Positions 1 through 64,000 of a DNA stretch of 64,000 nucleotides are shown here, piece after piece; position 1 is the stretch's first letter, and the number at the start of each line of letters is the position of its first letter. Under the pieces are notes generated by a model. The model was not told the DNA's origin. It made no database searches and saw nothing but the letters and a program-made list of their open reading frames with translations. Made by a program: the position numbers and the translations under genes. The DNA lies in assembly GCA_951406725.2 (NCBI GenBank), contig OX597815.1, positions 70,680,001 to 70,744,000 on the forward strand, given 5' to 3'. The stretch is from Octopus vulgaris (taxonomy: Eukaryota).

Positions 1-8
1 CTGGCCAT

Positions 9-686
9 TTGGAGGAGTTGAGATCGGGCATTGCTGACGAGATCGTGCAGATCCTGAACGGGATATTTTTAGAGAGAGGTCCCGTGGAAGAACTACTGAT
101 GGACAACGGGGCGGCGTTTCGTTCGGAAGCATTGAAGGTTATGCTTGATCGGTGGAATGTGCGACGCTTGATCAGAGCAGCGTATAGGCCGAGCGGTAAC
201 GGGATCGTGGAGAGGCACCATCGGACAGTCAAGGCCATAGCGGAAAGAGGGCACATTTCGCCGCTTGAAGCAGTTTTTTGGTACAACTTGTCTCCCCGAT
301 CCGGACAAGCTGAGGAATCTGTGCCGCAGAGAGCTGTGTTCAAATATGAATGGAGGCACCCGAGCAAAGCGCCGGAGGGTCACGAGGAAGAGAAGGGACC
401 CGTTCGCGTGAAAATAGGGGAGGAAGTCTGGGTCAAGCCACCAAAGGCGCGCTGTACGTCTCAATGGAGCAGAGGAACGGTGACGGCGATCAATTCCAGA
501 AGCAACGTATCCGTAGATGGAACACCACGACACGTCTTGGACCTTCGCAGGATTGTTGCTTCGACGGACGATGATTCTGGAGAGGGGGAGAACGAGGAGC
601 CCAGCTTGAGAAGATCTCGACGAGCAAGGCGCTCTCCCGGTTGGATGGTGGACTACAACATGGAGCGGAGAGATTGTGATCTTTAA
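9..686 (+). mobile_element. Ty3/Gypsy integrase, C-terminal part (element continues off the left edge)
   Basis: rve core motifs LLMDNGAAF, AAYRPSGNGIVERHHRTVK; GPY/F-like region VWVKPP...W; terminal LRRSRR..P.W typical of Gypsy pol ends. Confidence 0.9.
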
Positions 687-699
687 GATCAGGGTGGCG

Positions 700-978
700 T
701 GTGGGATGACGTCAGCAGCCGGGTGCGTTGACCGGAAACTGGGGCAACCGGAAGGGGTCAGCCGTCAGGCGTGCACAGGGAGCGGGAATTGCGCCCTTTC
801 CAACGTGGGTCGTGCAGGTGACAAGACGTGTGAGGACGTCGCTAAGGGTTTGGGCTAGCAGCTGCTATCGTTAGTGTTCGGGTCGGGGCTATGAGGAAGG
901 ACTAGTCATCACTGGAGGGTCTCCGTCACTAAGAAGAGAAGGTAGGTGCCTCTATATTCAAATCGCGCACACACTACA
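700..978 (+). mobile_element. Probable 3' LTR of the Gypsy element
   Basis: Follows purine-rich AGGGTGGCG just after the integrase stop; starts TGTGG, ends CTACA; Helitron-like coding sequence resumes immediately after. Confidence 0.6.
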
Positions 979-1560
979 AGTGCCTCATTGTAAATGGCAT
1001 TATTGAATGTGACAATTTCCGTTGAGTTTTGCCTTTGAATCCTTCCTAGGATGTTCTCTGCCATGCTGGTTTTGTTGGTCGCCCAAAGCTTGAGAGGTTC
1101 ACCCAAACCGCATGTCATCATGATAGAAAATAGCTGGTACAGTTGACTTGGTACTCTGCTGACTGTTGCCTCCTCCAGTGTCTGATTCCAGTGAGCATTG
1201 GCCTCCAGTAATCCATGTTTGGCGCAGGTTTCTCTGTAGGTCGTGCAAACTTCCTCATTGTGTCTTCGAAAGTCTGTGAATGATGTAGGACCTCTGGCAG
1301 TGTGCAACAGTAGACGCTGAAAGAAGCACTCCTACTGATTAGAATGCACAGTAGTGTACACTCGTCCGATGGCCTCACTTCTGAAGACAGCATCTTCTTC
1401 CCAGCCAACAACGTGAGCCCCTTGATTGTGTCTGTTCTATCTATTGTATGCTCAGGTATAGTACACGGAAACTTCAACATACAACAGTGTTCAGGCGAAC
1501 ATATCACACTCGCTTAATTTGAAGAAAGCTGTCAAAGTGGTTTCTGATGTGACACACTTG
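979..1560 (-). mobile_element. Helitron Rep/Helicase fragment (frameshifted)
   Basis: RGPTSFTD...TYRETC...GLLE...HW..TLEEA...P.QL..LF and IYNEAL motifs of the RepHel linker region; upstream GRVY/ECFF..LLL in another frame. Confidence 0.85.
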
Positions 1561-2519
1561 CGTATGTCTTTGCCGTTCTTTTCGTGCGCGCACAGGTCGA
1601 GAACTCAGCGCAATGGCATGGCGACCTTGTATTTCAAAGCTATTGAGGGGGAGAAGGAGCGCCATTACGCATACTGAAACTTGTCTTTGTTTTAGAGTAC
1701 ATCTTTAGAAAACATCGACACAACTATCAATATAAATTAAGTGTACCAACATGTAAACAGCGTGAAACAGTTAAGAGGACAGTGCGGATGACCGTTGGGT
1801 GGAAAAGAAAACGAAAGGATTTTAAATGGGTTATTTCCCTTGGCCTTTAAAGAAAAGTAAAGGGCACATCTTAAGAAAACATTAACACAGCTATTAATGT
1901 AATTTAAGGTGCTCGTACATGTAAACAACGTATGATCTTTATGATGACAGAACATTTGTCTAAAAGCAGGAAAGTTCTTCGTGCAGCGACTGACAATCGG
2001 CTGAAGTGGTCATTCATGAATAAATCACTAACGGAAATAAGTGAGTTTGTTGTTGAGGAAAATGCTGTTTACTTGTTTAAGGGTTGTTCTGGGTAAAGTG
2101 CGAAAATAATCGTAACAGTTCAAATGCTAAAAAATGAACATAACTTGATTTATAAAGAAAAATGAATGGGTTATTTCCCTTTAGCCGTTAAAGAAAAATA
2201 CACGGGTTATATCCGCACCCCTTCTAAGGAACGTAGTCGTCCAATTATAGATTTTTATTAAATTGCAATGAGTCTCGTAACAAACTGGATGTTTACATGT
2301 TTGCAAAATTTCACGAAGATTCATTAACGAGTGCAGACGGCAACTTGACACAGACTACCGTTCATATATCTATATTTATATATGCATACATGTATATACA
2401 TTTCCTGGTGTCAGATGCTGTGACACCAACTTTAGTGTGACTGGTTTTTATATCACAATCACTTCCCGGCCATATATAATGTATACATGTAAATACACAC
2501 ACAAACACATATGATGATG

Positions 2520-3562
2520 ATCATCATCATATAATGCTATTTTCCATGCTGGCATGAGTTGGATGGTTTGTCAGGAGTTGCTAAGGCCAGGGACTGCAGC
2601 AAGCTCCATGGGGTTTGGCATAGTTTTTATGGCTTGATGCCCTTAATGCCAACCACTTTACAGTGTACCAGGTGCTTTTCATGTGGCACCAGCACCAGTA
2701 TCTATTCTGCTGTGGTGGACAGGCTTCTTGAGTACAGCAATGCAGCACATATCTTTTGTCGTCACCTCTTTAAGGTTCAGCATTTTGAGACTGGCCTTCA
2801 GTACTTTGTCTCACGTCTTCCTTGGTCTCCCTCATCCATGAGTTCCATCCACTTTAAGTGATCAGAACTTTTGTATGCAACTGTCTACATCCACATGCAT
2901 CATATGACCACACCAGCACAGTCTTCTCTCTTGCACACTACATCTAATTCCTCTTGTGCCTAATTTTTCTCTCAATGCCTTAGCACTCTGTCACACATGT
3001 ACACTAAAATTGCTCATCCAGTGGAACATATTAGATACATTTCTCTCTAACCTGCACATGTCCTTTGCTTTCAGGTCTCATGTCTTACTGCCACGTAGCA
3101 TTGCTGTTCATATACATGAATCATACAAGCTTCCTTTCACCCTAAATTTTCTTCATCCTGTTTGTATTCTAGTGATTTCACTTTCTGTACATCCTGCCCC
3201 ATTGCTAATTAAGCCCCCAAGATAGTAGATACTGTCCATTACTTCTAAAGAGCCACTGTTATTTGAGAAAGTTGATTTCTCAAGTAATTGTTTTTATGGC
3301 TCCAGTGCATCTTCCACATACACTTTCTCTGATAACCTTCCTACATCTTTTTATGTCCTTAACATGCAGAGTATACCATGAAGAATTCCTGCTTCTTTCC
3401 TATATATCAAGCAAGGCCATTTACCTGATGGGAGTAGGATTTTGTTGGTTTTCTTGTTTACTAGAACCTTTGCTTCTGTTAATCTTAAGGCCCTTTGATT
3501 CCAGATTTTGCTTCCACACCTGGATCTTTCCTAGTTCTGTAACAGAATCTGCTGAGAGCAAG
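2520..3562 (-). mobile_element. Decayed RTE-clade LINE 3' fragment
   Basis: (CAT)n tail plus TTCCATGCTGGCATG..TTGGATGG end, the reverse complement of the 9730-9787 RTE end; degenerate RT C-terminal sequence. Confidence 0.7.
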
Positions 3563-4049
3563 GGCGTGCGTATATCTATCTATGCTTATATATATGCACA
3601 TTTAACTGTAATTAGGTACATATAAATATGTAATGTCTATATAAAACTGAGAATGAGTGTCTGTGTGTGTTCATCACTAAAACTCTAGAAGTACCCAACC
3701 AATTTCATTCCAATTTTACCCATACACTACTTAGGGTCCATGGAGTGTCATGGGCCAAAAATATTTTCAACTTCTTGTCGAATGCAAACCCGGAGCAATC
3801 TCTTAAGACTCTATTAATATATATATATATATAGAATATAAGGATAAAAACCACGTTAATGATTTTTATCAGGTAGTCAGCATGCTATAAAACTTTATAG
3901 CAGTTAAAGCTGGCCATCTTTTCTATTGCAGATGTTACACGGACATGTGTAAGAAAATTGTGTTAACAAGCAATGTAGCTGTTATTTCTAGTTTATTTAA
4001 GCAACGCAATTTTAATCGCCTGTGTTTAATCTCAGGTTAGCTTCTAATC

Positions 4050-4255
4050 CAATGGGTTCCAACCATTTTGTGATCGCGTACCACTTCGATGTTTCGTACA
4101 GAAAAACTCAAATGAACTAGCAACAAAGAACACAACTCAGGTTTAATGCGAGGGCTGAATGTTTCTTCCCCACCAGCTGGTCAGTGCAGGGCATAACCTT
4201 GCTCACAGCGCATATTACCCCGAAAGTGTTCCGTACCACAGGTAGGGAACCACTG
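4050..4255. mobile_element. hAT (Charlie/MER5-like) MITE
   Basis: TIRs CAATGGGTTCCAACC / GGGAACCACTG; imperfect 8-bp TSD TTCTAATC / TTCTAACA. Confidence 0.65.
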
Positions 4256-6111
4256 TTCTAACACGACACCACCACTCATGACTGTCCTTAAAGAAACAGT
4301 GGGCTGTGGGCCGATTGGTCACAAGTTTAAGATTTGGCATTCAAATGTAATTTTCTATTTTGAAAAATTGCTTCAGAGAAAGTTACAGAGGCAACTGGGT
4401 CTTATCTGATAATTGATCGTTCGACAGTAGTCAAATCTCATCGGTCACTCACAAATCACCGAGTTTGACATCCATTTTACACGCTCGACTTCACGGTTGT
4501 CTCCCTTCTATAAACAAGCTTCATCTCAAAACCGATTATTTTCGCGGGTGAACAAGAACCGGTAGACTTATTTCGAACTCCTGATGATAAAATCGAAAAG
4601 TACAATCGAGTATCCCTAATGTATGTTTCAATATACTGTATTTAATGACATTAAAACGCATCTTTCCCCATCCACCAAAAATCACCTGGTGTCCTAAATG
4701 CAAAACTTAACACCTATATTACGTGCTTCGAAACAGAAGTCCCACACACCATGGAAAAGAAAAAGCCACAGAAGGACCAGAAGCAAATTTATTAGGTCTG
4801 GTTTAAGAATCCATATTCCCGGATAGGAATAATGAAATAAAATTAAGGAAACAATAAAAACCTTTTCTCTTCCTCATTGAGATAAGGAACTTAAACTGTA
4901 CATAAATTTTCGGTCAGATACTATAAATAACAGCGAAGACAATAATTAAAAAAAAAAAAAGAAAACACTTGGGTTTAATCTGAAAATCTCAGCTTTATAT
5001 ATCTTTATAAAAACTATTCTTTTTTAATCAAGCAAGGGAGCTTGAGAAATTCTCATTAGTCCAGGTGGATTAATGATCAAAATGAATATTTACAGACGAT
5101 GTTTGAAATGTTAATGATTGGGGGCAGTAAACTAGCGATGGAGGTGTGCTTGATAAAAAGGGTTATAGCAAGACAATTCCTTAATTAGATATCTACAAGT
5201 GCTTTGTATTAAATGTTTTAGGTCTTTCTTGTGCATGTTCGTTTAAAATTATTTCTCTTGATATTCCAGTCAACGTAAACAAGTACTGATGGTCTGCCCC
5301 GACATCTGAAGTTCCTTGGCGATGACCCTCATCGTTATTTTGAACATGGATGAATTCCAATGTCCTTTTCGTGTCCGAGCGTTTAAAGCACTACTGCCAA
5401 CGGCCTTAATTGCATTCAAACTTTGTAAATCGCCGTACTCTGCATGTATAGTAATGACTGCTTATCTACTTAATTGTTAGCAAACTCGGAGAAAATAGAA
5501 ATGGTGTTTGATGAATGGCATGACAAAAATTATCTATTTCAGCTAAGTAGATATTTACAAGACTTCTGTAATAATAACATTGTAAAAGCTTTTCGTAAGT
5601 TCGTTCATATTCCCCCCGACACAGTCCTATTCCTTTTGTCAATAATCAGAGATTGTAACGGGTGATTTGGTTTTAATTCGAAACAACGCAAGAACTGAAA
5701 CGACCACAAATCCGTCTGAATTGAACTTGCATCTCTTCTTCGATCTACCAATGTTTATAAATAGAGCTCTCGATATGCATTAAACGAGTGATTGCACTAG
5801 ACATAAATACAGAGGCGATTCACCTTGGTTATTCAATACTACGGCGACAATATTAATTTCCTTTCCATTCCAGATAACAAAAATTCTTTCGGAAACTCGA
5901 TATTTGGTATTTGTTTGAATTATCTCAAAAAAATTGTACAATATAGATTGGTCATCAGTCAAGGTAATAGATGGTTGTTATAATGTAATTTGGATATTTT
6001 CAAGACTAGTCTGTTTGATATTTTCCTAAAATACATACCATATTAAACGATATTCCACATAAATATAAAATCCTAAATACACAAATTTTATTACCTAAAT
6101 GCACACCTCGC

Positions 6112-6199
6112 TTACTTTTTCTTCGTTCCGGCCTTCTTCGTAACGAGCAACTTTACTTCCATCGGATCCTTGGGCGGGTACCTCGATGTTGTCTCTCAT
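6112..6199 (-). pseudogene. Highly reduced histone H1 remnant (locus 4)
   Basis: ATG AGA GAC...CCC GCC resembles MSDATAPA/MTETAAPA; 3' end AAGGCCGGAACGAAGAAAAAGTAAGCGA matches locus 3 end AAGGCCGCAGCAAAGAAAAAGTAAACGA (VTKKAGTKKK* in a shifted frame). Confidence 0.6.
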
Positions 6200-6730
6200 A
6201 GCGGCTCTCTTTGCCTTCGTTAAGCGGTTTTCTTTAGCTGCTACGTTTTGTTCCTTGCAGTCCTTGTACGCGTAGTCGCGAAGGTCCTCACTCAAGGCCA
6301 GCTTCATGGTAGCAACTCCAACACCCATTTCTCTCGCCAAAGCCCGAATTCCCTTGCTAGGATCTTCTTTCACCTTGTCCCGCAGCTGTTGAATGAATTC
6401 GGACGTGCGCACGGTGTCAGAACGCCTGGCGTGTCCTTTCCTGCTGGCCACTGCTTCGTAGTCACCATTACAGCTCTCCATGTCACGTCGTACAGTCTTT
6501 ACAGTGTTCAGCGAGCACTGTGCAGTAGTCATGATGTTGGCATTTTCATACCCAGCGCGAATCATCATCATACAGGTAACTCTTTTCCAATATTCAGATG
6601 GCTTCCAGTCTGCCATGTCAAATAACTTTTTAACTATCACTTCAACGGAGTTGACAATTCATCAAGATGTTCCTGAAAAAGGAGACATGAAGAAGAAAAA
6701 AGTCATTAAAATTAGCCCAAGCACCTTGCA
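6200..6730 (-). mobile_element. Tc1/mariner-superfamily (maT/rosa-like) transposon 5' part encoding only the N-terminal HTH DNA-binding region
   Basis: ORF from ATG 6616: RSDTVRTSEF...KEDPSKGIRALAREMGVGVATMKLALSEDL; TIR-like CAAGGTGCTTGGGCTAA at ~6728; catalytic domain absent. Confidence 0.8.
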
Positions 6731-6849
6731 TATATAAACAAAATGAAGACCTTTCGGTGAGGACCAAGCTTCAGGTTACGAAGTTTAGTAACCATCTACT
6801 GATCAATACAAACTGAGCAGTTCCGAAACAAGCTGAATTGTTAAACACA

Positions 6850-7307
6850 TATTTATACATTGCGTGCGGACGTAGTAGTAATCACATCAACACTGCGACC
6901 ACCTACAAATATGGCCACCGAACTACAACATCTGTGCTTTTTGTCTATATGTTTTTAGTGTAGAGTACTTGGATTTCTTAACAAAACCTAACCAATTTAC
7001 TGACAGCCTAAGCAAAAGAGGCTTTGCTACATTTTATCGTAAGAATTTTGTTTCAGAGACGCTTCTGATTTATAATATTTCCATAAATAGGTTGTGTTGT
7101 CTCCTCCAAAAAATCAGAGTACGTTACAATCAAGACTAGATTTTAAGCCTTTCACTTGGTGTTCACGATTTTTTCTGTCAAAATTTTAAAGAATAGTAAT
7201 ATCTGATATATTTTTTTGTAAATTCATTCTCCTGGACGACAATGCATGTCAGATGTGAAGTGTCTGATTGCCCTAACAAACACAATTTTTACAAGCCGAT
7301 CCGCCAT
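6850..7307 (-). promoter_or_regulatory. H1-type promoter (locus 4)
   Basis: ATGGCGG 7307; TGTGTTT 7284-7278; AAGCACA 6939-6933; GCCAT ending 6911; CTACGTCCG 6875; TATAAATA 6857-6850; 6740-7390 is a diverged reverse complement of 60605-61250. Confidence 0.8.
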
Positions 7308-7389
7308 TTTCTCTTCTAAAAATTTTCAGTCGCTAAAAATATTGTCTTAATAGTTTGCTAAAAACACCGCTTTTGGCCTTAAATAGTAA

Positions 7390-9787
7390 GCTAAGAGACA
7401 GACTTACTTAGCCAGAAGGGAAGCAGATAAGAAAAATTTTGCCAATGTTCTGCGTCGTGAGGATCAGAGACTTGAAGTGCTTCGTATTGCAAGACAGTGT
7501 GTGAGGGAGAATCGTGATGTCACAGGAGAGAAATGTGTCTGCATGGATGATGGCTCACTTGCATTTAATGATGTAGCAAAGAGGGAGACTTGGAGATGCC
7601 TCTATGAAAGGTTGCTAAATGAAGAGAATGAATGGGAGAAAGAGAGTCTGCCAAATGTCGACCCAGCAGAGGGACCAGCTATTTGAATTGACAGTACCTT
7701 GGTAGATAAAGCAATAAAGGGTATGAAGACGGGGAAAGCCCCCGGACCATCAGGAATCACTGCTGAGATGCTTAAAATATCTGGCGGCGTAGGCTATTGT
7801 CCAGTCATCCGTATAGTTAACCAGGTGATACAAGGAGTCATACCCAATGACTGGTGTAGTAGCACCATAGACAACTGCTACATAGGTAAAGGTGACACAT
7901 TAGATAGGAATAATTAAAGAGGTATCAAATTGTTGTATCAGGTGATTAAGGTCACGGAGAGGGTCATAGCCCAACTAATTAGGATGAGAGTTAGTTTAGA
8001 CGAGATGCAGTTTGGGTTGGTGCCAAGGAGAAATACCACTGATGCTATATTTCTGGTAAGGCAGCTGCAGGAGAAATTCCTAGCCAAACATAAACCTTTG
8101 TACTTTGACCTTCGTTGAGAAAGCCTTTGACAGAGTCTCCCGATCCCTTATCTGGTGGTCAATGTGGAAACTAGGGATAGATGAGTGGTTGGTGAGAGCT
8201 GTTCAAGCCATGTATAAGGATGCTGTCAGTAAGGTGAGGGTTGGCAACGAGTATAGTGAAGAATTCCAGGAAGAAGTAGGGGTTCACCAAGGATCAGTCC
8301 TCAGCCCCCTCTTATTCATCATAGTCTTCCAGGCAATAACAGAGGAATTCAAGACAGGCTGCCCCTGGGAGCTCCTCTATGCTGATGGCCTTACTATAAT
8401 AGCTGAGTCACTACCAGAAATAGAGAAGTTTCAGGAGTGGAAGCATGGTCTAGAATCGAAGGATAATGGCGTCAATCTAGCAAAAACTAAGTAGGAAGGC
8501 AGACAAATCACAGACCCTTTCAGGTAGATGGCCCTGTTCGATCTGTGGAAAAGGTGTAGGTAGAAACTCCATAAGATGTATCTGGTGTAAGCTATGGACA
8601 TGTAAGAGGTGCAGCACTATCAAAGGATGGTTAACTGGGAAGATAGTTTTTGTGTGTGGTAGATGCATAGAGGCAATAAACACTAAATATGTACAGAAAC
8701 AGATTTCATCACATGCCAGGGGGTAAAACTAGAAGTAGTTGATAGCTTTTGTTACCTAGGTGATTAAGTCAGTAGCAGATGTAGATACTCTGAGAGCATA
8801 GCTGCTAGAATAAGAATAACCTGAGCAAAGTTCAGGGAGCTCCTACCTCTGCTGGTAACAAAGGGCCTCTCACTTAGAGTGAAAGGTAGACTGTATGATG
8901 CATGTGTGTGAACAGCCATGCTACATGACAGTGAAACATGGGCTGTGACTGTTGAGGACATGTATAGGTTTGAAAGAAATGAAGCTAGTATACTCTACTG
9001 GATGTGTAATGTCAGTGTGCATATACGACAGAGTGTACGTGCCCTGAGAGAAAAGTTGGACATAAGAAGCATCCAATGTGGTGTGCAAGAGAGATGACTG
9101 CGCTGGTATAGGTCATATGTTGCATATGGATGAGGGCAGCTGTGTGAAGAAGTGTTACACCTTAACAGTGGAAGGAAGCTGTGGAAGAGGTAGACTCAAG
9201 AAGACTTGGGATGAGGTGGTGAAGCACAACCTTCGAACGTTGGGCCTCATAGAAACAATGACAGGAGCTGGGGCCGGTGCCCTCTGGCTGGCTCCCATTT
9301 CAATGGCACGTCAAAGGCACCATCCGAATGTGGTCGAAGCCAGGTCCGCCTGATTGGCTACTGTGGCAGTCACACGTGAAAACACCAACCGATCATGACC
9401 GATGTGAGTACTCCGCCGAGTGACTCCTGTGCCGGTGGCACTTAAAAAGCACCATCTGAACGTGTTCGTTGTCAGGTCCTCCTTACTGGCTCCGGTGCCA
9501 GTGATACGTAAAAAGCACCAACCAATTATGACCGATGCCAGTACCCTCATACTGATTCCTGTGCCGTAATCGTTGCCAGGCCTGCCTTACTGGCTCCTGT
9601 GCCGGTGGTACGTAAAAAGCACCCACTACACTCTCGGGGTGGTTGGTGTTAGGAAGGGCATCCAGCTGTAGAAACTCTGCCAGACCAGACTGGAGCCTGG
9701 TGCAGCCGCTGGCTCTCCAGACCTCAGTCAAACCGTCCAACCCATCCACCATGGAAAACAGACGTTAATCGATGATGATGATGATGT
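7390..9787 (+). mobile_element. 5'-truncated RTE-clade LINE (RT pseudogene, 3'UTR and (GAT)n tail)
   Basis: KAPGPSG, QFG..P...TTDAIF, EKAFDRV, GVHQGSVLSPLLF, LLYADG, GRGRLKKTW across several broken frames. Confidence 0.93.
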
Positions 9788-9799
9788 TATATATAGTGT

Positions 9800-11090
9800 A
9801 CTGTTTTTTTCTCACTCAAATATGTATTGATGTTTTTCAATATTTCCCCCCATAAACACATTTTTGCTATAAAAAAAAGTAGACCAACCAGTGAGAGATA
9901 CATATCATTTCATATGCACAGAATTTTTTTAAAAAGGTTACAAATAGTTTGTCAGATTTATATAATACAACATGTTATATAAATCTGCCATATTATTGGC
10001 ATAACTACGGATGTATACCCACACCCGACTTTGTTGCCTCATAACTTCTAGAAAAATGGATACTCTTTTAACGAACCTTTCTACAAATAATCGCTTAGAT
10101 CCTGTAGATTGAGTGTATGTAAAGATTTGTTGGAAAAATTTTTCGGAGGGGTTGAGGAGAAGGGTTTCTGAAAATTCACACTACCTGACATTTTCCCCCT
10201 CGTAACTTTCAGGAAAATGGATACTTTTTAATGAAATTTTATAAAAATACCCTTTAAACGGTGTGGATTACGAAGAAATTCGTAGGCAAAATCTTTTGGA
10301 AGTGGGCGGCGGGGCGGGGTTTCTGGAAAACAGTGTTTCGGATCAGACGGTTTACATAAGTTGGAATTTCTCGGTTTTGGCAGGGATTTTTTGCGACTTT
10401 TTTCCTCAATACAGCCTTCGGAATCATGGGAGGCATCTTTTCACGAAAAAAAGGAAAAAATTTGGAAAACTTTTTATTTTACTCCTGTCACCACCTCATC
10501 ACCCACTCCGGACGAATTTTGGCCATTCTTTTTTCTTTTTTCACTACGCACTTAAAAGGCACGAGAGAAACCTTTTCGGTTAAAGAAAATTAAATCTTTT
10601 CAGAGGAAAAAGTGTTCGATTTAAGGGATATTTGGCTGTTGTTTCTAGCACATCGCAAGACCACCCTCCTTGTTTTGTTTTTTCTCACTCAAATATATAT
10701 TGATGTTTTTGAATATTTCCCCCCATAAACACATCTATGCTATAAAAAAAAAAGAAAAATTTGAAATTTCATGATATTTTTAGACCCACACCCTGCTCCC
10801 GATTATTTCTGTTTATGTAATTCTAAAATATTGGAAAACCTAAGATTATTGCTGGGATTTTATCCAGAGTGATTTTATTAAGATGTATGTAAAGGATGAT
10901 TATTTTGGTAGCATAAATTTCTGTTAGAAAATGTTGTTTTCTTACACATGCACGGCCTCGCTCGGATGGGATGCGAGTAAAAAATTAAATTACCATTTTC
11001 TTCTTTGCAATGAACTACGCGTGTGTTACTTTGGCATCATCATTCCATAAAATGTATTTATGGGGAGAAAAATATTGAAAAACATCAATA
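9800..11090. repeat. Non-autonomous repeat family with internal direct and inverted modules (related copy at ~37130-37670)
   Basis: TTCTCACTCAAATAT..ATTGATGTTTTT..AATATTTCCCCCCATAAACACA at ~9810 and ~10682, inverted at ~11055-11090. Confidence 0.5.
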
Positions 11091-11465
11091 GGCGCAGGAG
11101 TGGCTGTGTGGTAAGTAGCTTGCTAACCAACCACACGGTTGCGGGTTCAGTCCCACTGCGTGGCATCTTGGGCAAGTGTCTTCTGCTATAGCCCCGGGCC
11201 GACCAATACCTTGTGAGTGGATTTGGTAGACGGAAACTGAAAGAAGCCTGTCGTATATATGTATATATATATATGTATGCGTGTGTTTGTGTGTCTGTGT
11301 TTGTCCCCCTAGCATTGCTTGACAACCGATGCTGGTGTGTTTAGGTCCCCGTCACTTAGCGGTTCGGCAAAAAGAGACCGATAGAATAAGTTCTAAAAGG
11401 TGGTGCTCCAGCATGGCCGCAGTCAAATGACTGAAACAAGTAAAAGAGAAAAGAGTAAAAAGAGT
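11091..11465 (+). mobile_element. tRNA-derived SINE, family 1
   Basis: A box TGGCTGTGTGGTAAG and B-like GGTTCAGTCCC; many copies in the window. Confidence 0.8.
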
Positions 11466-11716
11466 AGGTGTAAGAGTGAGAAAGAAACGAGGAGGGAGGT
11501 CTTGGGCTGTACAAAAAACAACAGCTAGATCTCCCTTTAATCACCCATTTTCTTCTGAAATTATTAACAATTCTTTTAAAACCAAAAATGGTACTCTCAC
11601 GCGTTTTAAGAGGTCATGGGCCAACAGGTTGTTAGGATCCGACGATACGCCATAAAGCTAAACCCTTTATGGACGAGAAACTTAAGGTAATCCCCAAAAC
11701 TGTCCTTCCCCGTTTT

Positions 11717-11718
11717 TA

Positions 11719-11817
<99 letters not shown>

Positions 11818-11835
11818 TATAGATAGATATATACG
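11717..11835. repeat. (TA)n(GA)n microsatellite
   Basis: Seen directly. Confidence 0.95.
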
Positions 11836-12350
11836 CACACACACATAACTAGCTAGGTCTTTAGATAGACAGATAAATAAATAAAGTGTGTGTACAAACG
11901 TATATATATCTGCCACGCATCAATTTTTGAAACTTTTCTCTCCGAAACAACAATGATACTTCACCTGAAATCATATCCGTTAAATACTTCGAAATCTAAC
12001 TAGAACAAAAAAGTTGTTTTTTTTTTTTGCGGGGGGGGGGCTACAAATTTTATAGTAATAATATCTCTAAAACAATATATTTTCTAAATAATTCCGTTTA
12101 GTTTTACTCGAATTCCCTATTTAATTCTGTAATTCGACATGAACGAAGTGGTTATAGAAATTCTTATTGAACATCAACATTTATGCTGTTGATAGCTTTG
12201 TAGAGTGTTTATTATTAAGTAAACAAGTTGATAAAGATTTCTAATTAACAAGAAGGTATTCGATAAGTGTTATTCAAGAAAGAAGTCGTAAATGCACAGA
12301 GAATGCGGTTTAGAAATATCATTCTTATTTCTTAAACGCATATCTGAAGT

Positions 12351-12812
12351 ATGGCGGCAGTGTGAAGCAAAACTGTGTTTCTAGTTGTAAACAGTGCTAT
12401 TATAGTTGTTTTATTTTTCCTCGATTCTTTCAAATATTCGACTTAATATATAGCAGTATGAATATTCTTTCGTATCTAAAGTTTAGAAGACATAACATTA
12501 ATATATATTCTTGTAATTTAAAGTTTCATTGAAGCCTATCGACAACCTAACACAGTGACAACATCTTATATTAATGATAATAATATTGGCAAGATACTCG
12601 TAACAGATGTTTAATCTTCCTGAAACATTAACTCGAAGTCCATAATTTAATTCCATGGCCTTAGAAAGTTAAGTTTTTATTTGTAAACCAGACAGCAAAG
12701 CAGTTAAAGCACACCGAAGAAACACATAAGATGTTGACAAGCTGCCATTTTGACACATAGAGAGCATGAGCGTTCTGTGTTTACTGCTACGTCGGCGCGT
12801 TGTGTATTTATA
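12351..12812 (+). promoter_or_regulatory. H1 promoter (locus 1): YY1-like site, TG box, H1/AC box, TATA
   Basis: ATGGCGG 12351; TGTGTTTCT 12374; AAGAAACACA 12717-12726 (canonical H1 box); GCCATTTT 12744; CTACGTCGGCGCG 12787; TATTTATA 12805. Confidence 0.85.
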
Positions 12813-12911
12813 GCAAGTGTGTTATGGTGTGACGTATTATTATTCAACTCGTCCTATCAATTATCACGCAGATTTTTGTGTTCACCGTCGACTTTACCGA
12901 CCAAAACCAAT

Positions 12912-13454
12912 ATGACTGAAACTGCAGCACCCGCTCCTGCTACCCCTAAGGTGAAGAAAGCTGCCAAAGCTAAGAAACCTTCAACTCACCCGGGTTACAG
13001 CGAAATGGTTAAACAAGCTATTACAAGTTTGGGCGATAAGAACGGTTCCTCTCGTCAGGCCATTGTCAAATACGTTCTGAAGAATTTCAAACTGTCGGCT
13101 AATGAGAAAGCTGCGACTATCCAGACTAAGATGGCTTTGAGGAGAGGTGTTGCTAGTGGAATGTTGAAACAATCGAAAGGAACTGGAGCTTCAGGGTCAT
13201 TTAAAATCGGTCCTAAGAAAGAGGGGAAAAAAGTGAAAGCCAAGAAATCCACAAAACCCAAAGTCAAACCAAAAGCTGCCAAGAAGCCAGCAAAGAAGCC
13301 TGCCGGCAAAAGCAAGAAAGTTAAGAAACCTCGGACTGCCAAACCTCAAAAGAGCAAGTCTCCGAAGAAAGCTGCTGCCAAGAAAGTTACTAAACCAAAG
13401 AAGGTTACCAAACCCAAAAAGACTAAAAGTTCTAAAAAGGCCGCTAAGAAGTAA
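12912..13454 (+). CDS. H1: Linker histone H1 (180 aa; H1-delta/H1.0-like variant), intronless
   Basis: MTETAAPAPA start; winged helix HPGYSEMV..AI..L....GSSRQAI.KY...KQSKGTGASGSFKI; Lys/Ala/Pro-rich tail. Confidence 0.97.
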   Translation: MTETAAPAPATPKVKKAAKAKKPSTHPGYSEMVKQAITSLGDKNGSSRQAIVKYVLKNFKLSANEKAATIQTKMALRRGVASGMLKQSKGTGASGSFKIGPKKEGKKVKAKKSTKPKVKPKAAKKPAKKPAGKSKKVKKPRTAKPQKSKSPKKAAAKKVTKPKKVTKPKKTKSSKKAAKK

Positions 13455-15029
13455 AAACTTTATCAACAAAATCATGCTCATTACATCCACCCCCATTTCA
13501 ATATTTATTAAGAGACAATGTAAATATTAATGTACAGACATTTTAAGGAGGGTTTTCCTCCTGCATTCTATGGTAATTTCATCCCGCAATTAAGTCCTTG
13601 ATTTGTATTATTCACATCGGGGTCTTCGACCACGACATCATTCTGTAAATATAATCATATAAAATGTTTTCTTTTTTATCTTAAACGGTTTTCTGGTTAT
13701 TTTTTGTCCTTTTCATTTATTTTCACCGTGCATTAGGCGCGAAATCGATTTTTGTATTACAGCTCTTTGTTTGGGTTTATATTTGTTTTTCAGGTTCCGC
13801 GCTTTGGGGCATCTGCCCGTCTTTTATAATGCACCGTTTTCGATAAAAAAAAATTGCCATCTTACTAACCGAAAAACTTCATGAAAGTGGTTGGTGCCCG
13901 ATTATCGCGCAAATTAAGATTGTTATCAGCGTAAAGTTTTGCTATCGAGATTTTTTTTTTCAGCGGTATTGACACTTAGTAATATTTTTAAGATGTTAGA
14001 GTGCAGTTTTTATCAATAAATTATTGCTGTTCCAGTACATATTCCAAACTCCTAATTGAAGCTACAATGGAAGGCCACCCCTGCCACTATGGAAACATTA
14101 AAAGGAATGCGCATATTGTATTGATTCTTCCAGAAAACTGAACGCTGTGATACGTCAATTATATTGTAAAACACTACTCTAGTGTCTCTGATTTCGAAGA
14201 AATTTTCACCCGTGGATGGTAAGAGAAGATGCTTCGAATCCGGTTTTTACGCACGCAGAAATAAAAATAGGAACGCACGTAAATCTCGACCGGAGACGGT
14301 TGCCTGTCGAAAAGAAAAACTGGTTTTTAGAACAACGTATTACTTGGTGAAATTAGCCTCCACCCTCCGAGAATTCTGAAATTTTTTTGTCATCCGTTTT
14401 TACACGCTCGGTTTTCCAACATTGATCATTTGTCATCGCTTTCCTGAAATTGACTTCTCCCCATGTCCTACAGGTTCTTTCCACTGGAACCTGTCCCGTG
14501 TTAAAACATTACACAACCAATAGAGCGTGTTTACATTTCCTTTCTAGTACTTCGGTATTCGCTACCGTATATAAACAAGCAACATAGTCTGCCCTTCCCT
14601 CCAAAAAGAAACAACCGTTGACAGCTAGTAAACAAACTTGCGAGCCTCCCGCGTATTTTTTCTTTTTGTAGTGGTGTGGATTATGATTTGATGTTGGTGC
14701 TATTTCGGATAAACTTGAATTCTGAAAAAGTATCAAATTTCCCTCCATGCATTTATTTAAGATGTGATTTTATCCAATAGAAGCTTTAGAAGGCGACTGT
14801 TTCCGTGGGAGCGGCATACACGGAACATTTACGAGTTGTGATCTAGAAATTGCAGTTAAATCTTAGTTGTACCGAGCTCATGAAAACAGCTCCCAGAGGT
14901 CGATATGTACATCCTCGGTGGTTACTATATGAAAGTGCAGTGTAGATAACGATACTGATGTTCTTTCTTCCCTCTAACAAGCCTTGTGAAACAATATTAC
15001 CATTGGGAGAAAGTTTATTAGTATCGATC

Positions 15030-15246
15030 GAGATGGCAGAAACGTTAGCGCGCCGAGCGAAATGCTTAGCGGTATTTCGCTTGTCGTTACGTTGTGAGTT
15101 CAAATTCCGCCGAGGTCGACTTTGCCTTTCATCTTTTCGGGGTCGATAAATAAAGTACCAATTTCGCACTGGGGTCGATGTAATCGTCTTAATCCCTTTG
15201 TTTGTCCCCTCTATGTTTAGCCCCTTGTGGGTAGTAAAGAAATAGA
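15030..15246 (+). mobile_element. tRNA-derived SINE, family 2
   Basis: TGGCAGAAACGTTAGC...GAGTTCAAATTCCGCCGAGGTCGAC; further copies at ~17735, 27471, 60040, 62558. Confidence 0.8.
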
Positions 15247-15371
15247 TATAAGGGCCAGTAAATATTTCGTGGCGATTTTGATAGAATATATATGGAGATT
15301 GACTTGTTATTACAACTCAACAAGTGGAGATCAGTTGTGCTTGTCTCGGCATGGATAAATGGTTGTGGGCG

Positions 15372-16505
15372 GAGGTAACGACATTGGTCCGCACCCCGCC
15401 CTATTTTTTCCTGGAATCCCACTATATCGAGTGCAGAGATTACAAATCTACATTTCAAAATTTAAGTCCCTCCGCCTAAATTTTCACTTTTAAAGAAAAA
15501 AATTTTTTTTGGCAAATTCATAGAAAAATACGAAGACTACAATGCTGAAAAGAAATTGTTTCAATTTTTCAAAATAAAATAAACACCTTCCCTATTGCAA
15601 GAAGTTGAAATTAAAGTGTTTTCTCTACTAATGTTTCATGACGAACGTAACGTGGTCAGGGTCTTCTGGAATTAAGAGAGGTATGTAAAAATTAGATTTG
15701 CTCACATGCAACACGACTCTATTTGTTTCAGTCATTTGACTGCGGCCATACTGGAGCACCGCCTAGTCGAGGAAATCGACCCCAGGACATATAAGACTAG
15801 TACTTATGCTATCGGTCTCTGCCGAACGGCTAAGTTACGGGGACGCAAACACCAGCATCGGTTGTCAAGCGATGTTGGGAGGACAAACACGTATACACAT
15901 ACGACAGGCTTCTTTCAGTTTCCGTCTACCAAATCCACTCACAAGGCTTTGGTCGGCCCGAGGCTATAGTAGAAGACACTTGCCCAAGGTGCCATGCAGT
16001 GGTACTGAACCATGTGGTTGGTAAACAAGCTACTTACAGCCGCTCCTGCACCTGACATTAAAAAAATTTTTTTCTCTTGGTAATTCGTACTTAGTTGATC
16101 TTCGGTTTGGCTGTTTCTAGCTTATCAGATTTCCGGTTGGGGCGGATTTAAATTCTGAATTCTTTTTCTTTGGTAATTCGTATTAAAATTTTGAAAACGT
16201 TTCTAGCATGTCATTTTTCTGTTCTTATTCTATGCATGCACGAAACAGAAACTTGTCATAGGGTAGAGGGGAGGGGGTGTTTATTTTTTTTGAAAAATTG
16301 AATTTTATAAAATTCTTTTTTCAGAATCATAATCTCCGTATTTTTTCGCATATTACGCAAAGAAAAAAATGTAGGGAAAATTTAAGAAAGTTTTAGATGG
16401 TGGGGGGATAATGCAGATTATTTTACAGATTCGGAATCTCTGCACTCGATATAGTGGGTTCCTGTGAAAAAAAAAAATCTCAAAGGGGGTGCGGCACCTC
16501 CACCC
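15372..16505. mobile_element. Long-TIR MITE copy A, containing a family-1 SINE (~15713-16035, minus)
   Basis: ~220-bp degenerate inverted arms (CCCACTATATCGAGTGCAGAGATT vs AATCTCTGCACTCGATATAGTGGG); core shared with copy B. Confidence 0.7.
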
Positions 16506-16866
16506 TTTTTTATATGATGTAGCTGAGGATGATTTGACTGCTATTTCTAGCAGGTCGAGACATTTCTGGTATATTCGGTAATAGAGGCTTCAGTTGACTA
16601 AAATTACATGATTTGGCAAACTGTGATTTTCGTCATTAGCATGCGAAACTTACATCAAAACTTGAGGCGGTTGGAAGAAATTTAACAAGATCTTCCACCT
16701 CTTTAAAATGAATATAAGTACAGTTTTGCAAATACGTTTTCAATGGTGTAAAACTTACCCAGTGCCCCACTCTTTAATAACAAAAAGTCTAGTACCATCA
16801 ACATTTTTTAAAATATAGAAACAGTTTTCAGTTACCTGGCTGATGGATACATTGACTCAATAGTGA

Positions 16867-17688
16867 GCGGAGGTAAAGGACATGGACTGCACCCCCTTTC
16901 GGGGAGTTTTTTTTCTATAGAAACCCACTTTTTTATTGCGGAGATTCCGAATCTACAAAGAAATCCGCATTTCAAAATTTTAATCACCCTTCTGAAAAAA
17001 AATTTTTTTTTTAATTTCAATTTTTCAAAAATAAATAAACACCCTCTGTCAGCACATCTGTGACAGAAAGTGAACATGTGGTTGAGGGTCTTGGAATTAA
17101 GAGAGGTAGATAAAAATTAGCTTTTTGCACACATGACAACAAAATGGCATTTTATAAAAATTCTTTTTGGTAATTCGCATTTAGAAAGTGGATCTTCGGT
17201 TTGGCTCTTGTTTCTAGCTTGTTGGACTTTCCTGCTGGAGCGTACTTATAAATTGAAGATTTTGAAAACCCAAAAAACATGCTTTCAAAATTTTAATTTT
17301 CTCTCTCTCCTCCTGGCAAAGTTAAAAATGGGGTGGGGGAAATTAATATTTTGAAAACTTGATTCATCGTTTAGCTGCTGTTTCTAGCTTGACAAGTTTT
17401 CTGTTTAGATACTCTTTTTATGTCTCCTATTTTAGTAGGCGGGGAGGGGTGTTTTTATTTTTTTCGCTAAGTTGAAATCTTACCAAATTTATTTTTTCAG
17501 AATCATTGTCTCTGTATTCTACGTATTTTGCCAAAAAAATTTCTAAAAGAAGTGAAAAACTGAGGGGTGGATTAAAATTTTGAAATGTTGACTTTTTTCT
17601 TTTGCAGATTTGGAATCTCTGCTGTCAAAAGTGGATTTCTATAGAAAAAACTCAAAAGGGAGTGCAGTTCATGTCCTTTACCTCTGCC
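16867..17688. mobile_element. Long-TIR MITE copy B
   Basis: GCGGAGGTAAAGGACATGGACTGCAC ... GTGCAGTTCATGTCCTTTACCTCTGCC inverted ends. Confidence 0.75.
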
Positions 17689-17734
17689 ATTTTCTGCTGC
17701 TTTTATAAACACTTGACACTGGACAATAGATATT

Positions 17735-17950
17735 CTTTTCTACTCTAGGCACAAGGCCTGAAATTTTTGGGGAGTGGGGTCCAGTTGATTAGATTGATAT
17801 CAATATGCAACTGATACTTAATTTATTGACCCTGAAAAGATGAAAGGCTAAGTCAACCTCGGCAGAATTTGAATTCAACATATAGACAGATGAAATGCCG
17901 CTAAGCATTATGCCCGGCGTGCTAACATTTCTGCCAGCTCGCTGCCTTAT
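17735..17950 (-). mobile_element. SINE family 2
   Basis: Reverse complement of the family-2 head. Confidence 0.7.
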
Positions 17951-18729
17951 TTGACAATAGATATTGAAACAAACAAATGCAGATACCTGACTCGGTACGC
18001 TGACTGGTTGTAGCTACATCAATTCTTATGGTTTAAGTATAAATATTGCATGGCAATGTTGTTTTTTTTTCATTTGAATAACAAGATAGTCTTAGAGTTG
18101 ACAAGTGTGTGCTCAAGTCACTTGCAAAAATTTTCACAACCCACTCAAATGCATGCTCCATCCCAATTTTCCCACGCCCCACTGGTGGTGCATATACCTC
18201 AGGCTGAGGTCAAATTTTATGTCTGGTTGGGAGTGAAAGTCTTGCCATGATTTTGACTTCAAAGTACAGGTATAGGTACTTATATGAAGAACATTTTAAA
18301 ACTTTATTTTCATTATAAGATGCAGAACTTAAAATAGTGCATGCTATTTTATGATAAATAGAGCAGGAAATATAAATTTTTATTAATTATATAACTTGTT
18401 CTTAATCTCAGAACACCCATTGTCTCGTGATTTGACAAGTGCTATTATGTGGGTTCATTCCAAATTTGCTGGACCTCTGCTTAAAACACTACACCTAGCT
18501 TGGCTGGACTGAGAGATATACCATGAGTATGTGTTTGTATCTGAGTTGTACATATTAGGATTAGAGCTTTTTGCTGATTTTAACATTTAGTTTTTCTTTC
18601 TTCTGATCTTTGATCCATAACCAGAACAGTTTAGTGTTAAATGGGACAGATTTAACATGGCACCTGGGGAGACTGTATATATGTGTATTGATGACATTGT
18701 AAAATACAAAAAATGTAACATTGCAGACT

Positions 18730-18880
18730 GCTGGGCTGTGTGGTAAGAAGCTTCCCAACCACTTGGTTCAGGTTTAGTCGCACTGGGTGGTACCTTGGGC
18801 AAGTGTCTTCTAGTATAGCCTAGGGCTGACCAAAGCCTTGAAAGTGGATTTGGTAGATGGAAACTGAAAGAAGCCTGTTG

Positions 18881-18929
<49 letters not shown>

Positions 18930-19112
18930 TTGTCATCCCATCACCTCTTGACAACCAGTGCTGGTGTGTTTACATCCCTGTAACTTAGTGGTTTAGTAAA
19001 ACAGGCCAATAGAATAAGTACCAAAGTACTAGGGTCGATTCATTCAACTAAAATTCTTCAAAGATGGTGCCCCAGCATGGCTGCAGTCTAATGACTGAAA
19101 CAGGTAAAAGAT
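18730..19112 (+). mobile_element. SINE family 1
   Basis: Similar to 11091-11465. Confidence 0.75.
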
Positions 19113-19309
19113 TAATCAAAAAAGAAATATATATATGTGCTATTTGCTAAGCTACATAATTCTACACTTAATTTAAACTGAAAGGAAAAGATTTTGTACC
19201 AACATTAAATTAGGGTGTATTAAATACAGTATATATGCACACATTTAAATTATGTAGTTCAATGAGCAAGTATTTCAGCTGATTACTAAGTTATTAGCAC
19301 ACCATTTTG

Positions 19310-19890
19310 CATCCAGTCACTGAACAGTGGCCAAGCTGGGGCACTTCTTTGAAGGGTTCCAGTCAAATAAATCAACCCCAATTTTAAAATTTATTATTCT
19401 ATTGGTTTCTGCTGAATGCAGTTTTGGGGGGTGTAAATGAAAACCATTTGTCAAGCAGTAGTGGGTGACATATATATATATATATATATGTACACACACA
19501 GACACACATATGGGGTTCCACTACCAAATTCACTTGCAAGACATTAGACAGCCTGGAGATATAGCAGAAAGCACATGCCCAAGGTGTTGCAGAGTGGGAC
19601 TGGTCTCCAAACAACATGGCTGTAAAGCTCCTTAACCATATAGCCATGCCTGCATCCATGCACACACACACACTATATATATATATCCCTCTCTCTCTTT
19701 CGGAGAGGCACTGAGCAGCTATACGCACACATACACACACAGCAGTAACTCCCACCTACCGAATTCAATCACAAAGCTCCGGTCGGCTCAGGGCTATAGT
19801 GGAAGACACCTACCCAAAGTGCCACGCAGTGGGACTGAACCCGAAACCATGTAGATAAGAAGCAAGCTCCCTAACCACACAGCCATGCCC
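19310..19890 (-). mobile_element. Two decayed family-1 SINEs
   Basis: Reverse-complement similarity to 11091-11465. Confidence 0.65.
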
Positions 19891-19983
19891 GAGGGTGAAA
19901 GATTGATATTAATTTAATAATACCATTAATTTAACACCGAGTGGCTTAGCACAAAAAACTACGGAGAAAATACAAATTTATAC

Positions 19984-20113
19984 ATAAATTATTAGAGAGT
20001 TAACCACTATGTGGATAACTCTAGTGCTAAAAATAGCCCCGATAGTATATACTATCGGGGCTATTTTTAGCACTAGAGTTATCCACATAGTGGTTAACTC
20101 TCTAATAATTTAT
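19984..20113. repeat. Perfect 130-bp spacer-less palindrome
   Basis: Centre GATAGTAT|ATACTATC at 20048/20049; arms match base for base. Confidence 0.95.
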
Positions 20114-22042
20114 ATATATATTATATATAGAGATATATATATAGAAGAGATACAGCTAATCTCTATATAGAATACTTAGTAGTGCTCAAAAGGTTTAAAC
20201 TTGAACAAGTAGAGGAGTAAATGTAAGGATAAGCAAGTTGGGCTTATCTTTACTGATGATAGTAGCTACTCACATGACATATCTTAATGCACTTGTAAAA
20301 GATAGTGGAGGACTATGATTGCATGTATGGCTCTATGGGTAATAAGTTAGCTTTGTAACCACATTGTCCCAAGTTTGATCACTTGAGAGTGGAACAGAGT
20401 GTGAACATTTCCAAGAAATATTTCAAATGTGGTTATAGGTCTAGGGAGTCACATTCGTTATAAAATTTATTGCAAAAAACAAAATGGTCCATTTAATTCT
20501 ATCATGTTTTTTTTTCCATCCTTTTTTCATATACACTCTGTAAAATCACGGGCATGCTCTAACTTCTGGCTCACAGGCATGCTGTCTTCTCTTCCTACTT
20601 TTTCAACTATTTCTGTAATAGCCTCTACTCTTCAAAAGTAGCTGAGATGATATCATCTTCACTCAAGCATTCTCAGCCCACTTCTCTCTCCTCCTCCCAT
20701 CCTCCTTGTATCCACTCCCCGCTCCACAGATCTCACACTAATCACTATACTCAGTCCATTCTTCCCAGAACATCAACTGCTGCTGGAATTCCTTTCTAAT
20801 GTCTTTCCCACTGTCGTTGATTTACAAAAGTTCAAGAAGAATATTAATGGCATCAATTTCACCAGTTTTCAAGGAACTACAAACAACATGGACAGTGCTC
20901 TCTCATCCAGAACTGGCAGAAGGAAAGAAGAAAAAAAGCTAGCATTTTCATCATAAGTAATTTTACCCTGAAACATTTTTCTATTCATGATTCTGTCCAC
21001 ATATATGTGTGTGTGTGTATGAATTATACCACTTTTCAGTTCCCCACATAACCCACCCCTTACATTGCTTGTAAAGTGTGAGTATTCATGTAACTCTTTT
21101 ACAAAGAATCTGCTCATATTTTATACATTTCTACTCTTTCTCTGAGTATAAAGTCCTCCCCTGCCTATTCAGGAACCGCACTTGTGCAAGCTGCATAGTG
21201 ACCCCACTAGTGCTGGTGCCATGCAGAAAGCACATAATACACACTGTACACATTAGGAAGGATATCCAGCCTTAGAAACCATGCTAAACAGAGTTTGATA
21301 CATTCCTTGAACGCACCGAATTCTGTCAAACCATTTAACCTATGCCAACAAGGAACATAATCGTTAAATAGTGATCATAATGATGAATTCTGGTCATTGA
21401 AAATGGGTTGAAATTTCTTTTTAGAACAATTACAATCACTATTTCTACCCTTTAATTATATTTTGCTTATCTTCAATTAGCTTTGCTTTCTTAATATATT
21501 TTTACTTAACATTTCTTACCATTTCTGTTAACCAAAATTTTTCTTTTTGCATGAGAAGTAGTCACATATTTTAAGCTGGGTTTTGAACCAAGTTTACTTG
21601 CAGGGGTTTTCTCCAAGATAAGATCATCAGTGGTAAATATATATACTTGTATGTACACACACATATATATTTGCAAACACACACACACACACACATATAT
21701 ATATAAATGATATATACATACATATATGTACATACCTACATATATATGTATATATACATATACAGGTTTCAGCATGTGTTGTCTTAAGGAGGGAAATGGG
21801 CAGAAAGATAGATTTCCTTTCATCACGTGTCAGCGAGGAAAGAGTCAAGGAGGAAGAGTGAGAGAGAGAGGAGAAGAATAAGGAAGGGAGGGAGAGAAAA
21901 GCAGAAAGGATAAAGAACAAGAGAGGGAGAGAGATAGACAGAGAAGAGATAGTTGTGGTAGAAGAGTACGCATCGTAATTATTAAGATAAGGATGTATAT
22001 ACATATATATGTAGGTATGAACATATATGTGTGTATATATGC

Positions 22043-22091
<49 letters not shown>

Positions 22092-22322
22092 ATGGTTGTA
22101 TACTGCCAATCTAACACGAACGTGACAGTAGGGGGCGGGTACACCACCGCTGTTTAACCCTAGGAAGCATCGACGCCTCCTGATGGCTTTGACACATTTT
22201 TCCTGTCTCTACGAGAGATTTAGAAATTTAATATTTCTGATTTTGATAATCAGTGAATAGACTTCACTGAAATTTAGATATATACATTACGAAGTCGAGG
22301 CAAATATCAACAGCTGACCGGT

Positions 22323-23914
22323 TTTTTTTTTTTGTTGTTTGGTATCGGAAATTTTGATTACGTTATTGTTGTATCGCGGTTGTGAGATCGAATTCGTTGG
22401 TGGAAGCGGTTGCGGCGTGGGAAGTTTTTTGGAGGTTTTTCTCGAAAATACAAACCCAAACGTATGCGGGAGCAGCAGGCAAGGGCCTGGCTGCGAGCGA
22501 ACTGCAGTTGGAAGAAGTTATCGTAGAGAAGGAGATTTTGAAGAAATATTCCGACAGCTTGAAAAAGGAAGGTGACTGTGTGAGGGTCACACCACCTGAA
22601 GAAGAAGCGAAAGAAGCAGAGAAACGCATTATAACATACAGAACGTGGAGCGTGGCTTCAAAGAAAATAGAAGTGGCAGAAACGGAGGAAATAGAGAGGT
22701 GTCTGCAGGGAATTGAAGGAGAAACTACCTACTACAACAGAGGTAGAAAATACGCAACAGTAGTCGTCCACTTTTAAAACGAAGACGAAGCGAAAAGGAA
22801 TGCCACGAAAATTTTGAAAACAGAAAGATGGGTGTTATTACCAAGCTATTGCGGAAAAAGGGCAGTAAGGATACGAATCAGTAAGATTTCGCCGGAGCTG
22901 AATATGGAAAGAATTTTAGTGGAAAGGTCAAAAGAAGTAAAGTGGTGGGGTTATGCGGTGCAGGTTTTGGTTCATATAACCATGCCAGACCTGTACAACA
23001 TCCCGGAGGAGTTGGTGTTCCCCGACGAGACACGTCTCAGAGTCGTGGTGGAGGGGAGACCCCCAGTGTGTTAAATATGTAAAATTAGAGGCCACATGAA
23101 GGATGTGTGTCCGAGAAAAAGAGTACAGGAGGAGACGATAACATTGGAGGCTCGGACGGAGGAGTTGCAAATGGCGGATGTGGAGGAGGAATGTGTGAAT
23201 GCAGAGGATGTGGAAAGTGGTGACGAGTTGGAGAAAGAAAAGGTAAGAACAGATGATAGAAAGAGAACGAGGGTGGAATCACCACCTAAAGTTCAAAAAA
23301 AGAAAAAAAAACAAAAAAAGACAACAGACGAAATGGAAGATCGAACGTGCGAAGAGAGAGATGCAGAAGCGAAAGCAAGTGAACCGGCAAAATTAACGGC
23401 AGACCAAGAATGGGAAAGAAGAGTGGAAGAGCAGTTAAAAGTATGTAAGGAAGGAGGAAGACCCGAAGGAAAAAATCTTAAAGTAGTAATATTGTATATG
23501 AAAAACAAAGAAATCGAAAAGAGGCTGGCAGGTAAGAAAGGTTTAATCAGGGTTAGGTTGAACCCAAAAATATTTGATGACCAAGTGAAGTCGGCGGTCG
23601 TAGAGAAAGAGACATTGATGAAATTGAAAAGTGTGTTTTTCGCTGTATATGAATTGTATTATATACATTATGACACTTTGCCAGCTGTTGTAGACAGGGA
23701 GGATTTGATAAATACATTACAGATGAACGCCCGGCGTAGCAGAATTGTATTTAAATGAAACTACGAGTTTTGGGGGCTCGTAAGCCATTCCATTTAATTC
23801 ATTACAAATAATTCATTTTCATATCATATTTTTCAATTTTTTTATTATATGTACCCCATGTCCTGTATTGTAATGTCCCCTCTTATAGGCCATTGTGCCT
23901 ATAATAAAGATTTA
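22323..23914 (+). mobile_element. ORF1-only L1/Tx1-like non-LTR element; ORF1 22382-23758 has two in-frame stops
   Basis: TSD ATCAACAGCTGACCGG (22306, 23915); three ORFs in one frame; VVVEGRPPVC*ICKIRGHMKDVCP CCHC knuckle; 3' hairpin TTATAGGC..GCCTATAA followed by AATAAA; no RT or endonuclease. Confidence 0.75.
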
Positions 23915-23940
23915 ATCAACAGCTGACCGGTGTCTGCTAG

Positions 23941-23985
23941 TCTAGGCCGACAAAGGACAATCATCCTGAAACACGTGTCCCTAGA
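23941..23985 (+). ncRNA. Type I hammerhead ribozyme with a degenerate core
   Basis: Stem I TCTAGG/CCTAGA; core CCGACAA (consensus CTGANGA); stem II AGGA/TCCT; GAAA; palindromic CACGTG; GTC site. Confidence 0.7.
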
Positions 23986-24307
23986 TGCAGCCCGGGCGGC
24001 TGGGGGTATTTGTCTCCCCTTCGTAAATGTATATAAGGACACAGGAAAATGTGTCAAGGCCATCAGGAGGCGTCGATGCTTCCTAGGACTAAACAGCGGT
24101 GGTGTACCCCCCCTACTGTCACGTTCGTGTTAGATTGACAGTATACAACCATTCTATCGCCCCACCACCGTACATGTCTCTACGAGAGATTTAGAAATTT
24201 AGTATTTCTGATATATATATATATATATTATTTATATTATTATATGATCAAACGCCATATATAAATATGTATATTATCTGAAATATATAGTATTATATAA
24301 CCATCAC

Positions 24308-24399
24308 AGCTGATCTTACCAATTGGTTTCATGCAAGGGAACCAGTATAGTGTTAGGTAACAATCCGATTATATAACCTTACGCTCATCAGAGTTAACC
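24308..24399 (-). ncRNA. Type I hammerhead ribozyme (inverted copy)
   Basis: Reverse complement of 24488-24580 with intact CTGATGA and GAAA-CCAATTGG-TA. Confidence 0.65.
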
Positions 24400-24487
24400 A
24401 ATATGGAAGATAATATGGCGACTGTTCCGTATTGTCGGACAATGGAGTCTAACAATAGAGAGTAATCACCATATTCTCTTCCATATT

Positions 24488-24580
24488 GGCTAACTCTGAT
24501 GAGCGTAAGGTTATATAATCGGATTGTTACCTAATGGAGTCAGTGGTTCCCTTGCATGAAACCAATTGGTAAGATCAGCC
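24488..24580 (+). ncRNA. Type I hammerhead ribozyme
   Basis: GGCTAACT-CTGATGA-GCGTAAGG...CCTTGCAT-GAAA-CCAATTGG-TA-AGATCAGCC. Confidence 0.7.
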
Positions 24581-24826
24581 ATGATGGATATATAATACTC
24601 ATGGCTGGCCACTGACACATTTGTCTGCAAAATATGGGTAGTTTATCCTGTACATGCTATATTATTAGCATTATCCTGCATTTGAGAATAAAATTATTTC
24701 CTTATAATATTATATATTTCAGATAATATACCCACTTTATTGACAGATATGCGAGTGCATCTTTTCTCTTTGACCAGTGTTTTCCAAACCATCTATTATT
24801 TCCCTCTAGTACACTCTCTTATATCA

Positions 24827-24863
24827 TCTCTGATGAAGGGATATCCCAGAAACAGCTGTAAGA
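24827..24863 (+). ncRNA. Minimal type I hammerhead ribozyme
   Basis: TCT-CTGATGA-AGGGATATCCCA-GAAA-CAGCTG-TA-AGA. Confidence 0.65.
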
Positions 24864-25063
24864 CTACCTTTCTCTTTATAAATGTCCTATAAATTCAACA
24901 CAGCCTTGGTTTTACTGTCTCATTTTATTTAGCACACACACATATATAATACATAACACTGTGAATCAGGAGTGAAATATGTCTAAATATTAGAAAGCCT
25001 TAGCTGTAATAACATGTAAAGTTTATTTCCTGACAGCTTTATATTGAGGCTGCATATTCCATG

Positions 25064-25126
<63 letters not shown>

Positions 25127-25127
25127 T

Positions 25128-25568
25128 GCGAAGACCTGTTGGGGCAAGTGAAATTGAAATTGAACCAAATTCGATGACTGGCATCCGTGCCAGCAGCTGG
25201 CTGGCTTCCGTGCTGGTGGGCACATAAAAAGCACCATTTGAGCGTGATCGTTACCAGCGTCGCCTTACTGGCACATGAACAAAACATTCGAGTGAGGTCG
25301 TTGCCCATGCCACTGAACTGACTCCTGTGCAGGTGGCACGTAAAAAGCAGCATTTTGAGTGTGGCCGTTGCCAGTACCGCCAGACTGGCCCTCGTGCCGG
25401 TGGCACATAAAAGCACCCACTACAGTTGGTGCTAGGGAAGGCATCCAGCTGTATAAACTTTGCCAGATCAGATTGGAGCCTGGTGTAGCCATCTGGTTCG
25501 CCAGTCCTCAGTCAAATCGTCCAACCCATGCTAGCATAGAAAGCGGACGTTAAAGGAAGATGATGATG
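25128..25568 (+). mobile_element. RTE 3'UTR-only insertion
   Basis: Same repeated modules and (GAT)n tail as 9300-9787. Confidence 0.75.
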
Positions 25569-25569
<1 letters not shown>

Positions 25570-25621
<52 letters not shown>

Positions 25622-25628
25622 TATATAC

Positions 25629-25702
<74 letters not shown>

Positions 25703-25730
25703 CACACACACTGCACTTTTTTTAAAACTA

Positions 25731-25797
<67 letters not shown>

Positions 25798-26028
25798 GGA
25801 AAGCGGACGTCAAATGATGATGATGATTCACCTTACTCTAATTATATGTATATATATATAGGAAGAATTCACAAAAAAACAAAAGATGAAGACAGGTGGT
25901 GTAGACAACGAACAGATGTAAGACTCGGGAAGTGAGAAAGTCTTTAACGTTTCGAGCCTACGCTCTTCCACAGAAAGAAACAGGGAGAGAAAATAAAGAA
26001 TGTGTAGTGGCTAGCGATCTATTTATAC

Positions 26029-26059
<31 letters not shown>

Positions 26060-26163
26060 CACACACACATATATATATATATATACACATATACATGTAT
26101 ATAAATACATATGTATATGTATAGATATACATATATATATACACATATATATATGTATATTTA

Positions 26164-26224
<61 letters not shown>

Positions 26225-26343
26225 ATTTATAAGTGTAGGTGGTATACGAGTGGGTATATATTTATAAAAAGATGTATATATATATATTTACATATATATA
26301 TATATATATATATATACATATGTATATATATTTATATTTTTAC

Positions 26344-26375
<32 letters not shown>

Positions 26376-26452
26376 TTACACACACATATATATATATATA
26401 CACACACATACACACGCTTACATACTTACATATCGACTGATAGATTAATAGC

Positions 26453-26484
<32 letters not shown>

Positions 26485-26485
26485 A
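25570..26485. repeat. (TA)n/(TACA)n/(GATA)n microsatellite block with a small embedded repeat
   Basis: Seen directly. Confidence 0.9.
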
Positions 26486-26985
26486 AAACAAGCAGATAGA
26501 TTTTGATCGTATGTGTAAATGTGTTTTCAAACGTCTAACTCATCAATTTTTGACATTTTTTCCCTCCGAGACGACGATACTTCACCTCAAATATTCATCA
26601 TAAATACTGCAAAACAACAACAAAAAAGAAATTTAGTCTCTTGTTAGTTTTTTTTTTTTTACCATACTATAAATTTTCTACAAACAGTATACTTAAAACA
26701 ATATATTTTTCTAAATAATTCCTTTTACTCGAATTCCCTGTTCAGTTCTGTAATATCGTTCGATGTGAACATTTTTCAGTGGTTGTGAAAGTTCTTATGA
26801 AACAAACATTAACATTTATGTTGTTGAGAGCTTTGCAAGGTGTTTATCATTAACTAAAGAAGTTGATAAAGATTTCTAATTAAAATGTAAAAGGTATTCG
26901 ATAAGTTTTATTAAAGAAAGAAATCGTAAATGAACTAACAATGAAACTTAGAAATATTCTTATTTCTTAAACGCATAACAGAAAT

Positions 26986-27450
26986 ATGGCGGCAGCGGGA
27001 AGCTAAACTGTGTTTCTAGTTGTAAACAGTGCTATTATAGTTGTTTTATTTTTCCTCGATTCTTTCAAATATTCGACTTAATATATAGCAGTATGAATAT
27101 ACTTTCATATCTAAAGATTAGAAGACATAACATTAATATATATTCTTGTAATTTAAAGTTTCATTGAAGCCTATCGACAACCTAACACAGTGACAACATC
27201 TTATATTAATGATAATAATATTGGTAAGATACTCGTAACAGATGTTTAATCTTCCTGAAACATTAACCCGAAGTCCATAATTTAGTTCCACGGCATTAAA
27301 AAGTTAAGTTTTTATTTGTAAACCAGGCAGCAAAGCAGTTAAAGCACACCGAAGAAACACATACGATGTCAACAAGCTGCCATTTTGACACAAATCAAGA
27401 GCATGAGTTTTGTGTGTTTACTACTACGTCGGCGCGTTGTGTATTTATAG
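26986..27450 (+). promoter_or_regulatory. H1 promoter (locus 2), near-identical to locus 1
   Basis: ATGGCGG 26986; TGTGTTT 27009; AAACACA 27355-27361; GCCAT ending 27383; TATTTATA ~27442. Confidence 0.85.
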
Positions 27451-27470
27451 CAAGTGTGTTATTGTGTGAC

Positions 27471-27600
27471 GGCGAGCTGGCAGAAACGTTAGCATGCCGG
27501 GCGAAATGCCTAGCGGTGTTTCGTCTGCCGTCACGTTTTGAGATCAAATTCCGCCGAGGTCGACTTTGCCTTTCATCCTTTCGGATGTGGCAATAAAGAA
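27471..27600 (+). mobile_element. Internally deleted family-2 SINE at the presumed TSS of locus 2
   Basis: Interrupts GTGTGACG|TA.TATTATTCA, which is continuous in locus 1. Confidence 0.75.
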
Positions 27601-27623
27601 ATAATATTATTCATTTCGTCTTG

Positions 27624-28152
27624 TGTTGCATTCCAGAAGTTTTAAGACTATTTTAGGAGAAGCAGTCATAACTATCCTAGATTATAGTAATTTTAATATT
27701 TCATTTCTATACACGTAATAATCTGACATGCCAACATTTTTTAAATTCTAAATTGAGAGAGACAGTTGTAACAGCTCCCTGTACACACCGTACTAGACAC
27801 TGCTTGTCACAGCTGACAAGCTTACAGGATGCAGTTGGGACGCGAAAGTAAGTTGAATGCTCGCTCTGCAATAAAATATTGTATTAAACTGGGCAAAAAT
27901 GCTCCAGACTACTTATGGAAGTATGAGGCGAGCATGTTTTTCGCTGGTACAAGAGATTCAAGGGAGGTGAGAGACAATGGGATGGGGAGGGACGTTAGAA
28001 CATCAGTGCTGGTTGAGAAAATTCGCAGTTTTCTGGATGAAGACCGTCCTGTGTCTATAAAGACAATAAGCGTACAGTTTGAAGTTGGTGGCAACTGGAG
28101 ACAGAATTATTCATGAGATCTGAACATGCGCAAAATTGGGGCAAAGTTTGTT
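27624..28152 (+). mobile_element. Decayed 5' half of a mariner (same family as 61264-62832)
   Basis: TIR-like TGCATTCCAGAAGTTTTAAGACT; AIKYCIKLGKNA, DVRTSVLVEKIRSFL.ED..VSIKTIS, MRKIGAKFV; frameshifted. Confidence 0.85.
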
Positions 28153-28191
28153 CGCAGACAGCTACCATTGCCTTCATCGAGCGAAATCGGC

Positions 28192-28347
28192 ATGACTGAG
28201 ACGAAGGGGAAGAAAACTGCCAAAGAGAAGAAAGTTTCGACACATCGGGGGAAGAAGCCTAGGGTTGTTAAACCTCAAAAGAGCAAGTCTCTAAAGAAGG
28301 TTACCAAACCTCAAAGGGCTAAAGCTACAAGAAAGGCCACCATGTAG
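28192..28347 (+). pseudogene. Globular-domain-less H1 derivative (locus 2), 51-aa ORF; pseudogene or small basic protein
   Basis: MTETKGKKTAKEKKVSTHRG|KKPRVVKPQKSKSLKKVTKP aligns to the N- and C-terminal tails of locus 1; stop codon supplied by an LTR. Confidence 0.8.
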
Positions 28348-31300
28348 GGCAGGATTTGTGACAGATGAACTGTAGACAGAAACTTCGCTGCGGTCTAGCT
28401 AGGAAGTTGGTCGGCAGCAAGAAAAGGAACTTCCGGTATGAGAAGGTAAAAAAAGAATGTCAACAGTGAGTGTGTAACTAATCTGAATGAACTAAACAGA
28501 AATAACTGGCGACTTAAACCCTGATGTACGTTAGGTAATAAACCTTTGATATCTGTATTCTCATCTAGTTTGTTTGCGTATAGCTTAACAAAGCTATAAC
28601 TGATGACTCCGACAATAGAACAATAGCACTCTCGAAACAAACATGGCTAGTAACAAAACAACACTGAGGCTACCATAGTTCCGGCCTAAGAGGGCTGAAC
28701 TATGGTTGGCGCAGGTGGAAGCTCAATTCGATATAAACAAGGTAACGGCCGACCAAACGAAGTACTCGTGCGTTGTGGCAGCACAAGACGAAGATACGGC
28801 TACGAGGGTACTGGACATTTTAACCCAACCCCCACCACCGAAGAAACACGCCATATTGAAAGACAGGCTAGTGGATACATTCCGACGCAGTAAAAGAGAA
28901 GCGGCAGCCAAGATATTGGAGGAGGAATTAGGCGATTCCAAGCCTTCAGAATTGATGGACAGGATGTTGGCATTAGTCCCCTATCTACGGTGGGTCACCT
29001 TCCTTTTTGTTTAAGGAAACAATCCTCCGCAAGCTGCCTCTCCAGGTTCAGACCCTCATAACTCATACCAAAATCAAGGACCTGCGGCAATTAGCAAAGG
29101 TAGCTGACAAACATTTTTTATCCAGTGGTGTCATGGTCAACGCCATAGGGTCAAGCCTCGAGACAGGGTAGGGTTAAGTATGATGACCTGTGCTTCTACT
29201 TCGCAAAGTACAGGGAAAAGGTGACAACGTGCAAACAACCATGTAGCTTCGGGATCCCTTCACCAGTGACCCAGGGAAACTCTAGGACCGGCCGCCATTG
29301 AACGTCCTGGTGGCCAGCAGACATGACCAAATGCTCCTCTATGTCTGTGATTGCAGCTCCAGACATAGGTTCTTAATCGATAGAGAAGTCAGCGTGATCC
29401 CGGCATCGGCAAGGGACTGGAAAGCGGAGCCAACCTTTAACAGCCGCCAATGGGTCCACAATCAAGACATACGGTCGTCGCGCCCTTTCTCTCAACATCG
29501 GCTCACAAAAATACACATGGGCATTCACCATCGCCGATGTCCATCAGCTCATAATCAGACTTTCTTTGAGCACGCTTGCTACTGGTTGATTTGCGGGGAA
29601 GACGACACCTCGACAACAATACATACGCTTCCGTACCTCTTGCAACATCTGCACATGCCTCCCTCCCTCCTCATAGCGACCAACTCGCAGACCAAGAACG
29701 AATTCTCGGATCATCTTGTAAGTCGCTTCAATATCACCACTCCGATATTCTCCGAACCTACAGCTCGCCACAGGGTGACACACCACATCTTCACCGCCCC
29801 GCCCCCCGTGCCAACTGCGCACGTCGTCTATCACCAGACAAACTTGCAATCGCAAAGGCCGAATTCGACAAAATGGAGGCATTGGGGATAGTTCGCCGAT
29901 CAAACAGTCCCTGCCCTCCCACCCTGCATGTGGCCCCAAAATCCAACAGAAGTTGTCGAACCTGTGGAGATTGCCGCCGTCTCAACGCGGGTACGACATC
30001 TGACTGCTACCCCATTCCATACAGGATTTTTCAACCCAGCTAGCCGGGTGCTCGGTTTTCTCCAAGGTTGACCTCATTTGGGGATACCAGTACAAGACGA
30101 CGAAAGCTGCTGTGATCATTCCTTTCGGTCTGTACGAATCCATACAAACACCCTTTGGGCTGAAAAATGCGGCACAATCCTTCCAACGCCTGTTAGACAC
30201 TGTATGCAAAGGTCTCGATTTTGTCTTTGCATACTTAGATTATATCCTTATTGCAAGCCCAAACGCAGAGCTACATAAGCACCTAGTGACTTTTTTCGGT
30301 AGGCTGGAACAGTATGGTTTAGTAATCAACCCCGCCAAGTGCATTTTTGGTGTGACAGAAATCGACTTCTTGGGACATCGAATCACAAGTGCCGGCACTA
30401 CACCCCTGCCAAGAAAAGTAAAAGCTATCCTATTCTTTCCACGCCCCACCACAAACAAGGCTCTATATCAATTCGTGGGCATGGTAAACTTTTACCATCG
30501 CTTCATCCCTTCTGCAGTAAAAATGATGAGACCCCTATATAAGGCACTGTCGAAAGATGGTTCAAAAAGACAGGTGGAGTGGGATAGTACAATGACTTCA
30601 GCCTTCGAATCCACAAAACAAGCCCTGGCTCAAGCAACCATGCTGTCCCATCCTCATATATCAGCTTAGATTGCACTCACAGTTGACGCATCCGACACAG
30701 CCATTGGAGGCGTTTTGAAATAACACATCAACAGGCAGTGGCGACTGCTCGCCTTCTTCAGCTGACAACTAAGATCCCCTGAACAGAAATACAGTGCTTT
30801 TGACAGGGAGCTACTGGCTGTCCATCTAGGTGCCTGTCACTTTCGCTATTTCCTTCAACGTCGCACGTTTACAGTACTCACGGATCACAAACTACTTATC
30901 TTTGCTATGAGCAAGCTCTCGGGGCCTTGGTCTGCACGCCAGCACGACAGCTACCGGTAATTTCTGAGTACACCATAGACATCCAACATATAGCTGGCAA
31001 GGGCAACCCAGTTGCCGACGCACTTTCTCGTGCTCCTACCCAACAGACAGATAACGAGATCAGAGCCTACCGCACTGCCATCATATTACTTTCTTTGCAA
31101 GATATACGCTTTGGCTCTAACGGAACAACCCTACTGTGTGACGTATCCACTGGGAAGCCACGACTGATCGCCCCATCAGCCTGGCGCAAGAAAGTTTTTG
31201 ATATCATTCATGGACTTTCCCACCCAGGTACTAAAGCCACACAGCGGCTGTTGTCAAGCAAATTTATCTGGCTCAGCATGGCCAAGCAAATCGGGAACTG

Positions 31301-31975
31301 GACCAGGTCCTGCATCTCCTGTTAACAAGCCAAGGTCCATGAACACACCAAAGTACCCCTCGGCAACTATGAACCTCCTCAGGCCCGATTCAGCCATGTC
31401 AACATTGACCTTGTCGGCCCCATACCACCTTCAGAGAGTTGCTCGTATCTACTGACCTTGGCAGATCGTTACACCCGTTGCCCTGAAGCTGTCCCTCTCC
31501 GCAGCATGGAAACACAAGAAGTCAGCCGAGCCTTCATCGCCCCTTTCGGTGTCCCAGATAGCATTTCATCCGATCGGGGTCCACAGTTCACTTCAAAGCT
31601 GTGGAATAACGTGTAACCGTTTCGTAAACACAATGAACCGCACAACAGCCTACCACCCACAGGCCAACGGGTTACTGGAGAGATTTCACTGCCGCCTGAA
31701 GGAATCCTTGACAGCCAGACTTAACGGGCCAAATTGGATTGACTAACTACCTAGGTGATGCTGGGAATCCACACCGCCCCAAAAGAAAATCTCAGCACTT
31801 CCTCCGCGGAAATGGTGTACGGTGCTCCTCTTACAGTGCCAGGAGAGTTCCTTCCGAATACGAAGACTGACCCGGACGTCAAAAGGTACCTTGCTCAACT
31901 GAGTACACCCAGATCCTCCATACCAAATGACCTCCTCACGGCTAACTTTGTGATCGTTTGACGTGACACACGACA
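28343..31975 (+). mobile_element. Decayed Ty3/Gypsy LTR retrotransposon (5' LTR ~28343-28614, gag, protease, RT, RNase H, integrase; no 3' LTR)
   Basis: TGTAGG...CCGACA LTR containing AATAAA; gag AQVEAQF; RT PFGLKNAAQSFQR, YLDYILI; TDHK; GKGNPVADALSR; HGLSHPG; TTAYHPQANGLLERFH. Confidence 0.92.
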
Positions 31976-32329
31976 AAACACCCAATTTTTCCCACTTTGT
32001 GCGAAATTGATTTTGTTTTGTATTACGGCTTGATTTTTTGGTTACTTTTTGTGGGTTTATATTTGCTTGCAGGTTCCTCTTTTAATTAGAGGCATCACCT
32101 GGAAATTATATATATAAAACAGAGGGAAGGAAGTAAAATGTTGCACAGGACGGAAAGCACACAAGATATAGACATACACATCTTTCATCAGTTATCGGCC
32201 AAAAGTCATTACACTTTTGCTCCATTAGCGATAAGACTTCATTTTTGTGGCGTCAACAGCAAAAAGCTACAGGGATAAGTAAATGGATGTAAAACCGATG
32301 ACAAAAACAAACAAGTGAAAAATAACAGA

Positions 32330-33470
32330 AGAAGGACGAGACAATAGAAAACGACACAGGTAGTTGGTAACAGCTCCACATCTAGTAAAATGTGAGCAAT
32401 CATGTAGCTCTTCTACATCAAGAAACCTGTTCTGCTCCAGTCCTTTTCATATTTTATACGTCTCTACTCTTTCTCCGAGTGTAAAATCCTCACCTGCCTA
32501 TTCAGGGATCGCACTCTTGCAAGCTGCGTAGTAACTTCACTACTGTTGGTGCCACGAAGAAAGCACTGTAAACTGGTTCACATTAAGAAGGGTATCCATC
32601 CATGGAAACCATGCCTAAACGATAGAGTACAATACATTCCCTGAACCCACTGAATTCTGTCAAACCATTTAACCTATGCCAACATTGAACATGATCGTTG
32701 AATAGTGATCATAAGGATGAATTCTGGTCATTGAAGATGGGTTGAAATTTCTTTTTAGAACAATTACAATCGCTGTTTCTACCCTTTACTTTTTTCTTAT
32801 CTTTGATTAGCTTTACTTTTTTTAAACATATCTTTACTTAACTTTTCCTCCCATTTCTGTTAACCAAGATTTTACTTTTTGCATGAGAAGTAGTCACATA
32901 TTTTAAGCTGAGTTTTGATCCAAGTTCACTTGCAGAAGTTTTCTCCAAGATGAGATCATCATTGGATAATATGCAGCATACACATATATACATATGTGCA
33001 CATCTGTGATTATATATACATCACGGGATCTACTAGGCTATTAGATGTTATACATCGCTGGTCACAATGCGCTTTGCATCGTTTTAGCTTTCGAATGATG
33101 CCACCCTGCTGGCTAGGTAGGTAGGCCAACATTTCCACTGATCAGAAGGCCAGTCCCTCGAAGGGATACCCATTTACAGATGAGTGGACTGGAGCAATGT
33201 GAAATGAAATGTTTTACTCAAGAACACAACGTACACCCAGACTGAGAATTAAAAACCACGATGGTGAGTGTCACACGCCTAGCCACCAGGCCATATGCCT
33301 TCACGAATATGTACATAAATCCATATAAATATGTGTATATGTTTACATATAATACACAACACTGAATCAGGAGTTAAATATATCTAAATATTAGAAAGCT
33401 TTAGCTATGAAATCATAGAAGAATGTAGTCTTTTTTTTTCTGACTGCTTTATATTGAGGATGAATACTGT
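32330..33470 (+). repeat. Segmental-duplication blocks homologous to ~20870-21640 and ~24940-25065
   Basis: Long shared unique-looking strings such as GATGAATTCTGGTCATTGAA.ATGGGTTGAAATTTCTTTTTAGAACAATTACAATC and CTAAATATTAGAAAGC.TTAGCT. Confidence 0.85.
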
Positions 33471-34471
33471 ATGGCTAACAATTGGAGACATAAATCAGTT
33501 ATATCTCTTCCGAGGCATAGTCCTGGACTTCGAAACTGAAAGCTTTCCAAGCTTTCCGTCATTGTCACACGTAAATTTAGAACAGAAAGTATCGAAATAA
33601 ATATGATAAGGTATTTTATCTAATAATAAGTTATACTAATCTAATGTGCATGACATGATTAAAAGATAAATTTGAACTCAGAATGTAAAGGGTCTGAATA
33701 AATAACCCCTAGTGCGAAACCGATTGGTAAGATCAGCCGCAATGGATATGTAGCAAATCTTGCATGCATGAAGTGGATTCGATCCACCACAGCCAAATTA
33801 AAATTAACACTGCTACAGAACTTTTCACACGGTGGAACAATGGCTTTTCTCTGACAGCAGTTTTTACATTTTCCAGATGCCTTTACCTAGGCCGAAATAA
33901 TGTCTTCCCTACTTGACCCAAAACAAAAATCAGTTAGTCACCACTCGGTCAGCGGGAGAAATGAAGTTTACTGTCAGACAGCACCCAACACTTCTCTCTA
34001 GCTCTAATTCTGTTCTCTTACAACATCATGCTATCTGTCTCAGCAATTTCTACTAAACAATGAAGAGAACCCAAGCTCAAACATTCTACCGCATCTAACT
34101 TTCGCATGCTTTTGGATCTATCAAAACCTGCTCGTCGAGGTTAGGTATTGTAACGTAACGGTAAATAAATATTTCCATAAAACTTCATGCATTGTTCATC
34201 TTCCACATCCTACAGTATGCAATAAGAATAACAACAAATAATTATCGTTACCACTGCCTCCAACGACATTCAATAATATTGTTACTAATCAATTTCTCCC
34301 GTTACAATTGGTACAAATCCACAATTCAACTGTACACACACACACGACGGGCTTCTTTCAATTTCCGCCTACCAAATCCATTCACGAGGCTATGGTCGGC
34401 CCGACAGTTGCCCAGGGTATTACACAGTAGCACTGAACCTGGAGCCATGTGGTTGGGAAACTAGTTTTTTA

Positions 34472-36486
<2,015 letters not shown>

Positions 36487-38099
36487 ATGGTAATATATTA
36501 TTAATTATTAATAATTTTCGCTAGATTCAATGTAGTCATATTTACTTTTTATTTCGCCTTCCTTCATTTCGTAGTATTAAGTGGTCAATAAAAAGAAAGG
36601 GAAAGAAAAGCTAAGTTTTACATCTTGCTTTCAATCATACTAAGAGCATTGGTGTTATTTTCTTTGTAGTCTATTATTTTTGAGAAAGGGGCATCAAAAA
36701 CAGGGACAAAACAAAAAATGGTCAAGAAAGGGAAAGCAGATATTTTACTGCTTGCCTTTCAGCCGTGTTAAGTGGTCAATAGAAAGAAAGGCAAAGAAGA
36801 GCAAATTTTTTACTGCTTGCTTTCAGTTATTGTAAGAGCAGTGGTGTTATTTGCTTTGTAGTCTATTTTCGAGAAATTTTCTTTTATATGTTTGTTTCCT
36901 TTTGCACAATATTAAAACAACAGCTAAAAATTTTCTGAAGCAACACTCCCACTAGTTTTATCAACGGGTCGCCACTGGCTTCAAGATTTCGTGAATGTCG
37001 AATTCGTCGACGGCTTGAATAGCCCCTACTGGATGAAATCATTGGAAGGTGATTTCCAAAGTTATATGTACGTTTCCTAACTACTTCAAAACTGTACATC
37101 GTAAGGGGAAAATTATTGTCACTTTCAGACTCCCCACATCTCAATGCATCTATAATACTACACTTTTCACGAAAAATGGGGTAGGGTGAAACACTCGTAA
37201 ATCCACCTCAACCTCGGTGAGGATGGGGGTGGACTTTCTGGAAAATAGATATTTTTAATGTAATTTTATACAAATACCTTTCAAATGATGTAGATTACGA
37301 TTACAAAAAAATTTGTGGGCAACATTTTTGGAAGGAAGGTGGGGAGGAATTTCTGGAAAACGGAGTTTCGGATCAGACGGCCCACATAAGTTGGAATCAC
37401 TCCCGCCACACCCCAGTCCAAAACGATTTTGGTCATTTTTTTTTACTGCGCACTTAAAACCCGTGAGAGAAACATTTTCGGTTTTAAAAACTGTTAATAA
37501 TTTCAGAGGAGAATGTGTGATTTTAGGGAGATCTAGCCGTTATTTTTAGCACATCCCCAAATCTCCTCGTTTCTTTCTCACTCACACATCTATGGATATT
37601 TTTCAATATTTTTCTCCCGACAACAAATTTTATCGAATGATGATGTCAAAGTAGCACACGGGTAGTCCCAACCATGTGGGTAAGAAAAAAAACACCTAAA
37701 AGCATCTTTAGTGTTCATATTAATCTGTCAAATGTAATGCGTATTTGTTCACGGTATTCAGGTTCAAGAGGGGTATCCACAATATTTGTTTGTAACTTTG
37801 TGAATTTTTTACATACAGATTTGAAATTTTGTTAGTGGGTGCTTTATATACAACTGGTTTATAGTTATGTAATTTTAGCTGATCTTGCTGAATAAATTTG
37901 ACTTTTATAGGCAGGTAAATTTAATTAACAGGTGTAAAAGCAATAATATTAGGATAAAACTAAAATTGAAATTCTTAATGCATCTTACCTGTTTGATTTA
38001 TTACTAAAATTATCCCACCCAGATGTCAACCGATAAAAAGTTTGTCACTTTTTAATATGAGGTACATTAATTTGAATTAATTAAAATAAGGCATAATCG

Positions 38100-38308
38100 G
38101 TACAAGATTTTATTCTTTCGGAAAATATTTCGTATCACAGTGTGGAATAATTTTTACCACAGTTTCTTTTCCACAAAAAAAAGTGGCTTCCAGCGGGTTT
38201 GGAGATCAGATGCATTGAATGCATCCGAAAAAAAAAAACTGTGGTAAAAATTATCCCACACTGTGGTACGAAATATGCTAAGACAATCTGAAAACAATAA
38301 AATCTTTT
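38100..38308. repeat. Hairpin / MITE-like inverted repeat
   Basis: ATATTTCGTATCACAGTGTGGAATAATTTTTACCACAG vs CTGTGGTAAAAATTATCCCACACTGTGGTACGAAATAT. Confidence 0.7.
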
Positions 38309-38452
38309 AAACGTTTACCGGTTTTATGAAATTTTGGGGTTAACAGGCTTGATTTAACGGAAGTTAATTAGTCCGATAATGATTTTCAAAGTTAACTTAA
38401 AATTTTAAATTCGTTAATTAATGATTAACGGATAAATGGACTTACGCCAAGC

Positions 38453-38526
<74 letters not shown>

Positions 38527-38527
<1 letters not shown>

Positions 38528-38731
38528 TGGGTTGGCCAAAAGTCACCTGACAGTAAAGCAAAACCATTTAATTTCAAAATTAAAACGTAAAATTATTTTA
38601 TATAAGACTTCGCTAATAGACAAACGTTGAAAAAAAACGGCGATTTTTAACTCACAGCATTCAATTATTAGACATTCATAATTGGAATGAATAAATTTTG
38701 ATTTACTGTCGGGTGACTTTTGGACAACTCT
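38527..38731. mobile_element. Tc1/mariner-type MITE next to (TA)n
   Basis: TIRs GTTGGCCAAAAGTCACCTGACAGTAAA / TTTACTGTCGGGTGACTTTTGGACAAC. Confidence 0.75.
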
Positions 38732-38877
38732 CTCTCTCTATATATATATTGAAACTCTGCATTCCAACTTTCAACTGGTAATAATACAGTTCTATCTACT
38801 AAAAAATTTAGCCGACTGCGACGTACCTCGCAGAACAACCAAATTGCTTCTCTGCAAGCCTACATCTCCCCGGTACC

Positions 38878-41695
38878 CAGTAGCGTATCAATCACAAGTG
38901 CCGGCCGGGGCGGATGTTTATTTGGTTGCCACTTGAAAGTTCTAATCAACATTTCAAAAGGCCCAAAATGAAATAATACAGGTATGTGTGTATGCAAAAT
39001 AAGGAGACAAACTGTAGCAGCCATTTATTTCTCTCAGATTTACTTTTATTATGTTTATACACAAAAAATAATAGGACAAATATGTTAAAAAAAGATGAAT
39101 GAATTACAAAAATAAATGATTTACAAATTGATTTTGCGTGTCTACCTCTTCGCGAAATCTTGAATGACTTCATCAAAATTAATTTTATTCGCAAGGTCGC
39201 GCTCTATGGATAGTATTACAATATTTGGCAAAGAATCAATAAGAGTATATTTCTGAATAAACTGAAGAATTTGCAACGGCCTTTCCATGTCTTCAGCGTC
39301 AGCAACCACCAAATAATTTTGCAGCCTTGTCCTTTCAACCAAAAAGTCTTCTCTCTTAATATTCTCATCAAAAGCATCTACATCACAATTACACTCTTTA
39401 TCTAAGAAACGGTGTGAGAAAGGTGTATTTCTTTGCAATATCGTGAAGTCTTTCGAATCTAGAGGTTAATTCTTCAACCAGTCTATCAGTGACAACATTT
39501 CTCTTCTTACCTCAGCGTCGTAGCTGAGAGCGGCGGCATCGATACTTTCTTCGTAGTTCATTCTTTTCTTTTTGCGAATTCGACGATCTGTGCAGATTCC
39601 CATAGAGCAAATTTCGATTGAATAGACCAACGCGTTATCTACTGTTTTGCTTCTGCTTACAAGTAGAGAAGTTTCCAAGGCTGATAGTTTAATGGTACAT
39701 TGTTGCAACTCCAGACCTTTCGTTTGGAGGTACTTTTGAGTGCCATTAATTTGAGAAAGTATATCTCTCCCATGGCCAAAAAAATGACAAGAAAGAAAAT
39801 GACAGCATCACTTGAAGAATTAAAGCTACATCAGATCACGTAGTTACGTTTTCTGCATCTTCACTCAACCGTTCTAGCGAAGCGATGATTTCCGTGAATT
39901 TTTGTAAGTACAATTTCTACTGCATCTGTCCGACTACTCCATCTCGTTTCCGCAGCCCGTTTGACAGTTGCACCAGTTATCTCAATCAAGATATCTCATC
40001 GATGAGTTGAGGTTGAGAAGAATGACAATAAACGGTCAAATGTGCCAAAAACCGTAACTGAATCTGCACCCACAGAAGGTGCTTGCACAGCAGTTAAATT
40101 CAGAGAGTGATAGGGGCATGGTACAAATACAGTCTTTGGATTAACTTCTGTGATGTGCGCTTGAACACCGGATCGATGACCTGCCATTACTGCCGCGTTA
40201 TCAAATGCTTGTCCACGACAGTCTTGAATGTTTATGTCGTCCATTTTTAATTGTTGCAGAATCATTGATGTAATTTGCTCAGCATTTTTGCCTTTCATCT
40301 CAATAAAATGAAGAAAGGATTCTTTTACTTTTACTTCCTTTTCATCTATTTTAACATAACGTAGCACCCGAGAATTTGGTCAATATGAAAAATATGAGTA
40401 TTATAAAAAAATAACGCAATAGTATTTACTCTGTTTAACTACATCGATAACTTTCTTTCTCACTTTATCTCACAGGACGTTCACAAATTCATTCTGAATT
40501 TTTGGTGAGAGATAGGAAGTTGTTAACTTAACAATTTTTACTTTCACCAAATGTTCATGTAGCACTGGATAATCATTTGCCTTCTCAACTCGAATATCTT
40601 CTCTATGGCCTTGTAAAACTTAGCAAGAAACATAATTATGCCCAAGAATCTAGTCAGGATTTGCTTTCATTTCTTTGTTCCATTTTCAACAAGAGTTTGT
40701 TGTTTTTTGTCTATTACCTTGCCTTTTGAAAGGCGAATTTCTAACTCTTTCCACTGAATGAACGCATTCTCATGCGCAGGGCTAGATTCATGTTCTTGTA
40801 TCTTAGGATTCAAATTCCACCAAGATTTGAAACTATCAACTGAGCAAAACTTTGAGTTTTCACTTGAAAATAGCTTACAACAAAACACGGCTTCTTTTGA
40901 TGGAGAGTATATTATCCAAATTCTCAAAAAATTTTCCCCGTTTTGTAAAGTTCGAAAAAAAAAAGTTTCTTGACAGTCTTCTAGTCTCCCCTTTCAGTTC
41001 TGTTATTTGTCCTGGACGTTCACAGTTAATATTTTGCATAGCCTTCGATCCTTGTTGTTCAAGGATTTCCCGAATACCGTCAGCATGATTAAACTTAGCA
41101 GGTCACATCCCAATGTCTTTCAAATTAATATTAGAGCTTTGTTCTTCAGTAGTTGGTGGTGGATCAGCTTCATCGACTTCATCCTCTATCATCTTTTCAA
41201 GTTGCACTTCATTAACATCATCATCTCCAAGACCTTCTACAGTAATACCAGTTTCGTCTAAACGGTCGGGTTTGATGAGAAATTTAATTATGGCACCTTC
41301 ATTTCGCCTTTCTTCTTCTCGTTTTTTTTTTTTTCGAAATGCTGCACCGTTGTCCTTAATTCGCTTCATCTCAAATTATATCAGTGATATCGTAAATTTA
41401 TATGAATAAAATCAAATAGAGTATAGACCAACCTAAAAAATAATCAACTTTCTGAATATCATCGACAGACTGTCTTATCCAGTAACACACAATATTATAC
41501 TGTATCTTACACAATATTAATACACAGTACAAGTTTACAGATGGTAAATTTAATTTTTAAGGAAATTTGAATAGCTAGCATACATTATTAAAGTCTATAA
41601 TATTCATATTGCATTTTTATTAATGATATGTTAATATAAATAAATTGTGCCGCCCGGGTGGACCGCCTTCCCCACCGCCTCTTGGTACACCACTG
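38878..41695 (-). mobile_element. Full-length decayed hAT transposon (ZMYM1/TTF-zinc-finger type transposase)
   Basis: Perfect 8-bp TSD CCGGTACC; TIRs CAGTAGCGTATCAA / TTGGTACACCACTG; motifs W..YSPSKEAVFCC..HE.SPAH, CRGQAFDNAAVMAG, FVPC..HSLNL, INFDEVIQDFA. Confidence 0.93.
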
Positions 41696-42114
41696 CCGGT
41701 ACCTACTTTACACGCATAGCTACATCACTAGAACTATAGAAAAAAAAAACCGCAAGCGATAACGTTTTCTACAGCCACACGTTCCGAAGTTCAGATATGT
41801 ATTTTTCCACAATTCTTCACGGACTCTTATGTATATAGACTCTTATAGAATCTCAAAAATACATTTCTTAGCATGTATTCATTTTTTCTTTCATATTACA
41901 AACAAGCAAAGAACACTCCTTCTGTTCTCATTCCTTATTCATTTCTTTTCTTTACTTTTTATTTCGTTCCGTTAATTATAATTTCTATCCTGCAAGCTTC
42001 TATTTGCTTTCATGATATCACGTTCGTGACCCCACAACCCAATTACGGTCAACTTTAATGCCGCATTCATTCTGTGAAGACGAGCAATTAACACACATGC
42101 ATATTTTTATAATG

Positions 42115-42338
42115 TCCCTTTCTCTTTGATCGGAGAAATTGTATTCACCTCAATAGACGTCATTGATTGGTTGAAGCAAGAAATTAAACAACAAATAGCT
42201 TACAAACAACAGAATTTTTTCAAGAAAGCCAAGAGAAAAAGATGTTTTATAAACACATTCTACCAGTATACGAAGTTTAAAAGTGTTTAGTTACAAAGAA
42301 ATTATTTAAAAAATCTGTCGGTCAAAGCGAAAAGATCC
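42115..42338 (+). mobile_element. Partial copy of the MITE at 63119-63533
   Basis: Shared AATAGACGTCATTGATTGGTTGAA...CGAAAAGATCC. Confidence 0.75.
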
Positions 42339-42594
42339 GGTTTTTTTTTGTATGCGTTTGTTGTTTTCTCAGTTTAATTTTTGCTGGATTATTCTCTGTT
42401 TTCTTAAAAATAATAATAAGCAACGGTCATACAGTCCAATATCCCAAACGTTGATACTAGCACTGATACTGCAAAAGCATTGTAAGACATGGTCTTCTTA
42501 AATGCATACAGCTCTGAGTTCCATATTTTCCGGAGTCTACAGAAATACTTTTTGTTATGCTGGTTCTAGCCGCTGCACCAATGTATGCAACATA

Positions 42595-43081
42595 CCGTAA
42601 ATCCTCGAGTAGAGACCGCAGGGATTTTTAGGGGACTGTACCTCTGAAAAACTTAAACCTTGTGTATAATACGCACCCTTCTCTAACTTGAGTCAAGGAG
42701 GTCTATATAACGTCCTTGGTTTGTAAAAATGTATACGGTAACGTCCTTTATTATTATTGTATATATAACATGATGCAAACGCGTAGCTTTTTTGTGCATT
42801 TTGTTTGCAGAAAATAAAAACAGTAATAACGTTCAATAAATGTTGCTTACTGTATGTTATGGATGATTCTTTTATGACTTCATTGCTTTCTGGTTTAGCT
42901 TAAGGTATTTTCGCGCCCGACATCACAAAATGCGTCTGAATAAACATTGCTGGACAGCAAATAGAGACTCGGACATTGCTTAGAAAATAATTTTTCATTT
43001 TTAACCTCGTATATAGTACGCGCTAGGGATTTTGACCTTTAAATTTGGGGGAAAATGCGGATTATACTCGAGGATTAACAG
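42595..43081. mobile_element. Pogo/Tigger-like MITE
   Basis: TA|CCGTAAATCCTCGAGTA ... TACTCGAGGATTAACAG|TA. Confidence 0.75.
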
Positions 43082-43199
43082 TACTCAGCGATTCCGTGGT
43101 ACTTGTAGCTTTCATCATTAGAGACAGGGGAGATAGACAAGCCGTTGATGTACGACACTCTTTTCTCGGTTCATGCATGAATATTTATCTTGCCCAAAC

Positions 43200-43640
43200 T
43201 CCATTCTTATATTTCGTGAGAATGTTGTGACTAGTTCTGTCTCTTGATGTTCATTATTTTACCAGAATATAATTTCAGGTCATAAATAAAAAATGTGTGG
43301 GTGACATTTATTTTATTCTTTTCTGCAAATCTCAGCATGACAAAGGATTCCCTGCCAGTACAAACAACATTACAGATAAACTGTCGACCTGGAATATGCC
43401 TGTTGATAGCTTAATTCTGTTTACTTTAGTAGTTGTCAGTGATAACTGTGTGGACCGCGTTATGGTCTGTCTTTCAATGGCTTTCACAAAAGCAGCTGGC
43501 CTTTTGGCAAGGTGTAATGATTCTATCATCCATAAGTGAGGCACAGAGTCGAACGCCTTCTTGTAGTGTAGCTATATTGTTAAGAGATTACGGCGATGTT
43601 GCTTGACTTCCTTAAGGGCACCTTTGTTGAGGAGTAGCTG
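43200..43640 (-). mobile_element. Non-LTR RT fragment (R4/Dong-like, RLE type)
   Basis: YKKAFDSVPHLW and GIFQVDSLSVMLFVLAGNPLS motifs. Confidence 0.7.
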
Positions 43641-43908
43641 TATGTATGTATCTATGTATGTATGAGTGTGTGTGTATTTATATGCATGCATATATGTATG
43701 TATAAAAAAGAGATCTCTTCAGTTTGGGTCAGATTTTTTAATTATTTTATTTCCAACTAAAGTTACAAAGAGTGAACCAAACGCCGAGATTTTGGTGCAT
43801 AGCGTTAATCACATACATATACGTATGCACATATATATATTTACACATACATATATATATACATACATATATATATATATATATATACATACATATATAT
43901 ATATATAT

Positions 43909-43949
<41 letters not shown>

Positions 43950-43994
43950 CGTATGCACATATATATATATACATACATACACACACACATATAT

Positions 43995-44048
<54 letters not shown>

Positions 44049-44140
44049 TCACATACGTACATATATATATATACATATACTCATACAGTCAGTAAGACAG
44101 AAAAGAGTGGATACTTAAAAGAGGTATTTTACTTGTGAAT

Positions 44141-44172
<32 letters not shown>

Positions 44173-44832
44173 GAAGAGAAGGAGATGGGAAAGAGAAAGC
44201 GGAATGAACTAAAAACAAAATGCTGCAATTGGCGCGACCCTTTGTTCACTAGGACCAGGTGTTGAAACAATCCTTGTCTCTTTCTCCTCATGAATGACAA
44301 CAAAACACCCGGCTTCAGGATTTGTTTCCCTTACCTTTCATCGCATTGAATTTTTGTTTTGTTATTCCTTTCTTTTAGGTTTTCTTTTTTTTTTTTGTTT
44401 TTGAAGGGAGGGGATACTGTTGGCTTTTATTATTTTTTGTTATGAATTTTTTTACATCTTTGTTTTGCCCCGATTTGCAGAAGGAGACTGTTTTTGTGTA
44501 CACAAGCGTGCACACGCTTAGGCCCCCACTTCTCTTCCCACGCATGCAACGCGCGTACATACAGACAGACTGCCGCACAGACAGGCGGACAAATAGACAA
44601 ACACACATACATACATACATATATGCATTTATACATGCATACGTACAACATACAAGTGTGTGTGTATAATAATAATGAGCTTATTGTACCATTGCCATTA
44701 TGGGTATATACAATATGCTTATATATCCTTTCGTGTCCTTAAATACATACAAGCATGTATATACACGCATACACATAAATAAATCAATAAACATAAGCAA
44801 TAAACTCATGTACAAATATTATATCCCAGAAA

Positions 44833-44864
<32 letters not shown>

Positions 44865-47149
44865 TGTGTGCGTGCGCGAGTGTGTGTGTGTAACTACGAA
44901 GTTTTAATGAAGATACATAAGAGAAATCAAGAACAATGTTTGCTTGATTATTGATATAGCCATTTATTAAGTTGATTATAATATTAATCGTTACAATCTA
45001 TAAGAAATATACAACTTCGTCGAGTTACTTGCATGTACACAGTTTGTAGATTTCCAGTGCATTCTGTATGATAGTAATTTCATCTCTGTAAACGATAAAG
45101 AGAGAAAGACAGAATAAAAAGAATATATGCAAATAGAGTAACAGTTTCGTTCTTATGCTAATGAAAGGACATGCTTGAGGTGAGGAAAATAGCCATGCTT
45201 ATTGGTAGGAACCGAATTAGCAACAGAGATTGATTGATATTTGCTGGCATAAATATAATCTTGCTAGTATAATTAGGTCAACCGAAAATAGTGTTCTACT
45301 TCCATGTCTGCTTTGACCGATGAACGCCTCAAAATAAAAAGAGACAGTTCATTCTTCTTGATCTCTCAGAAGGGCTAAGACAATGGGCCGAGAACTTATT
45401 TGACAATGTGGTAATATGTAGATTCGCTTTCAAAATCTTAGCTTAGCTATTCTATAAGTGTTCACTACACACACACACAAACATATATATCATCATAAAA
45501 CCCCATGGTATGGATTGGACAATTTAATAAGAATCAATAAGCTTGATTGCTGCACCAGGAAACCAGTGTCTACTCTGGTATGGTTTCTACAACTGGATGC
45601 CTCTCCTAACGCCAACCATTCTACAGAATGTAGCGGATGTTTTTTATGTGGCACAAGCACAAGTGAAGTCACTCACAAGACAAGACTGTGTAAAGCAGTG
45701 GTTCCCAAAGTGGACAGTATTGCTTCCCCTGGGGGTGGTGGAAAGTTCCAAGGGAGCATTGAGGAAAAGTGGGGCGGTAATGGAGGTGCGATTCATGTAA
45801 AAAGTGGGGCGATAATGGGGTAGCAATTCATGTAAAAACAACATAATAATGGGTTCATTGCTTTGAATTTACTTCAGAAAGCGGTTTATGTTTGTGATGG
45901 TTAGTTAAGGTGGGGGCACTAGGAATGTGTCTTGGGTGTCAATGACCATGATTTCCGAGGTGCTAATTTACATGGCACCATCGATGAGCATGACTATGAT
46001 GCACAGGTGTCACTTACATGGCATCAGCATTGATCACAACGATTCACAGGTGCCAGAGCTGGCAATATGTGGAGCTGAATCAAACTCTGACCTGATTTGG
46101 TATGGTTTCTATGGCACGATGCCCTTCCTAATGCCAGCCACTTTACAGAGTGTGCTGAGTGCTTTTACCCGGCCCCATACAGGCACTTTTACATAGCATC
46201 ACTTCGGCACTTTTACATGGCACTGCACAGGCGCTTTTACATGGCACTGCATGGTCACTTTTACGTGGCACTGCCATGAATGCTTTACACCACCAGGAGG
46301 ATTGGTCTTAACACTCCTGCTGCAGAGTACAGGTCTTCTTGAGATTGACAAGGCACTGGGCATCTTGGCCTTTTACCATCTCACCTGAAAGGTTCAGCAT
46401 CTTGAGGTCATTCTTCAGTACTTCATTTTATGCCTTTCTGGGTCTCCCACTTCCACATGTTCCATCCACTTTGAGAGATCAGCACATTTTTATGGTGCTG
46501 TCAGCATCCATCTGCATCACATGGCCAAACCAGCACAGTTTTCTCTTTTGCACACAGCAACCAATTCTTCTTATATAGATATTTATAGTAACAGTTCAGA
46601 CTTACACAGAATAGAAATGACAGAGAAAATTAAAGGGGAGAAAGTAAGATGTTATAAGTCCAACAGCTGTTTCTGGGTGCTCAGACATCCAATATAACAT
46701 TGATAGATGTAGTTCATCACAATATGCAAGCCATGATGGAAGCAATCAACAATGGATAAATCAAGCCTCTATCATAAGGGCAGAAAAGATCTTACATTTC
46801 AGATCATGATGCAGAAAAGTAATGATGAAATGTGGGTCTTTTCTTTTTCTTCTTTGTAATCCCTTACACAACTGTGGCCTCAAGGCTTGTTTGTGAGAAA
46901 ATCATATAAAAAAAACAAAGAAATGAACAATTATTAAATTAGGAATTTTAAAAACTTGCACAGAAGCTTATCTTCCTCCTCACCACTCCCATAAACACTA
47001 GAAAAAGATGTAAGAGAGGAAATAGTGTCATCAGATCTCATAAAATTGAACCTCTTGAAATGGTGCATAATAGAAATAAGTAGTCATTTGTCATAATGAA
47101 ACTCCCATTTGACACACACCCTACTTCTGGGAAAACAAGAGTTTGATAC

Positions 47150-47590
47150 ATTTGAGGGTGGCAATGATGGTTGTGATGATAATAATTATGGTGGCAGTGG
47201 AGGTGATGGCGGCGGTGGCAGCAGTTGTGGTGGTGGCAGCAACAGTGGTGGTGGCAGCAGTTGTGGTGATGGCAGCAACAGTGGTGGTGGCAGCAGCAGT
47301 GGTGGTGGTGACAGAAGTGGTGGTAGTTGTAGTGATGGTGGTAGTGGTGGATAATAGTGATGGTGGTTGTTGTAGTGGTCATGGTGATGGTGACAGTGGT
47401 GGTGGCAGTGTGCTGGTGTTGGTGAGTTAATGATGATGATGGTGGCGGTGGTAGCAGTTGGAGGTAGTGGTGGTGGTCATTATAATAATAAGAATGTTGA
47501 TGATGATGATGGAAATGATGATAATAATGATGATGGCTGATAATGATAGTAGTGGTGGTGGTGGTGGATGACAATGAAGATGATGATTGT
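47150..47590. repeat. (GGT/GAT/GCA)n low-complexity trinucleotide tract
   Basis: Seen directly. Confidence 0.9.
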
Positions 47591-47819
47591 CATCAAATGC
47601 ATAGCAATTGCTGAAGGTAATTTTTCCATGATGAAATAATTAAAATGTTTTGACCCAATAGCACGTGTTCTTTAATTAAAAGTCCGTGTGAAATACAGAA
47701 AGATTAAAAACTGGTAAAAGTAAAGAGAACTAATAATGAATCTTGCTCTCTTTTTATTCTTTTCTTTCTTAATTTGTCTGTTTGCTTGTCTGTCTATATA
47801 TATATATATATATATATAT

Positions 47820-48920
47820 CATCATCATCATTGTTTAACGTCCGCTTTCCATGCTAGCATGGGTTGAATGGTTTGACTGAGGACTGGCAAGCCAGGAGGA
47901 TGCAATCTGTTCCAGCAAGGTTTCTACCACTCCGAGAGTGCAGTGGGTGCTTTTTACATGTCACTGGCACAGGGGAATGTCAGGTGGCACTGGCAGTGAC
48001 TATGCTCAAATGGTGTCTTTTATGTGACACTGGCACTGGCCACACTCGGATGCTGCCTTTTATATGCCAGTCAGGCAGCACTGGCATTGGCTACAACAAC
48101 GGTTTCACTTAACTCAACCGGTCTTCTCAAGCACAGCATATTGCCCAATGATTCAAGGATACTTTTAAATGGGCTGGTTATGTGATACTGGCATTAGCCA
48201 TAGCTATGATTTCACTTGGCTTACCAGGTCTTCTCAAGCACAGCATATCTCCAAAGGTCACAGTTGCTTGTCATTGCTTCTGTGAGAGCCAACGTTCAAA
48301 GGTCATGCTTCATCACCTCATCCCAGGTCTTCCTGGGTCTACCTCTTCCATAGGTTCCCTCCACATTTAGGTTGTGACACTTCTTCACACAGCTGTCCTC
48401 ATTCATACGCAACACATGGCCATACCAGCGCAGTCATCTCTCTTGCACACCATATCTGATGCTTCATCCCATGTCTTTCTGAGTCTCCTTCTTCCGCAGG
48501 TACCATCTACTTTATGCACCCTTTATGCAGCTGTCCTTATTCATGCGCATCACATGTCCAAACCAACATAGTCTTCTCTCTTGCATGCTACATTTGATTC
48601 CTCTTATGTTCAACTTTTCTTTCAAAACATTTACATTGTACGCTCTTAGTGCTTATTATTCCTGCACATCTGCCACATACAAAGATGACTTTATCTGTTA
48701 ATCTACTTACAATTCCACTGCACTTCTTGTGTGTCCAAAGTTTACACTGGGTACAGCAAATGGAATTTCTTCCAACTTCTTTCCTACATATTGAGCAGGG
48801 CCACTAACCTGACTGAAAGAGAGTTTTATCTTCTTTCTTACTAAGAACAAGTTTGGTCTTTGCTAGGTTAAGTGTAAGGCACTTTGTTTCTAGGTTTTGT
48901 TTCCATATCTGGAATTTACG
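47820..48920 (-). mobile_element. Decayed RTE LINE 3' fragments
   Basis: (CAT)n tail; reverse-complement similarity to 9080-9787. Confidence 0.75.
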
Positions 48921-50529
48921 TGTGTGTGTGTGTATATATATATATATACACACACACACATACACATAAAGCTACATTAATTATACTCAGTGCCAGATTT
49001 GTAAAGGTGATTGCCTAATGTTGGAGTTAGGTAATTACTCAGCTGTAATGAGTACCAACTAGTTACTGCTCCATCCCTTCTTCCTTCCAGTTGCCATTCC
49101 TTGATGTGTCACCCGGTCAAATGCCAGAGGACCAAGAAAATGTCTATGCCTATTTGCAATTATTTGAGCAGCTAAAGCAATTGCCAAAAGTATGGTAGTA
49201 CATATTTCCAAGCCATCACTTGCTCACAAGTGGTGGATGCTGTATTATATTTTTAGTGTCAGATTTAGATTCATAAGGTACCTTATTAAAAAAATTACAC
49301 TTACACCATGTTTGAAAATAAATAACTTTTAATAATATTGAAGCCCTAGATCCTAGCTTGTTTAGTTTTTGCCTAAATAAGGCACTGGTCTTATAAATAC
49401 ACAAGTGACTACTCAGAAGAATATCTAGGAGTTGGGGTGATGGGAGCAGCATTTTGGGGTTTGCTGCATAAGCCTGTATAGGGTAGTGGGCTGTATAGGG
49501 CTGCCTGGGTGGCCACACACTAGTTATCCCACTGTGGCTACCACATTATCACAGGCCAGATATATTACCATTTTGTACAATTTGCCCATTAACTGGTCTC
49601 CATAGATTCAGTTTCTTAAAAAAAGTCAAGGTGCAGCTGCAGCCTGATCTATCAGTATGTTTACTTCTACATCCAGAGAATAGTTGCCTGTCAGAGTTGA
49701 ACTAAAAAGTGAACTCTTGCACTACCTTGAGCTTGGACTCGTTTATAGCGATGGAACATGGAAACTCCGCACTTTGAAACAATATTTGCCCTCTACAGAT
49801 TTATTGTCAAACTGAATTCATGACAACACATGCAAAATTACCCAGAAAGCTCTGGAGCTTTTCTTCTGTATGGCTGCCTACAGAAAATCTCTATAATAAT
49901 TATTTTGTGTACTTTGCTTTTAGCTTTCAATTAGGACAGGTCTAATAGTCTTTTATCATTTCTGCTCATGGAAGTCTACCCCTTCAGTCAATGTAAATGT
50001 TCAGAAGGGACACTTTAAAAGAATATGCTGAACAAGTGGTAATGCAGACAACTCATAGCCCTGCTGTTGTTGTTAAAAACATGTTTCTTGAAGTAGTGAT
50101 ATCCATAGAGATTTATAGCATAACACACATGAAAACTAGAACTTGTGTACAAATCGTTGCATTTACTGTAAATTATTCTTAAAATTCGTCAGAGCTGTTA
50201 CATTCCAAAGTAAGAATACAATAATGCAGTTTAGCGCCCAAGAAGCAGTGGCAATCTTATCCCATCATCCACAAATTTGAAAGATAACATACATGAGAAA
50301 CGAGGAGAGTTTGGTGGCAAGGAGCCTCAAAGGTCGCTGAAGCAACAGAGCAAAACTAATGCGATATCCCAAACCAGAGTAGAGTTTATAGGTTCAGGAC
50401 ATTCCTTCTAAAATGAAGAATAAGTAAATGTAGTTAGGTATAATCAGTAAATAGAAGGGTTGTCAAGGGAAGATGCTTGAAAATAATACCTTATATTTCG
50501 CCTTGGAACTTTCTCGAGATGATATAGGG

Positions 50530-51668
50530 TAGTGGTTCTCAACGTTTTTTCACTTATGGACCCCTTTAATTATTATTTTATTCTGGTGGACCTCCATAGC
50601 CATTTGATGTTTAAAAACTAGTTTTATAAGCACTTCTTTCAAGATTCCTATTTTGTCATTCACACATTAGCTTGTATAAGTTGAACTATGTAAAACATTG
50701 GAGAAAGAAATTTAGCTGTTTCCTGCAATAAAAACATCTGAATCAGTTTTTCATGGACCTTTAAAATACTGGTCAATATAAAGATCTTGACTCGGGAACA
50801 AAAAAAAAAAAATTATAATAATAATAAACCAGCCTGGTGGATGTTAACAAGTAAGTAGAAAACGAATATGAAAAAAAAAAGTGCGCGTTGACGACGCTGG
50901 TGGGTGGGGAGGGGACTTTCGGAAAATTCATAAGATCCGATTTTTCCGTCATAACTGCCGGTAAAATGGATATATATCGATTTTTTTAACGGATTCCCAT
51001 GTTTTGGTTATGGAGGATCCGATTCTGAAAAAAAAAAAAAAATTTTCAAAAATCGCTTTTTCAAAATTTCAATTCCACCCACTTCATTTTTCACTTTTTG
51101 CGGATTTTTTTTTTTTTTTTTTTTTCGAAATAGGAAGATTACGATTCTGAAAAAAATCAAATTTAAATTTGTGTTTATTTTTTCCATAATCTTAATTTCC
51201 GTATTTTCCCACGTAGATTGATAGAACAAAATTCGAAAAAGTTTTTAAAAAGTTAAAAAAACAAACACCCCCCCACCACCACCACCCTACTTTAATTTCA
51301 TGTGAATTACCTTGTCATATTACTACGGGAAATTACTCTGAAAGAAATCTTCGCAGAAAGGTGAGTAGATTGATTACATTATATTATCGCAGTTTTGTGA
51401 GATTTGGCCGTTATTTCTAGCATGTGGATAGCCTGTATGAAGGCTTTGTTTTCTGTTGAGAAATTGAAATTTTACAAATAAATTTTGTAATATCGAAATT
51501 ATGCCCAATGTTTTTTTCAGAATCGTAATCTTCGCAAAAAAAAGAAAAAAAAAAAAAAATTTCCGGAAAAAGTGAAAAATGTAAAGAGGTGGTGGTAACT
51601 GAAATTCTGAAAATGCGATTTTTGAAAATTTGTTTTTCAGAATCGGATCCTCCATACGTGGGATTTCG

Positions 51669-51704
<36 letters not shown>

Positions 51705-51977
51705 CCATTTTACCGGAAGTTATGACGGAAAAATCGGATCTTGTGAATTTTCCGAAAGTCCCCTCCGCACCACCCCCAGGGTCGTCAGCGCGCATTTTTT
51801 TTCTCATATTCGTCTTCTACATACTTGTTAATACCTACCAGGCTGGTTTATTATTATTTAATTTTTTTTGTTCCCGGGTGAAGATCTTTATATTGACCAA
51901 AATACTACTGTGGATCCCTTTACTATTTTGCCAGCATGGACCCCCAGGGGCCATATGGACTTTGGTTAAGAACCCAA
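50530..51977. mobile_element. hAT-type MITE interrupted by a foldback element
   Basis: Ends TAGTGGTTCTCAAC / GTTAAGAACCC; internal ATGGACCCC motifs on both sides of the insertion. Confidence 0.6.
50771..51898. mobile_element. Foldback/Mutator-like non-autonomous element with ~390-bp TIRs
   Basis: GGTCAATATAAAGATCTT...AAGATCTTTATATTGACC; perfect 8-bp TSD AAAATACT (50763, 51899). Confidence 0.85.
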
Positions 51978-53269
51978 GGTGGTGAATTGTTTTGATTTTT
52001 TTCTTTCTCTTTTCTTCCTTTTTAATTTTTTAAAATTGTTTTCTGTTTTGGTCCAGTTTTCTAATTTAATTTTGTAAAACTGTAAACACCGTGAAGACAA
52101 AATAAAACATTTACATCGTTCTAGAGAATAAATTTGTGGTATATTCAAAATGAACTGATATACATACCTACATACAAACACACACATACATGTATATGTT
52201 CGTCTGTAAGGTAAAACAATAATCGGTATAGCAAAGTAGTAAAAATAGGTTAGATGAAACTATTTTCCATTATTGATCGAGTTAGTGGTTAATAAATGAG
52301 GTCAGTAGTAAGTCAAGAATTCGGGTGCTCTTAGTTGACTCCACGTTCCTTACATTGCTAATGAATAGTTAAGGAATTGTGTTTATTTTTTCCATAATCT
52401 TAATTTCCGTATTTTCCCGCGTAGATTTCCCTATTGTTTGAGTCTTAAACAAGCATGTGTTAATGTAATTAATACAGAGAAACATAATAATTATTAAGAG
52501 GAGATAACTCTCAATTTTTTATTTTATTTCCATATTATAAACATGTTTAAATAACTGGAGGAGTAAATTTATTGCATAGGGCAATATTTTGTGAGTCAGT
52601 GTAATTTGGTATAAGAATATGGAGTAAAAGAAGAGTAATTTTTCAGATTAGAACAATATTTTAAAGAAAAGTTAAAACAAGATAAGAAAAATATTGATCA
52701 GCAAGTCGTAATTATTTTAAAATTTAAATGAACAATATGTAGATTGATTAAGTATGTGTTTCGTATGATATGAAGACGAAACTCTTGACATTTCGAAAAT
52801 AATTTCAAGCGCCAAAATCGAACATTTATTGCGCATGCGTTTTTTCGCGTGCCTACACACACGCAAAAATGTACGATGACGCGCAAAGATAAGCAGTAAA
52901 AGTATTCCAATTGTGACCGTCCCGTCATATAAGAGCGTTCCAAAAGTAGCTATCTCGTCTTCCCAAGTCCCAAACCCCAAATAATGTTACACATTAGATT
53001 ATGCAGTCAATGCTGTAATGCCTGAAAAAATAGAAAAAAACGGGATGGTTATGGGTAAATTGTCTTTGGTCATACATCTGCTCGGTCAGAACTGACCTGG
53101 GGCTAAACAACGAACTAAAGGCTTATTTAATAAGTACGCATTTGTGTGTTTGAGTGGATGTATACATCATGTGTGCGTGTATGTATGAGGAGTTTACTCC
53201 AGGTCGGAACTGTCCCTTAGTGGTCACTCATTCTGCAAGAAATAACAGCCAAATCATTATTAACTTGGG

Positions 53270-53850
53270 GAGTCTACCACAGAGACATTGAACATGCTTC
53301 AGCAAGTTTATGGTGATGAGGCAATGGGTAGTACACAATGTTTCAAGTGGCATGGTCGCTTAGAAAGTGGAAGAATGTACCTGGAAGATAATGAGCAATC
53401 TGGAAGACCTGCCATATGCATCTCCCCTAGAAATATGGAGAAAATTCATCAGCTTGAGCATGAGGATCGTTGGAGGATAATCAACAACATTTTCAAGCAT
53501 TTAAGGAGGACATTTGACGATAGTGATCAGATCTTTGGAGTGTAAAGAATTGGATTCTTCACAATGACAATGCACCCTGTCACTGAGCTCTCTCACTCAT
53601 GAGTTTCTGGCCAAAAGTAACATGGCATTGCTTCTGCACCTGCCCTATTCACAAGACTTAGTGCCTGCTGCAGACTTTCATCTCTTCCCCAAGATGAAAA
53701 TGCAGCTCAGAGGTCACTATTTTAACATTTCATTGTCAAGATCCTGAGTGAATTGCAGAAGGTCCTCGACTTGCTTATAGAAAATAACTTCCAGGCTGGA
53801 TTCCAAAAGTGGCAGGAATGCTGGGACACGTGTATTGCTGTGCAAGGTGC
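53270..53850 (+). mobile_element. Decayed mariner transposase fragment
   Basis: MLQQVYGDEAM...CFKWH.R..SGR..LED.E.SGRP; downstream HNDNAP and PYSQDL remnants. Confidence 0.75.
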
Positions 53851-54470
53851 CATGCAGTGGAACTAACCTCGAAACTAACCTTCTTAACCGCATAACCATG
53901 CCTGTGATTATATAACATTACATTATATTTTTTGATAAAAAAATATAAAATGAATAGAAATAATACAAGAATATAATAAAAGACTCCTGGAACAATACAA
54001 TATATGTATGTTATTGGCATCATATATGAATAGATTCAGAGATGTGCTAGTTTGTGGTAAAGGAAAATCTGATCAGTTGTAGATCACTTACAACAAACAA
54101 CAATAATCCTGAAGGGTTAATCCATCAATCTATTATCCCGAAAGGCAATGAAGTATTAAGAATCTTGATGCATATATGGACATCATAGGTACAAAGTTTC
54201 AAAAACCATGAAGTGCTTCATGATTGCTAAAGTATAAATTTAGAGTGAATCTTTGTTAAGTAAGATTTTATGGGGATGTGGAAATAATAGTTTGGAAAAT
54301 GTATAATTTGAAACCAAAAAACAGTTCAGAACAATTTGATATTAACCCTTTTGATACTCACTTGACTGAGAGTACCTCCAGTTCTATAAAACAACCATCC
54401 TGTTTTAAAATAAAGTAAATCACACACATAGATATATACATATATATATATATATTTGTGTGTGTGTGTT

Positions 54471-54564
<94 letters not shown>

Positions 54565-55249
54565 TATAATTGGCTTTCAGTTTCCACCCATCAAATTCAC
54601 TTATAAGGCTTTGGTTGGCCTGAGGCTATAGTAGAAGACATTCGCCCAAAGTGTCATGCAGTGGAACTGAACTTGGAATCATGTGGTGGTTAAGAAGCAA
54701 GTTTCTTACCACACAGCACACCTGCACCTACTTTGTGTTTCCCCCTCCCCTCACTGCTTCACATCTGGTGGCAGTGTGTTTACATCCCTGTAACATAGCA
54801 GTTCAGCAGAAGTGCCTAATAGAATAAGTATTAGGCTTCAAAAACTAATAAATCCAATTGTTGATTCATTTGACTTAAATCCTTCAAGGCAGTGCCCCAG
54901 CATGGTCACAGTCAAATGACTGAAATGAGTAAAAGAAAAAAGATAAATTAAAACTTTCCCATAAAATTTAATATTTATGTCATAAATACTAATTTAATAA
55001 AATGGCAAAGTTATTGCTATAAATTTTTTATTAATTTCAAAATTCATAAAAAAGTAGTTGTGTATTTTTGTATAAATATAAAATAACAACAGCATTAAAG
55101 ATACATGAAAACAAAACAATTAAAATGAAAAATGCTTAAAAGAATAAAATCTGTTCTATTAAAACAATACAATAGGAACTTTTTGAAAAGAAAACTCTTC
55201 TGATTGGAATGTTTCTTATGGTTTAGATTTCTTCCATAGGTGTTTGTTT

Positions 55250-56461
55250 TATTAAGTCATCAAGTATGCACCCATATTGTCAATACGTTTTTGTCATTTC
55301 AGAAGTAGCTTGTCCAGCCCGGAACTGTAAAAGCCTGGCAATCTAGAGTTAATAAAATCTTGGAATGCCTGCTTTGCAGCATCATCGGAATTAAAGTTTT
55401 TCCTATCAAAAAGTTATCCAAATTCTGGAAGAAGTGGTAGTCAGTGGGGGAAAGAGCAGGTGAGTATAGTCGATGATGGAGAACTTCCAACTCCATCTTC
55501 TGTAGTTTCACCAATGTCATTTTTGCGATGTGTGGTCTGATGTTGTCTTGCAATAAAATAGGAGTGGATCTGTTGACTAATCTAGGTTGTTTTTTTGTAA
55601 GTTTCAGCCTGATTTGGTCCAGTTGGCTGCTGTATACTTTAGCTGCGATTGATGAGCCAGGTTTAATGAAATCATAATGGGTCACACCTGCACCAGACCA
55701 CCAAACACACACCATCAGCTTCTTTTGATGAATTTTGCTTTTTGGACTATGTTTTGGTGGCTTGTCATTGTCCAGTCATTGTGCTGAACATTTACAGTTG
55801 CTGTATTGGATCCATTTCCCATCACATATTAGAATTCGATTAAAAAATTATTAATTTTTGTGACGAGAAAGTAGTGTAAGCAGACTTCCAAATATTACTG
55901 CTTCTGATTTTCATTGAATTCATGTGGAACCTATTTATCTAACTTTTTCACTTTACTTATTTGAACTAGTTGAGTCAATATTGTTTTCTTGCTAACACCA
56001 AACAACAACGATAATTCATGAGCACTTTGAGATGGATCTGACTTGATGGTGGCTTTCAGTTTGTCATTATCCACCTTTGTTTCTGGTTGACTGCGTTGCT
56101 CATTTGTGGTCAAAGTTACCAGAACGAAATTTTGCAAACCAATTTGATGCTGTCTGTTGTGTAATAACATTAGAATGAAATACTCCATTTATATTCCGAT
56201 TGTGATGCTGAATTTCCAAGAAAGAACTCATATTTCAAAACTTTACTACGAATTTCCAACTTATCCATCTCTAAACAAAAATAGCAAAAAACGATTTATA
56301 AATACTTTATAAAGTGCAAAATGAGTTAGAATAAAACTATAGATGTGTCAGCTTTCTAACAAAAAAATAAAGATTGCCGAAACATAATAATGGTGCAAAA
56401 TGAGCAGCTATCAAAGTTTACCATATGCCTTACGACAAATTTCATACTTGATGACCTAATA
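55250..56461 (-). mobile_element. Full-length decayed mariner
   Basis: TIRs TATTAAGTCATCAAGTATG / CATACTTGATGACCTAATA; MVCVWW, LLQDNIRPH, YSPALSPTDYHFF. Confidence 0.88.
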
Positions 56462-56474
56462 ATGTTATATCTTT

Positions 56475-56830
56475 TCTTCTACTTATTTCAATCATTGGAC
56501 TGAGGCTATGCTGGGGCAACATCTTAAAGAGTTTAGTTGAACAAATTGATCCACATACTTAATTTTTGAGCCTAGTATTCAGTCTATCAGTCACTTTTGC
56601 CAAACTGCCAATTTACAGGGGATGTAAACAAATCAAAAATGGTTTCAAGTTTTGATGGGGAAACAAACACAAACACTCATACATATATAACTGGCTTCTT
56701 TCACTTTCTGTTAACCAATGCACTCACAAGGCATTGGTCAACCCAGGGCTATAATAGTGTCTTGCAGTGGGACTGAGCATTAAGCTACAAGGTTGCAAAG
56801 TGAGCTTCTTAACCACAGAGTAATGCCTGG
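56475..56830 (-). mobile_element. Decayed family-1 SINE
   Basis: Reverse-complement similarity to 11091-11465. Confidence 0.6.
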
Positions 56831-58404
56831 GTTCATAAAGATGTAAGAAATATTTCACAAAAAGTATTTTACATATTTCACATACATTATAGTTAAGAAT
56901 TAAGATGAAACTGTGCCACTGTGAAGAACAAAGTACAGAATACTTTCCTATATCATTATTTTAAATTTCCTTACCAGTGCATATATTATTTTTCTCAACA
57001 TCTATATCAGGCATGACCAACCTTTTTATGAAAAGCAGGTTGCATGAATTATGGCTCATTCTCAGGCAAATTGCACTATTAAAAAAAAATTCACAGTAAT
57101 TTTTTATTAGGTATGCCATTGAGAAAGCCCTATGTGCTGCAGTTTTTCCATGGCTAATCTATATTCTCTGTCATTCTAACATCTGGAGTTATCACCATAC
57201 ATACTTACCAAACATCAAATTCATGCCCCACCGTATTTCAACATATAATTTAAAATCAATTTTCATTTCAGACTTATTTTCTTTAGCATTTATGATAAAA
57301 ATTGTCATTAACACTTATGATTTTTCATTTCATTATGGATGATATTTCAACTGATTAAATATTTTGCAGGGGTTTGCTACATTAATTATATTAACCTTTA
57401 CTTAACTGCTGATTTATTAAGAACTGCACAAAGCCAAATATTTGTTGAGGAGAAATACAATTGAATGAAACAACCCAGAATGATGCAGGTATTTGAGACA
57501 TGAAGAATCAAAGACAGAGGTAACTATGAAAGAATATTACAATATAGTCAGTTTGGTAATTTATCAGAACACTGTATCCCTCTACCAAAATTTAAATACT
57601 TATTATTATTATTTGATGACTTTGACAAATGCATATGTACATGAGGGAGCTTTAACATGGTTGCTTGACCTCCTAGCCTTAGCTGCCACATTACTCTCAT
57701 ATCATACCTTACTTTTCTAAAAAAAGGCAGGATACATTGGATTAATATTTTTTCTGTTTCTTGTACATAAGAAACATATGGGATGGTCATGGCTGGGATA
57801 CTTTTGATCATAGATTTGCTCAATTTGAGGCTAAGCAGCATTTCTTTCTCCTTGGAACGACATACTTAAAAATTCATTCCTCATTTTCAGTATCATCTCT
57901 TCTAGCTATTTTTCCACCAATCACCCTTTTTGTACCTCCATTTATCTCTCCCTCTCCTCCAAACTACATCTTAGGACTGTCTTATCTCTTCTTTAACTCT
58001 CTAATCTGCTTTCACTCTCAACACAGTCTCACATCTGTCATCAACAGCTTCCTTTTCATCTTAGTCTCCCACTCACTGCAGCCAGTCCTATGCACCTCTG
58101 ACATCCATCTCCGTCAATGTACTTCCCCCCCCCTCTCTGCACTTCATGTCCTATTTTCTGCTCTATCTACAGCTTCATAATACTGTTGCTCTCTTCCCTT
58201 CCTCTACTGCCACCATAGCCTACACATGGAATAGAAGAAAATAGTTTGAGTTTTTTGAGACCATCTCAATAGTTAAGGTTGTCGTACCATTTATTTATTA
58301 TTTAATTTATGGGCATTGACCTCTGGAGATACTTCAATTCTCATAGTATTTTGTGTATGGAAATCAGGGAGAGCAGAAATATTGAAGTGAGACCTGGTAA
58401 AACA

Positions 58405-58694
58405 GAGAAGTGGTAGTCAGTGGGGGAAAGAGCATGTGAGTATAGTTGATGATGGAGAACTTCCAATTCCATCTTCTGTAGTTTCACCAATGTCATTTTT
58501 GTGATGTGTGGTCTGACGTTGTCTTGCAATAAAATAGGAGTGGATCTGTTGACTAATCTAGGCTGTTTTTTTGTAAGTTTCAGCCTCATTTGGTCCAGTT
58601 GGCTGTATACTTTAGCTGCGATTGATGAGCCAGGTTTAATGAAATCATAATGGGTCACACCTGCACCAGACCACCAAACACACACCATCAGCTT
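58405..58694 (-). mobile_element. Near-identical duplicate of an internal piece of the 55250 mariner
   Basis: Translation almost identical to 55430-55715; no TIRs. Confidence 0.85.
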
Positions 58695-59631
58695 GGAGGA
58701 ATCTGTCCATATTGTATGTGAATGTTATAGAGTTTTTCTCTTTGATTTCTTTCAGAATAATGTTGAATAACGCAGGAACCATTGAGGTAAAAATGTTGTG
58801 ACCCAATGTTATGTGATATGAGTTTTATTTTTGTAGAAGGGATTTGTGAGCTTGATACCAGCATTATTTGAACATCATCATTTAACCTTCATTTTCCATG
58901 CTGTCATGGGTTGGATGGTTTGACAGGAGCTTGTAAGGTTAATAATTGCACCAAGCCCCATAGTCTGTTTTGGCACGGTCTCTACATCTGAATGCCCTTC
59001 CTAATACCATCCACTTCACAGAGTGTACTGGGTGCTTTCTATGTGGCAGCAGCACTAGTGCATTTTATGTGGCACCATAATCAGTACTTTTTACATGGCA
59101 CCAACACCAGTGCTTTTCATGTGGACCAGTACCAGTGCTTTTTCTGAGGCACCAACAAGATTATGAAGTACCTTACAAGACAAGAACCTCTTGACTGCAA
59201 GGCGGAGTACAGGCAAGGTTGTTTATGGAAGACCAACAGTCGTCTATGCATACCAGCCTCAACTCTCCATGCCACCGATGGTTATCCAAAGGAAAGGCAA
59301 AGGCTGATACAGCTTGGCACCAGTGATGTGGCAACTCATTTCTACAGCTGAGCAAACTGGAGCAATGTGAAATAAAGTTTCTTGTTCAAGAACACAACAC
59401 TCAGCCTAGTCTGGGAATCAAACTCATTGTCTCATGATTCTGAGCTTGTGCCTGGGTTATATCAAGCCCAAGCATGTTTATTTGCACCACTATCTCCATA
59501 TTAGCTCACCCGTATTCTTCTTATAGCCACTTTATCCCACAAACCCAGATTAAGATTTTGGAGTGTCAGTTCAAATCATTTGAGCACTAATACATGTTTT
59601 CTATATTGAGCATCTCTGGATCTCACCTGTT

Positions 59632-59689
<58 letters not shown>

Positions 59690-60039
59690 TACATGTATCT
59701 AAAACCCATACATATTCACAATCATTTAAATGAAGCCTGTGTGTGTTTACATCTCTATCGGTAACTAAGATTCATATAAATTTTATTTACAATTGCAACA
59801 AAATTCCCTTTTTTGGCTCCAATATGAATTGAAGGTATTATGATCAGTTATAAGGAAATATCACTGGATCCCGACAAGAGAGAAATGCAACCGAAATATG
59901 AAGTCGTATATACCTTTGTAAAGATGATATAAACAACGTTTGGGACCTCAGATTTTTTTGTTAGTTAATTAGTTTTGAAAAATAATAATTAAAATGCTGA
60001 CTTGAGTGCTATTACAATCTATTATTATAGTGAGAAATA

Positions 60040-60258
60040 AGGCAGCGAGCTGACAGAAACTTTACTGCGCCGGACAAAATGCCAAGCGGTATTTCGTTCG
60101 ATTTTACATTCTCAGTTCAAATGTCGCCGACATTGACTTTGCCCTTCATCATTTTGGGGGTGATGAAATAAATTATTGGTGAAGTACAAGAGGTGGATGT
60201 AATCAACTAGTCTACTCACGCAAAACTTCAGGCCTTGTGCCTATACTAGAAAGGATTA
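60040..60258 (+). mobile_element. SINE family 2
   Basis: GGCAGCGAGCTGACAGAAAC...AGTTCAAAT head. Confidence 0.7.
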
Positions 60259-60676
60259 ATACAGTGGAAAATAATTTGCTGATAATAGGGAAATAACTCG
60301 AAAAATAAAGTGGTTTTAATGATACAGTGGTTTCGTCGCTCTTCAGTTGGAAAAATACAATATATATGAATATATTGCTTTGACTGTAAATCTATAGGAA
60401 ATATGTTAGGAAATTATATTGCAACTGAAGAAAATGTGACATATTTCAACCTAAATAGTAACGTGTATGTCCTGTGTTAATAGTGTATCCGAAGTATAAA
60501 TCAGATTTCCGGTCATTAAAACTCACTAAAGATAAAAAAACACAAAAAAAACAACAACTTTATTCACTTATTTACAAAGGAAACATCATCATACATGTTA
60601 TCATTTATAGTCCAAAAAATGATGTTTTTAGCAAAATATTAAGAATATTATCAATTGAAAATTGTTAGAAGAGAAA

Positions 60677-61132
60677 ATGGCGGATTGGTATCTAAAAATT
60701 GTGTTTGTTGGTGCAATCGGACCCCCTGCATCTGATTTGCATTGTCATCTAGGAGAATGAATTTACAAAACACTATATTATTTATCCTTTAAATTTTTGA
60801 TAAAAAATATCTTGAACGGGCAAATGAAAGACTTAAAATGTAGTCTTGATCGTAGCCTATATTGATTTTTCAGTGTAGACAACACAAGATGTTTGTGGTG
60901 ATATTATGTGCCAGAACTTATCTCTGAAACAGAATTTCTGCGATAAAATGTAGCCACATCTTTTCTTTGGGTTTTTCGGTGAACTGGTTAGGTTTTGTAA
61001 TGAAGTTACAGTAGTTTACACTACAAATATTGAAACAAAAAACACAGTTGTTATATTTCGGCTGCCATATTTGTAGTTGTTTGTCGCACTGTTGATGTGA
61101 TTTCTACTACGTCCGTGCGCAATCTATAAATA
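60677..61132 (+). promoter_or_regulatory. H1-type promoter (locus 3)
   Basis: ATGGCGG 60677; TGTGTTT 60700; AAACACA 61040-61046; GCCAT ending 61068; CTACGTCCG 61107; TATAAATA 61125. Confidence 0.82.
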
Positions 61133-61458
61133 AGCTTGTAACGTTAGGAAGTGCAACTTGAGTTAGTCACTTGTCGTTCGTTTTTGCGAACATTCCGTCG
61201 AGCTTCGTAACCAGAATCTTCGTTCATACTGAAGGATTTTCATTTTTTTTTTTTTCATATTTACGAGGTGCATTCCGGAAGTTTTGAAACTTTTAGGAGA
61301 GGTAGTTGTAGCTATCATAAATTATTGTAATTTTAGTAATACATTTAAGTTGACTTGCGAATGTTTTTTTTATAATTCCAGACTGTGCAAAACGGCTGTA
61401 ACATCCCTTTGAAAACACCCCACTAAACACAGCTTGTTGCGGCTGACAAGTTTGTAGA

Positions 61459-62523
61459 ATGCAGTCAGGACGCGAAGACAATTTGGAAGTTCGCTATGCA
61501 ATAAAGTTTTGTGTTAAACTGGGCAAAAACGCTAGAGAAACTTATGAAATGCTCCAGGCTGCTTATGGATTAACTTGTATGTGTCGATCATCTGTTTTTC
61601 GCTGGCACAAGAGGTTTAAGGACGGTAGAGCGGAGGTAAGAGACGATGAGAGGTGTGGAAGGGAGAAAGACGTCAGAACATCAGAACTAGTGGAGAAAAT
61701 TCGCAATTTTCTGCATGAAGATAGTCGTGTGTCTATAAAGACAATAAGCATACAATTTGGAGTTGGTGTGGCAACTGTACACAGAATTATTCATGAAGAT
61801 TTGAAAATGCGCAAAATTTGTGCTAAGTTTGTTCCTAGTGTGCTCAGTGATGAACAAAAAGAAAGACGCGTTGGTGACAGCAAGGAGATGGTTGAACTCA
61901 TTACCTCCAATCCAAGAGTACTTGAGTCTCTGGTGACATGTGACGAAAGCTGGATCTACTGTTATGATCCAGAGACCGAGGGACAGAGTGCCCAAAGTAA
62001 TCTTGGCTCCCCCACACCGAAGAAGGCCAAGCAAAGCAAGTACACCAGGAAGCTCATGATGATCCCCTTTTTCGACAGCAAAGGCATAATCTACACCCAC
62101 TGGGTTCCCTTTGGCCAGAGCGTCACCAAAGAGTATTTTGTGGAGGTTTTGAGGGAGTTCGGGGAAAGATTTCCCTACAAAAGGCCAGAGCTCTACCAAT
62201 CGGGTCGGTGGCATCTACACCAGGACAATACACCAGTCCACAATTCCATCCTGGTAACCAACTACTTGACAGAGATGGGCATTAAAACTGTCCCTCAACC
62301 GCCCTGCAGTCCAGATCTTTCTCCCTGTGACTTTTGGTTTTTCTCCAGGCTGAAAGAGAAACTCAAAGGTAGACGTTTTGATGACATTGAGAAGATAAAG
62401 GAGGCTGTGACAAAGGTCCTGGACACTTTCACTTTGGAGGACTTTCACGGAGCTTTCACCAAGTGGCTAGAGCGCTACAACAAGTGCATTGAAGTGAAAG
62501 GATCCTACTTTGAAGGAGAATAA
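61459..62523 (+). CDS. Mariner transposase, uninterrupted 354-aa ORF, DD34D
   Basis: HTH N-terminus; FVPSVL linker; TCDESW, HQDNTPVH, CSPDLSPCDFW with exactly 34 residues between the last two Asp. Confidence 0.9.
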   Translation: MQSGREDNLEVRYAIKFCVKLGKNARETYEMLQAAYGLTCMCRSSVFRWHKRFKDGRAEVRDDERCGREKDVRTSELVEKIRNFLHEDSRVSIKTISIQFGVGVATVHRIIHEDLKMRKICAKFVPSVLSDEQKERRVGDSKEMVELITSNPRVLESLVTCDESWIYCYDPETEGQSAQSNLGSPTPKKAKQSKYTRKLMMIPFFDSKGIIYTHWVPFGQSVTKEYFVEVLREFGERFPYKRPELYQSGRWHLHQDNTPVHNSILVTNYLTEMGIKTVPQPPCSPDLSPCDFWFFSRLKEKLKGRRFDDIEKIKEAVTKVLDTFTLEDFHGAFTKWLERYNKCIEVKGSYFEGE

Positions 62524-62557
62524 TTTTGTACCTCTTTGAAACTAATAACTATCTCTT

Positions 62558-62775
62558 ATTTCTTTATTGCCCACAAGGGGCTAAACATAGAGGGGACAGA
62601 CAAAGGGATTAAGTCAATTACAACGACCCCAGTGCGTAACTGGTACTTATTTAATCGACCCAGAAAGGATGAAAGGCTAAGTCGACCTCGGCGGAATTTG
62701 AACTCAGAACGTTAAGACGGACGAAATACCGCTCAGCATTTCGCCCGGCGTGCTAACGTTTCTGCCAGCTCGCCG
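62558..62775 (-). mobile_element. Family-2 SINE nested in the mariner 3' region
   Basis: 18-bp TSD AACTAATAAC(T/C)ATCTCTT at 62540 and 62781. Confidence 0.85.
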
Positions 62776-62850
62776 TCTTCAACTAATAACCATCTCTTCT
62801 GCAAAGGTCTCAAAACTCTTGAATGCACCTGGTACATTGATTGAACAATC

Positions 62851-63048
62851 ATGTCTGACGCCACTGCACCCGCTTCTGTTGGTCCTTTTAAGGTCACTGC
62901 TGGTAGAAAAGGAAAAAAACTAAGAAGGTACACGTTAAACCAAAAACTGAAGGAAGCTAAGAAAAGTGGTACCAAGAAAGCAGCCACGAAACTTATAGCC
63001 CCAAAGGAAGCCGCCAAAACACCCAAGGCCGCAGCAAAGAAAAAGTAA
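62851..63048 (+). pseudogene. Globular-domain-less H1 derivative (locus 3), 65-aa ORF
   Basis: MSDATAPA joined to SVGPFKV (equivalent to ASGSFKI), then a K/A/P tail ending TPKAAAKKK*. Confidence 0.8.
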
Positions 63049-63118
63049 ACGAACTTTACATAAAAAAACAACAAACATTACAAAGTGACTTGTAAAATAT
63101 AATTGTATAAAATAATTC

Positions 63119-63533
63119 GGATCTTTTCGGTTTGAATGACAGTTTTTTCTAGCGGTGTCATATGAAATTGTCACCCATAATTATTACCCTAGTGTCGATC
63201 TATTGCATTTCAATCTGTTTTAGGGTTAGGGGTGGGGGGAAGGGTATATTTTTTTCTTCAGAAATGTAAATAAACCCAATCTGTTTCTTAAACGAGGGAC
63301 ATTCATACGGCACAGAATGTTTTTTTTATCTTAATAGACGTCATTGATTGGTTGAAATTGCAGAAATTAAAGAAAAAAAAAAACAAGAAATATCTTACAA
63401 ACTATAGAATTTTCTCAATAAAGCCAAGAGAAAAAGATGTTTTATAAACACATTCTACCAGTATACGAAGTTTAAAAGTGTTTAGTTATGCGGAAATTAT
63501 TTTAAAAAACTGCCGTTCAAACCGAAAAGATCC
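63119..63533. mobile_element. MITE with 8-bp TSD, just 3' of locus 3
   Basis: TIRs GGATCTTTTCGGTTTGAA / TTCAAACCGAAAAGATCC; TSD AATAATTC. Confidence 0.88.
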
Positions 63534-64000
63534 AATAATTCTTGTCATTAATATTTCAACCGATCATTTCCTCCGGTTTTTTCCCTCAGTATGAACTTTT
63601 ATACATTTTCATCTGTAAATATTCATTTGTCATTAATGGAGGGCGTTTGAATAATTCTTATGGAAATCGCTCTTCCAATATTCGTTTAAAAGATAAAGAT
63701 TCATTATTTCAAATTAAATTCACTTTTTTTTTTTTTGCATGCTATTCGAAACCATTTTATGTCCGTTATATATCTTTACTTTTGAGAAATCCGCACCTAG
63801 CAATTTATCTGGTTGCAGGTATATTATTTCTGTTTAATATGTTGTAGCGACATATTCAAGCTATTTCATCTGACACCAGATCTTTTTAAATGTCTGTTGT
63901 GTGTGGAACTCCACCACTGACAAATATAAACCGAATAGGCTGCAACATTTGTGGTAAAATATATAGCCTATAAATATTAATATACACAGGCAGGTGTTTA

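What the first reader, a model, noticed from the sequence alone, without database searches (positions are those of the whole stretch)
6095..63048. Three of four H1 paralogues carry a sense-oriented Tc1/mariner between TATA box and ATG
Seen: insertions at ~6730 (maT/rosa-like), ~27624 (mariner) and 61264 (same mariner family), all co-oriented with the H1 promoter. In paralogous loci 3 and 4, two different families sit at essentially the same homologous position, just after CTTCGTAACC...TTCATTTT. Loci 2 and 3 have the same family in unrelated 5'UTR sequence. These therefore look like three independent events. Established: mariners target TA and have weak promoters of their own. Inference: a transposon trap or promoter-hijack system in which H1 promoters drive transposase or transposon RNA (e.g. 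germline expression or silencing triggers) while the H1 ORF decays.
Basis: partly seen in the sequence, partly recalled or inferred. Interest (0 to 1): 0.78.

Follow-up and report, generated by a model that had tools for sequence, protein, structure and literature searches.

The report
Transposases adopted by histone H1 promoters
In an octopus cluster of histone H1 genes, three spare copies carry a jumping-gene insertion just behind the promoter and have lost most of their histone coding sequence, and in two of them the transposase reading frame is still open and unusually free of amino-acid changes, so these likely became new host genes driven by a borrowed histone promoter.

Summary
The three sense-oriented Tc1/mariner insertions behind H1 TATA boxes are real and look independent; uninterrupted paralogues just outside the window show the empty site. 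The true count is 3 of 11 H1-type promoters seen in the genome, not 3 of 4. Locus 3 has lost its H1 ATG, and locus 2 also has a SINE at the start site.

New result: two of the three transposase frames look selected. Locus 4 keeps a stop-free 354-aa DD34D ORF, while 0 of 45 equally old sister copies are intact. It has 43 synonymous and 47 replacement changes (sisters average 43 and 114; P about 3e-5), decayed TIRs and a conserved core promoter (P=0.007). Locus 3 keeps a 173-aa ORF of the DNA-binding domain only, with the lowest replacement share against 39 sisters (P 0.001-0.03). Locus 2 is dead.

Best reading: host domestication of transposases by H1-promoter capture, acting through protein (probably TIR binding), not an RNA 'trap'. 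Expression and orthologues in other species are not shown.

The parts
6729..7400 (-). Locus 3: H1-type promoter and 5' UTR (TATA from 6857 downwards; CTACTACGTCCG motif at 6878)
   Evidence: 81-82% identical to the promoters of intact paralogues L002/L003
6208..6728 (-). Locus 3: 5' half of a Tc1-like element (decayed 5' TIR, 5' non-coding part, first about 136 codons)
   Evidence: 40 matches scored from 2286 candidates, others 71-83% identical; TIR start and target TA read as TG; homology ends near 6208
6095..6616 (-). Locus 3: stop-free 173-aa ORF: transposase DNA-binding domain plus a diverged tail ending in H1 3' sequence
   Evidence: dN/dS 0.20 vs median 0.62 in 41 copies; two helix-turn-helix units predicted; Atlas neighbours Tc1-like HTH
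6112..6138 (-). Locus 3: last codons and stop of the old H1 ORF, now out of frame
   Evidence: 23 of 27 nt match the L002 H1 end; 0 of 300 shuffles reach the score
11715..12911 (+). Locus 1: promoter and 5' UTR of the intact H1 (TATA-like TATTTATA at 12805)
12912..13454 (+). Locus 1: intact histone H1, 180 aa
   Evidence: Pfam Linker_histone E 8e-27; 86% identical to a protein named histone H1-delta of Octopus bimaculoides
26331..27470 (+). Locus 2: duplicate of the locus-1 promoter (TATA-like at 27442)
   Evidence: 80.6% over 1168 nt; proximal 500 nt 92-98%
27471..27584 (+). Locus 2: SINE fragment at the expected start site
   Evidence: 88-90% to other copies in the window
27622..28153 (+). 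Locus 2: dead 5' half of the DD34D mariner, cut at codon 125
   Evidence: dN/dS 1.59, 7 frameshifts; last piece in frame with the H1 ATG
28192..28347 (+). Locus 2: H1 remnant, 51 codons, globular domain deleted
   Evidence: no Pfam hit
60603..61261 (+). Locus 4: H1-type promoter and 5' UTR (TATA at 61125)
   Evidence: core 4 of 77 private changes vs distal 66 of 417, P=0.007
61262..62834 (+). Locus 4: full-length DD34D mariner with TA on both sides and two independently decayed TIRs (61264-61293, 62803-62832)
61459..62523 (+). Locus 4: stop-free 354-aa transposase ORF, D162-D256-D291 triad with 34-residue spacing
   Evidence: Pfam HTH_48, Transposase_1, DDE_3; Mos1 and SETMAR as PDB relatives; dN/dS 0.27; triad
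62557..62772 (-). Locus 4: SINE inserted inside the mariner's 3' non-coding end, after the stop codon
62851..63048 (+). Locus 4: H1 remnant, 65 codons, globular domain deleted
   Evidence: alignment to L002/L003; no linker-histone hit

Best explanation
Three redundant H1 copies each took a separate sense-oriented Tc1/mariner insertion in the 5' UTR and lost their histone coding core, and at locus 4 (strongly) and locus 3 (more weakly) the transposase frame shows purifying selection after insertion, so these are likely host-domesticated transposase genes that the captured H1 promoter would drive. SHOWN: insertions, empty sites, independence, open frames, low replacement rate, decayed TIRs, conserved core promoter at locus 4. 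INFERRED: (i) T-rich, TA-containing 5' UTRs of active, probably unmethylated H1 promoters were accessible targets, and insertions there were tolerated because other H1 copies remain; (ii) the H1 promoter transcribes through the element, and the transposase ATG becomes the first long frame (locus 4: one 4-codon upstream frame, A at -3; locus 3: G at -3 and +4, but five upstream ATGs); (iii) the useful part is the DNA-binding domain, which is the best-kept part at locus 4 and the only part kept at locus 3; (iv) the most likely job is binding the roughly 1,600-2,300 or more TIR-bearing relics of its own family, first as a dominant-negative or overproduction-type brake on transposition, perhaps later as a chromatin or transcription factor. 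My odds: selection on the locus-4 frame after insertion 0.85; same for locus 3 0.65; still expressed today 0.6; TIR-binding repressor as the function 0.35.
For: Locus 4 ORF: 0 stops and 0 frameshifts, 0 of 45 sister copies intact; dS 0.222 like the sisters, dN 0.060 vs 0.11-0.30. About 15 disabling changes expected at that dS (5.4 stops, 9.8 frameshifts). 43 synonymous / 47 replacement vs sister means 42.6 / 114.2, lower than all 39 sisters tested, P 2.5e-5; still P about 1e-4 without CpG-prone and weak columns. Third-position share 0.58 vs 0.27-0.40. DNA-picked and protein-picked sisters give the same background. In the genome search 48 of 50 long same-family matches have stops and the other two are partial; no copy above 83% identity. 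Non-coding ends are as diverged as in sisters (0.156 and 0.129), and the two TIRs carry different, unshared changes (2 and 4 in 30 nt), so the divergence arose at this site; the family tree is a star. Core promoter conserved at locus 4 (5% vs 16% distal, P=0.007), whereas the ORF-less copy L005 has 22% and a broken TATA. Codons 1-170: 20 synonymous / 12 replacement, P 1e-5. Locus 3: dN/dS 0.20, lowest of 42; codons 1-113 21/17, P 0.0008; predicted two-HTH fold, top PDB rows SETMAR DNA-binding domain and Mos1, none significant. Both copies keep most CpGs (19 of 27, 14 of 22).
Against: No expression data. No orthologue found: best protein hits are 73% (locus 4) and 70% over most of the domain (locus 3), although an O. 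bimaculoides H1 is in that collection; each search covered one length band only. At locus 4, codons 171-260 look neutral (9 synonymous / 21 replacement, P 0.53) and changes hit invariant and variable residues alike (13 of 106 vs 35 of 249), as in a copy that was selected and then relaxed; with stops alone such a two-phase history keeps the frame open with P 0.11 (0.002 with frameshifts). Locus 3 weakens to P 0.02-0.03 without CpG sites, 4 of 41 sisters are also open over 135 codons, its core promoter is no better kept than distal DNA (10 of 79 vs 53 of 414), and five ATGs precede its start. Locus 2 shows no selection. Locus 4 still has recognisable TIRs and TSD. dN/dS is measured against a family majority sequence, not between orthologues.
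Confidence: 0.58

Rival explanations
1. Former domestication, now relaxed: the H1-driven transposases were useful while their families were active, then selection lapsed; today they are pseudogenes that have not yet picked up a stop.
For: Neutral-looking codons 171-260 and hits at invariant residues at locus 4; locus-3 linker has lost basic residues and its core promoter is not conserved; both families are long dead; no orthologue found.
Against: With 41% neutral time about 6 stops plus frameshifts are expected at locus 4 and none is seen (P 0.002); its only indel is in frame; its core promoter is as conserved as in intact H1 genes.
Confidence: 0.22
2. Insertion hot spot plus ordinary birth-and-death: open H1 promoters attract insertions, the hit copies die, and the open frames are luck.
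For: Tc1/mariner relics are common here (14 clusters in 264 kb); locus 2 and L005 are plain pseudogenes; the three insertions are themselves a likely cause of H1 loss; same orientation three times has P 0.125-0.25.
Against: Cannot give 0 of about 15 expected disabling changes together with a 2.4-fold deficit of replacements at locus 4, nor the lowest ratio in both families at the two pre-specified copies.
Confidence: 0.08
3. RNA-level trap: H1 promoters make transposon RNA that feeds piRNA or siRNA silencing.
For: Sense transcripts through old elements could feed small-RNA pathways; loss of the most conserved H1 sequence at all three loci would avoid silencing real H1 genes (inference only).
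Against: Selection spares amino acids, not nucleotides: synonymous sites diverged fully. No small-RNA data.
Confidence: 0.06
4. Late, low-copy active sublineage or second horizontal entry: the low dN/dS was earned while the element was still transposing, and it landed here recently.
For: Some locus-3 residues match outside relatives rather than the family majority; genome searches score only the best candidates.
Against: No sister above 83% identity; star trees and no excess of shared changes; unshared TIR decay; changes at residues invariant in 10 outside relatives; a SINE, 77-90% identical to other copies, inside the element.
Confidence: 0.06

Closest known systems
Domesticated Tc1/mariner genes of Drosophila, esp. 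LOC26532114 (PMC13548663; abstract, sections 5 and 10, passages of 9, 15, 17 read)
   Same: Recent, lineage-restricted transposase gene with mild purifying selection, kept N-terminal HTH domain, expression thought to come from a neighbouring host promoter.
   Different: There the promoter is shared bidirectionally with a living gene and TIRs are gone. Here the transposase replaces the ORF of a duplicated H1 behind its own TATA box, apparently twice in one cluster from two families, and locus 4 keeps both modules, the DD34D triad and visible TIRs.
SETMAR / Hsmar1 (PMC6326780; passages read)
   Same: Mariner transposase kept by the host, with stronger constraint on the DNA-binding domain (KA/KS 0.1 vs 0.7 there; 0.20 vs 0.30 here against a neutral background near 0.68); binds old ITRs.
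   Different: SETMAR is a spliced fusion to a SET methylase and has D to N at the third catalytic residue. Locus 4 is an unfused ORF with all three D; no host domain is attached.
KRABINER and other host-transposase fusions (bioRxiv 10.1101/2020.05.07.082677; passages read)
   Same: Capture of a mariner transposase by a host transcription unit; proposed TIR binding.
   Different: Capture there is by alternative splicing from an intron, with a host effector domain; here by insertion in a 5' UTR with loss of the host ORF.
Stationary truncated P-element neogenes and KP-type repressors in Drosophila (seen only as a sentence and reference title in PMC8434751, and a sentence in PMC8700633; details recalled)
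   Same: Immobile, 3'-truncated transposase that may act as a repressor; closest functional model for locus 3.
   Different: Different superfamily (P/THAP); not linked to histone promoters in what I read.
Mos1 mariner transposase and overproduction inhibition (PDB 3hos; PMC6719617 section 14 read)
   Same: Same fold and DD34D signature; high transposase levels inhibit transposition.
   Different: Mos1 is mobile and selfish; locus 4 is fixed, old and has changes in conserved motifs (W180 deleted, YSPDL to CSPDL).

Membership tests
mariner (DD34D) transposase, locus 4 | D,D34D catalytic triad | tested here: met
   D162, D256, D291 with 34 residues between the last two
mariner (DD34D) transposase, locus 4 | N-terminal bipartite HTH domain, short TIRs, TA target duplication | tested here: met
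   Pfam HTH_48; TIRs and TA on both sides
maT/rosa (DD37D/DD41D), locus 3 | Triad spacing of 37 or 41 | not tested
   Locus 3 lacks the catalytic domain; sister copies were not read that far. Only 'Tc1-like HTH' is supported
Domesticated transposase gene (criteria of PMC13548663 section 5) | Homology to a transposase | tested here: met
Domesticated transposase gene (criteria of PMC13548663 section 5) | No TIRs/TSD around the ORF, low copy number | tested here: inconclusive
   Each open frame is single-copy among the scored matches; locus 3 has lost its 3' TIR; locus 4 still has both TIRs and the TA, though decayed, so the strict wording is not met there
Domesticated transposase gene (criteria of PMC13548663 section 5) | Intact frame under selective constraint | tested here: met
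   Locus 4 P 2.5e-5 to 1.5e-4; locus 3 P 0.0008-0.03; locus 2 not met. Measured against a family majority sequence
Domesticated transposase gene (criteria of PMC13548663 section 5) | Intact syntenic orthologues in other species, forming their own clade | not testable with these tools
   No related genome is held (header); protein searches found no orthologue-level hit
Domesticated transposase gene (criteria of PMC13548663 section 5) | Expression and function in vivo | not tested
   No read data were obtained; indirect only: core promoter conserved at locus 4
Host-transposase fusion (SETMAR/KRABINER type) | In-frame fusion to a host protein domain | tested here: not met
   Locus 4 stops before the H1 remnant. 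Locus 3 may have joined the H1 tail in frame (junction score reached by 5 of 300 shuffles) but the tail has lost its charge (12 K/R, 12 D/E over residues 114-172)
Linker histone H1 (loci 2-4 as paralogues) | Winged-helix globular domain | tested here: not met
   Pfam Linker_histone only at locus 1; loci 2-4 are H1-derived by promoter and tail DNA but encode no H1
piRNA-cluster-type transposon trap | Small RNAs from the locus; antisense or clustered relics | not testable with these tools
   No small-RNA data; insertions are sense and single

The most novel reading that the evidence does not exclude
The octopus H1 cluster is a recurrent nursery for transposase genes: spare linker-histone copies have repeatedly swapped their histone ORF for the DNA-binding protein of whichever Tc1/mariner family was invading, giving the host H1-timed, family-specific TIR-binding chromatin proteins, two of which (one full-length, one cut to the DNA-binding domain and first joined to the H1 tail) are still working.
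Probability: 0.25. Interest if true: 0.85.

Novelty: new variant of a known kind. Interest (0 to 1): 0.64.

Why it matters
Domesticated Tc1/mariner genes are rare, and how a new one first gets expressed is usually erased by time. Here the empty site, the captured promoter, a failed attempt (locus 2), an ORF-less control (L005) and thousands of neutral sister copies all survive side by side, so the birth of a transposase-derived gene can be read step by step and tested. Two such events from two families in one gene cluster would suggest that redundant, strongly expressed gene families act as launch pads for domestication. It would also give named candidates for transposon-derived regulators in octopus, where a role of transposons in novelty is much discussed. 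Locus 4 keeps both the DNA-binding module and the catalytic triad, a state that PMC13548663 says has not been observed in a domesticated Tc1/mariner gene.

Tried and rejected
Single ancestral insertion for all three: rejected (two families, two unrelated UTRs; loci 2 and 4 share no excess changes; loci 3 and 4 not sisters in the promoter tree, bootstrap 44 for the alternative). An early local hop from locus 4 to locus 2 cannot be excluded. CpG artefact of the majority sequence: only one miscalled site per family, result stands. Bias from picking sisters by protein similarity: none. Young hidden subfamily: none found. Using the shared promoter 16-mer to enlarge the sample: 41 genome hits vs 13 control; of the 28 loci looked at, those outside H1 genes were mostly an unrelated dispersed repeat or simple sequence. 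Orthologue hunts: nothing above 73% or 70% over most of the domain; exact sequences absent from the collection, as are two intact H1 proteins of this genome, so absence says little. Foldseek with the locus-3 model: no match at E<=0.001. Earlier scan notes: none. Literature: 'domesticated transposase + mariner + octopus' 0 papers; searches listed nothing on transposases in H1 or histone 5' UTRs by title or abstract start; PMC10027918 (passages) reports pogo, THAP, ZBED and other families in octopus but not this case; PMC13282606 has no occurrence of 'domesticat', 'histone' or 'transposase' in its main text. Supplements of these papers were not read and could list the loci. In-frame transposase-H1-tail fusions at loci 2 and 3 are noted but not relied on: weak junction evidence, possible microhomology between lysine codons, and no selection at locus 2.


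Full report
SETTING. The window is G000:C2:70680001-70744000 of a 2.8-Gb genome. Its one intact histone H1 (12912-13454, 180 aa; Pfam Linker_histone) is 86% identical to a protein named H1-delta of Octopus bimaculoides, so the host is an octopus. The window is the middle of a loose H1 cluster: intact paralogues lie at C2:70434814 (L007), 70613203 (L002/L008) and 70768743 (L003/L010), an ORF-less promoter copy at 70619138 (L005), and more H1 genes on C3 and C21. Eleven of these loci share a promoter motif, CTRCTACGTCSG, just before the TATA position; it was not seen at the two most divergent H1-like loci, L014 and L016.

OBSERVATION. Three derived copies carry a sense Tc1/mariner element behind the TATA box. 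Locus 4: TATA 61125, TA 61262-63, full element 61264-62832, TA 62833-34, then 16 nt and the old H1 ATG at 62851. L002 and L003 show the empty site, a TA 22 nt before the ATG following a T run. Locus 3 (minus strand): TATA 6857, a different Tc1-like family starting at 6728 at the same TA or within about 9 nt; a deletion removed the element's 3' half together with the H1 start, leaving only the last H1 codons at 6138-6112. Locus 2, a duplicate of locus 1: TATA-like box 27442, SINE 27471-27584, 5' half of the locus-4 mariner family 27622-28153, H1 remnant 28192-28347. All three H1 remnants lack the globular domain. The insertions look independent: two families, two unrelated UTRs, and locus 2 shares only 5 of locus 4's 55 substitutions, mid-rank among the 35 copies compared. 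The count is 3 of 7 core promoters in 264 kb and 3 of 11 seen in the genome. Against 11 other transposase remnants in that region, 0.04 insertions are expected in those UTRs (P about 1e-5, post hoc, background a lower bound).

THE UNNOTICED POINT: OPEN FRAMES IN DEAD FAMILIES. Both families are old. Other copies are only 71-83% identical to the window copies, with 1595-2286 candidates per DNA query, of which 40 were scored each. Yet locus 4 has a stop-free 354-aa ORF with an intact D,D34D triad. Of 50 long same-family matches in the protein search, 48 have stops and two are partial. I aligned 45 sister copies (52 loci given; 4 dropped as too long, 3 as duplicates) and compared each with their majority sequence, a 355-codon ORF. 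Sisters carry 1.8 stops and 3.7 frameshifts per 100 codons and none is intact; locus 4 has none of either, dS 0.222 like the sisters, dN 0.060, ratio 0.27 against a median 0.68 and a minimum 0.51. With the 39 best-aligned sisters (one of a duplicated pair and five copies over 21% divergence dropped), locus 4 has 43 synonymous and 47 replacement changes against means of 42.6 and 114.2 (P 2.5e-5); removing CpG-prone and weakly supported columns leaves P about 1e-4. 58% of its changes are at third positions, against 27-40% in 40 other copies.

THE SELECTION ACTED AT THIS SITE. The element's non-coding ends are as diverged as in sisters (0.156 and 0.129). Its two TIRs differ from the family TIR by 2 and 4 changes in 30 nt, none shared; an active lineage would keep them alike. 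The tree is a star with no sister clade, and a SINE has since landed in the 3' end. Independently, the core promoter of locus 4 has 4 private changes in 77 columns against 66 in 417 distally (P=0.007), like the intact genes (4 of 77, 3 of 78) and unlike ORF-less L005 (18 of 82, TATA broken).

WHICH PART IS KEPT. Constraint is strongest on codons 1-170 (20 synonymous, 12 replacement), absent on 171-260 (9 and 21) and moderate on 261-355 (14 and 14). Thirteen of 106 residues invariant in ten outside relatives have changed, among them W180 (deleted in frame) and the Y of the YSPDL motif (the role of these motifs is recalled, not tested). This fits a protein kept for DNA binding and overall fold, with catalysis probably weakened; it also fits partial relaxation, the main rival.

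LOCUS 3. A 173-aa ORF (6616-6098) covers the transposase's first about 136 codons and a short tail. Among 41 sisters (48 loci, 7 duplicates dropped) it has the lowest ratio, 0.20 against a median 0.62, though 4 sisters are also open over this short span. For codons 1-113, 21 synonymous and 17 replacement changes give P 0.0008, or 0.02-0.03 without CpG sites (39 sisters). AlphaFold gives two helix-turn-helix units at pLDDT 75-94 and a low-confidence tail; the best PDB rows are the SETMAR DNA-binding domain and Mos1, none significant; the Atlas places it among Tc1-like HTH proteins. Its TATA and promoter motif are intact, but the core is no better kept than distal DNA and five ATGs lie between the expected start site and its start codon. 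The case is real but weaker. Locus 2 is dead: ratio 1.59, seven frameshifts.

MECHANISM. Shown: independent sense insertions, loss of the H1 core, selection on two transposase frames, conserved core promoter at locus 4. Inferred: accessible T-rich UTRs of redundant H1 genes tolerated insertions; the H1 promoter then expressed the transposase; the host kept the DNA-binding part, most likely to occupy the TIRs of the invading family (dominant-negative or overproduction inhibition, PMC6719617 section 14), possibly later as a chromatin factor, as argued for SETMAR (PMC6326780, passages). The elements at loci 2 and 3 are both cut just behind the DNA-binding domain and appear joined in frame to H1 sequence; this is suggestive only.

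KNOWN AND NEW. [quoted passage not shown] Of the six criteria in PMC13548663, homology and constraint are met, TIR loss is not strictly met at locus 4, and orthology, monophyly and expression are untested, so these are candidates, not established genes. Replacement of histone H1 ORFs by transposases behind the H1 TATA box, twice in one cluster, did not appear in my searches (open-access library only, supplements unread). Protein searches found no orthologue, which counts mildly against present-day function.

VERDICT. Observation partly confirmed and strengthened by empty sites; interpretation partly supported. The finding is better described as probable transposase domestication by H1-promoter capture than as a transposon trap. 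Interest 0.64; new variant of a known kind.

Noticed in passing
window 12337-12834 vs its match upstream of 27471: The proximal 500 nt of the locus-1 and locus-2 promoters are 92-98% identical while the distal part is 73-86%, although locus 2 has long been dead: looks like a recent gene-conversion tract.
   Followed up: partly
L009 1449-1692 (G000:C2 about 70779130-70779372): A piece of a locus-1-type H1 (start to most of the globular domain, 86% identical, with residues shared with the O. bimaculoides protein) sits antisense inside a decayed mariner of another family: a fourth H1-mariner association, with the nesting reversed.
   Followed up: partly
L129 138-1830 (G000:C2:70650138-70651846): A distal fragment of the locus-3/4-type H1 promoter, then a SINE and a broken sense mariner of another family about 500 nt downstream; possibly one more such event with the core promoter deleted.
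   Followed up: partly
L005 (G000:C2:70619138-70619610): H1 promoter copy with a broken TATA and no ORF or element behind it; served as a negative control.
   Followed up: yes
window 28192-28347, 62851-63048, 6112-6207: All three H1 remnants have lost the globular domain and shrunk to a fifth to a third of their length by several deletions, while their promoters stay collinear; the remnants at loci 2 and 4 are still stop-free lysine-rich frames of 51 and 65 codons. Unexplained.
   Followed up: partly
L018-L121 (old transposon copies genome-wide): CpG retention is bimodal in both families (0-15% vs 33-73%), as if copies sit in two methylation environments; loci 3 and 4 are in the high class.
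   Followed up: no
L144-L147, L156-L158, L161-L171: The 16-mer of the H1 promoter also occurs in an unrelated dispersed repeat family (one search lists 41 hits vs 13 control).
   Followed up: partly
window 34503-36473: Inverted repeat (about 92% in self-BLAST) whose centre is a 750-nt TA-rich microsatellite.
   Followed up: no
window 28350-31750; 3-683: Decayed LTR-retroelement-like sequence (DUF7041 and RVT_1 hits) begins right after the locus-2 H1 stop; an integrase-like frame lies at the window start. Described only.
   Followed up: no
window 39145-41406 (-): Fragmented frames that resemble a hAT-type transposase by eye; no Pfam hit at E<=0.001 for the three pieces tried.
   Followed up: no
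G000 C28:3280488-3281528 (L067) and many 31-34% matches: Other, younger mariner families in this genome have many stop-free 350-375-aa frames.
   Followed up: no
P0174, P0176, P0210: Argonauta hians has two L002-type H1 proteins and one L007-type with the same longest-contig length, hinting that the cluster is older than Octopus.
   Followed up: no

Follow-up and report, generated by a model that had tools for sequence, protein, structure and literature searches.

The window analyzed here, a 64,000-nucleotide stretch of the Octopus vulgaris genome (contig OX597815.1, positions 70,680,001 to 70,744,000), contains four loci in which a short motif and its inverted copy face each other across some 350 bp. 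This raises the question of what these loci are and what keeps the two motifs at such a distance. The four sites are likely copies of the octopus linker histone H1 promoter that have kept the geometry of a TG box, an AC box, an ACGTC(C/G)G box, and in most cases TATA, probably with a CRAMP1-type reader and with optional outer YY1-like sites.

Promoter elements at the four loci

The pattern ATGGC-N18-TGTGTTT occurs at exactly four sites in the window, 12351, 26986, and 60677 on the forward strand and 7307 on the reverse strand, as the original prediction stated. Only 0.04 sites are expected, and a count of four was reached in 0 of 100 shuffles. The pattern AAACACA-N17-GCCAT occurs at 12720, 27355, and 61040 (0.00 expected); locus 4 has AAGCACA, one mismatch away from AAACACA, and a GCCAT ending 22 bp later. 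The elements are located as follows.

12351 to 12357, forward strand: distal YY1-like site ATGGCGG of locus 1, 23 bp (start to start) ahead of the TG box
12374 to 12380, forward strand: TG box TGTGTTT of locus 1, an inverted copy of the AC box
12381 to 12719, forward strand: spacer of locus 1, 339 bp
12720 to 12726, forward strand: AC (H1) box AAACACA of locus 1, about 114 bp ahead of the start of the high-depth RNA contig
12744 to 12748, forward strand: proximal YY1-like core GCCAT (GCCATTTT) of locus 1, 17 bp past the AC box
12776 to 12782, forward strand: third TG-like box TGTGTTT of locus 1, immediately ahead of the H4-like box
12787 to 12799, forward strand: H4-box-like element CTACGTCGGCGCG of locus 1; its TACGTC starts 68 bp past the AC box start and 17 bp ahead of TATA
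12805 to 12812, forward strand: TATA box TATTTATA of locus 1; the RNA contig begins 29 bp downstream, at 12834
12834 to 13685, forward strand: expressed H1 transcription unit of locus 1, with the coding sequence at 12912-13454 (180 aa) and poly(A) past about 13685
26986 to 27449, forward strand: locus 2 promoter (type A), with ATGGC at 26986, TG box 27009-27015, AC box 27355-27361, and GCCAT 27379-27383
27425 to 27449, forward strand: locus 2 promoter, continued, with TACGTC 27425-27430 and TATA 27442-27449
60677 to 61132, forward strand: locus 3 promoter (type B), with ATGGC at 60677, TG box 60700-60706, AC box 61040-61046, and GCCAT 61064-61068
61108 to 61132, forward strand: locus 3 promoter, continued, with TACGTC 61108-61113 and TATA 61125-61132
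6850 to 7307, reverse strand: locus 4 promoter (type B), with ATGGC 7307-7303, TG box 7284-7278, degenerate AC box AAGCACA 6939-6933, and GCCAT 6915-6911
6850 to 6874, reverse strand: locus 4 promoter, continued, with TACGTC 6874-6869 and TATA 6857-6850

The distances predicted from the window were reproduced. The outer TG-to-AC spans are 353, 353, 347, and 352 bp in loci 1 to 4, and CTAC lies 18 bp ahead of TATA in all four loci (17 bp when measured from the start of TACGTC). From the end of the AC box to the start of TATA there are 79 bp in loci 1 and 3, 81 bp in locus 2, and 76 bp in locus 4. Between the boxes, the two promoter types of the window are indeed unalignable, with an ungapped identity of 0.31-0.38 versus a shuffle mean of 0.29-0.30 (sd 0.024). 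Within types, spacer identity is 97% for loci 1 and 2, and 77% for loci 3 and 4 when gaps are allowed. Because each of these pairs is a recent duplication, only two of the four observations count as independent.

An intact H1 reading frame is retained at locus 1 alone (12912-13454; Pfam Linker_histone, E 8e-27). Loci 2, 3, and 4 have SINE or mariner-type insertions in their 5' UTRs: at locus 2, a SINE-like insertion from about 27472 is followed by a decayed mariner, and the H1 remnant at 28192 has no globular domain; at locus 4, a transposon-like insertion lies within the 5' UTR. The spacer of locus 3 is 6 bp shorter and differs from an intact copy by five indel events. Loci 2-4 are decaying copies whose spacers are starting to collect indels.

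Transcription of the locus 1 gene is documented by RNA contigs over 12834-13685 with depth in the thousands, and its AC box stands about 110 bp ahead of the transcript start. Loose ends of A22 at 13685 (runs X9 and X14, two organisms) demonstrate that the locus 1 message is polyadenylated. A histone 3' stem-loop was sought in the window and at nine H1 loci, with no Rfam hit at the gathering score and no match to a stem-loop pattern. The two marks of replication-dependent histone genes, a 3' stem-loop and a message without poly(A), are thus both missing from locus 1. The 64-kb window contains no core histone reading frame; the H1 genes form a cluster by themselves.

A fixed geometry specific to H1 genes

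Six more H1 promoters were found beyond the window in the same genome. The promoter set of 11 comprised the four window loci and further H1 promoters, including L031, L035, L003, and those of types C, D, and F. Five anciently diverged H1 types are represented, whose proteins are 45-54% identical. In all five, TGTGTT[TA] is followed by AAACACA at 344-346 bp, start to start; the same range holds for all six intact genes with an AC box, and the four disrupted copies show 340-346 bp. The outer span is 353 bp in both type A loci of the window, L031, L035, and type F; 352 bp in locus 4, L003, and type D; 351 bp in type C; and 347 bp in locus 3. The AC box is exactly AAACACA in 9 of the 11 promoters, the exceptions being locus 4 (AAGCACA) and L003 (TAACACA).

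The proximal part of the promoter is similarly regular. The ACGTC(C/G)G box is located 69-70 bp past the AC box in five of five types and is followed 15 bp later by TATA in four of them; type C has no TATA. The AC box and TACGTC are 68 bp apart in 6 of the 11 promoters and 67 bp apart in type D, and TACGTC precedes TATA by 17 bp in all nine TATA-bearing promoters. The H4-like box takes two forms, TACGTCCGCGC (types B, C, and E) and TACGTCGG(C/T)GC (types A, D, and F). The third TG-like box is TGTGTTT in types A and C and TGTGATT in type B, and is degenerate in types D and F. Within a gene, the extended TG and AC boxes resemble each other, with TGTGTTTCT found twice in type A and TGTGTTACC and TGTGTTTACC in type F. 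The TG/AC pair is absent from three of the nine intact H1-like genes: L032 carries the H4-like box and TATA but nothing more, and not a single element is present in L036 or L037.

Genome-wide, the proximal pattern AAACACA-N58-62-CTACGTCSG has 12 matches. Eight of them are H1 loci, all eight with a TG box at 340-346 bp, and the remaining four have neither a TG box nor TATA. The distal pattern has 27 matches, seven of which lie inside the H1 cluster; the offsets at two loci are +165 and +386. Of the 20 matches outside H1 genes, not one is accompanied by an AC box at about 346 bp or by ACGTCSG, and we rejected the idea that the inverted module arose from a transposon or MITE. The TG/AC geometry is specific to H1 loci genome-wide.

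Four of these 20 matches belong to a small repeat family unrelated to H1.

Similar geometry in metagenome H1 loci

In the metagenome set, 29 distinct H1 promoter clusters had 600 bp or more of upstream sequence, and 10 of these contained AACACA at -280..-90. TGTG[TC]T[TA] is located 342-367 bp upstream in 7 of these 10 clusters versus 3 of 113 other 38-bp windows; the lineage counts may be inflated, as a single organism may have contributed several paralogues (L066, L106, and L107 have a record prefix in common). CGTCCG lies 69-72 bp past the AC box in 7 of the 15 loci examined, and (A/G)CGTCCGC is present in 9 of the 15. L102/L108 combine an exact TGTGTT at 288 bp with the variant TGTGCTT at 345 bp, and L059, L113, and L047 have the AC box yet no TG-like box at 335-372 bp. 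Similar TG/AC geometry thus recurs in metagenome H1 loci.

We also considered whether the distances step by helical turns. Steps of about 10.5 separate the values 346, 356-357, and 367 bp; however, 342-344 bp does not fit this series and the lineages are too few, so this arithmetic was discarded.

Length and composition of the spacer

One explanation of the kept distance would be a passive relic of gene duplication, in which promoters are copied, indels are rare, and the spacing has no function. All promoters indeed go back to a single ancestor, the pairs 1/2 and 3/4 are products of recent duplication, and the absence of indels between the intact type-B copies L031 and L035, which differ at 39 of 339 positions, is not significant when taken alone. 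However, the spacers of the five types are saturated with substitutions (between-type identity 0.30-0.39 versus a shuffle mean of 0.30, sd 0.024, that is, at the random level), and their lengths stay within 2 bp, 337-339 bp. The disrupted copies have gained five, one, and one indel events at a divergence of only 16-20%. When neutral evolution was simulated at the indel rate of these copies, five lineages remained within 2 bp with P = 0.004 to 0.0002. The lengths of the 5' UTRs vary freely among the same H1 types, and a similar distance is found in the unrelated metagenome loci. A functionless relic is therefore very improbable, and a TG box at a constant distance of about 350 bp from an inverted AC box is a real, selected feature of octopus H1 promoters. 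Footprinting with relatives B, C, and D (more than 97% identical) has no power here: the boxes are free of substitutions and the spacer has only a few, a difference that is not significant.

The spacer sequence is not without common properties. Its GC content drops to 0.15-0.21 at +60..+150, and A/T (WW) dinucleotides recur across the whole spacer with a period of 10-12 bp phased to the TG box. The strongest signal of the octopus set is a coherent WW signal at 10.2-11.8 bp with a ratio of 9.9, and the metagenome set, analyzed by itself, has the same top signal (9.5); for all 12 sequences together, the ratio is 10.5, and 40 resampled control sets reached at most 6.2, although the sequences are few and the rotation null is liberal, control sets reaching 9.2 over all periods. 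The kept length and the helical-period A/T pattern fit a structural role for the spacer and do not distinguish a loop from wrapped nucleosomes.

One such role, which we regard as possible, is that function resides in the spacer itself, whose sequence would encode a platform positioning one or two nucleosomes. The TG and AC boxes would mark its borders and, without being brought together, act separately: the distal box would be an upstream enhancer or boundary, and the proximal box part of the core promoter. The AT-rich trough and the phased helical-period signal, common to the five types, agree with this scenario, as does the centre-to-centre distance of 346 bp, close to 2 x 173 bp. However, the evidence for periodicity is modest, and the scenario leaves unexplained why the borders are inverted copies of the same word and why, in a given gene, the two extended boxes are similar.

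YY1-like sites outside the boxes

ATGGCG/GCCAT is the YY1 core, and the YY1/Pho consensus has a GCCAT core with the flanks AAnATGGCG(G). This consensus is fitted by AAAATGGCGG(A/C), found in types B and C, and by (G/A)TATGGCGGC, found in type A. ATGGC is found outside the TG box, at 14-24 bp, in 7 of 12 lineage representatives. These include four of the five octopus types, at 20, 23, 23, and 24 bp (type B, 23 bp; type C, 20 bp; type F, 24 bp, as ATGGCTG), and three of the seven metagenome representatives, all seven chosen for having the box pair, at 14-21 bp (ATGGCGG in L052, L066, and L107). GCCAT outside the AC box is less frequent, 4 of 12, with two of the five octopus types (A and B) and two of the seven metagenome representatives. 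A YY1-like core was found in 0 of 12 representatives in each of two inner-side control windows. From the outer counts and the inner controls, the YY1-like sites are recurrent, always outward-facing, and facultative. They are not required, since type D has neither ATGGC nor GCCAT.

The original prediction described the promoter as a pair of inverted composites, each made of a YY1 site and a box. If these, rather than the boxes alone, were the functional units, with a rigid spacing of 22-23 bp, YY1 dimers or YY1-bound cofactors could loop the DNA. Both halves, ATGGCGG-N16-TGTGTTT and AAACACA-N17-GCCAT, are present in types A and B, the cores always occupy the outer side in mirrored orientation, and the metagenome examples of ATGGCGG repeat the distal half. 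In human, YY1 ChIP-seq signal maps to all H1 promoters (bioRxiv 10.1101/2020.09.30.320572). However, the proximal GCCAT is absent from types C (TACAT), D, and F and from five of the seven metagenome representatives; the distal ATGGC is absent from type D, L097, and L106 and has the opposite orientation in L115. The distance from site to box ranges over 14-24 bp between lineages, even types A and B show a difference of 1 bp between their two halves, and the box-to-box distance is far better kept than either distance to a YY1-like site. We consider mirror-image composites as the functional units rather unlikely. What stands of the prediction is the recurrence of outward ATGGC/GCCAT; what does not is their obligatory presence and rigid spacing across lineages, and the invariant core consists of the two boxes and their mutual distance.

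Comparison with known H1 promoters

Vertebrate H1 promoters have an AC box (AAACACA) and an inverted TG box, also called UCE/CH1UE, about 350 bp upstream. The octopus promoters have the same two words in the same inverted orientation and with the same H1 specificity, and their position is also alike: the AC box precedes the transcript start by about 110 bp, and the TG box lies upstream of it by a few hundred bp. The vertebrate-type geometry at a fixed distance of about 350 bp, which had been proposed for this mollusc from the window, is thus borne out by the five anciently diverged types and by its specificity to H1 loci. In main-type vertebrate H1 genes, a CCAAT box (H1/CCAAT) lies between a GC-rich element and TATA. 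In contrast, no octopus type has a CCAAT between the AC box and TATA; the ACGTC(C/G)G box is found at about -50 instead, and the octopus H1 message is polyadenylated and has no 3' stem-loop. The HiNF-P (MIZF) H4-box consensus is (A)ACGTCCG(C), and by this consensus the ACGTCCG box is a candidate H4 box of the HiNF-P/HBP1 type. In molluscs, the orphon H1 genes of Mytilus lie outside the core-histone repeats and have promoters with an H1 box and an H4 box; the octopus H1 genes, clustered alone and bearing an H1 box and an H4-like box, are similar.

With CTACGTC(C/G)G in place of CCAAT, the octopus promoter resembles the H1.0/H5 subtype, whose promoters contain UCE, H1 box, an H4 box in the position of CCAAT, and TATA (PMC6027317). 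With the octopus box read as H4-site-II-like, the set of elements and their order match, and the messages are polyadenylated in both. The difference is that H1.0/H5 is one specialised variant, whereas this promoter type serves six of the nine intact octopus H1 genes.

In human H1 genes, the H1-box and the TG-box are conserved in sequence and position (bioRxiv 10.1101/2020.09.30.320572), and CRAMP1 is described as the dedicated transcription factor of these genes in papers of 2025-2026 (PMC12240685, PMC12979687). For the recognised sequence, which they describe as not established, these papers refer to no more than the long-known H1-box and upstream motifs. The Mol Cell 2025 paper states that direct binding of the motifs by the SANT domain, and the sequence that this domain reads, are not established. 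GON4L interacts with CRAMP1 and contains a region that binds YY1, and CRAMP1 is said to have arisen with bilaterians (PMC12979687). The human CRAMP1-GON4L-NPAT system (Cramped/Mute in Drosophila) thus offers a candidate reader of the boxes, the SANT/Myb domain of CRAMP1, and a candidate bridge to YY1, GON4L (PMC12240685, PMC12979687); the octopus parallel would hold by analogy. In the literature searched, we found no vertebrate description of a paralogue distance kept within 1 bp over a random spacer, of A/T helical phasing, or of outward YY1-like sites (the original promoter papers of 1985-1998 lay outside this search).

A possible mechanism and its implications

Every factor assigned here to an octopus element is inferred by analogy with these systems. 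The CRAMP1/Cramped orthologue would bind both boxes through its SANT/Myb domain, and the outward ATGGCGG/GCCAT sites would bind YY1/Pho. YY1 could recruit GON4L/Mute, a binder of both YY1 and CRAMP1; such bridging would explain the short fixed distance between box and site within a gene type. The spacer, constrained in length and phase, would bring the boxes together, by wrapped nucleosomes or a protein-held loop, and the ACGTCCG box would be an H4 box of the HiNF-P/MIZF type coupling the promoter to NPAT. In its complete form, this scenario is a molecular caliper that predates the split from the vertebrate lineage: two inverted boxes for one reader, CRAMP1/Cramped, about 33 helical turns apart, with a spacer free in sequence and fixed in length and helical phase, and with YY1/Pho sites docking GON4L/Mute. 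We propose it tentatively.

The five octopus H1 paralogue types have randomised all but the two 7-bp boxes, the H4-like box, TATA (in four of five types), and the distances between them. Because everything else is randomised, the retained elements single out what the machinery needs. A constraint of 1-2 bp over about 340 bp is not predicted by a simple model of two independent sites. The YY1-GON4L-CRAMP1 connection, by analogy, may provide a rationale for the recurrent outward YY1-like sites. The caliper, if true, would account for the way in which the histone locus body tells H1 genes apart from others.

Spacing of promoter elements in the window

The original prediction described a fixed spacing between ATGGC and the TG box (TGTGTTT) in four H1 promoter copies, loci 1 to 4. 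The string ATGGC-N18-TGTGTTT occurs in the 64-kb window at precisely these four sites, 12351, 26986 and 60677 on the forward strand and 7307 on the reverse strand, with 0.04 matches expected and 0/100 shuffles reaching four. The companion claim, an AC box (AAACACA, the inverted TG box) with GCCAT ending 22 bp further on in all four loci, is exact in loci 1–3, where AAACACA-N17-GCCAT yields three window matches (12720, 27355 and 61040; 0.00 expected). In locus 4 the box reads AAGCACA (6939-6933) and the distance to the GCCAT end is kept. The remaining distances were reproduced by measurement: outer TG-to-AC spans of 353, 353, 347 and 352 bp in loci 1–4, 18 bp from CTAC to TATA in all four, and 79 bp from AC end to TATA in loci 1 and 3. 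As had also been stated, the spacers (the DNA between the TG and AC boxes) of the two promoter types in the window are not alignable; their ungapped identity of 0.31–0.38 vs. a shuffle mean of 0.29–0.30 (sd 0.024) is that of random sequence. Spacer identity is 97% between loci 1 and 2 and, in a gapped alignment, 77% between loci 3 and 4, so the window alone provides two independent observations, not four. The observation is confirmed, and the case for it is much stronger once paralogues and outside sequences are added.

H1 promoter types in the octopus genome

A globular-domain search of the 2.8-Gb assembly (G000), in which the window occupies C2:70,680,001-70,744,000, found 10 H1-like genes, whose promoters define five types with the box pair.

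Octopus H1 promoter types with the box pair
Type A: loci 1 and 2
Type B: loci 3 and 4, L003, and the intact genes L031 and L035
Type C: L030, on the same contig, 250 kb upstream
Type D: L034, on another contig
Type F: L033, on another contig

The H1 proteins of the five types are only 45–54% identical, and the duplications are therefore old. From TG start to AC start there are 346 bp in types A, B and F, 345 bp in D, and 344 bp in C. TACGTC lies 68 bp from AC start (67 bp in type D) and 17 bp from TATA in every promoter that has a TATA; type C is without one. Between types the spacers, 337–339 bp long, are substitution-saturated, with an identity of 0.30–0.39 vs. 0.30 for random sequence. The box pair is absent from three H1-like genes: L032 retains just CTACTACGTCCGCG plus TATAAATA, and the promoters of L036 and L037 contain no recognisable element. 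L029 is a broken H1 gene. In L037 (G000:C21:3483893), the 700 bp upstream of the divergent H1-like ORF hold tandem units of ~100 bp, each with TGTGTTG; this gene of 116 aa, without the usual promoter, stands directly behind the array.

Genome-wide, the layout is specific to H1 genes. The proximal pattern AAACACA-N58-62-CTACGTCSG has 12 matches genome-wide, eight of them H1 loci. All eight carry a TG box at 340–346 bp, and the four non-H1 matches have neither TG box nor TATA. The distal pattern ATGGCGG-N16-TGTGTTT has 27 matches genome-wide vs. 15 for the reversed control, seven of the 27 lying in the H1 cluster. An origin of the box module from a mobile element finds no support, since the proximal part, sought at 20 non-H1 distal matches, occurs at 0/20. 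Four loci (L011, L012, L016 and L017, on contigs C4, C5, C8 and C9 of G000) form a repeat family with a common ATGGCGGAGGTATTGTTT(T/C)(C/T)AGTTGTGTTT; its fit to the distal pattern is a chance one, with neither an AC box nor an H4-like box (the ACGTC(C/G)G-type element) downstream.

Selection on spacer length

Between the two intact type-B genes, L031 and L035, the spacer shows 39 differences over 339 positions and not a single indel. Three disrupted type-B copies, 16–20% diverged, have 5, 1 and 1 indel events and spacers of 333, 338 and 338 bp. In a neutral simulation with the indel-to-substitution ratio of these disrupted copies, five lineages remained within 2 bp of one another with a probability of 0.004 at 6.5 events per lineage and of about 0.0002 at 26; given the saturation, more events than were simulated have probably occurred. 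The 5'-UTR lengths vary freely among the same genes. From the low simulated probability, the saturated spacers and the free variation of the 5' UTRs, we conclude that stabilising selection in working H1 genes acts on the length of the spacer and not on the sequence.

H1 loci from metagenomes

A metagenome collection scanned with an alignment of octopus H1 proteins yielded 485 stretches encoding relatives, the best 80 of which were kept; 42 of these had at least 600 bp upstream and formed 29 distinct promoter clusters. Within these clusters, drawn from the best 80 of 485 and possibly including paralogues from one organism, AACACA occurs at -280 to -90 from the ATG in 10 of 29, and TGTG[TC]T[TA] lies upstream of it in 7 of the 10, at 342, 343, 343, 344, 345, 356/365 and 367 bp. 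The background for this word is 3 of 113 other 38-bp windows in the same promoters. The original prediction is right about the TG/AC geometry, which is present in all five octopus types and, in similar form, in these seven clusters. CGTCCG, found 70 bp past the AC box in octopus (69 bp in type D), follows it at 69–72 bp in 7 of 15 metagenome loci examined and at 55–57 bp in two, and is absent in six. The TG–AC distance is sharp within a genome and can differ by as much as about 25 bp from one lineage to another. The distances shared by octopus types and metagenome loci indicate that the whole layout, TG – about 346 – AC – about 70 – CGTCCGC – about 15 – TATA, is widespread.

YY1-like sites

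ATGGC and GCCAT were counted in 12 lineage representatives, namely the five octopus types and seven metagenome loci picked for having the box pair (in L074, one of the seven, the available sequence reaches just 7 bp upstream of the TG box).

YY1-like sites in the 12 representatives
ATGGC outside the TG box: 7/12 (types A 23, B 23, C 20 and F 24 bp; L052 14, L066 21 and L107 21 bp)
GCCAT, in opposite orientation, outside the TG box: 1/12 (L115)
GCCAT outside the AC box, 4–17 bp after it: 4/12 (types A and B, L106, L052)
Inner-side control, 40 bp after the TG box: 0/12
Inner-side control, 40 bp before the AC box: 0/12

The outer-side counts, set against zero in both inner windows, argue that these sites are real outward-facing companions of the boxes. 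The ATGGC sites mostly have the extended form AAnATGGCGG, which presumably fits the YY1 consensus. The description of the promoter as paired inverted YY1+box composites holds in that outward sites recur, and was overstated otherwise. Type D lacks such sites altogether, so they are dispensable; a constant distance from site to box is seen only inside one type; and complete mirror symmetry is confined to types A and B, where the halves still differ by 1 bp (N18 vs. N17).

Spacer composition

An AT-rich trough recurs in all five types, where the GC content falls to 0.15–0.21 at +60 to +150 past the TG box (0.375 in the window). A periodic component of WW dinucleotides extends over the entire spacer and agrees in phase across the five types (8–47 degrees at 11.2 bp, -62 to +2 degrees at 10.5 bp). 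The seven metagenome spacers, which lie outside the discovery set, have similar phases: -52 to +26 degrees at 10.5 bp and, at 11.2 bp, 7–25 degrees in 5/7 and 77–82 degrees in 2/7. When periods between 5 and 20 bp were scanned for coherence, the strongest signal lay at 11.2–11.4 bp in octopus (ratio 9.9) and 10.2–10.4 bp in the metagenome loci (9.5), all 12 together giving a ratio of 10.5. Control sets of 12 random TG-anchored window segments (40 resamples of 44 sites) reached at most 6.2 in the 10–12 bp band and 9.2 over all periods, the latter value making the rotation null liberal. The phased periodicity is suggestive, replicated once and not proven.

Disrupted copies and expression

Of the four loci, locus 1 alone has an intact H1 gene behind its promoter.

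Features of the four loci
12912-13454: H1 gene of locus 1, 180 aa; Pfam Linker_histone, E 8e-27
27472-27585, +: SINE-like insertion in locus 2, placed exactly at the apparent start of the locus 1 transcripts; a decayed mariner, then the H1 remnant, lie downstream
28192-28347, +: H1 remnant of locus 2, a 51-codon lysine-rich ORF with N- and C-terminal tails and no globular domain
61262-62834, +: mariner-type element of locus 3, inserted at TA in the H1 5' UTR
61459-62523, +: its intact transposase ORF, 354 aa; Pfam DDE_3, Transposase_1, HTH_48
about 62560-62790: SINE-like piece nested near the mariner 3' end
about 62851-63048, +: H1 remnant of locus 3, tail-only, about 65 lysine-rich codons, no globular domain
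Locus 4: 5' UTR insertion at a place equivalent to that in the other disrupted loci
6095-6616, -: 173-aa ORF within this insertion, without a Pfam match; the element begins with a mariner-like terminal sequence

The short 5' UTR was hit by insertions in all three disrupted copies in the window, and 27472-27585 (+) and about 62650-62775 (opposite orientation) are copies of one SINE-like repeat. The same loss of the globular domain is seen behind promoters of two different types, in loci 2 and 3; these remnants could be pseudogenes or encode tail-only proteins. Elsewhere in the window, ORFs resemble, by eye, a retroelement integrase core (99-686, +) and a reverse-transcriptase fragment (8162-8494, +), and long (TA/TG)-type microsatellites produce YIYI-type pseudo-ORFs (21500-22000, 26100-26440, 35060-35990 and 43750-44120).

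Locus 1 is a highly expressed, polyadenylated H1 gene, as follows from contig depths and A-runs. In RNA-like public runs, 12834-13685 is covered by contigs whose depth ranges from hundreds to thousands, against about 3 over the promoter region; in runs of two organisms, 13685 is the end point of the last contig, which continues into 22 A's. The mRNA has a 3' UTR of 231 nt (13455-13685, +) with a poly(A) end. The contig start at 12834, 29 bp past TATTTATA, is a weak hint of the transcription start, as contigs cannot prove one; in one run a contig extends up to 12560. No histone stem-loop was matched by Rfam at gathering score in the window and nine H1 loci or by a pattern search, and a permissive scan of 13400-14400 gave only two sub-threshold matches, both irrelevant.

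Relation to known H1 promoters

Vertebrate H1 promoters have elements at about -100 and -450, and the octopus layout corresponds to this H1-specific promoter. It resembles the H1.0/H5 subtype, in which an H4-like box replaces CCAAT and the mRNA has a poly(A) tail.

The boxes are most likely read by the predicted orthologue of CRAMP1 (Cramped in Drosophila). For human CRAMP1, direct binding and the exact recognised sequence are left open in one study (PMC12240685). Another (PMC12979687) places the origin of CRAMP1 with bilaterians and describes GON4L (Mute in Drosophila) as binding CRAMP1 through PAH domains and having a separate YY1-binding region. Every human H1 promoter is reported to carry YY1 ChIP-seq signal (bioRxiv 10.1101/2020.09.30.320572). 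Given these findings, it is reasonable to hypothesise a YY1-GON4L-CRAMP1 assembly, which would sit on the module formed by a YY1 site and its box; the idea is ours and is found in none of the cited papers.

In the literature searched, which leaves key older papers outside, we found no description of a near-invariant distance over randomised DNA, of phased A/T periodicity in the H1 spacer, or of outward-facing YY1-like sites at H1 boxes. The octopus promoter belongs to a known promoter kind, and its fixed spacer length, together with the helical phase, points to a need for the two inverted boxes to face one shared complex, either across wrapped nucleosomes or across a loop.

Follow-up and report, generated by a model that had tools for sequence, protein, structure and literature searches.

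A stretch of Octopus vulgaris DNA of 64,000 nucleotides (the window) contains a unit with a hammerhead motif that is split by a 1609-bp insertion, which raised the question of what this unit is and what the point of interruption means. The first-pass annotation had proposed a cephalopod retrozyme and had treated the insertion as removable noise; the insertion turned out instead to mark the likely transcription start and to be the more surprising part of the locus. We consider it probable that the locus is a decayed hammerhead repeat, likely spread by Penelope-type elements and equipped with its own U1/U2-type promoter, which holds an ORF1-only Tx1-like element at the predicted start base.

A 17-nt duplication starts at 22306 and again at 23915, and excision of the 1609 bp that it brackets left exactly 362 nt, as had been claimed, and 10/10 of the previously named motifs that were checked were found in the unit. 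The direct repeat reported at 22204/24175 was present (37/38 nt identical), but it is the start of a second monomer and not a terminal repeat, and the inverted copy was present at 22086-22209 (92.7% identical to unit 226-346), but measured about 121-124 nt and not 117. The parts of the interrupted unit are as follows, the last base of the 17-nt duplication being ambiguous with the adjoining T-run.

22040..22088, no strand: (AT)n(AG)n microsatellite in the left flank, likely the integration target (from the sequence)
22086..22209, minus strand: inverted partial unit copy (unit 226-346), 92.7% identity
22204..22322, plus strand: first part of the monomer (unit 1-119), with the promoter-like region
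22306..22322, plus strand: left target-site duplication, 17 nt, matching 23915-23931; predicted transcription start at 22306
23915..23931, plus strand: right target-site duplication
23915..24174, plus strand: second part of the monomer (unit 103-362)
24175..24212, plus strand: start of the second monomer, up to the preferred 3' end of the family, followed by (AT)n

The unit is as highly base-paired as had been proposed, with a folding energy of -137.6 kcal/mol versus -91.4 +/- 4.6 for 100 dinucleotide shuffles (z = -10) and 67% of its 362 nt paired in the predicted fold, which also has the hairpin across the insertion point into which hammerhead stem I was said to extend. A natural 363-nt monomer folded as a circle was 63% paired. 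The absence of coding capacity was likewise borne out, the longest ATG frame of the unit, taken as a circle and on both strands, being 55 aa. The window unit is one copy, now decayed, of the non-coding hammerhead repeat described below, which is present in high copy number.

The insert belongs to a repeat family of its own (295 candidates, 40 of them scored), whose full-length copies are 76-86% identical, and its features are listed here.

22323..23914, plus strand: ORF1-only Tx1-like non-autonomous retroelement (HAL1-like), 1592 bp, with a T-rich head; own repeat family
22451..23758, plus strand: broken ORF1, 75% identical to an intact 450-aa copy
23903, plus strand: AATAAA of the insert

In the window copy the ORF1 start codon is altered, and the frame has two in-frame stops and a deletion of about 17 codons. 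Intact ORF1-only copies encode 434-463 aa and no reverse transcriptase. Their protein has two RRM-like domains and a CCHC knuckle, as judged from Atlas ZCCHC3/CCHC clusters and from a structure model (pLDDT 79.6) with Foldseek matches to tandem RRMs (E 4e-4, TM about 0.3); Pfam gave no name to the ORF1 pieces, the CCHC motif staying below the cut-off in the intact copies, and no homolog was found among 7993 candidates of similar length. The median dN/dS of the N-terminal part was 0.11 (124 pairs from 19 intact ORFs), and by this sequence measure the ORF1-only copies are under purifying selection. A search for the source copy of the window insert did not find it, the best matches to each 200-nt segment being 89-96% identical and lying at different loci. 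The insert shows the features of a HAL1-like element, namely ORF1 only, a duplication, a poly(A) signal, repeated full-length copies and a partner LINE.

The partner LINEs are full elements with a CCHC ORF1 and an ORF2 containing APE, reverse transcriptase and zinc finger domains, and at L151, L181, L182 and L184 they occupy the very base of this unit family at which the ORF1-only elements sit. In mixed arrays of ORF1-only elements and full LINEs, the elements are separated by one duplication each. Among the 120 ORF2 matches listed, the only named cephalopod protein was from Argonauta (61%) and none was a named Tx1 reference; we apply the Tx1 clade label to the partner LINE on the basis of its architecture. 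A chimera at L096:6400-8010, within a unit array, joins the 5' part of a full LINE (ORF1 and the start of APE) to an ORF1-only 3' tail.

The site choice of the clade was followed in 133 non-redundant 3' junctions, of which 97 were counted, a 31-junction subfamily with another tail and five unassigned LINE junctions being set aside. Labelled by short patterns in a sample biased to relatives of the window insert, 89 of the 97 junctions lay at the start of a hammerhead unit (six subfamilies), four at U2 base 1 and four elsewhere. The subfamily set aside sits in Helitron-like and other arrays; two of the five other LINE junctions had been truncated at an AATAAA within the element, and one array junction carried a wrong label, all of these lying outside the 97.

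Rfam places U2 model positions 1-192 directly behind the LINE, which is preceded at its 5' end by a 14-nt duplication, and three U2 genes in two clusters were hit in this way at base 1. After the 14-nt U2 duplication, the U2-inserted LINEs carry an extra 14-nt piece that corresponds to the first bases of hammerhead family D and begins at the predicted +1 of that family, which suggests that these LINEs were likely transcribed from a family D promoter before they jumped to U2. A pattern search also revealed a LINE tail that abuts base 1 of U1 in one case; it belongs to a single 5'-truncated element, for which no upstream duplication or 5' junction was found within 4.4 kb further upstream. U1 genes are rarely hit (1 among 42 matches), and 3/4 of the U1 pattern matches had no element tail. 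Because U1 and U2 are hit at base 1 and lack a ribozyme, targeting appears to be tied to the promoter and not to the ribozyme, and base 1 hits by one clade on unrelated U1, U2 and hammerhead repeats point to integration directed by the promoter, a mode that would be new among animal LINEs and useful for site-directed insertion. The U2 genes are dispersed and fall into several distinct upstream families; those at L188:6964-7157 and L214:7023-7216 differ from the Rfam model by an additional A immediately before the sequence that pairs with the branch point.

The site choice is a strong preference and not an absolute one. In a position-ordered sample from one contig, 25 of 30 tail matches were element tails by eye; nine stood before a hammerhead, four before a unit start, two before another element and 10 before other sequence. 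Since only 13/25 of these tails lie at a unit start, the older relatives of the clade seem to be less strict. Some targets have no hammerhead. At many loci (L111, L115, L140, L149 and L150; e.g. G000:C4:70033000-70052000), ORF1-only elements form arrays, in some cases terminated by a full LINE, inside an identical flanking repeat, which we take from its ends to be Helitron-like; the target of these arrays shows a TATA-like box about 30 nt upstream. The targets at L033, L034 and L073 also lack a hammerhead, and in two of them the insertion point is preceded at 25-30 nt by a TATA-like box; at L317 a one-base variant of the promoter hexamer described below lies about 60 nt before the duplication of a target outside the hammerhead families, possibly another snRNA-type gene. 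Across 20 loci, Rfam gave no name to any non-hammerhead target.

The predicted promoter comprises two elements of the first part of the monomer.

22249..22254, plus strand: ATCAGT, predicted core of an snRNA proximal sequence element, at -57 (comparison with U1/U2)
22226..22237, plus strand: AT-rich element some 80 nt upstream of the predicted start, similar to one that precedes U1/U2 genes (comparison by eye)

ATCAGT is present at -57 to -61 in 20/20 U1 loci and 27/30 U2 loci and, within that range, in 0/20 U6 loci; the U1 and U2 loci that have it span 8 distinct upstream families, and two of the three U2 loci that do not have it show a LINE tail at that place. Its background frequency is about 0.0003 per base, and in the window it stands 57 nt before the duplication start at 22306. 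Among 50 element heads, a duplication was detected in 44; 24 of these 44 insertions have ATCAGT and 40 have ATCAGT or a one-base variant 52-60 nt upstream, the variant hexamers having been picked after the data were seen. Because the hammerhead families are related (60-84% alike, against 57% when shuffled), these matches amount to few independent comparisons. The occurrence of ATCAGT at the U1/U2 spacing suggests that the unit likely holds an snRNA-type promoter, which we predict to be its own and of the U1/U2 type, and a Tx1-like element inserted at +1 likely borrows this promoter of the repeat. A U6-like Pol III promoter, raised by a TATA-like stretch, was dropped, as the U6 loci lack ATCAGT. 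In the likely true U6 genes (L252, L254 and L259-L263), a TATA-like box is accompanied by an octamer-like motif that lies some 75 nt upstream of the gene.

How the clade would find such start sites was considered in two ways. We favour guidance by the promoter or its factors, giving true tethering somewhat less than an even chance; the main rival is homology of the RNA head, in which the element's own RNA sets the target through a head of about 15 bases of the donor target and a loose endonuclease preference, with no factor tethering. The latter seems somewhat unlikely, although element lineages that use the same target do group together in the tree (6 label changes versus 17.9 when shuffled), the family from which the clade switched to U2 shares its first 6 bases with U2, and ATC begins most targets. 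It fits poorly with the U1 element, which is sister to the family-B lineage (100/100 support) even though the starts of family B and U1 are little alike, and with the finding of each ORF1-only tail group in 1 to 5 target families, and it leaves unexplained why the targets are all start sites. With guidance by the promoter, the ORF2p of a Tx1 element would be lent in trans to the ORF1-only element and would make its first nick in the template strand, at +1, and a second one 14-19 nt downstream in the opposite strand; the element would thereby land behind an intact promoter and be transcribed from it. The guide would most likely be the promoter or its bound factors, aided by a weak preference for the local sequence, and homology at the 5' end of the RNA may help each lineage to keep to one target.

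The hammerhead of the unit lies just behind the right duplication.

23941..23985, plus strand: type I hammerhead (motif parse, covariation and family counts)
23941-23946/23980-23985, plus strand: hammerhead stem I
23947-23953, plus strand: hammerhead core, with the U4C of the family and a private G8A
23954-23967, plus strand: hammerhead stem II
within 23941..23985, plus strand: hammerhead stem III, short, with a self-complementary loop
after 23979, plus strand: predicted cut

A motif check of the window placed the core at 23947 and GAAACAC at 23968, and Rfam gave no hammerhead at E <= 1 in 20000-27000. The first-pass annotation had expected a consensus core CTGANGA, which did not hold: of 90 copies located, 77 could be parsed and 13 could not, and only 1/77 had this core, whereas 72/77 had CCGANGA (70 CCGAYGA, 2 CCGAAGA, 1 CTGATGA and 4 others). 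The window core CCGACAA falls among the four others. It had been called mutated, which is correct for G8A, the A at 23952 being private to the window copy and confirmed by contigs of RNA runs whose kind was guessed, but not for the C at position 4, which is the family state (U4C) and occurs in 76/77 parsed copies. G8A is decay, probably at a CpG. The family thus departs from the canonical core CUGANGA with its C3-G8 pair, and the unit is filed as a hammerhead variant because U4C is a recorded natural variant. Sister families have CUGANGA, U3-A8 or U3-G8 cores, of which U3-A8 is known from Penelope hammerheads, as described in PMC4209133. Standard hammerhead descriptors would miss the family-wide U4C core, which offers a natural test of how weak the ribozyme of a retrozyme can be.

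The stems are conserved and covary across sister families. Among 8 natural copies from 6 subfamilies, double changes were seen in 13/16 pairs of stems I-III and 95% of the cells were paired (0/500 shuffles as high; 23-49% in slid controls), with a bias in favour of the structure because it was derived from the same sequences. Folding of a natural monomer in circular form gave predicted probabilities of 0.83-1.0 for stems I and II and of 0 for stem III, and this model would agree with the dimer-active type, in which stem III is expected not to form in the monomer. The palindromic loop 3 that had been described is self-complementary in the subfamily of the window but not in the common A2 variant.

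A catalytically dead hammerhead, which would make the unit a plain promoter-bearing, Penelope-dependent repeat that yields no circles, is unlikely in our view. Its case is that U4C is fixed in the family, that U3-G8 or U3-A8 cores occur in sister families, and that Penelope insertion in vitro needed no cleavage in the work described in PMC11167929. Against it, the core bases other than U4, the GUC site and the stems have been retained between subfamilies of about 80% similarity and between families of 60-67% similarity, and a natural U4C hammerhead still supports viroid infection, as described in PMC3088659, even though U4C strongly lowers activity in vitro. According to a preprint (10.64898/2026.07.22.740005), 8/9 frog retrozyme dimers failed to cleave. 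Contigs from RNA runs of guessed kind cover the unit, and their depth falls toward the promoter side; since the fall is equal in two large runs of unknown kind, it likely reflects genomic 5' truncation and is uninformative on processing.

A BLAST-type search of the octopus's own genome (2.8 Gb), as had been advised, showed the unit to be a high-copy family with 2901 first-look candidates, of which 40 were scored, the top matches being 93-97% identical. The tandem copies that had been expected exist, with head-to-tail monomers about 360-369 nt apart at L015, L367, L368 and L369, although most unit loci have fewer than two monomers and the window copy has one hammerhead. In 29 other unit loci the 5' ends are variable, and 13/29 have inverted 5' pieces, 10/13 of which stop at unit 343-346. 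The point at unit 36-38 was seen 50 times in 34 loci, 23 copies continuing and 27 terminating there, and 19/27 of these sampled 3' ends run into (AT)n; copies ending earlier are under-sampled in this count because the search query contained the unit 36-38 end. The partial tandem, the inverted 5' copy, the fixed internal 3' ends and the AT-rich target that make up the integration signature of Penelope-like elements are therefore all present, in keeping with the earlier reading, and Penelope-like machinery is the likely means by which the unit spreads. For Penelope-like elements, 10.1101/2021.04.23.441226 describes partial tandem copies, a 5' copy in inverted orientation and a short tail, and PMC11167929 shows for one such element that reverse transcription begins at two internal sites and that the targets are AT-rich. 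The retrozyme reading thus stands in its anatomy (copy number, tandems, inverted pieces and covarying stems) and fails in its predicted consensus.

The same signature, together with the relatedness of pseudo-LTRs (pLTRs) and retrozymes described in the preprint 10.64898/2026.07.22.740005, could also make the unit an ordinary pLTR of an autonomous Penelope-like element. This is improbable, since no Penelope ORF was found in the window and three probes found no adjoining ORF start in 37 unit loci, mostly within flanks of 1.5 kb, and since head-to-tail monomers exist; the earlier concern that the unit is always attached to such an ORF is answered accordingly. The three probes matched 3/37 unit loci, two matches being distant or on the opposite strand. 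The third, beside L368, was rejected as a partner, being a broken fragment behind an (AT)n tract. At L097:2684-3860 a broken Penelope reverse transcriptase fragment, presumably Naiad-like, adjoins a unit array on the opposite strand. One young Penelope-like family (7799 candidates), which forms 6.2-kb head-to-tail arrays with long CA-rich spacers (L351-L353, G000:C10:97803500-97827000), gave no match to the unit as its autonomous partner, and by descriptor no hammerhead was found in it.

A 2-kb composite that spreads whole as one element, a protein-coding retrozyme or Penelope derivative of which the 362-nt unit is a deletion product, is very improbable. In 12 family-B loci the elements are 99.3% and the targets 98.5% identical, which may represent one insertion copied as a composite, and in family A the identities of element and target are weakly correlated (r = 0.37). 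Nevertheless, the duplication copies each target's own sequence, across families and in U2; full LINEs and ORF1-only elements share one site, targets 97% identical in family A holding either kind with tails 60% alike; arrayed elements are separated by single duplications; and empty units far outnumber filled ones (2901 versus 295 candidates). The U2 and U1 insertions refute the composite as a general account, though it may hold for some young copies, and locus counts overstate insertion events if composites were copied whole. Recognition by the Tx1 clade of the hammerhead or long hairpin as a structure is the least credible reading of all, because, although the site lies inside the long hairpin arm at a fairly fixed distance before the core, U1 and U2 genes are hit at base 1 without any hammerhead and the distance from AATAAA to the core ranges from 27 to 46 nt between families.

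Returning to the preferred reading of a promoter-bearing repeat invaded at its start, RNA polymerase II would start at unit 103 (window 22306) and read through tandem monomers, and paired hammerheads would cut 64 nt downstream of each start to give a 362-nt monomer, possibly circularised. A Penelope-like reverse transcriptase would start at unit 38 and about 345 and write direct and inverted copies into (AT)n. In its widest form, to which we give not quite an even chance, an animal LINE clade and its ORF1-only passengers would be tethered by the snRNA promoter complex (SNAPc and Pol II initiation factors) and would nick base 1 of any snRNA-type promoter, so as to be always transcribed while the start site is spared; cephalopod retrozymes slowed by U4C would supply thousands of such promoters, in a three-tier chain of parasites made up of Penelope, retrozyme, Tx1 and half-Tx1.

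These elements were compared with known systems. Like the non-LTR retrozymes described in PMC7229834 and in the preprint 10.64898/2026.07.22.740005, the unit is non-coding and highly paired, forms tandems and has a type I hammerhead with a short stem III, and its 362 nt are similar to the 350-390 bp of the mussel retrozyme repeats described there. It differs from them, as they are described, in the family-fixed U4C, in being mostly dispersed as 1-2-mers with inverted 5' pieces, and in having a predicted snRNA-type promoter with a LINE clade in the start site, circles being predicted only. Penelope pLTRs (10.1101/2021.04.23.441226, PMC11167929 and PMC4209133) resemble it in partial tandems, the inverted 5' copy, AT-rich targets and U3-A8 variants, and likewise have two preferred 3' end points, 30-40 nt apart versus about 55 nt here, but by these descriptions the unit differs in having no attached RT-GIY-YIG ORF. 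The newt satellite 2, as cited in PMC2220036, is a hammerhead repeat with an internal snRNA-type Pol II promoter. In the octopus unit, compared with that account, the promoter is deduced from the upstream motif of the host's own U1 and U2. We know of no LINE that targets newt satellite 2.

The Tx1-clade LINEs Keno (U2), Tx1L (Tx1D) and Tx1-Mar, as described in PMC4494074 and PMC4640811, share with the octopus LINEs the APE-RT-zinc finger ORF2, the CCHC ORF1, duplications, tandem arrays and a multicopy or transposon target. The insertion site of Keno and Utopia lies before base 39 of U2, so that the gene is broken (PMC4640811), whereas the octopus clade sits at U2 base 1 and also in unrelated targets with a common promoter motif, and so differs from Keno by site. 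HAL1, as presented in PMC5753468, also has ORF1p only, is non-autonomous and derives from a full LINE; unlike that account of HAL1, the insert has a Tx1-type ORF1, a site preference and arrays mixed with its autonomous partner. Target-specific Tx1 elements are thought, in the account of PMC4494074, to choose mainly by endonuclease sequence preference.

The host-matched motif and the base-exact predicted start make the transcription of animal retrozymes testable here. Ty3 and Dictyostelium TRE5-A are placed by the promoter and not by target sequence, and they use Pol III factors at tRNA genes, whereas the octopus promoter would be a Pol II snRNA-type one and tethering is inferred only. In the literature we found no cephalopod retrozymes and no LINE insertion at snRNA start sites, although Repbase or supplements could hold these families; L1-Tx1 and Penelope families are listed in a repeat annotation of Octopus vulgaris from 2026, the main text of which makes no mention of hammerhead, ribozyme or snRNA.

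Two further repeats were observed near the unit, a near-perfect palindrome of about 100 bp at 20000-20100 of the window and a MITE-like inverted repeat at 24353-24534 with 88-nt arms that are 89% complementary.
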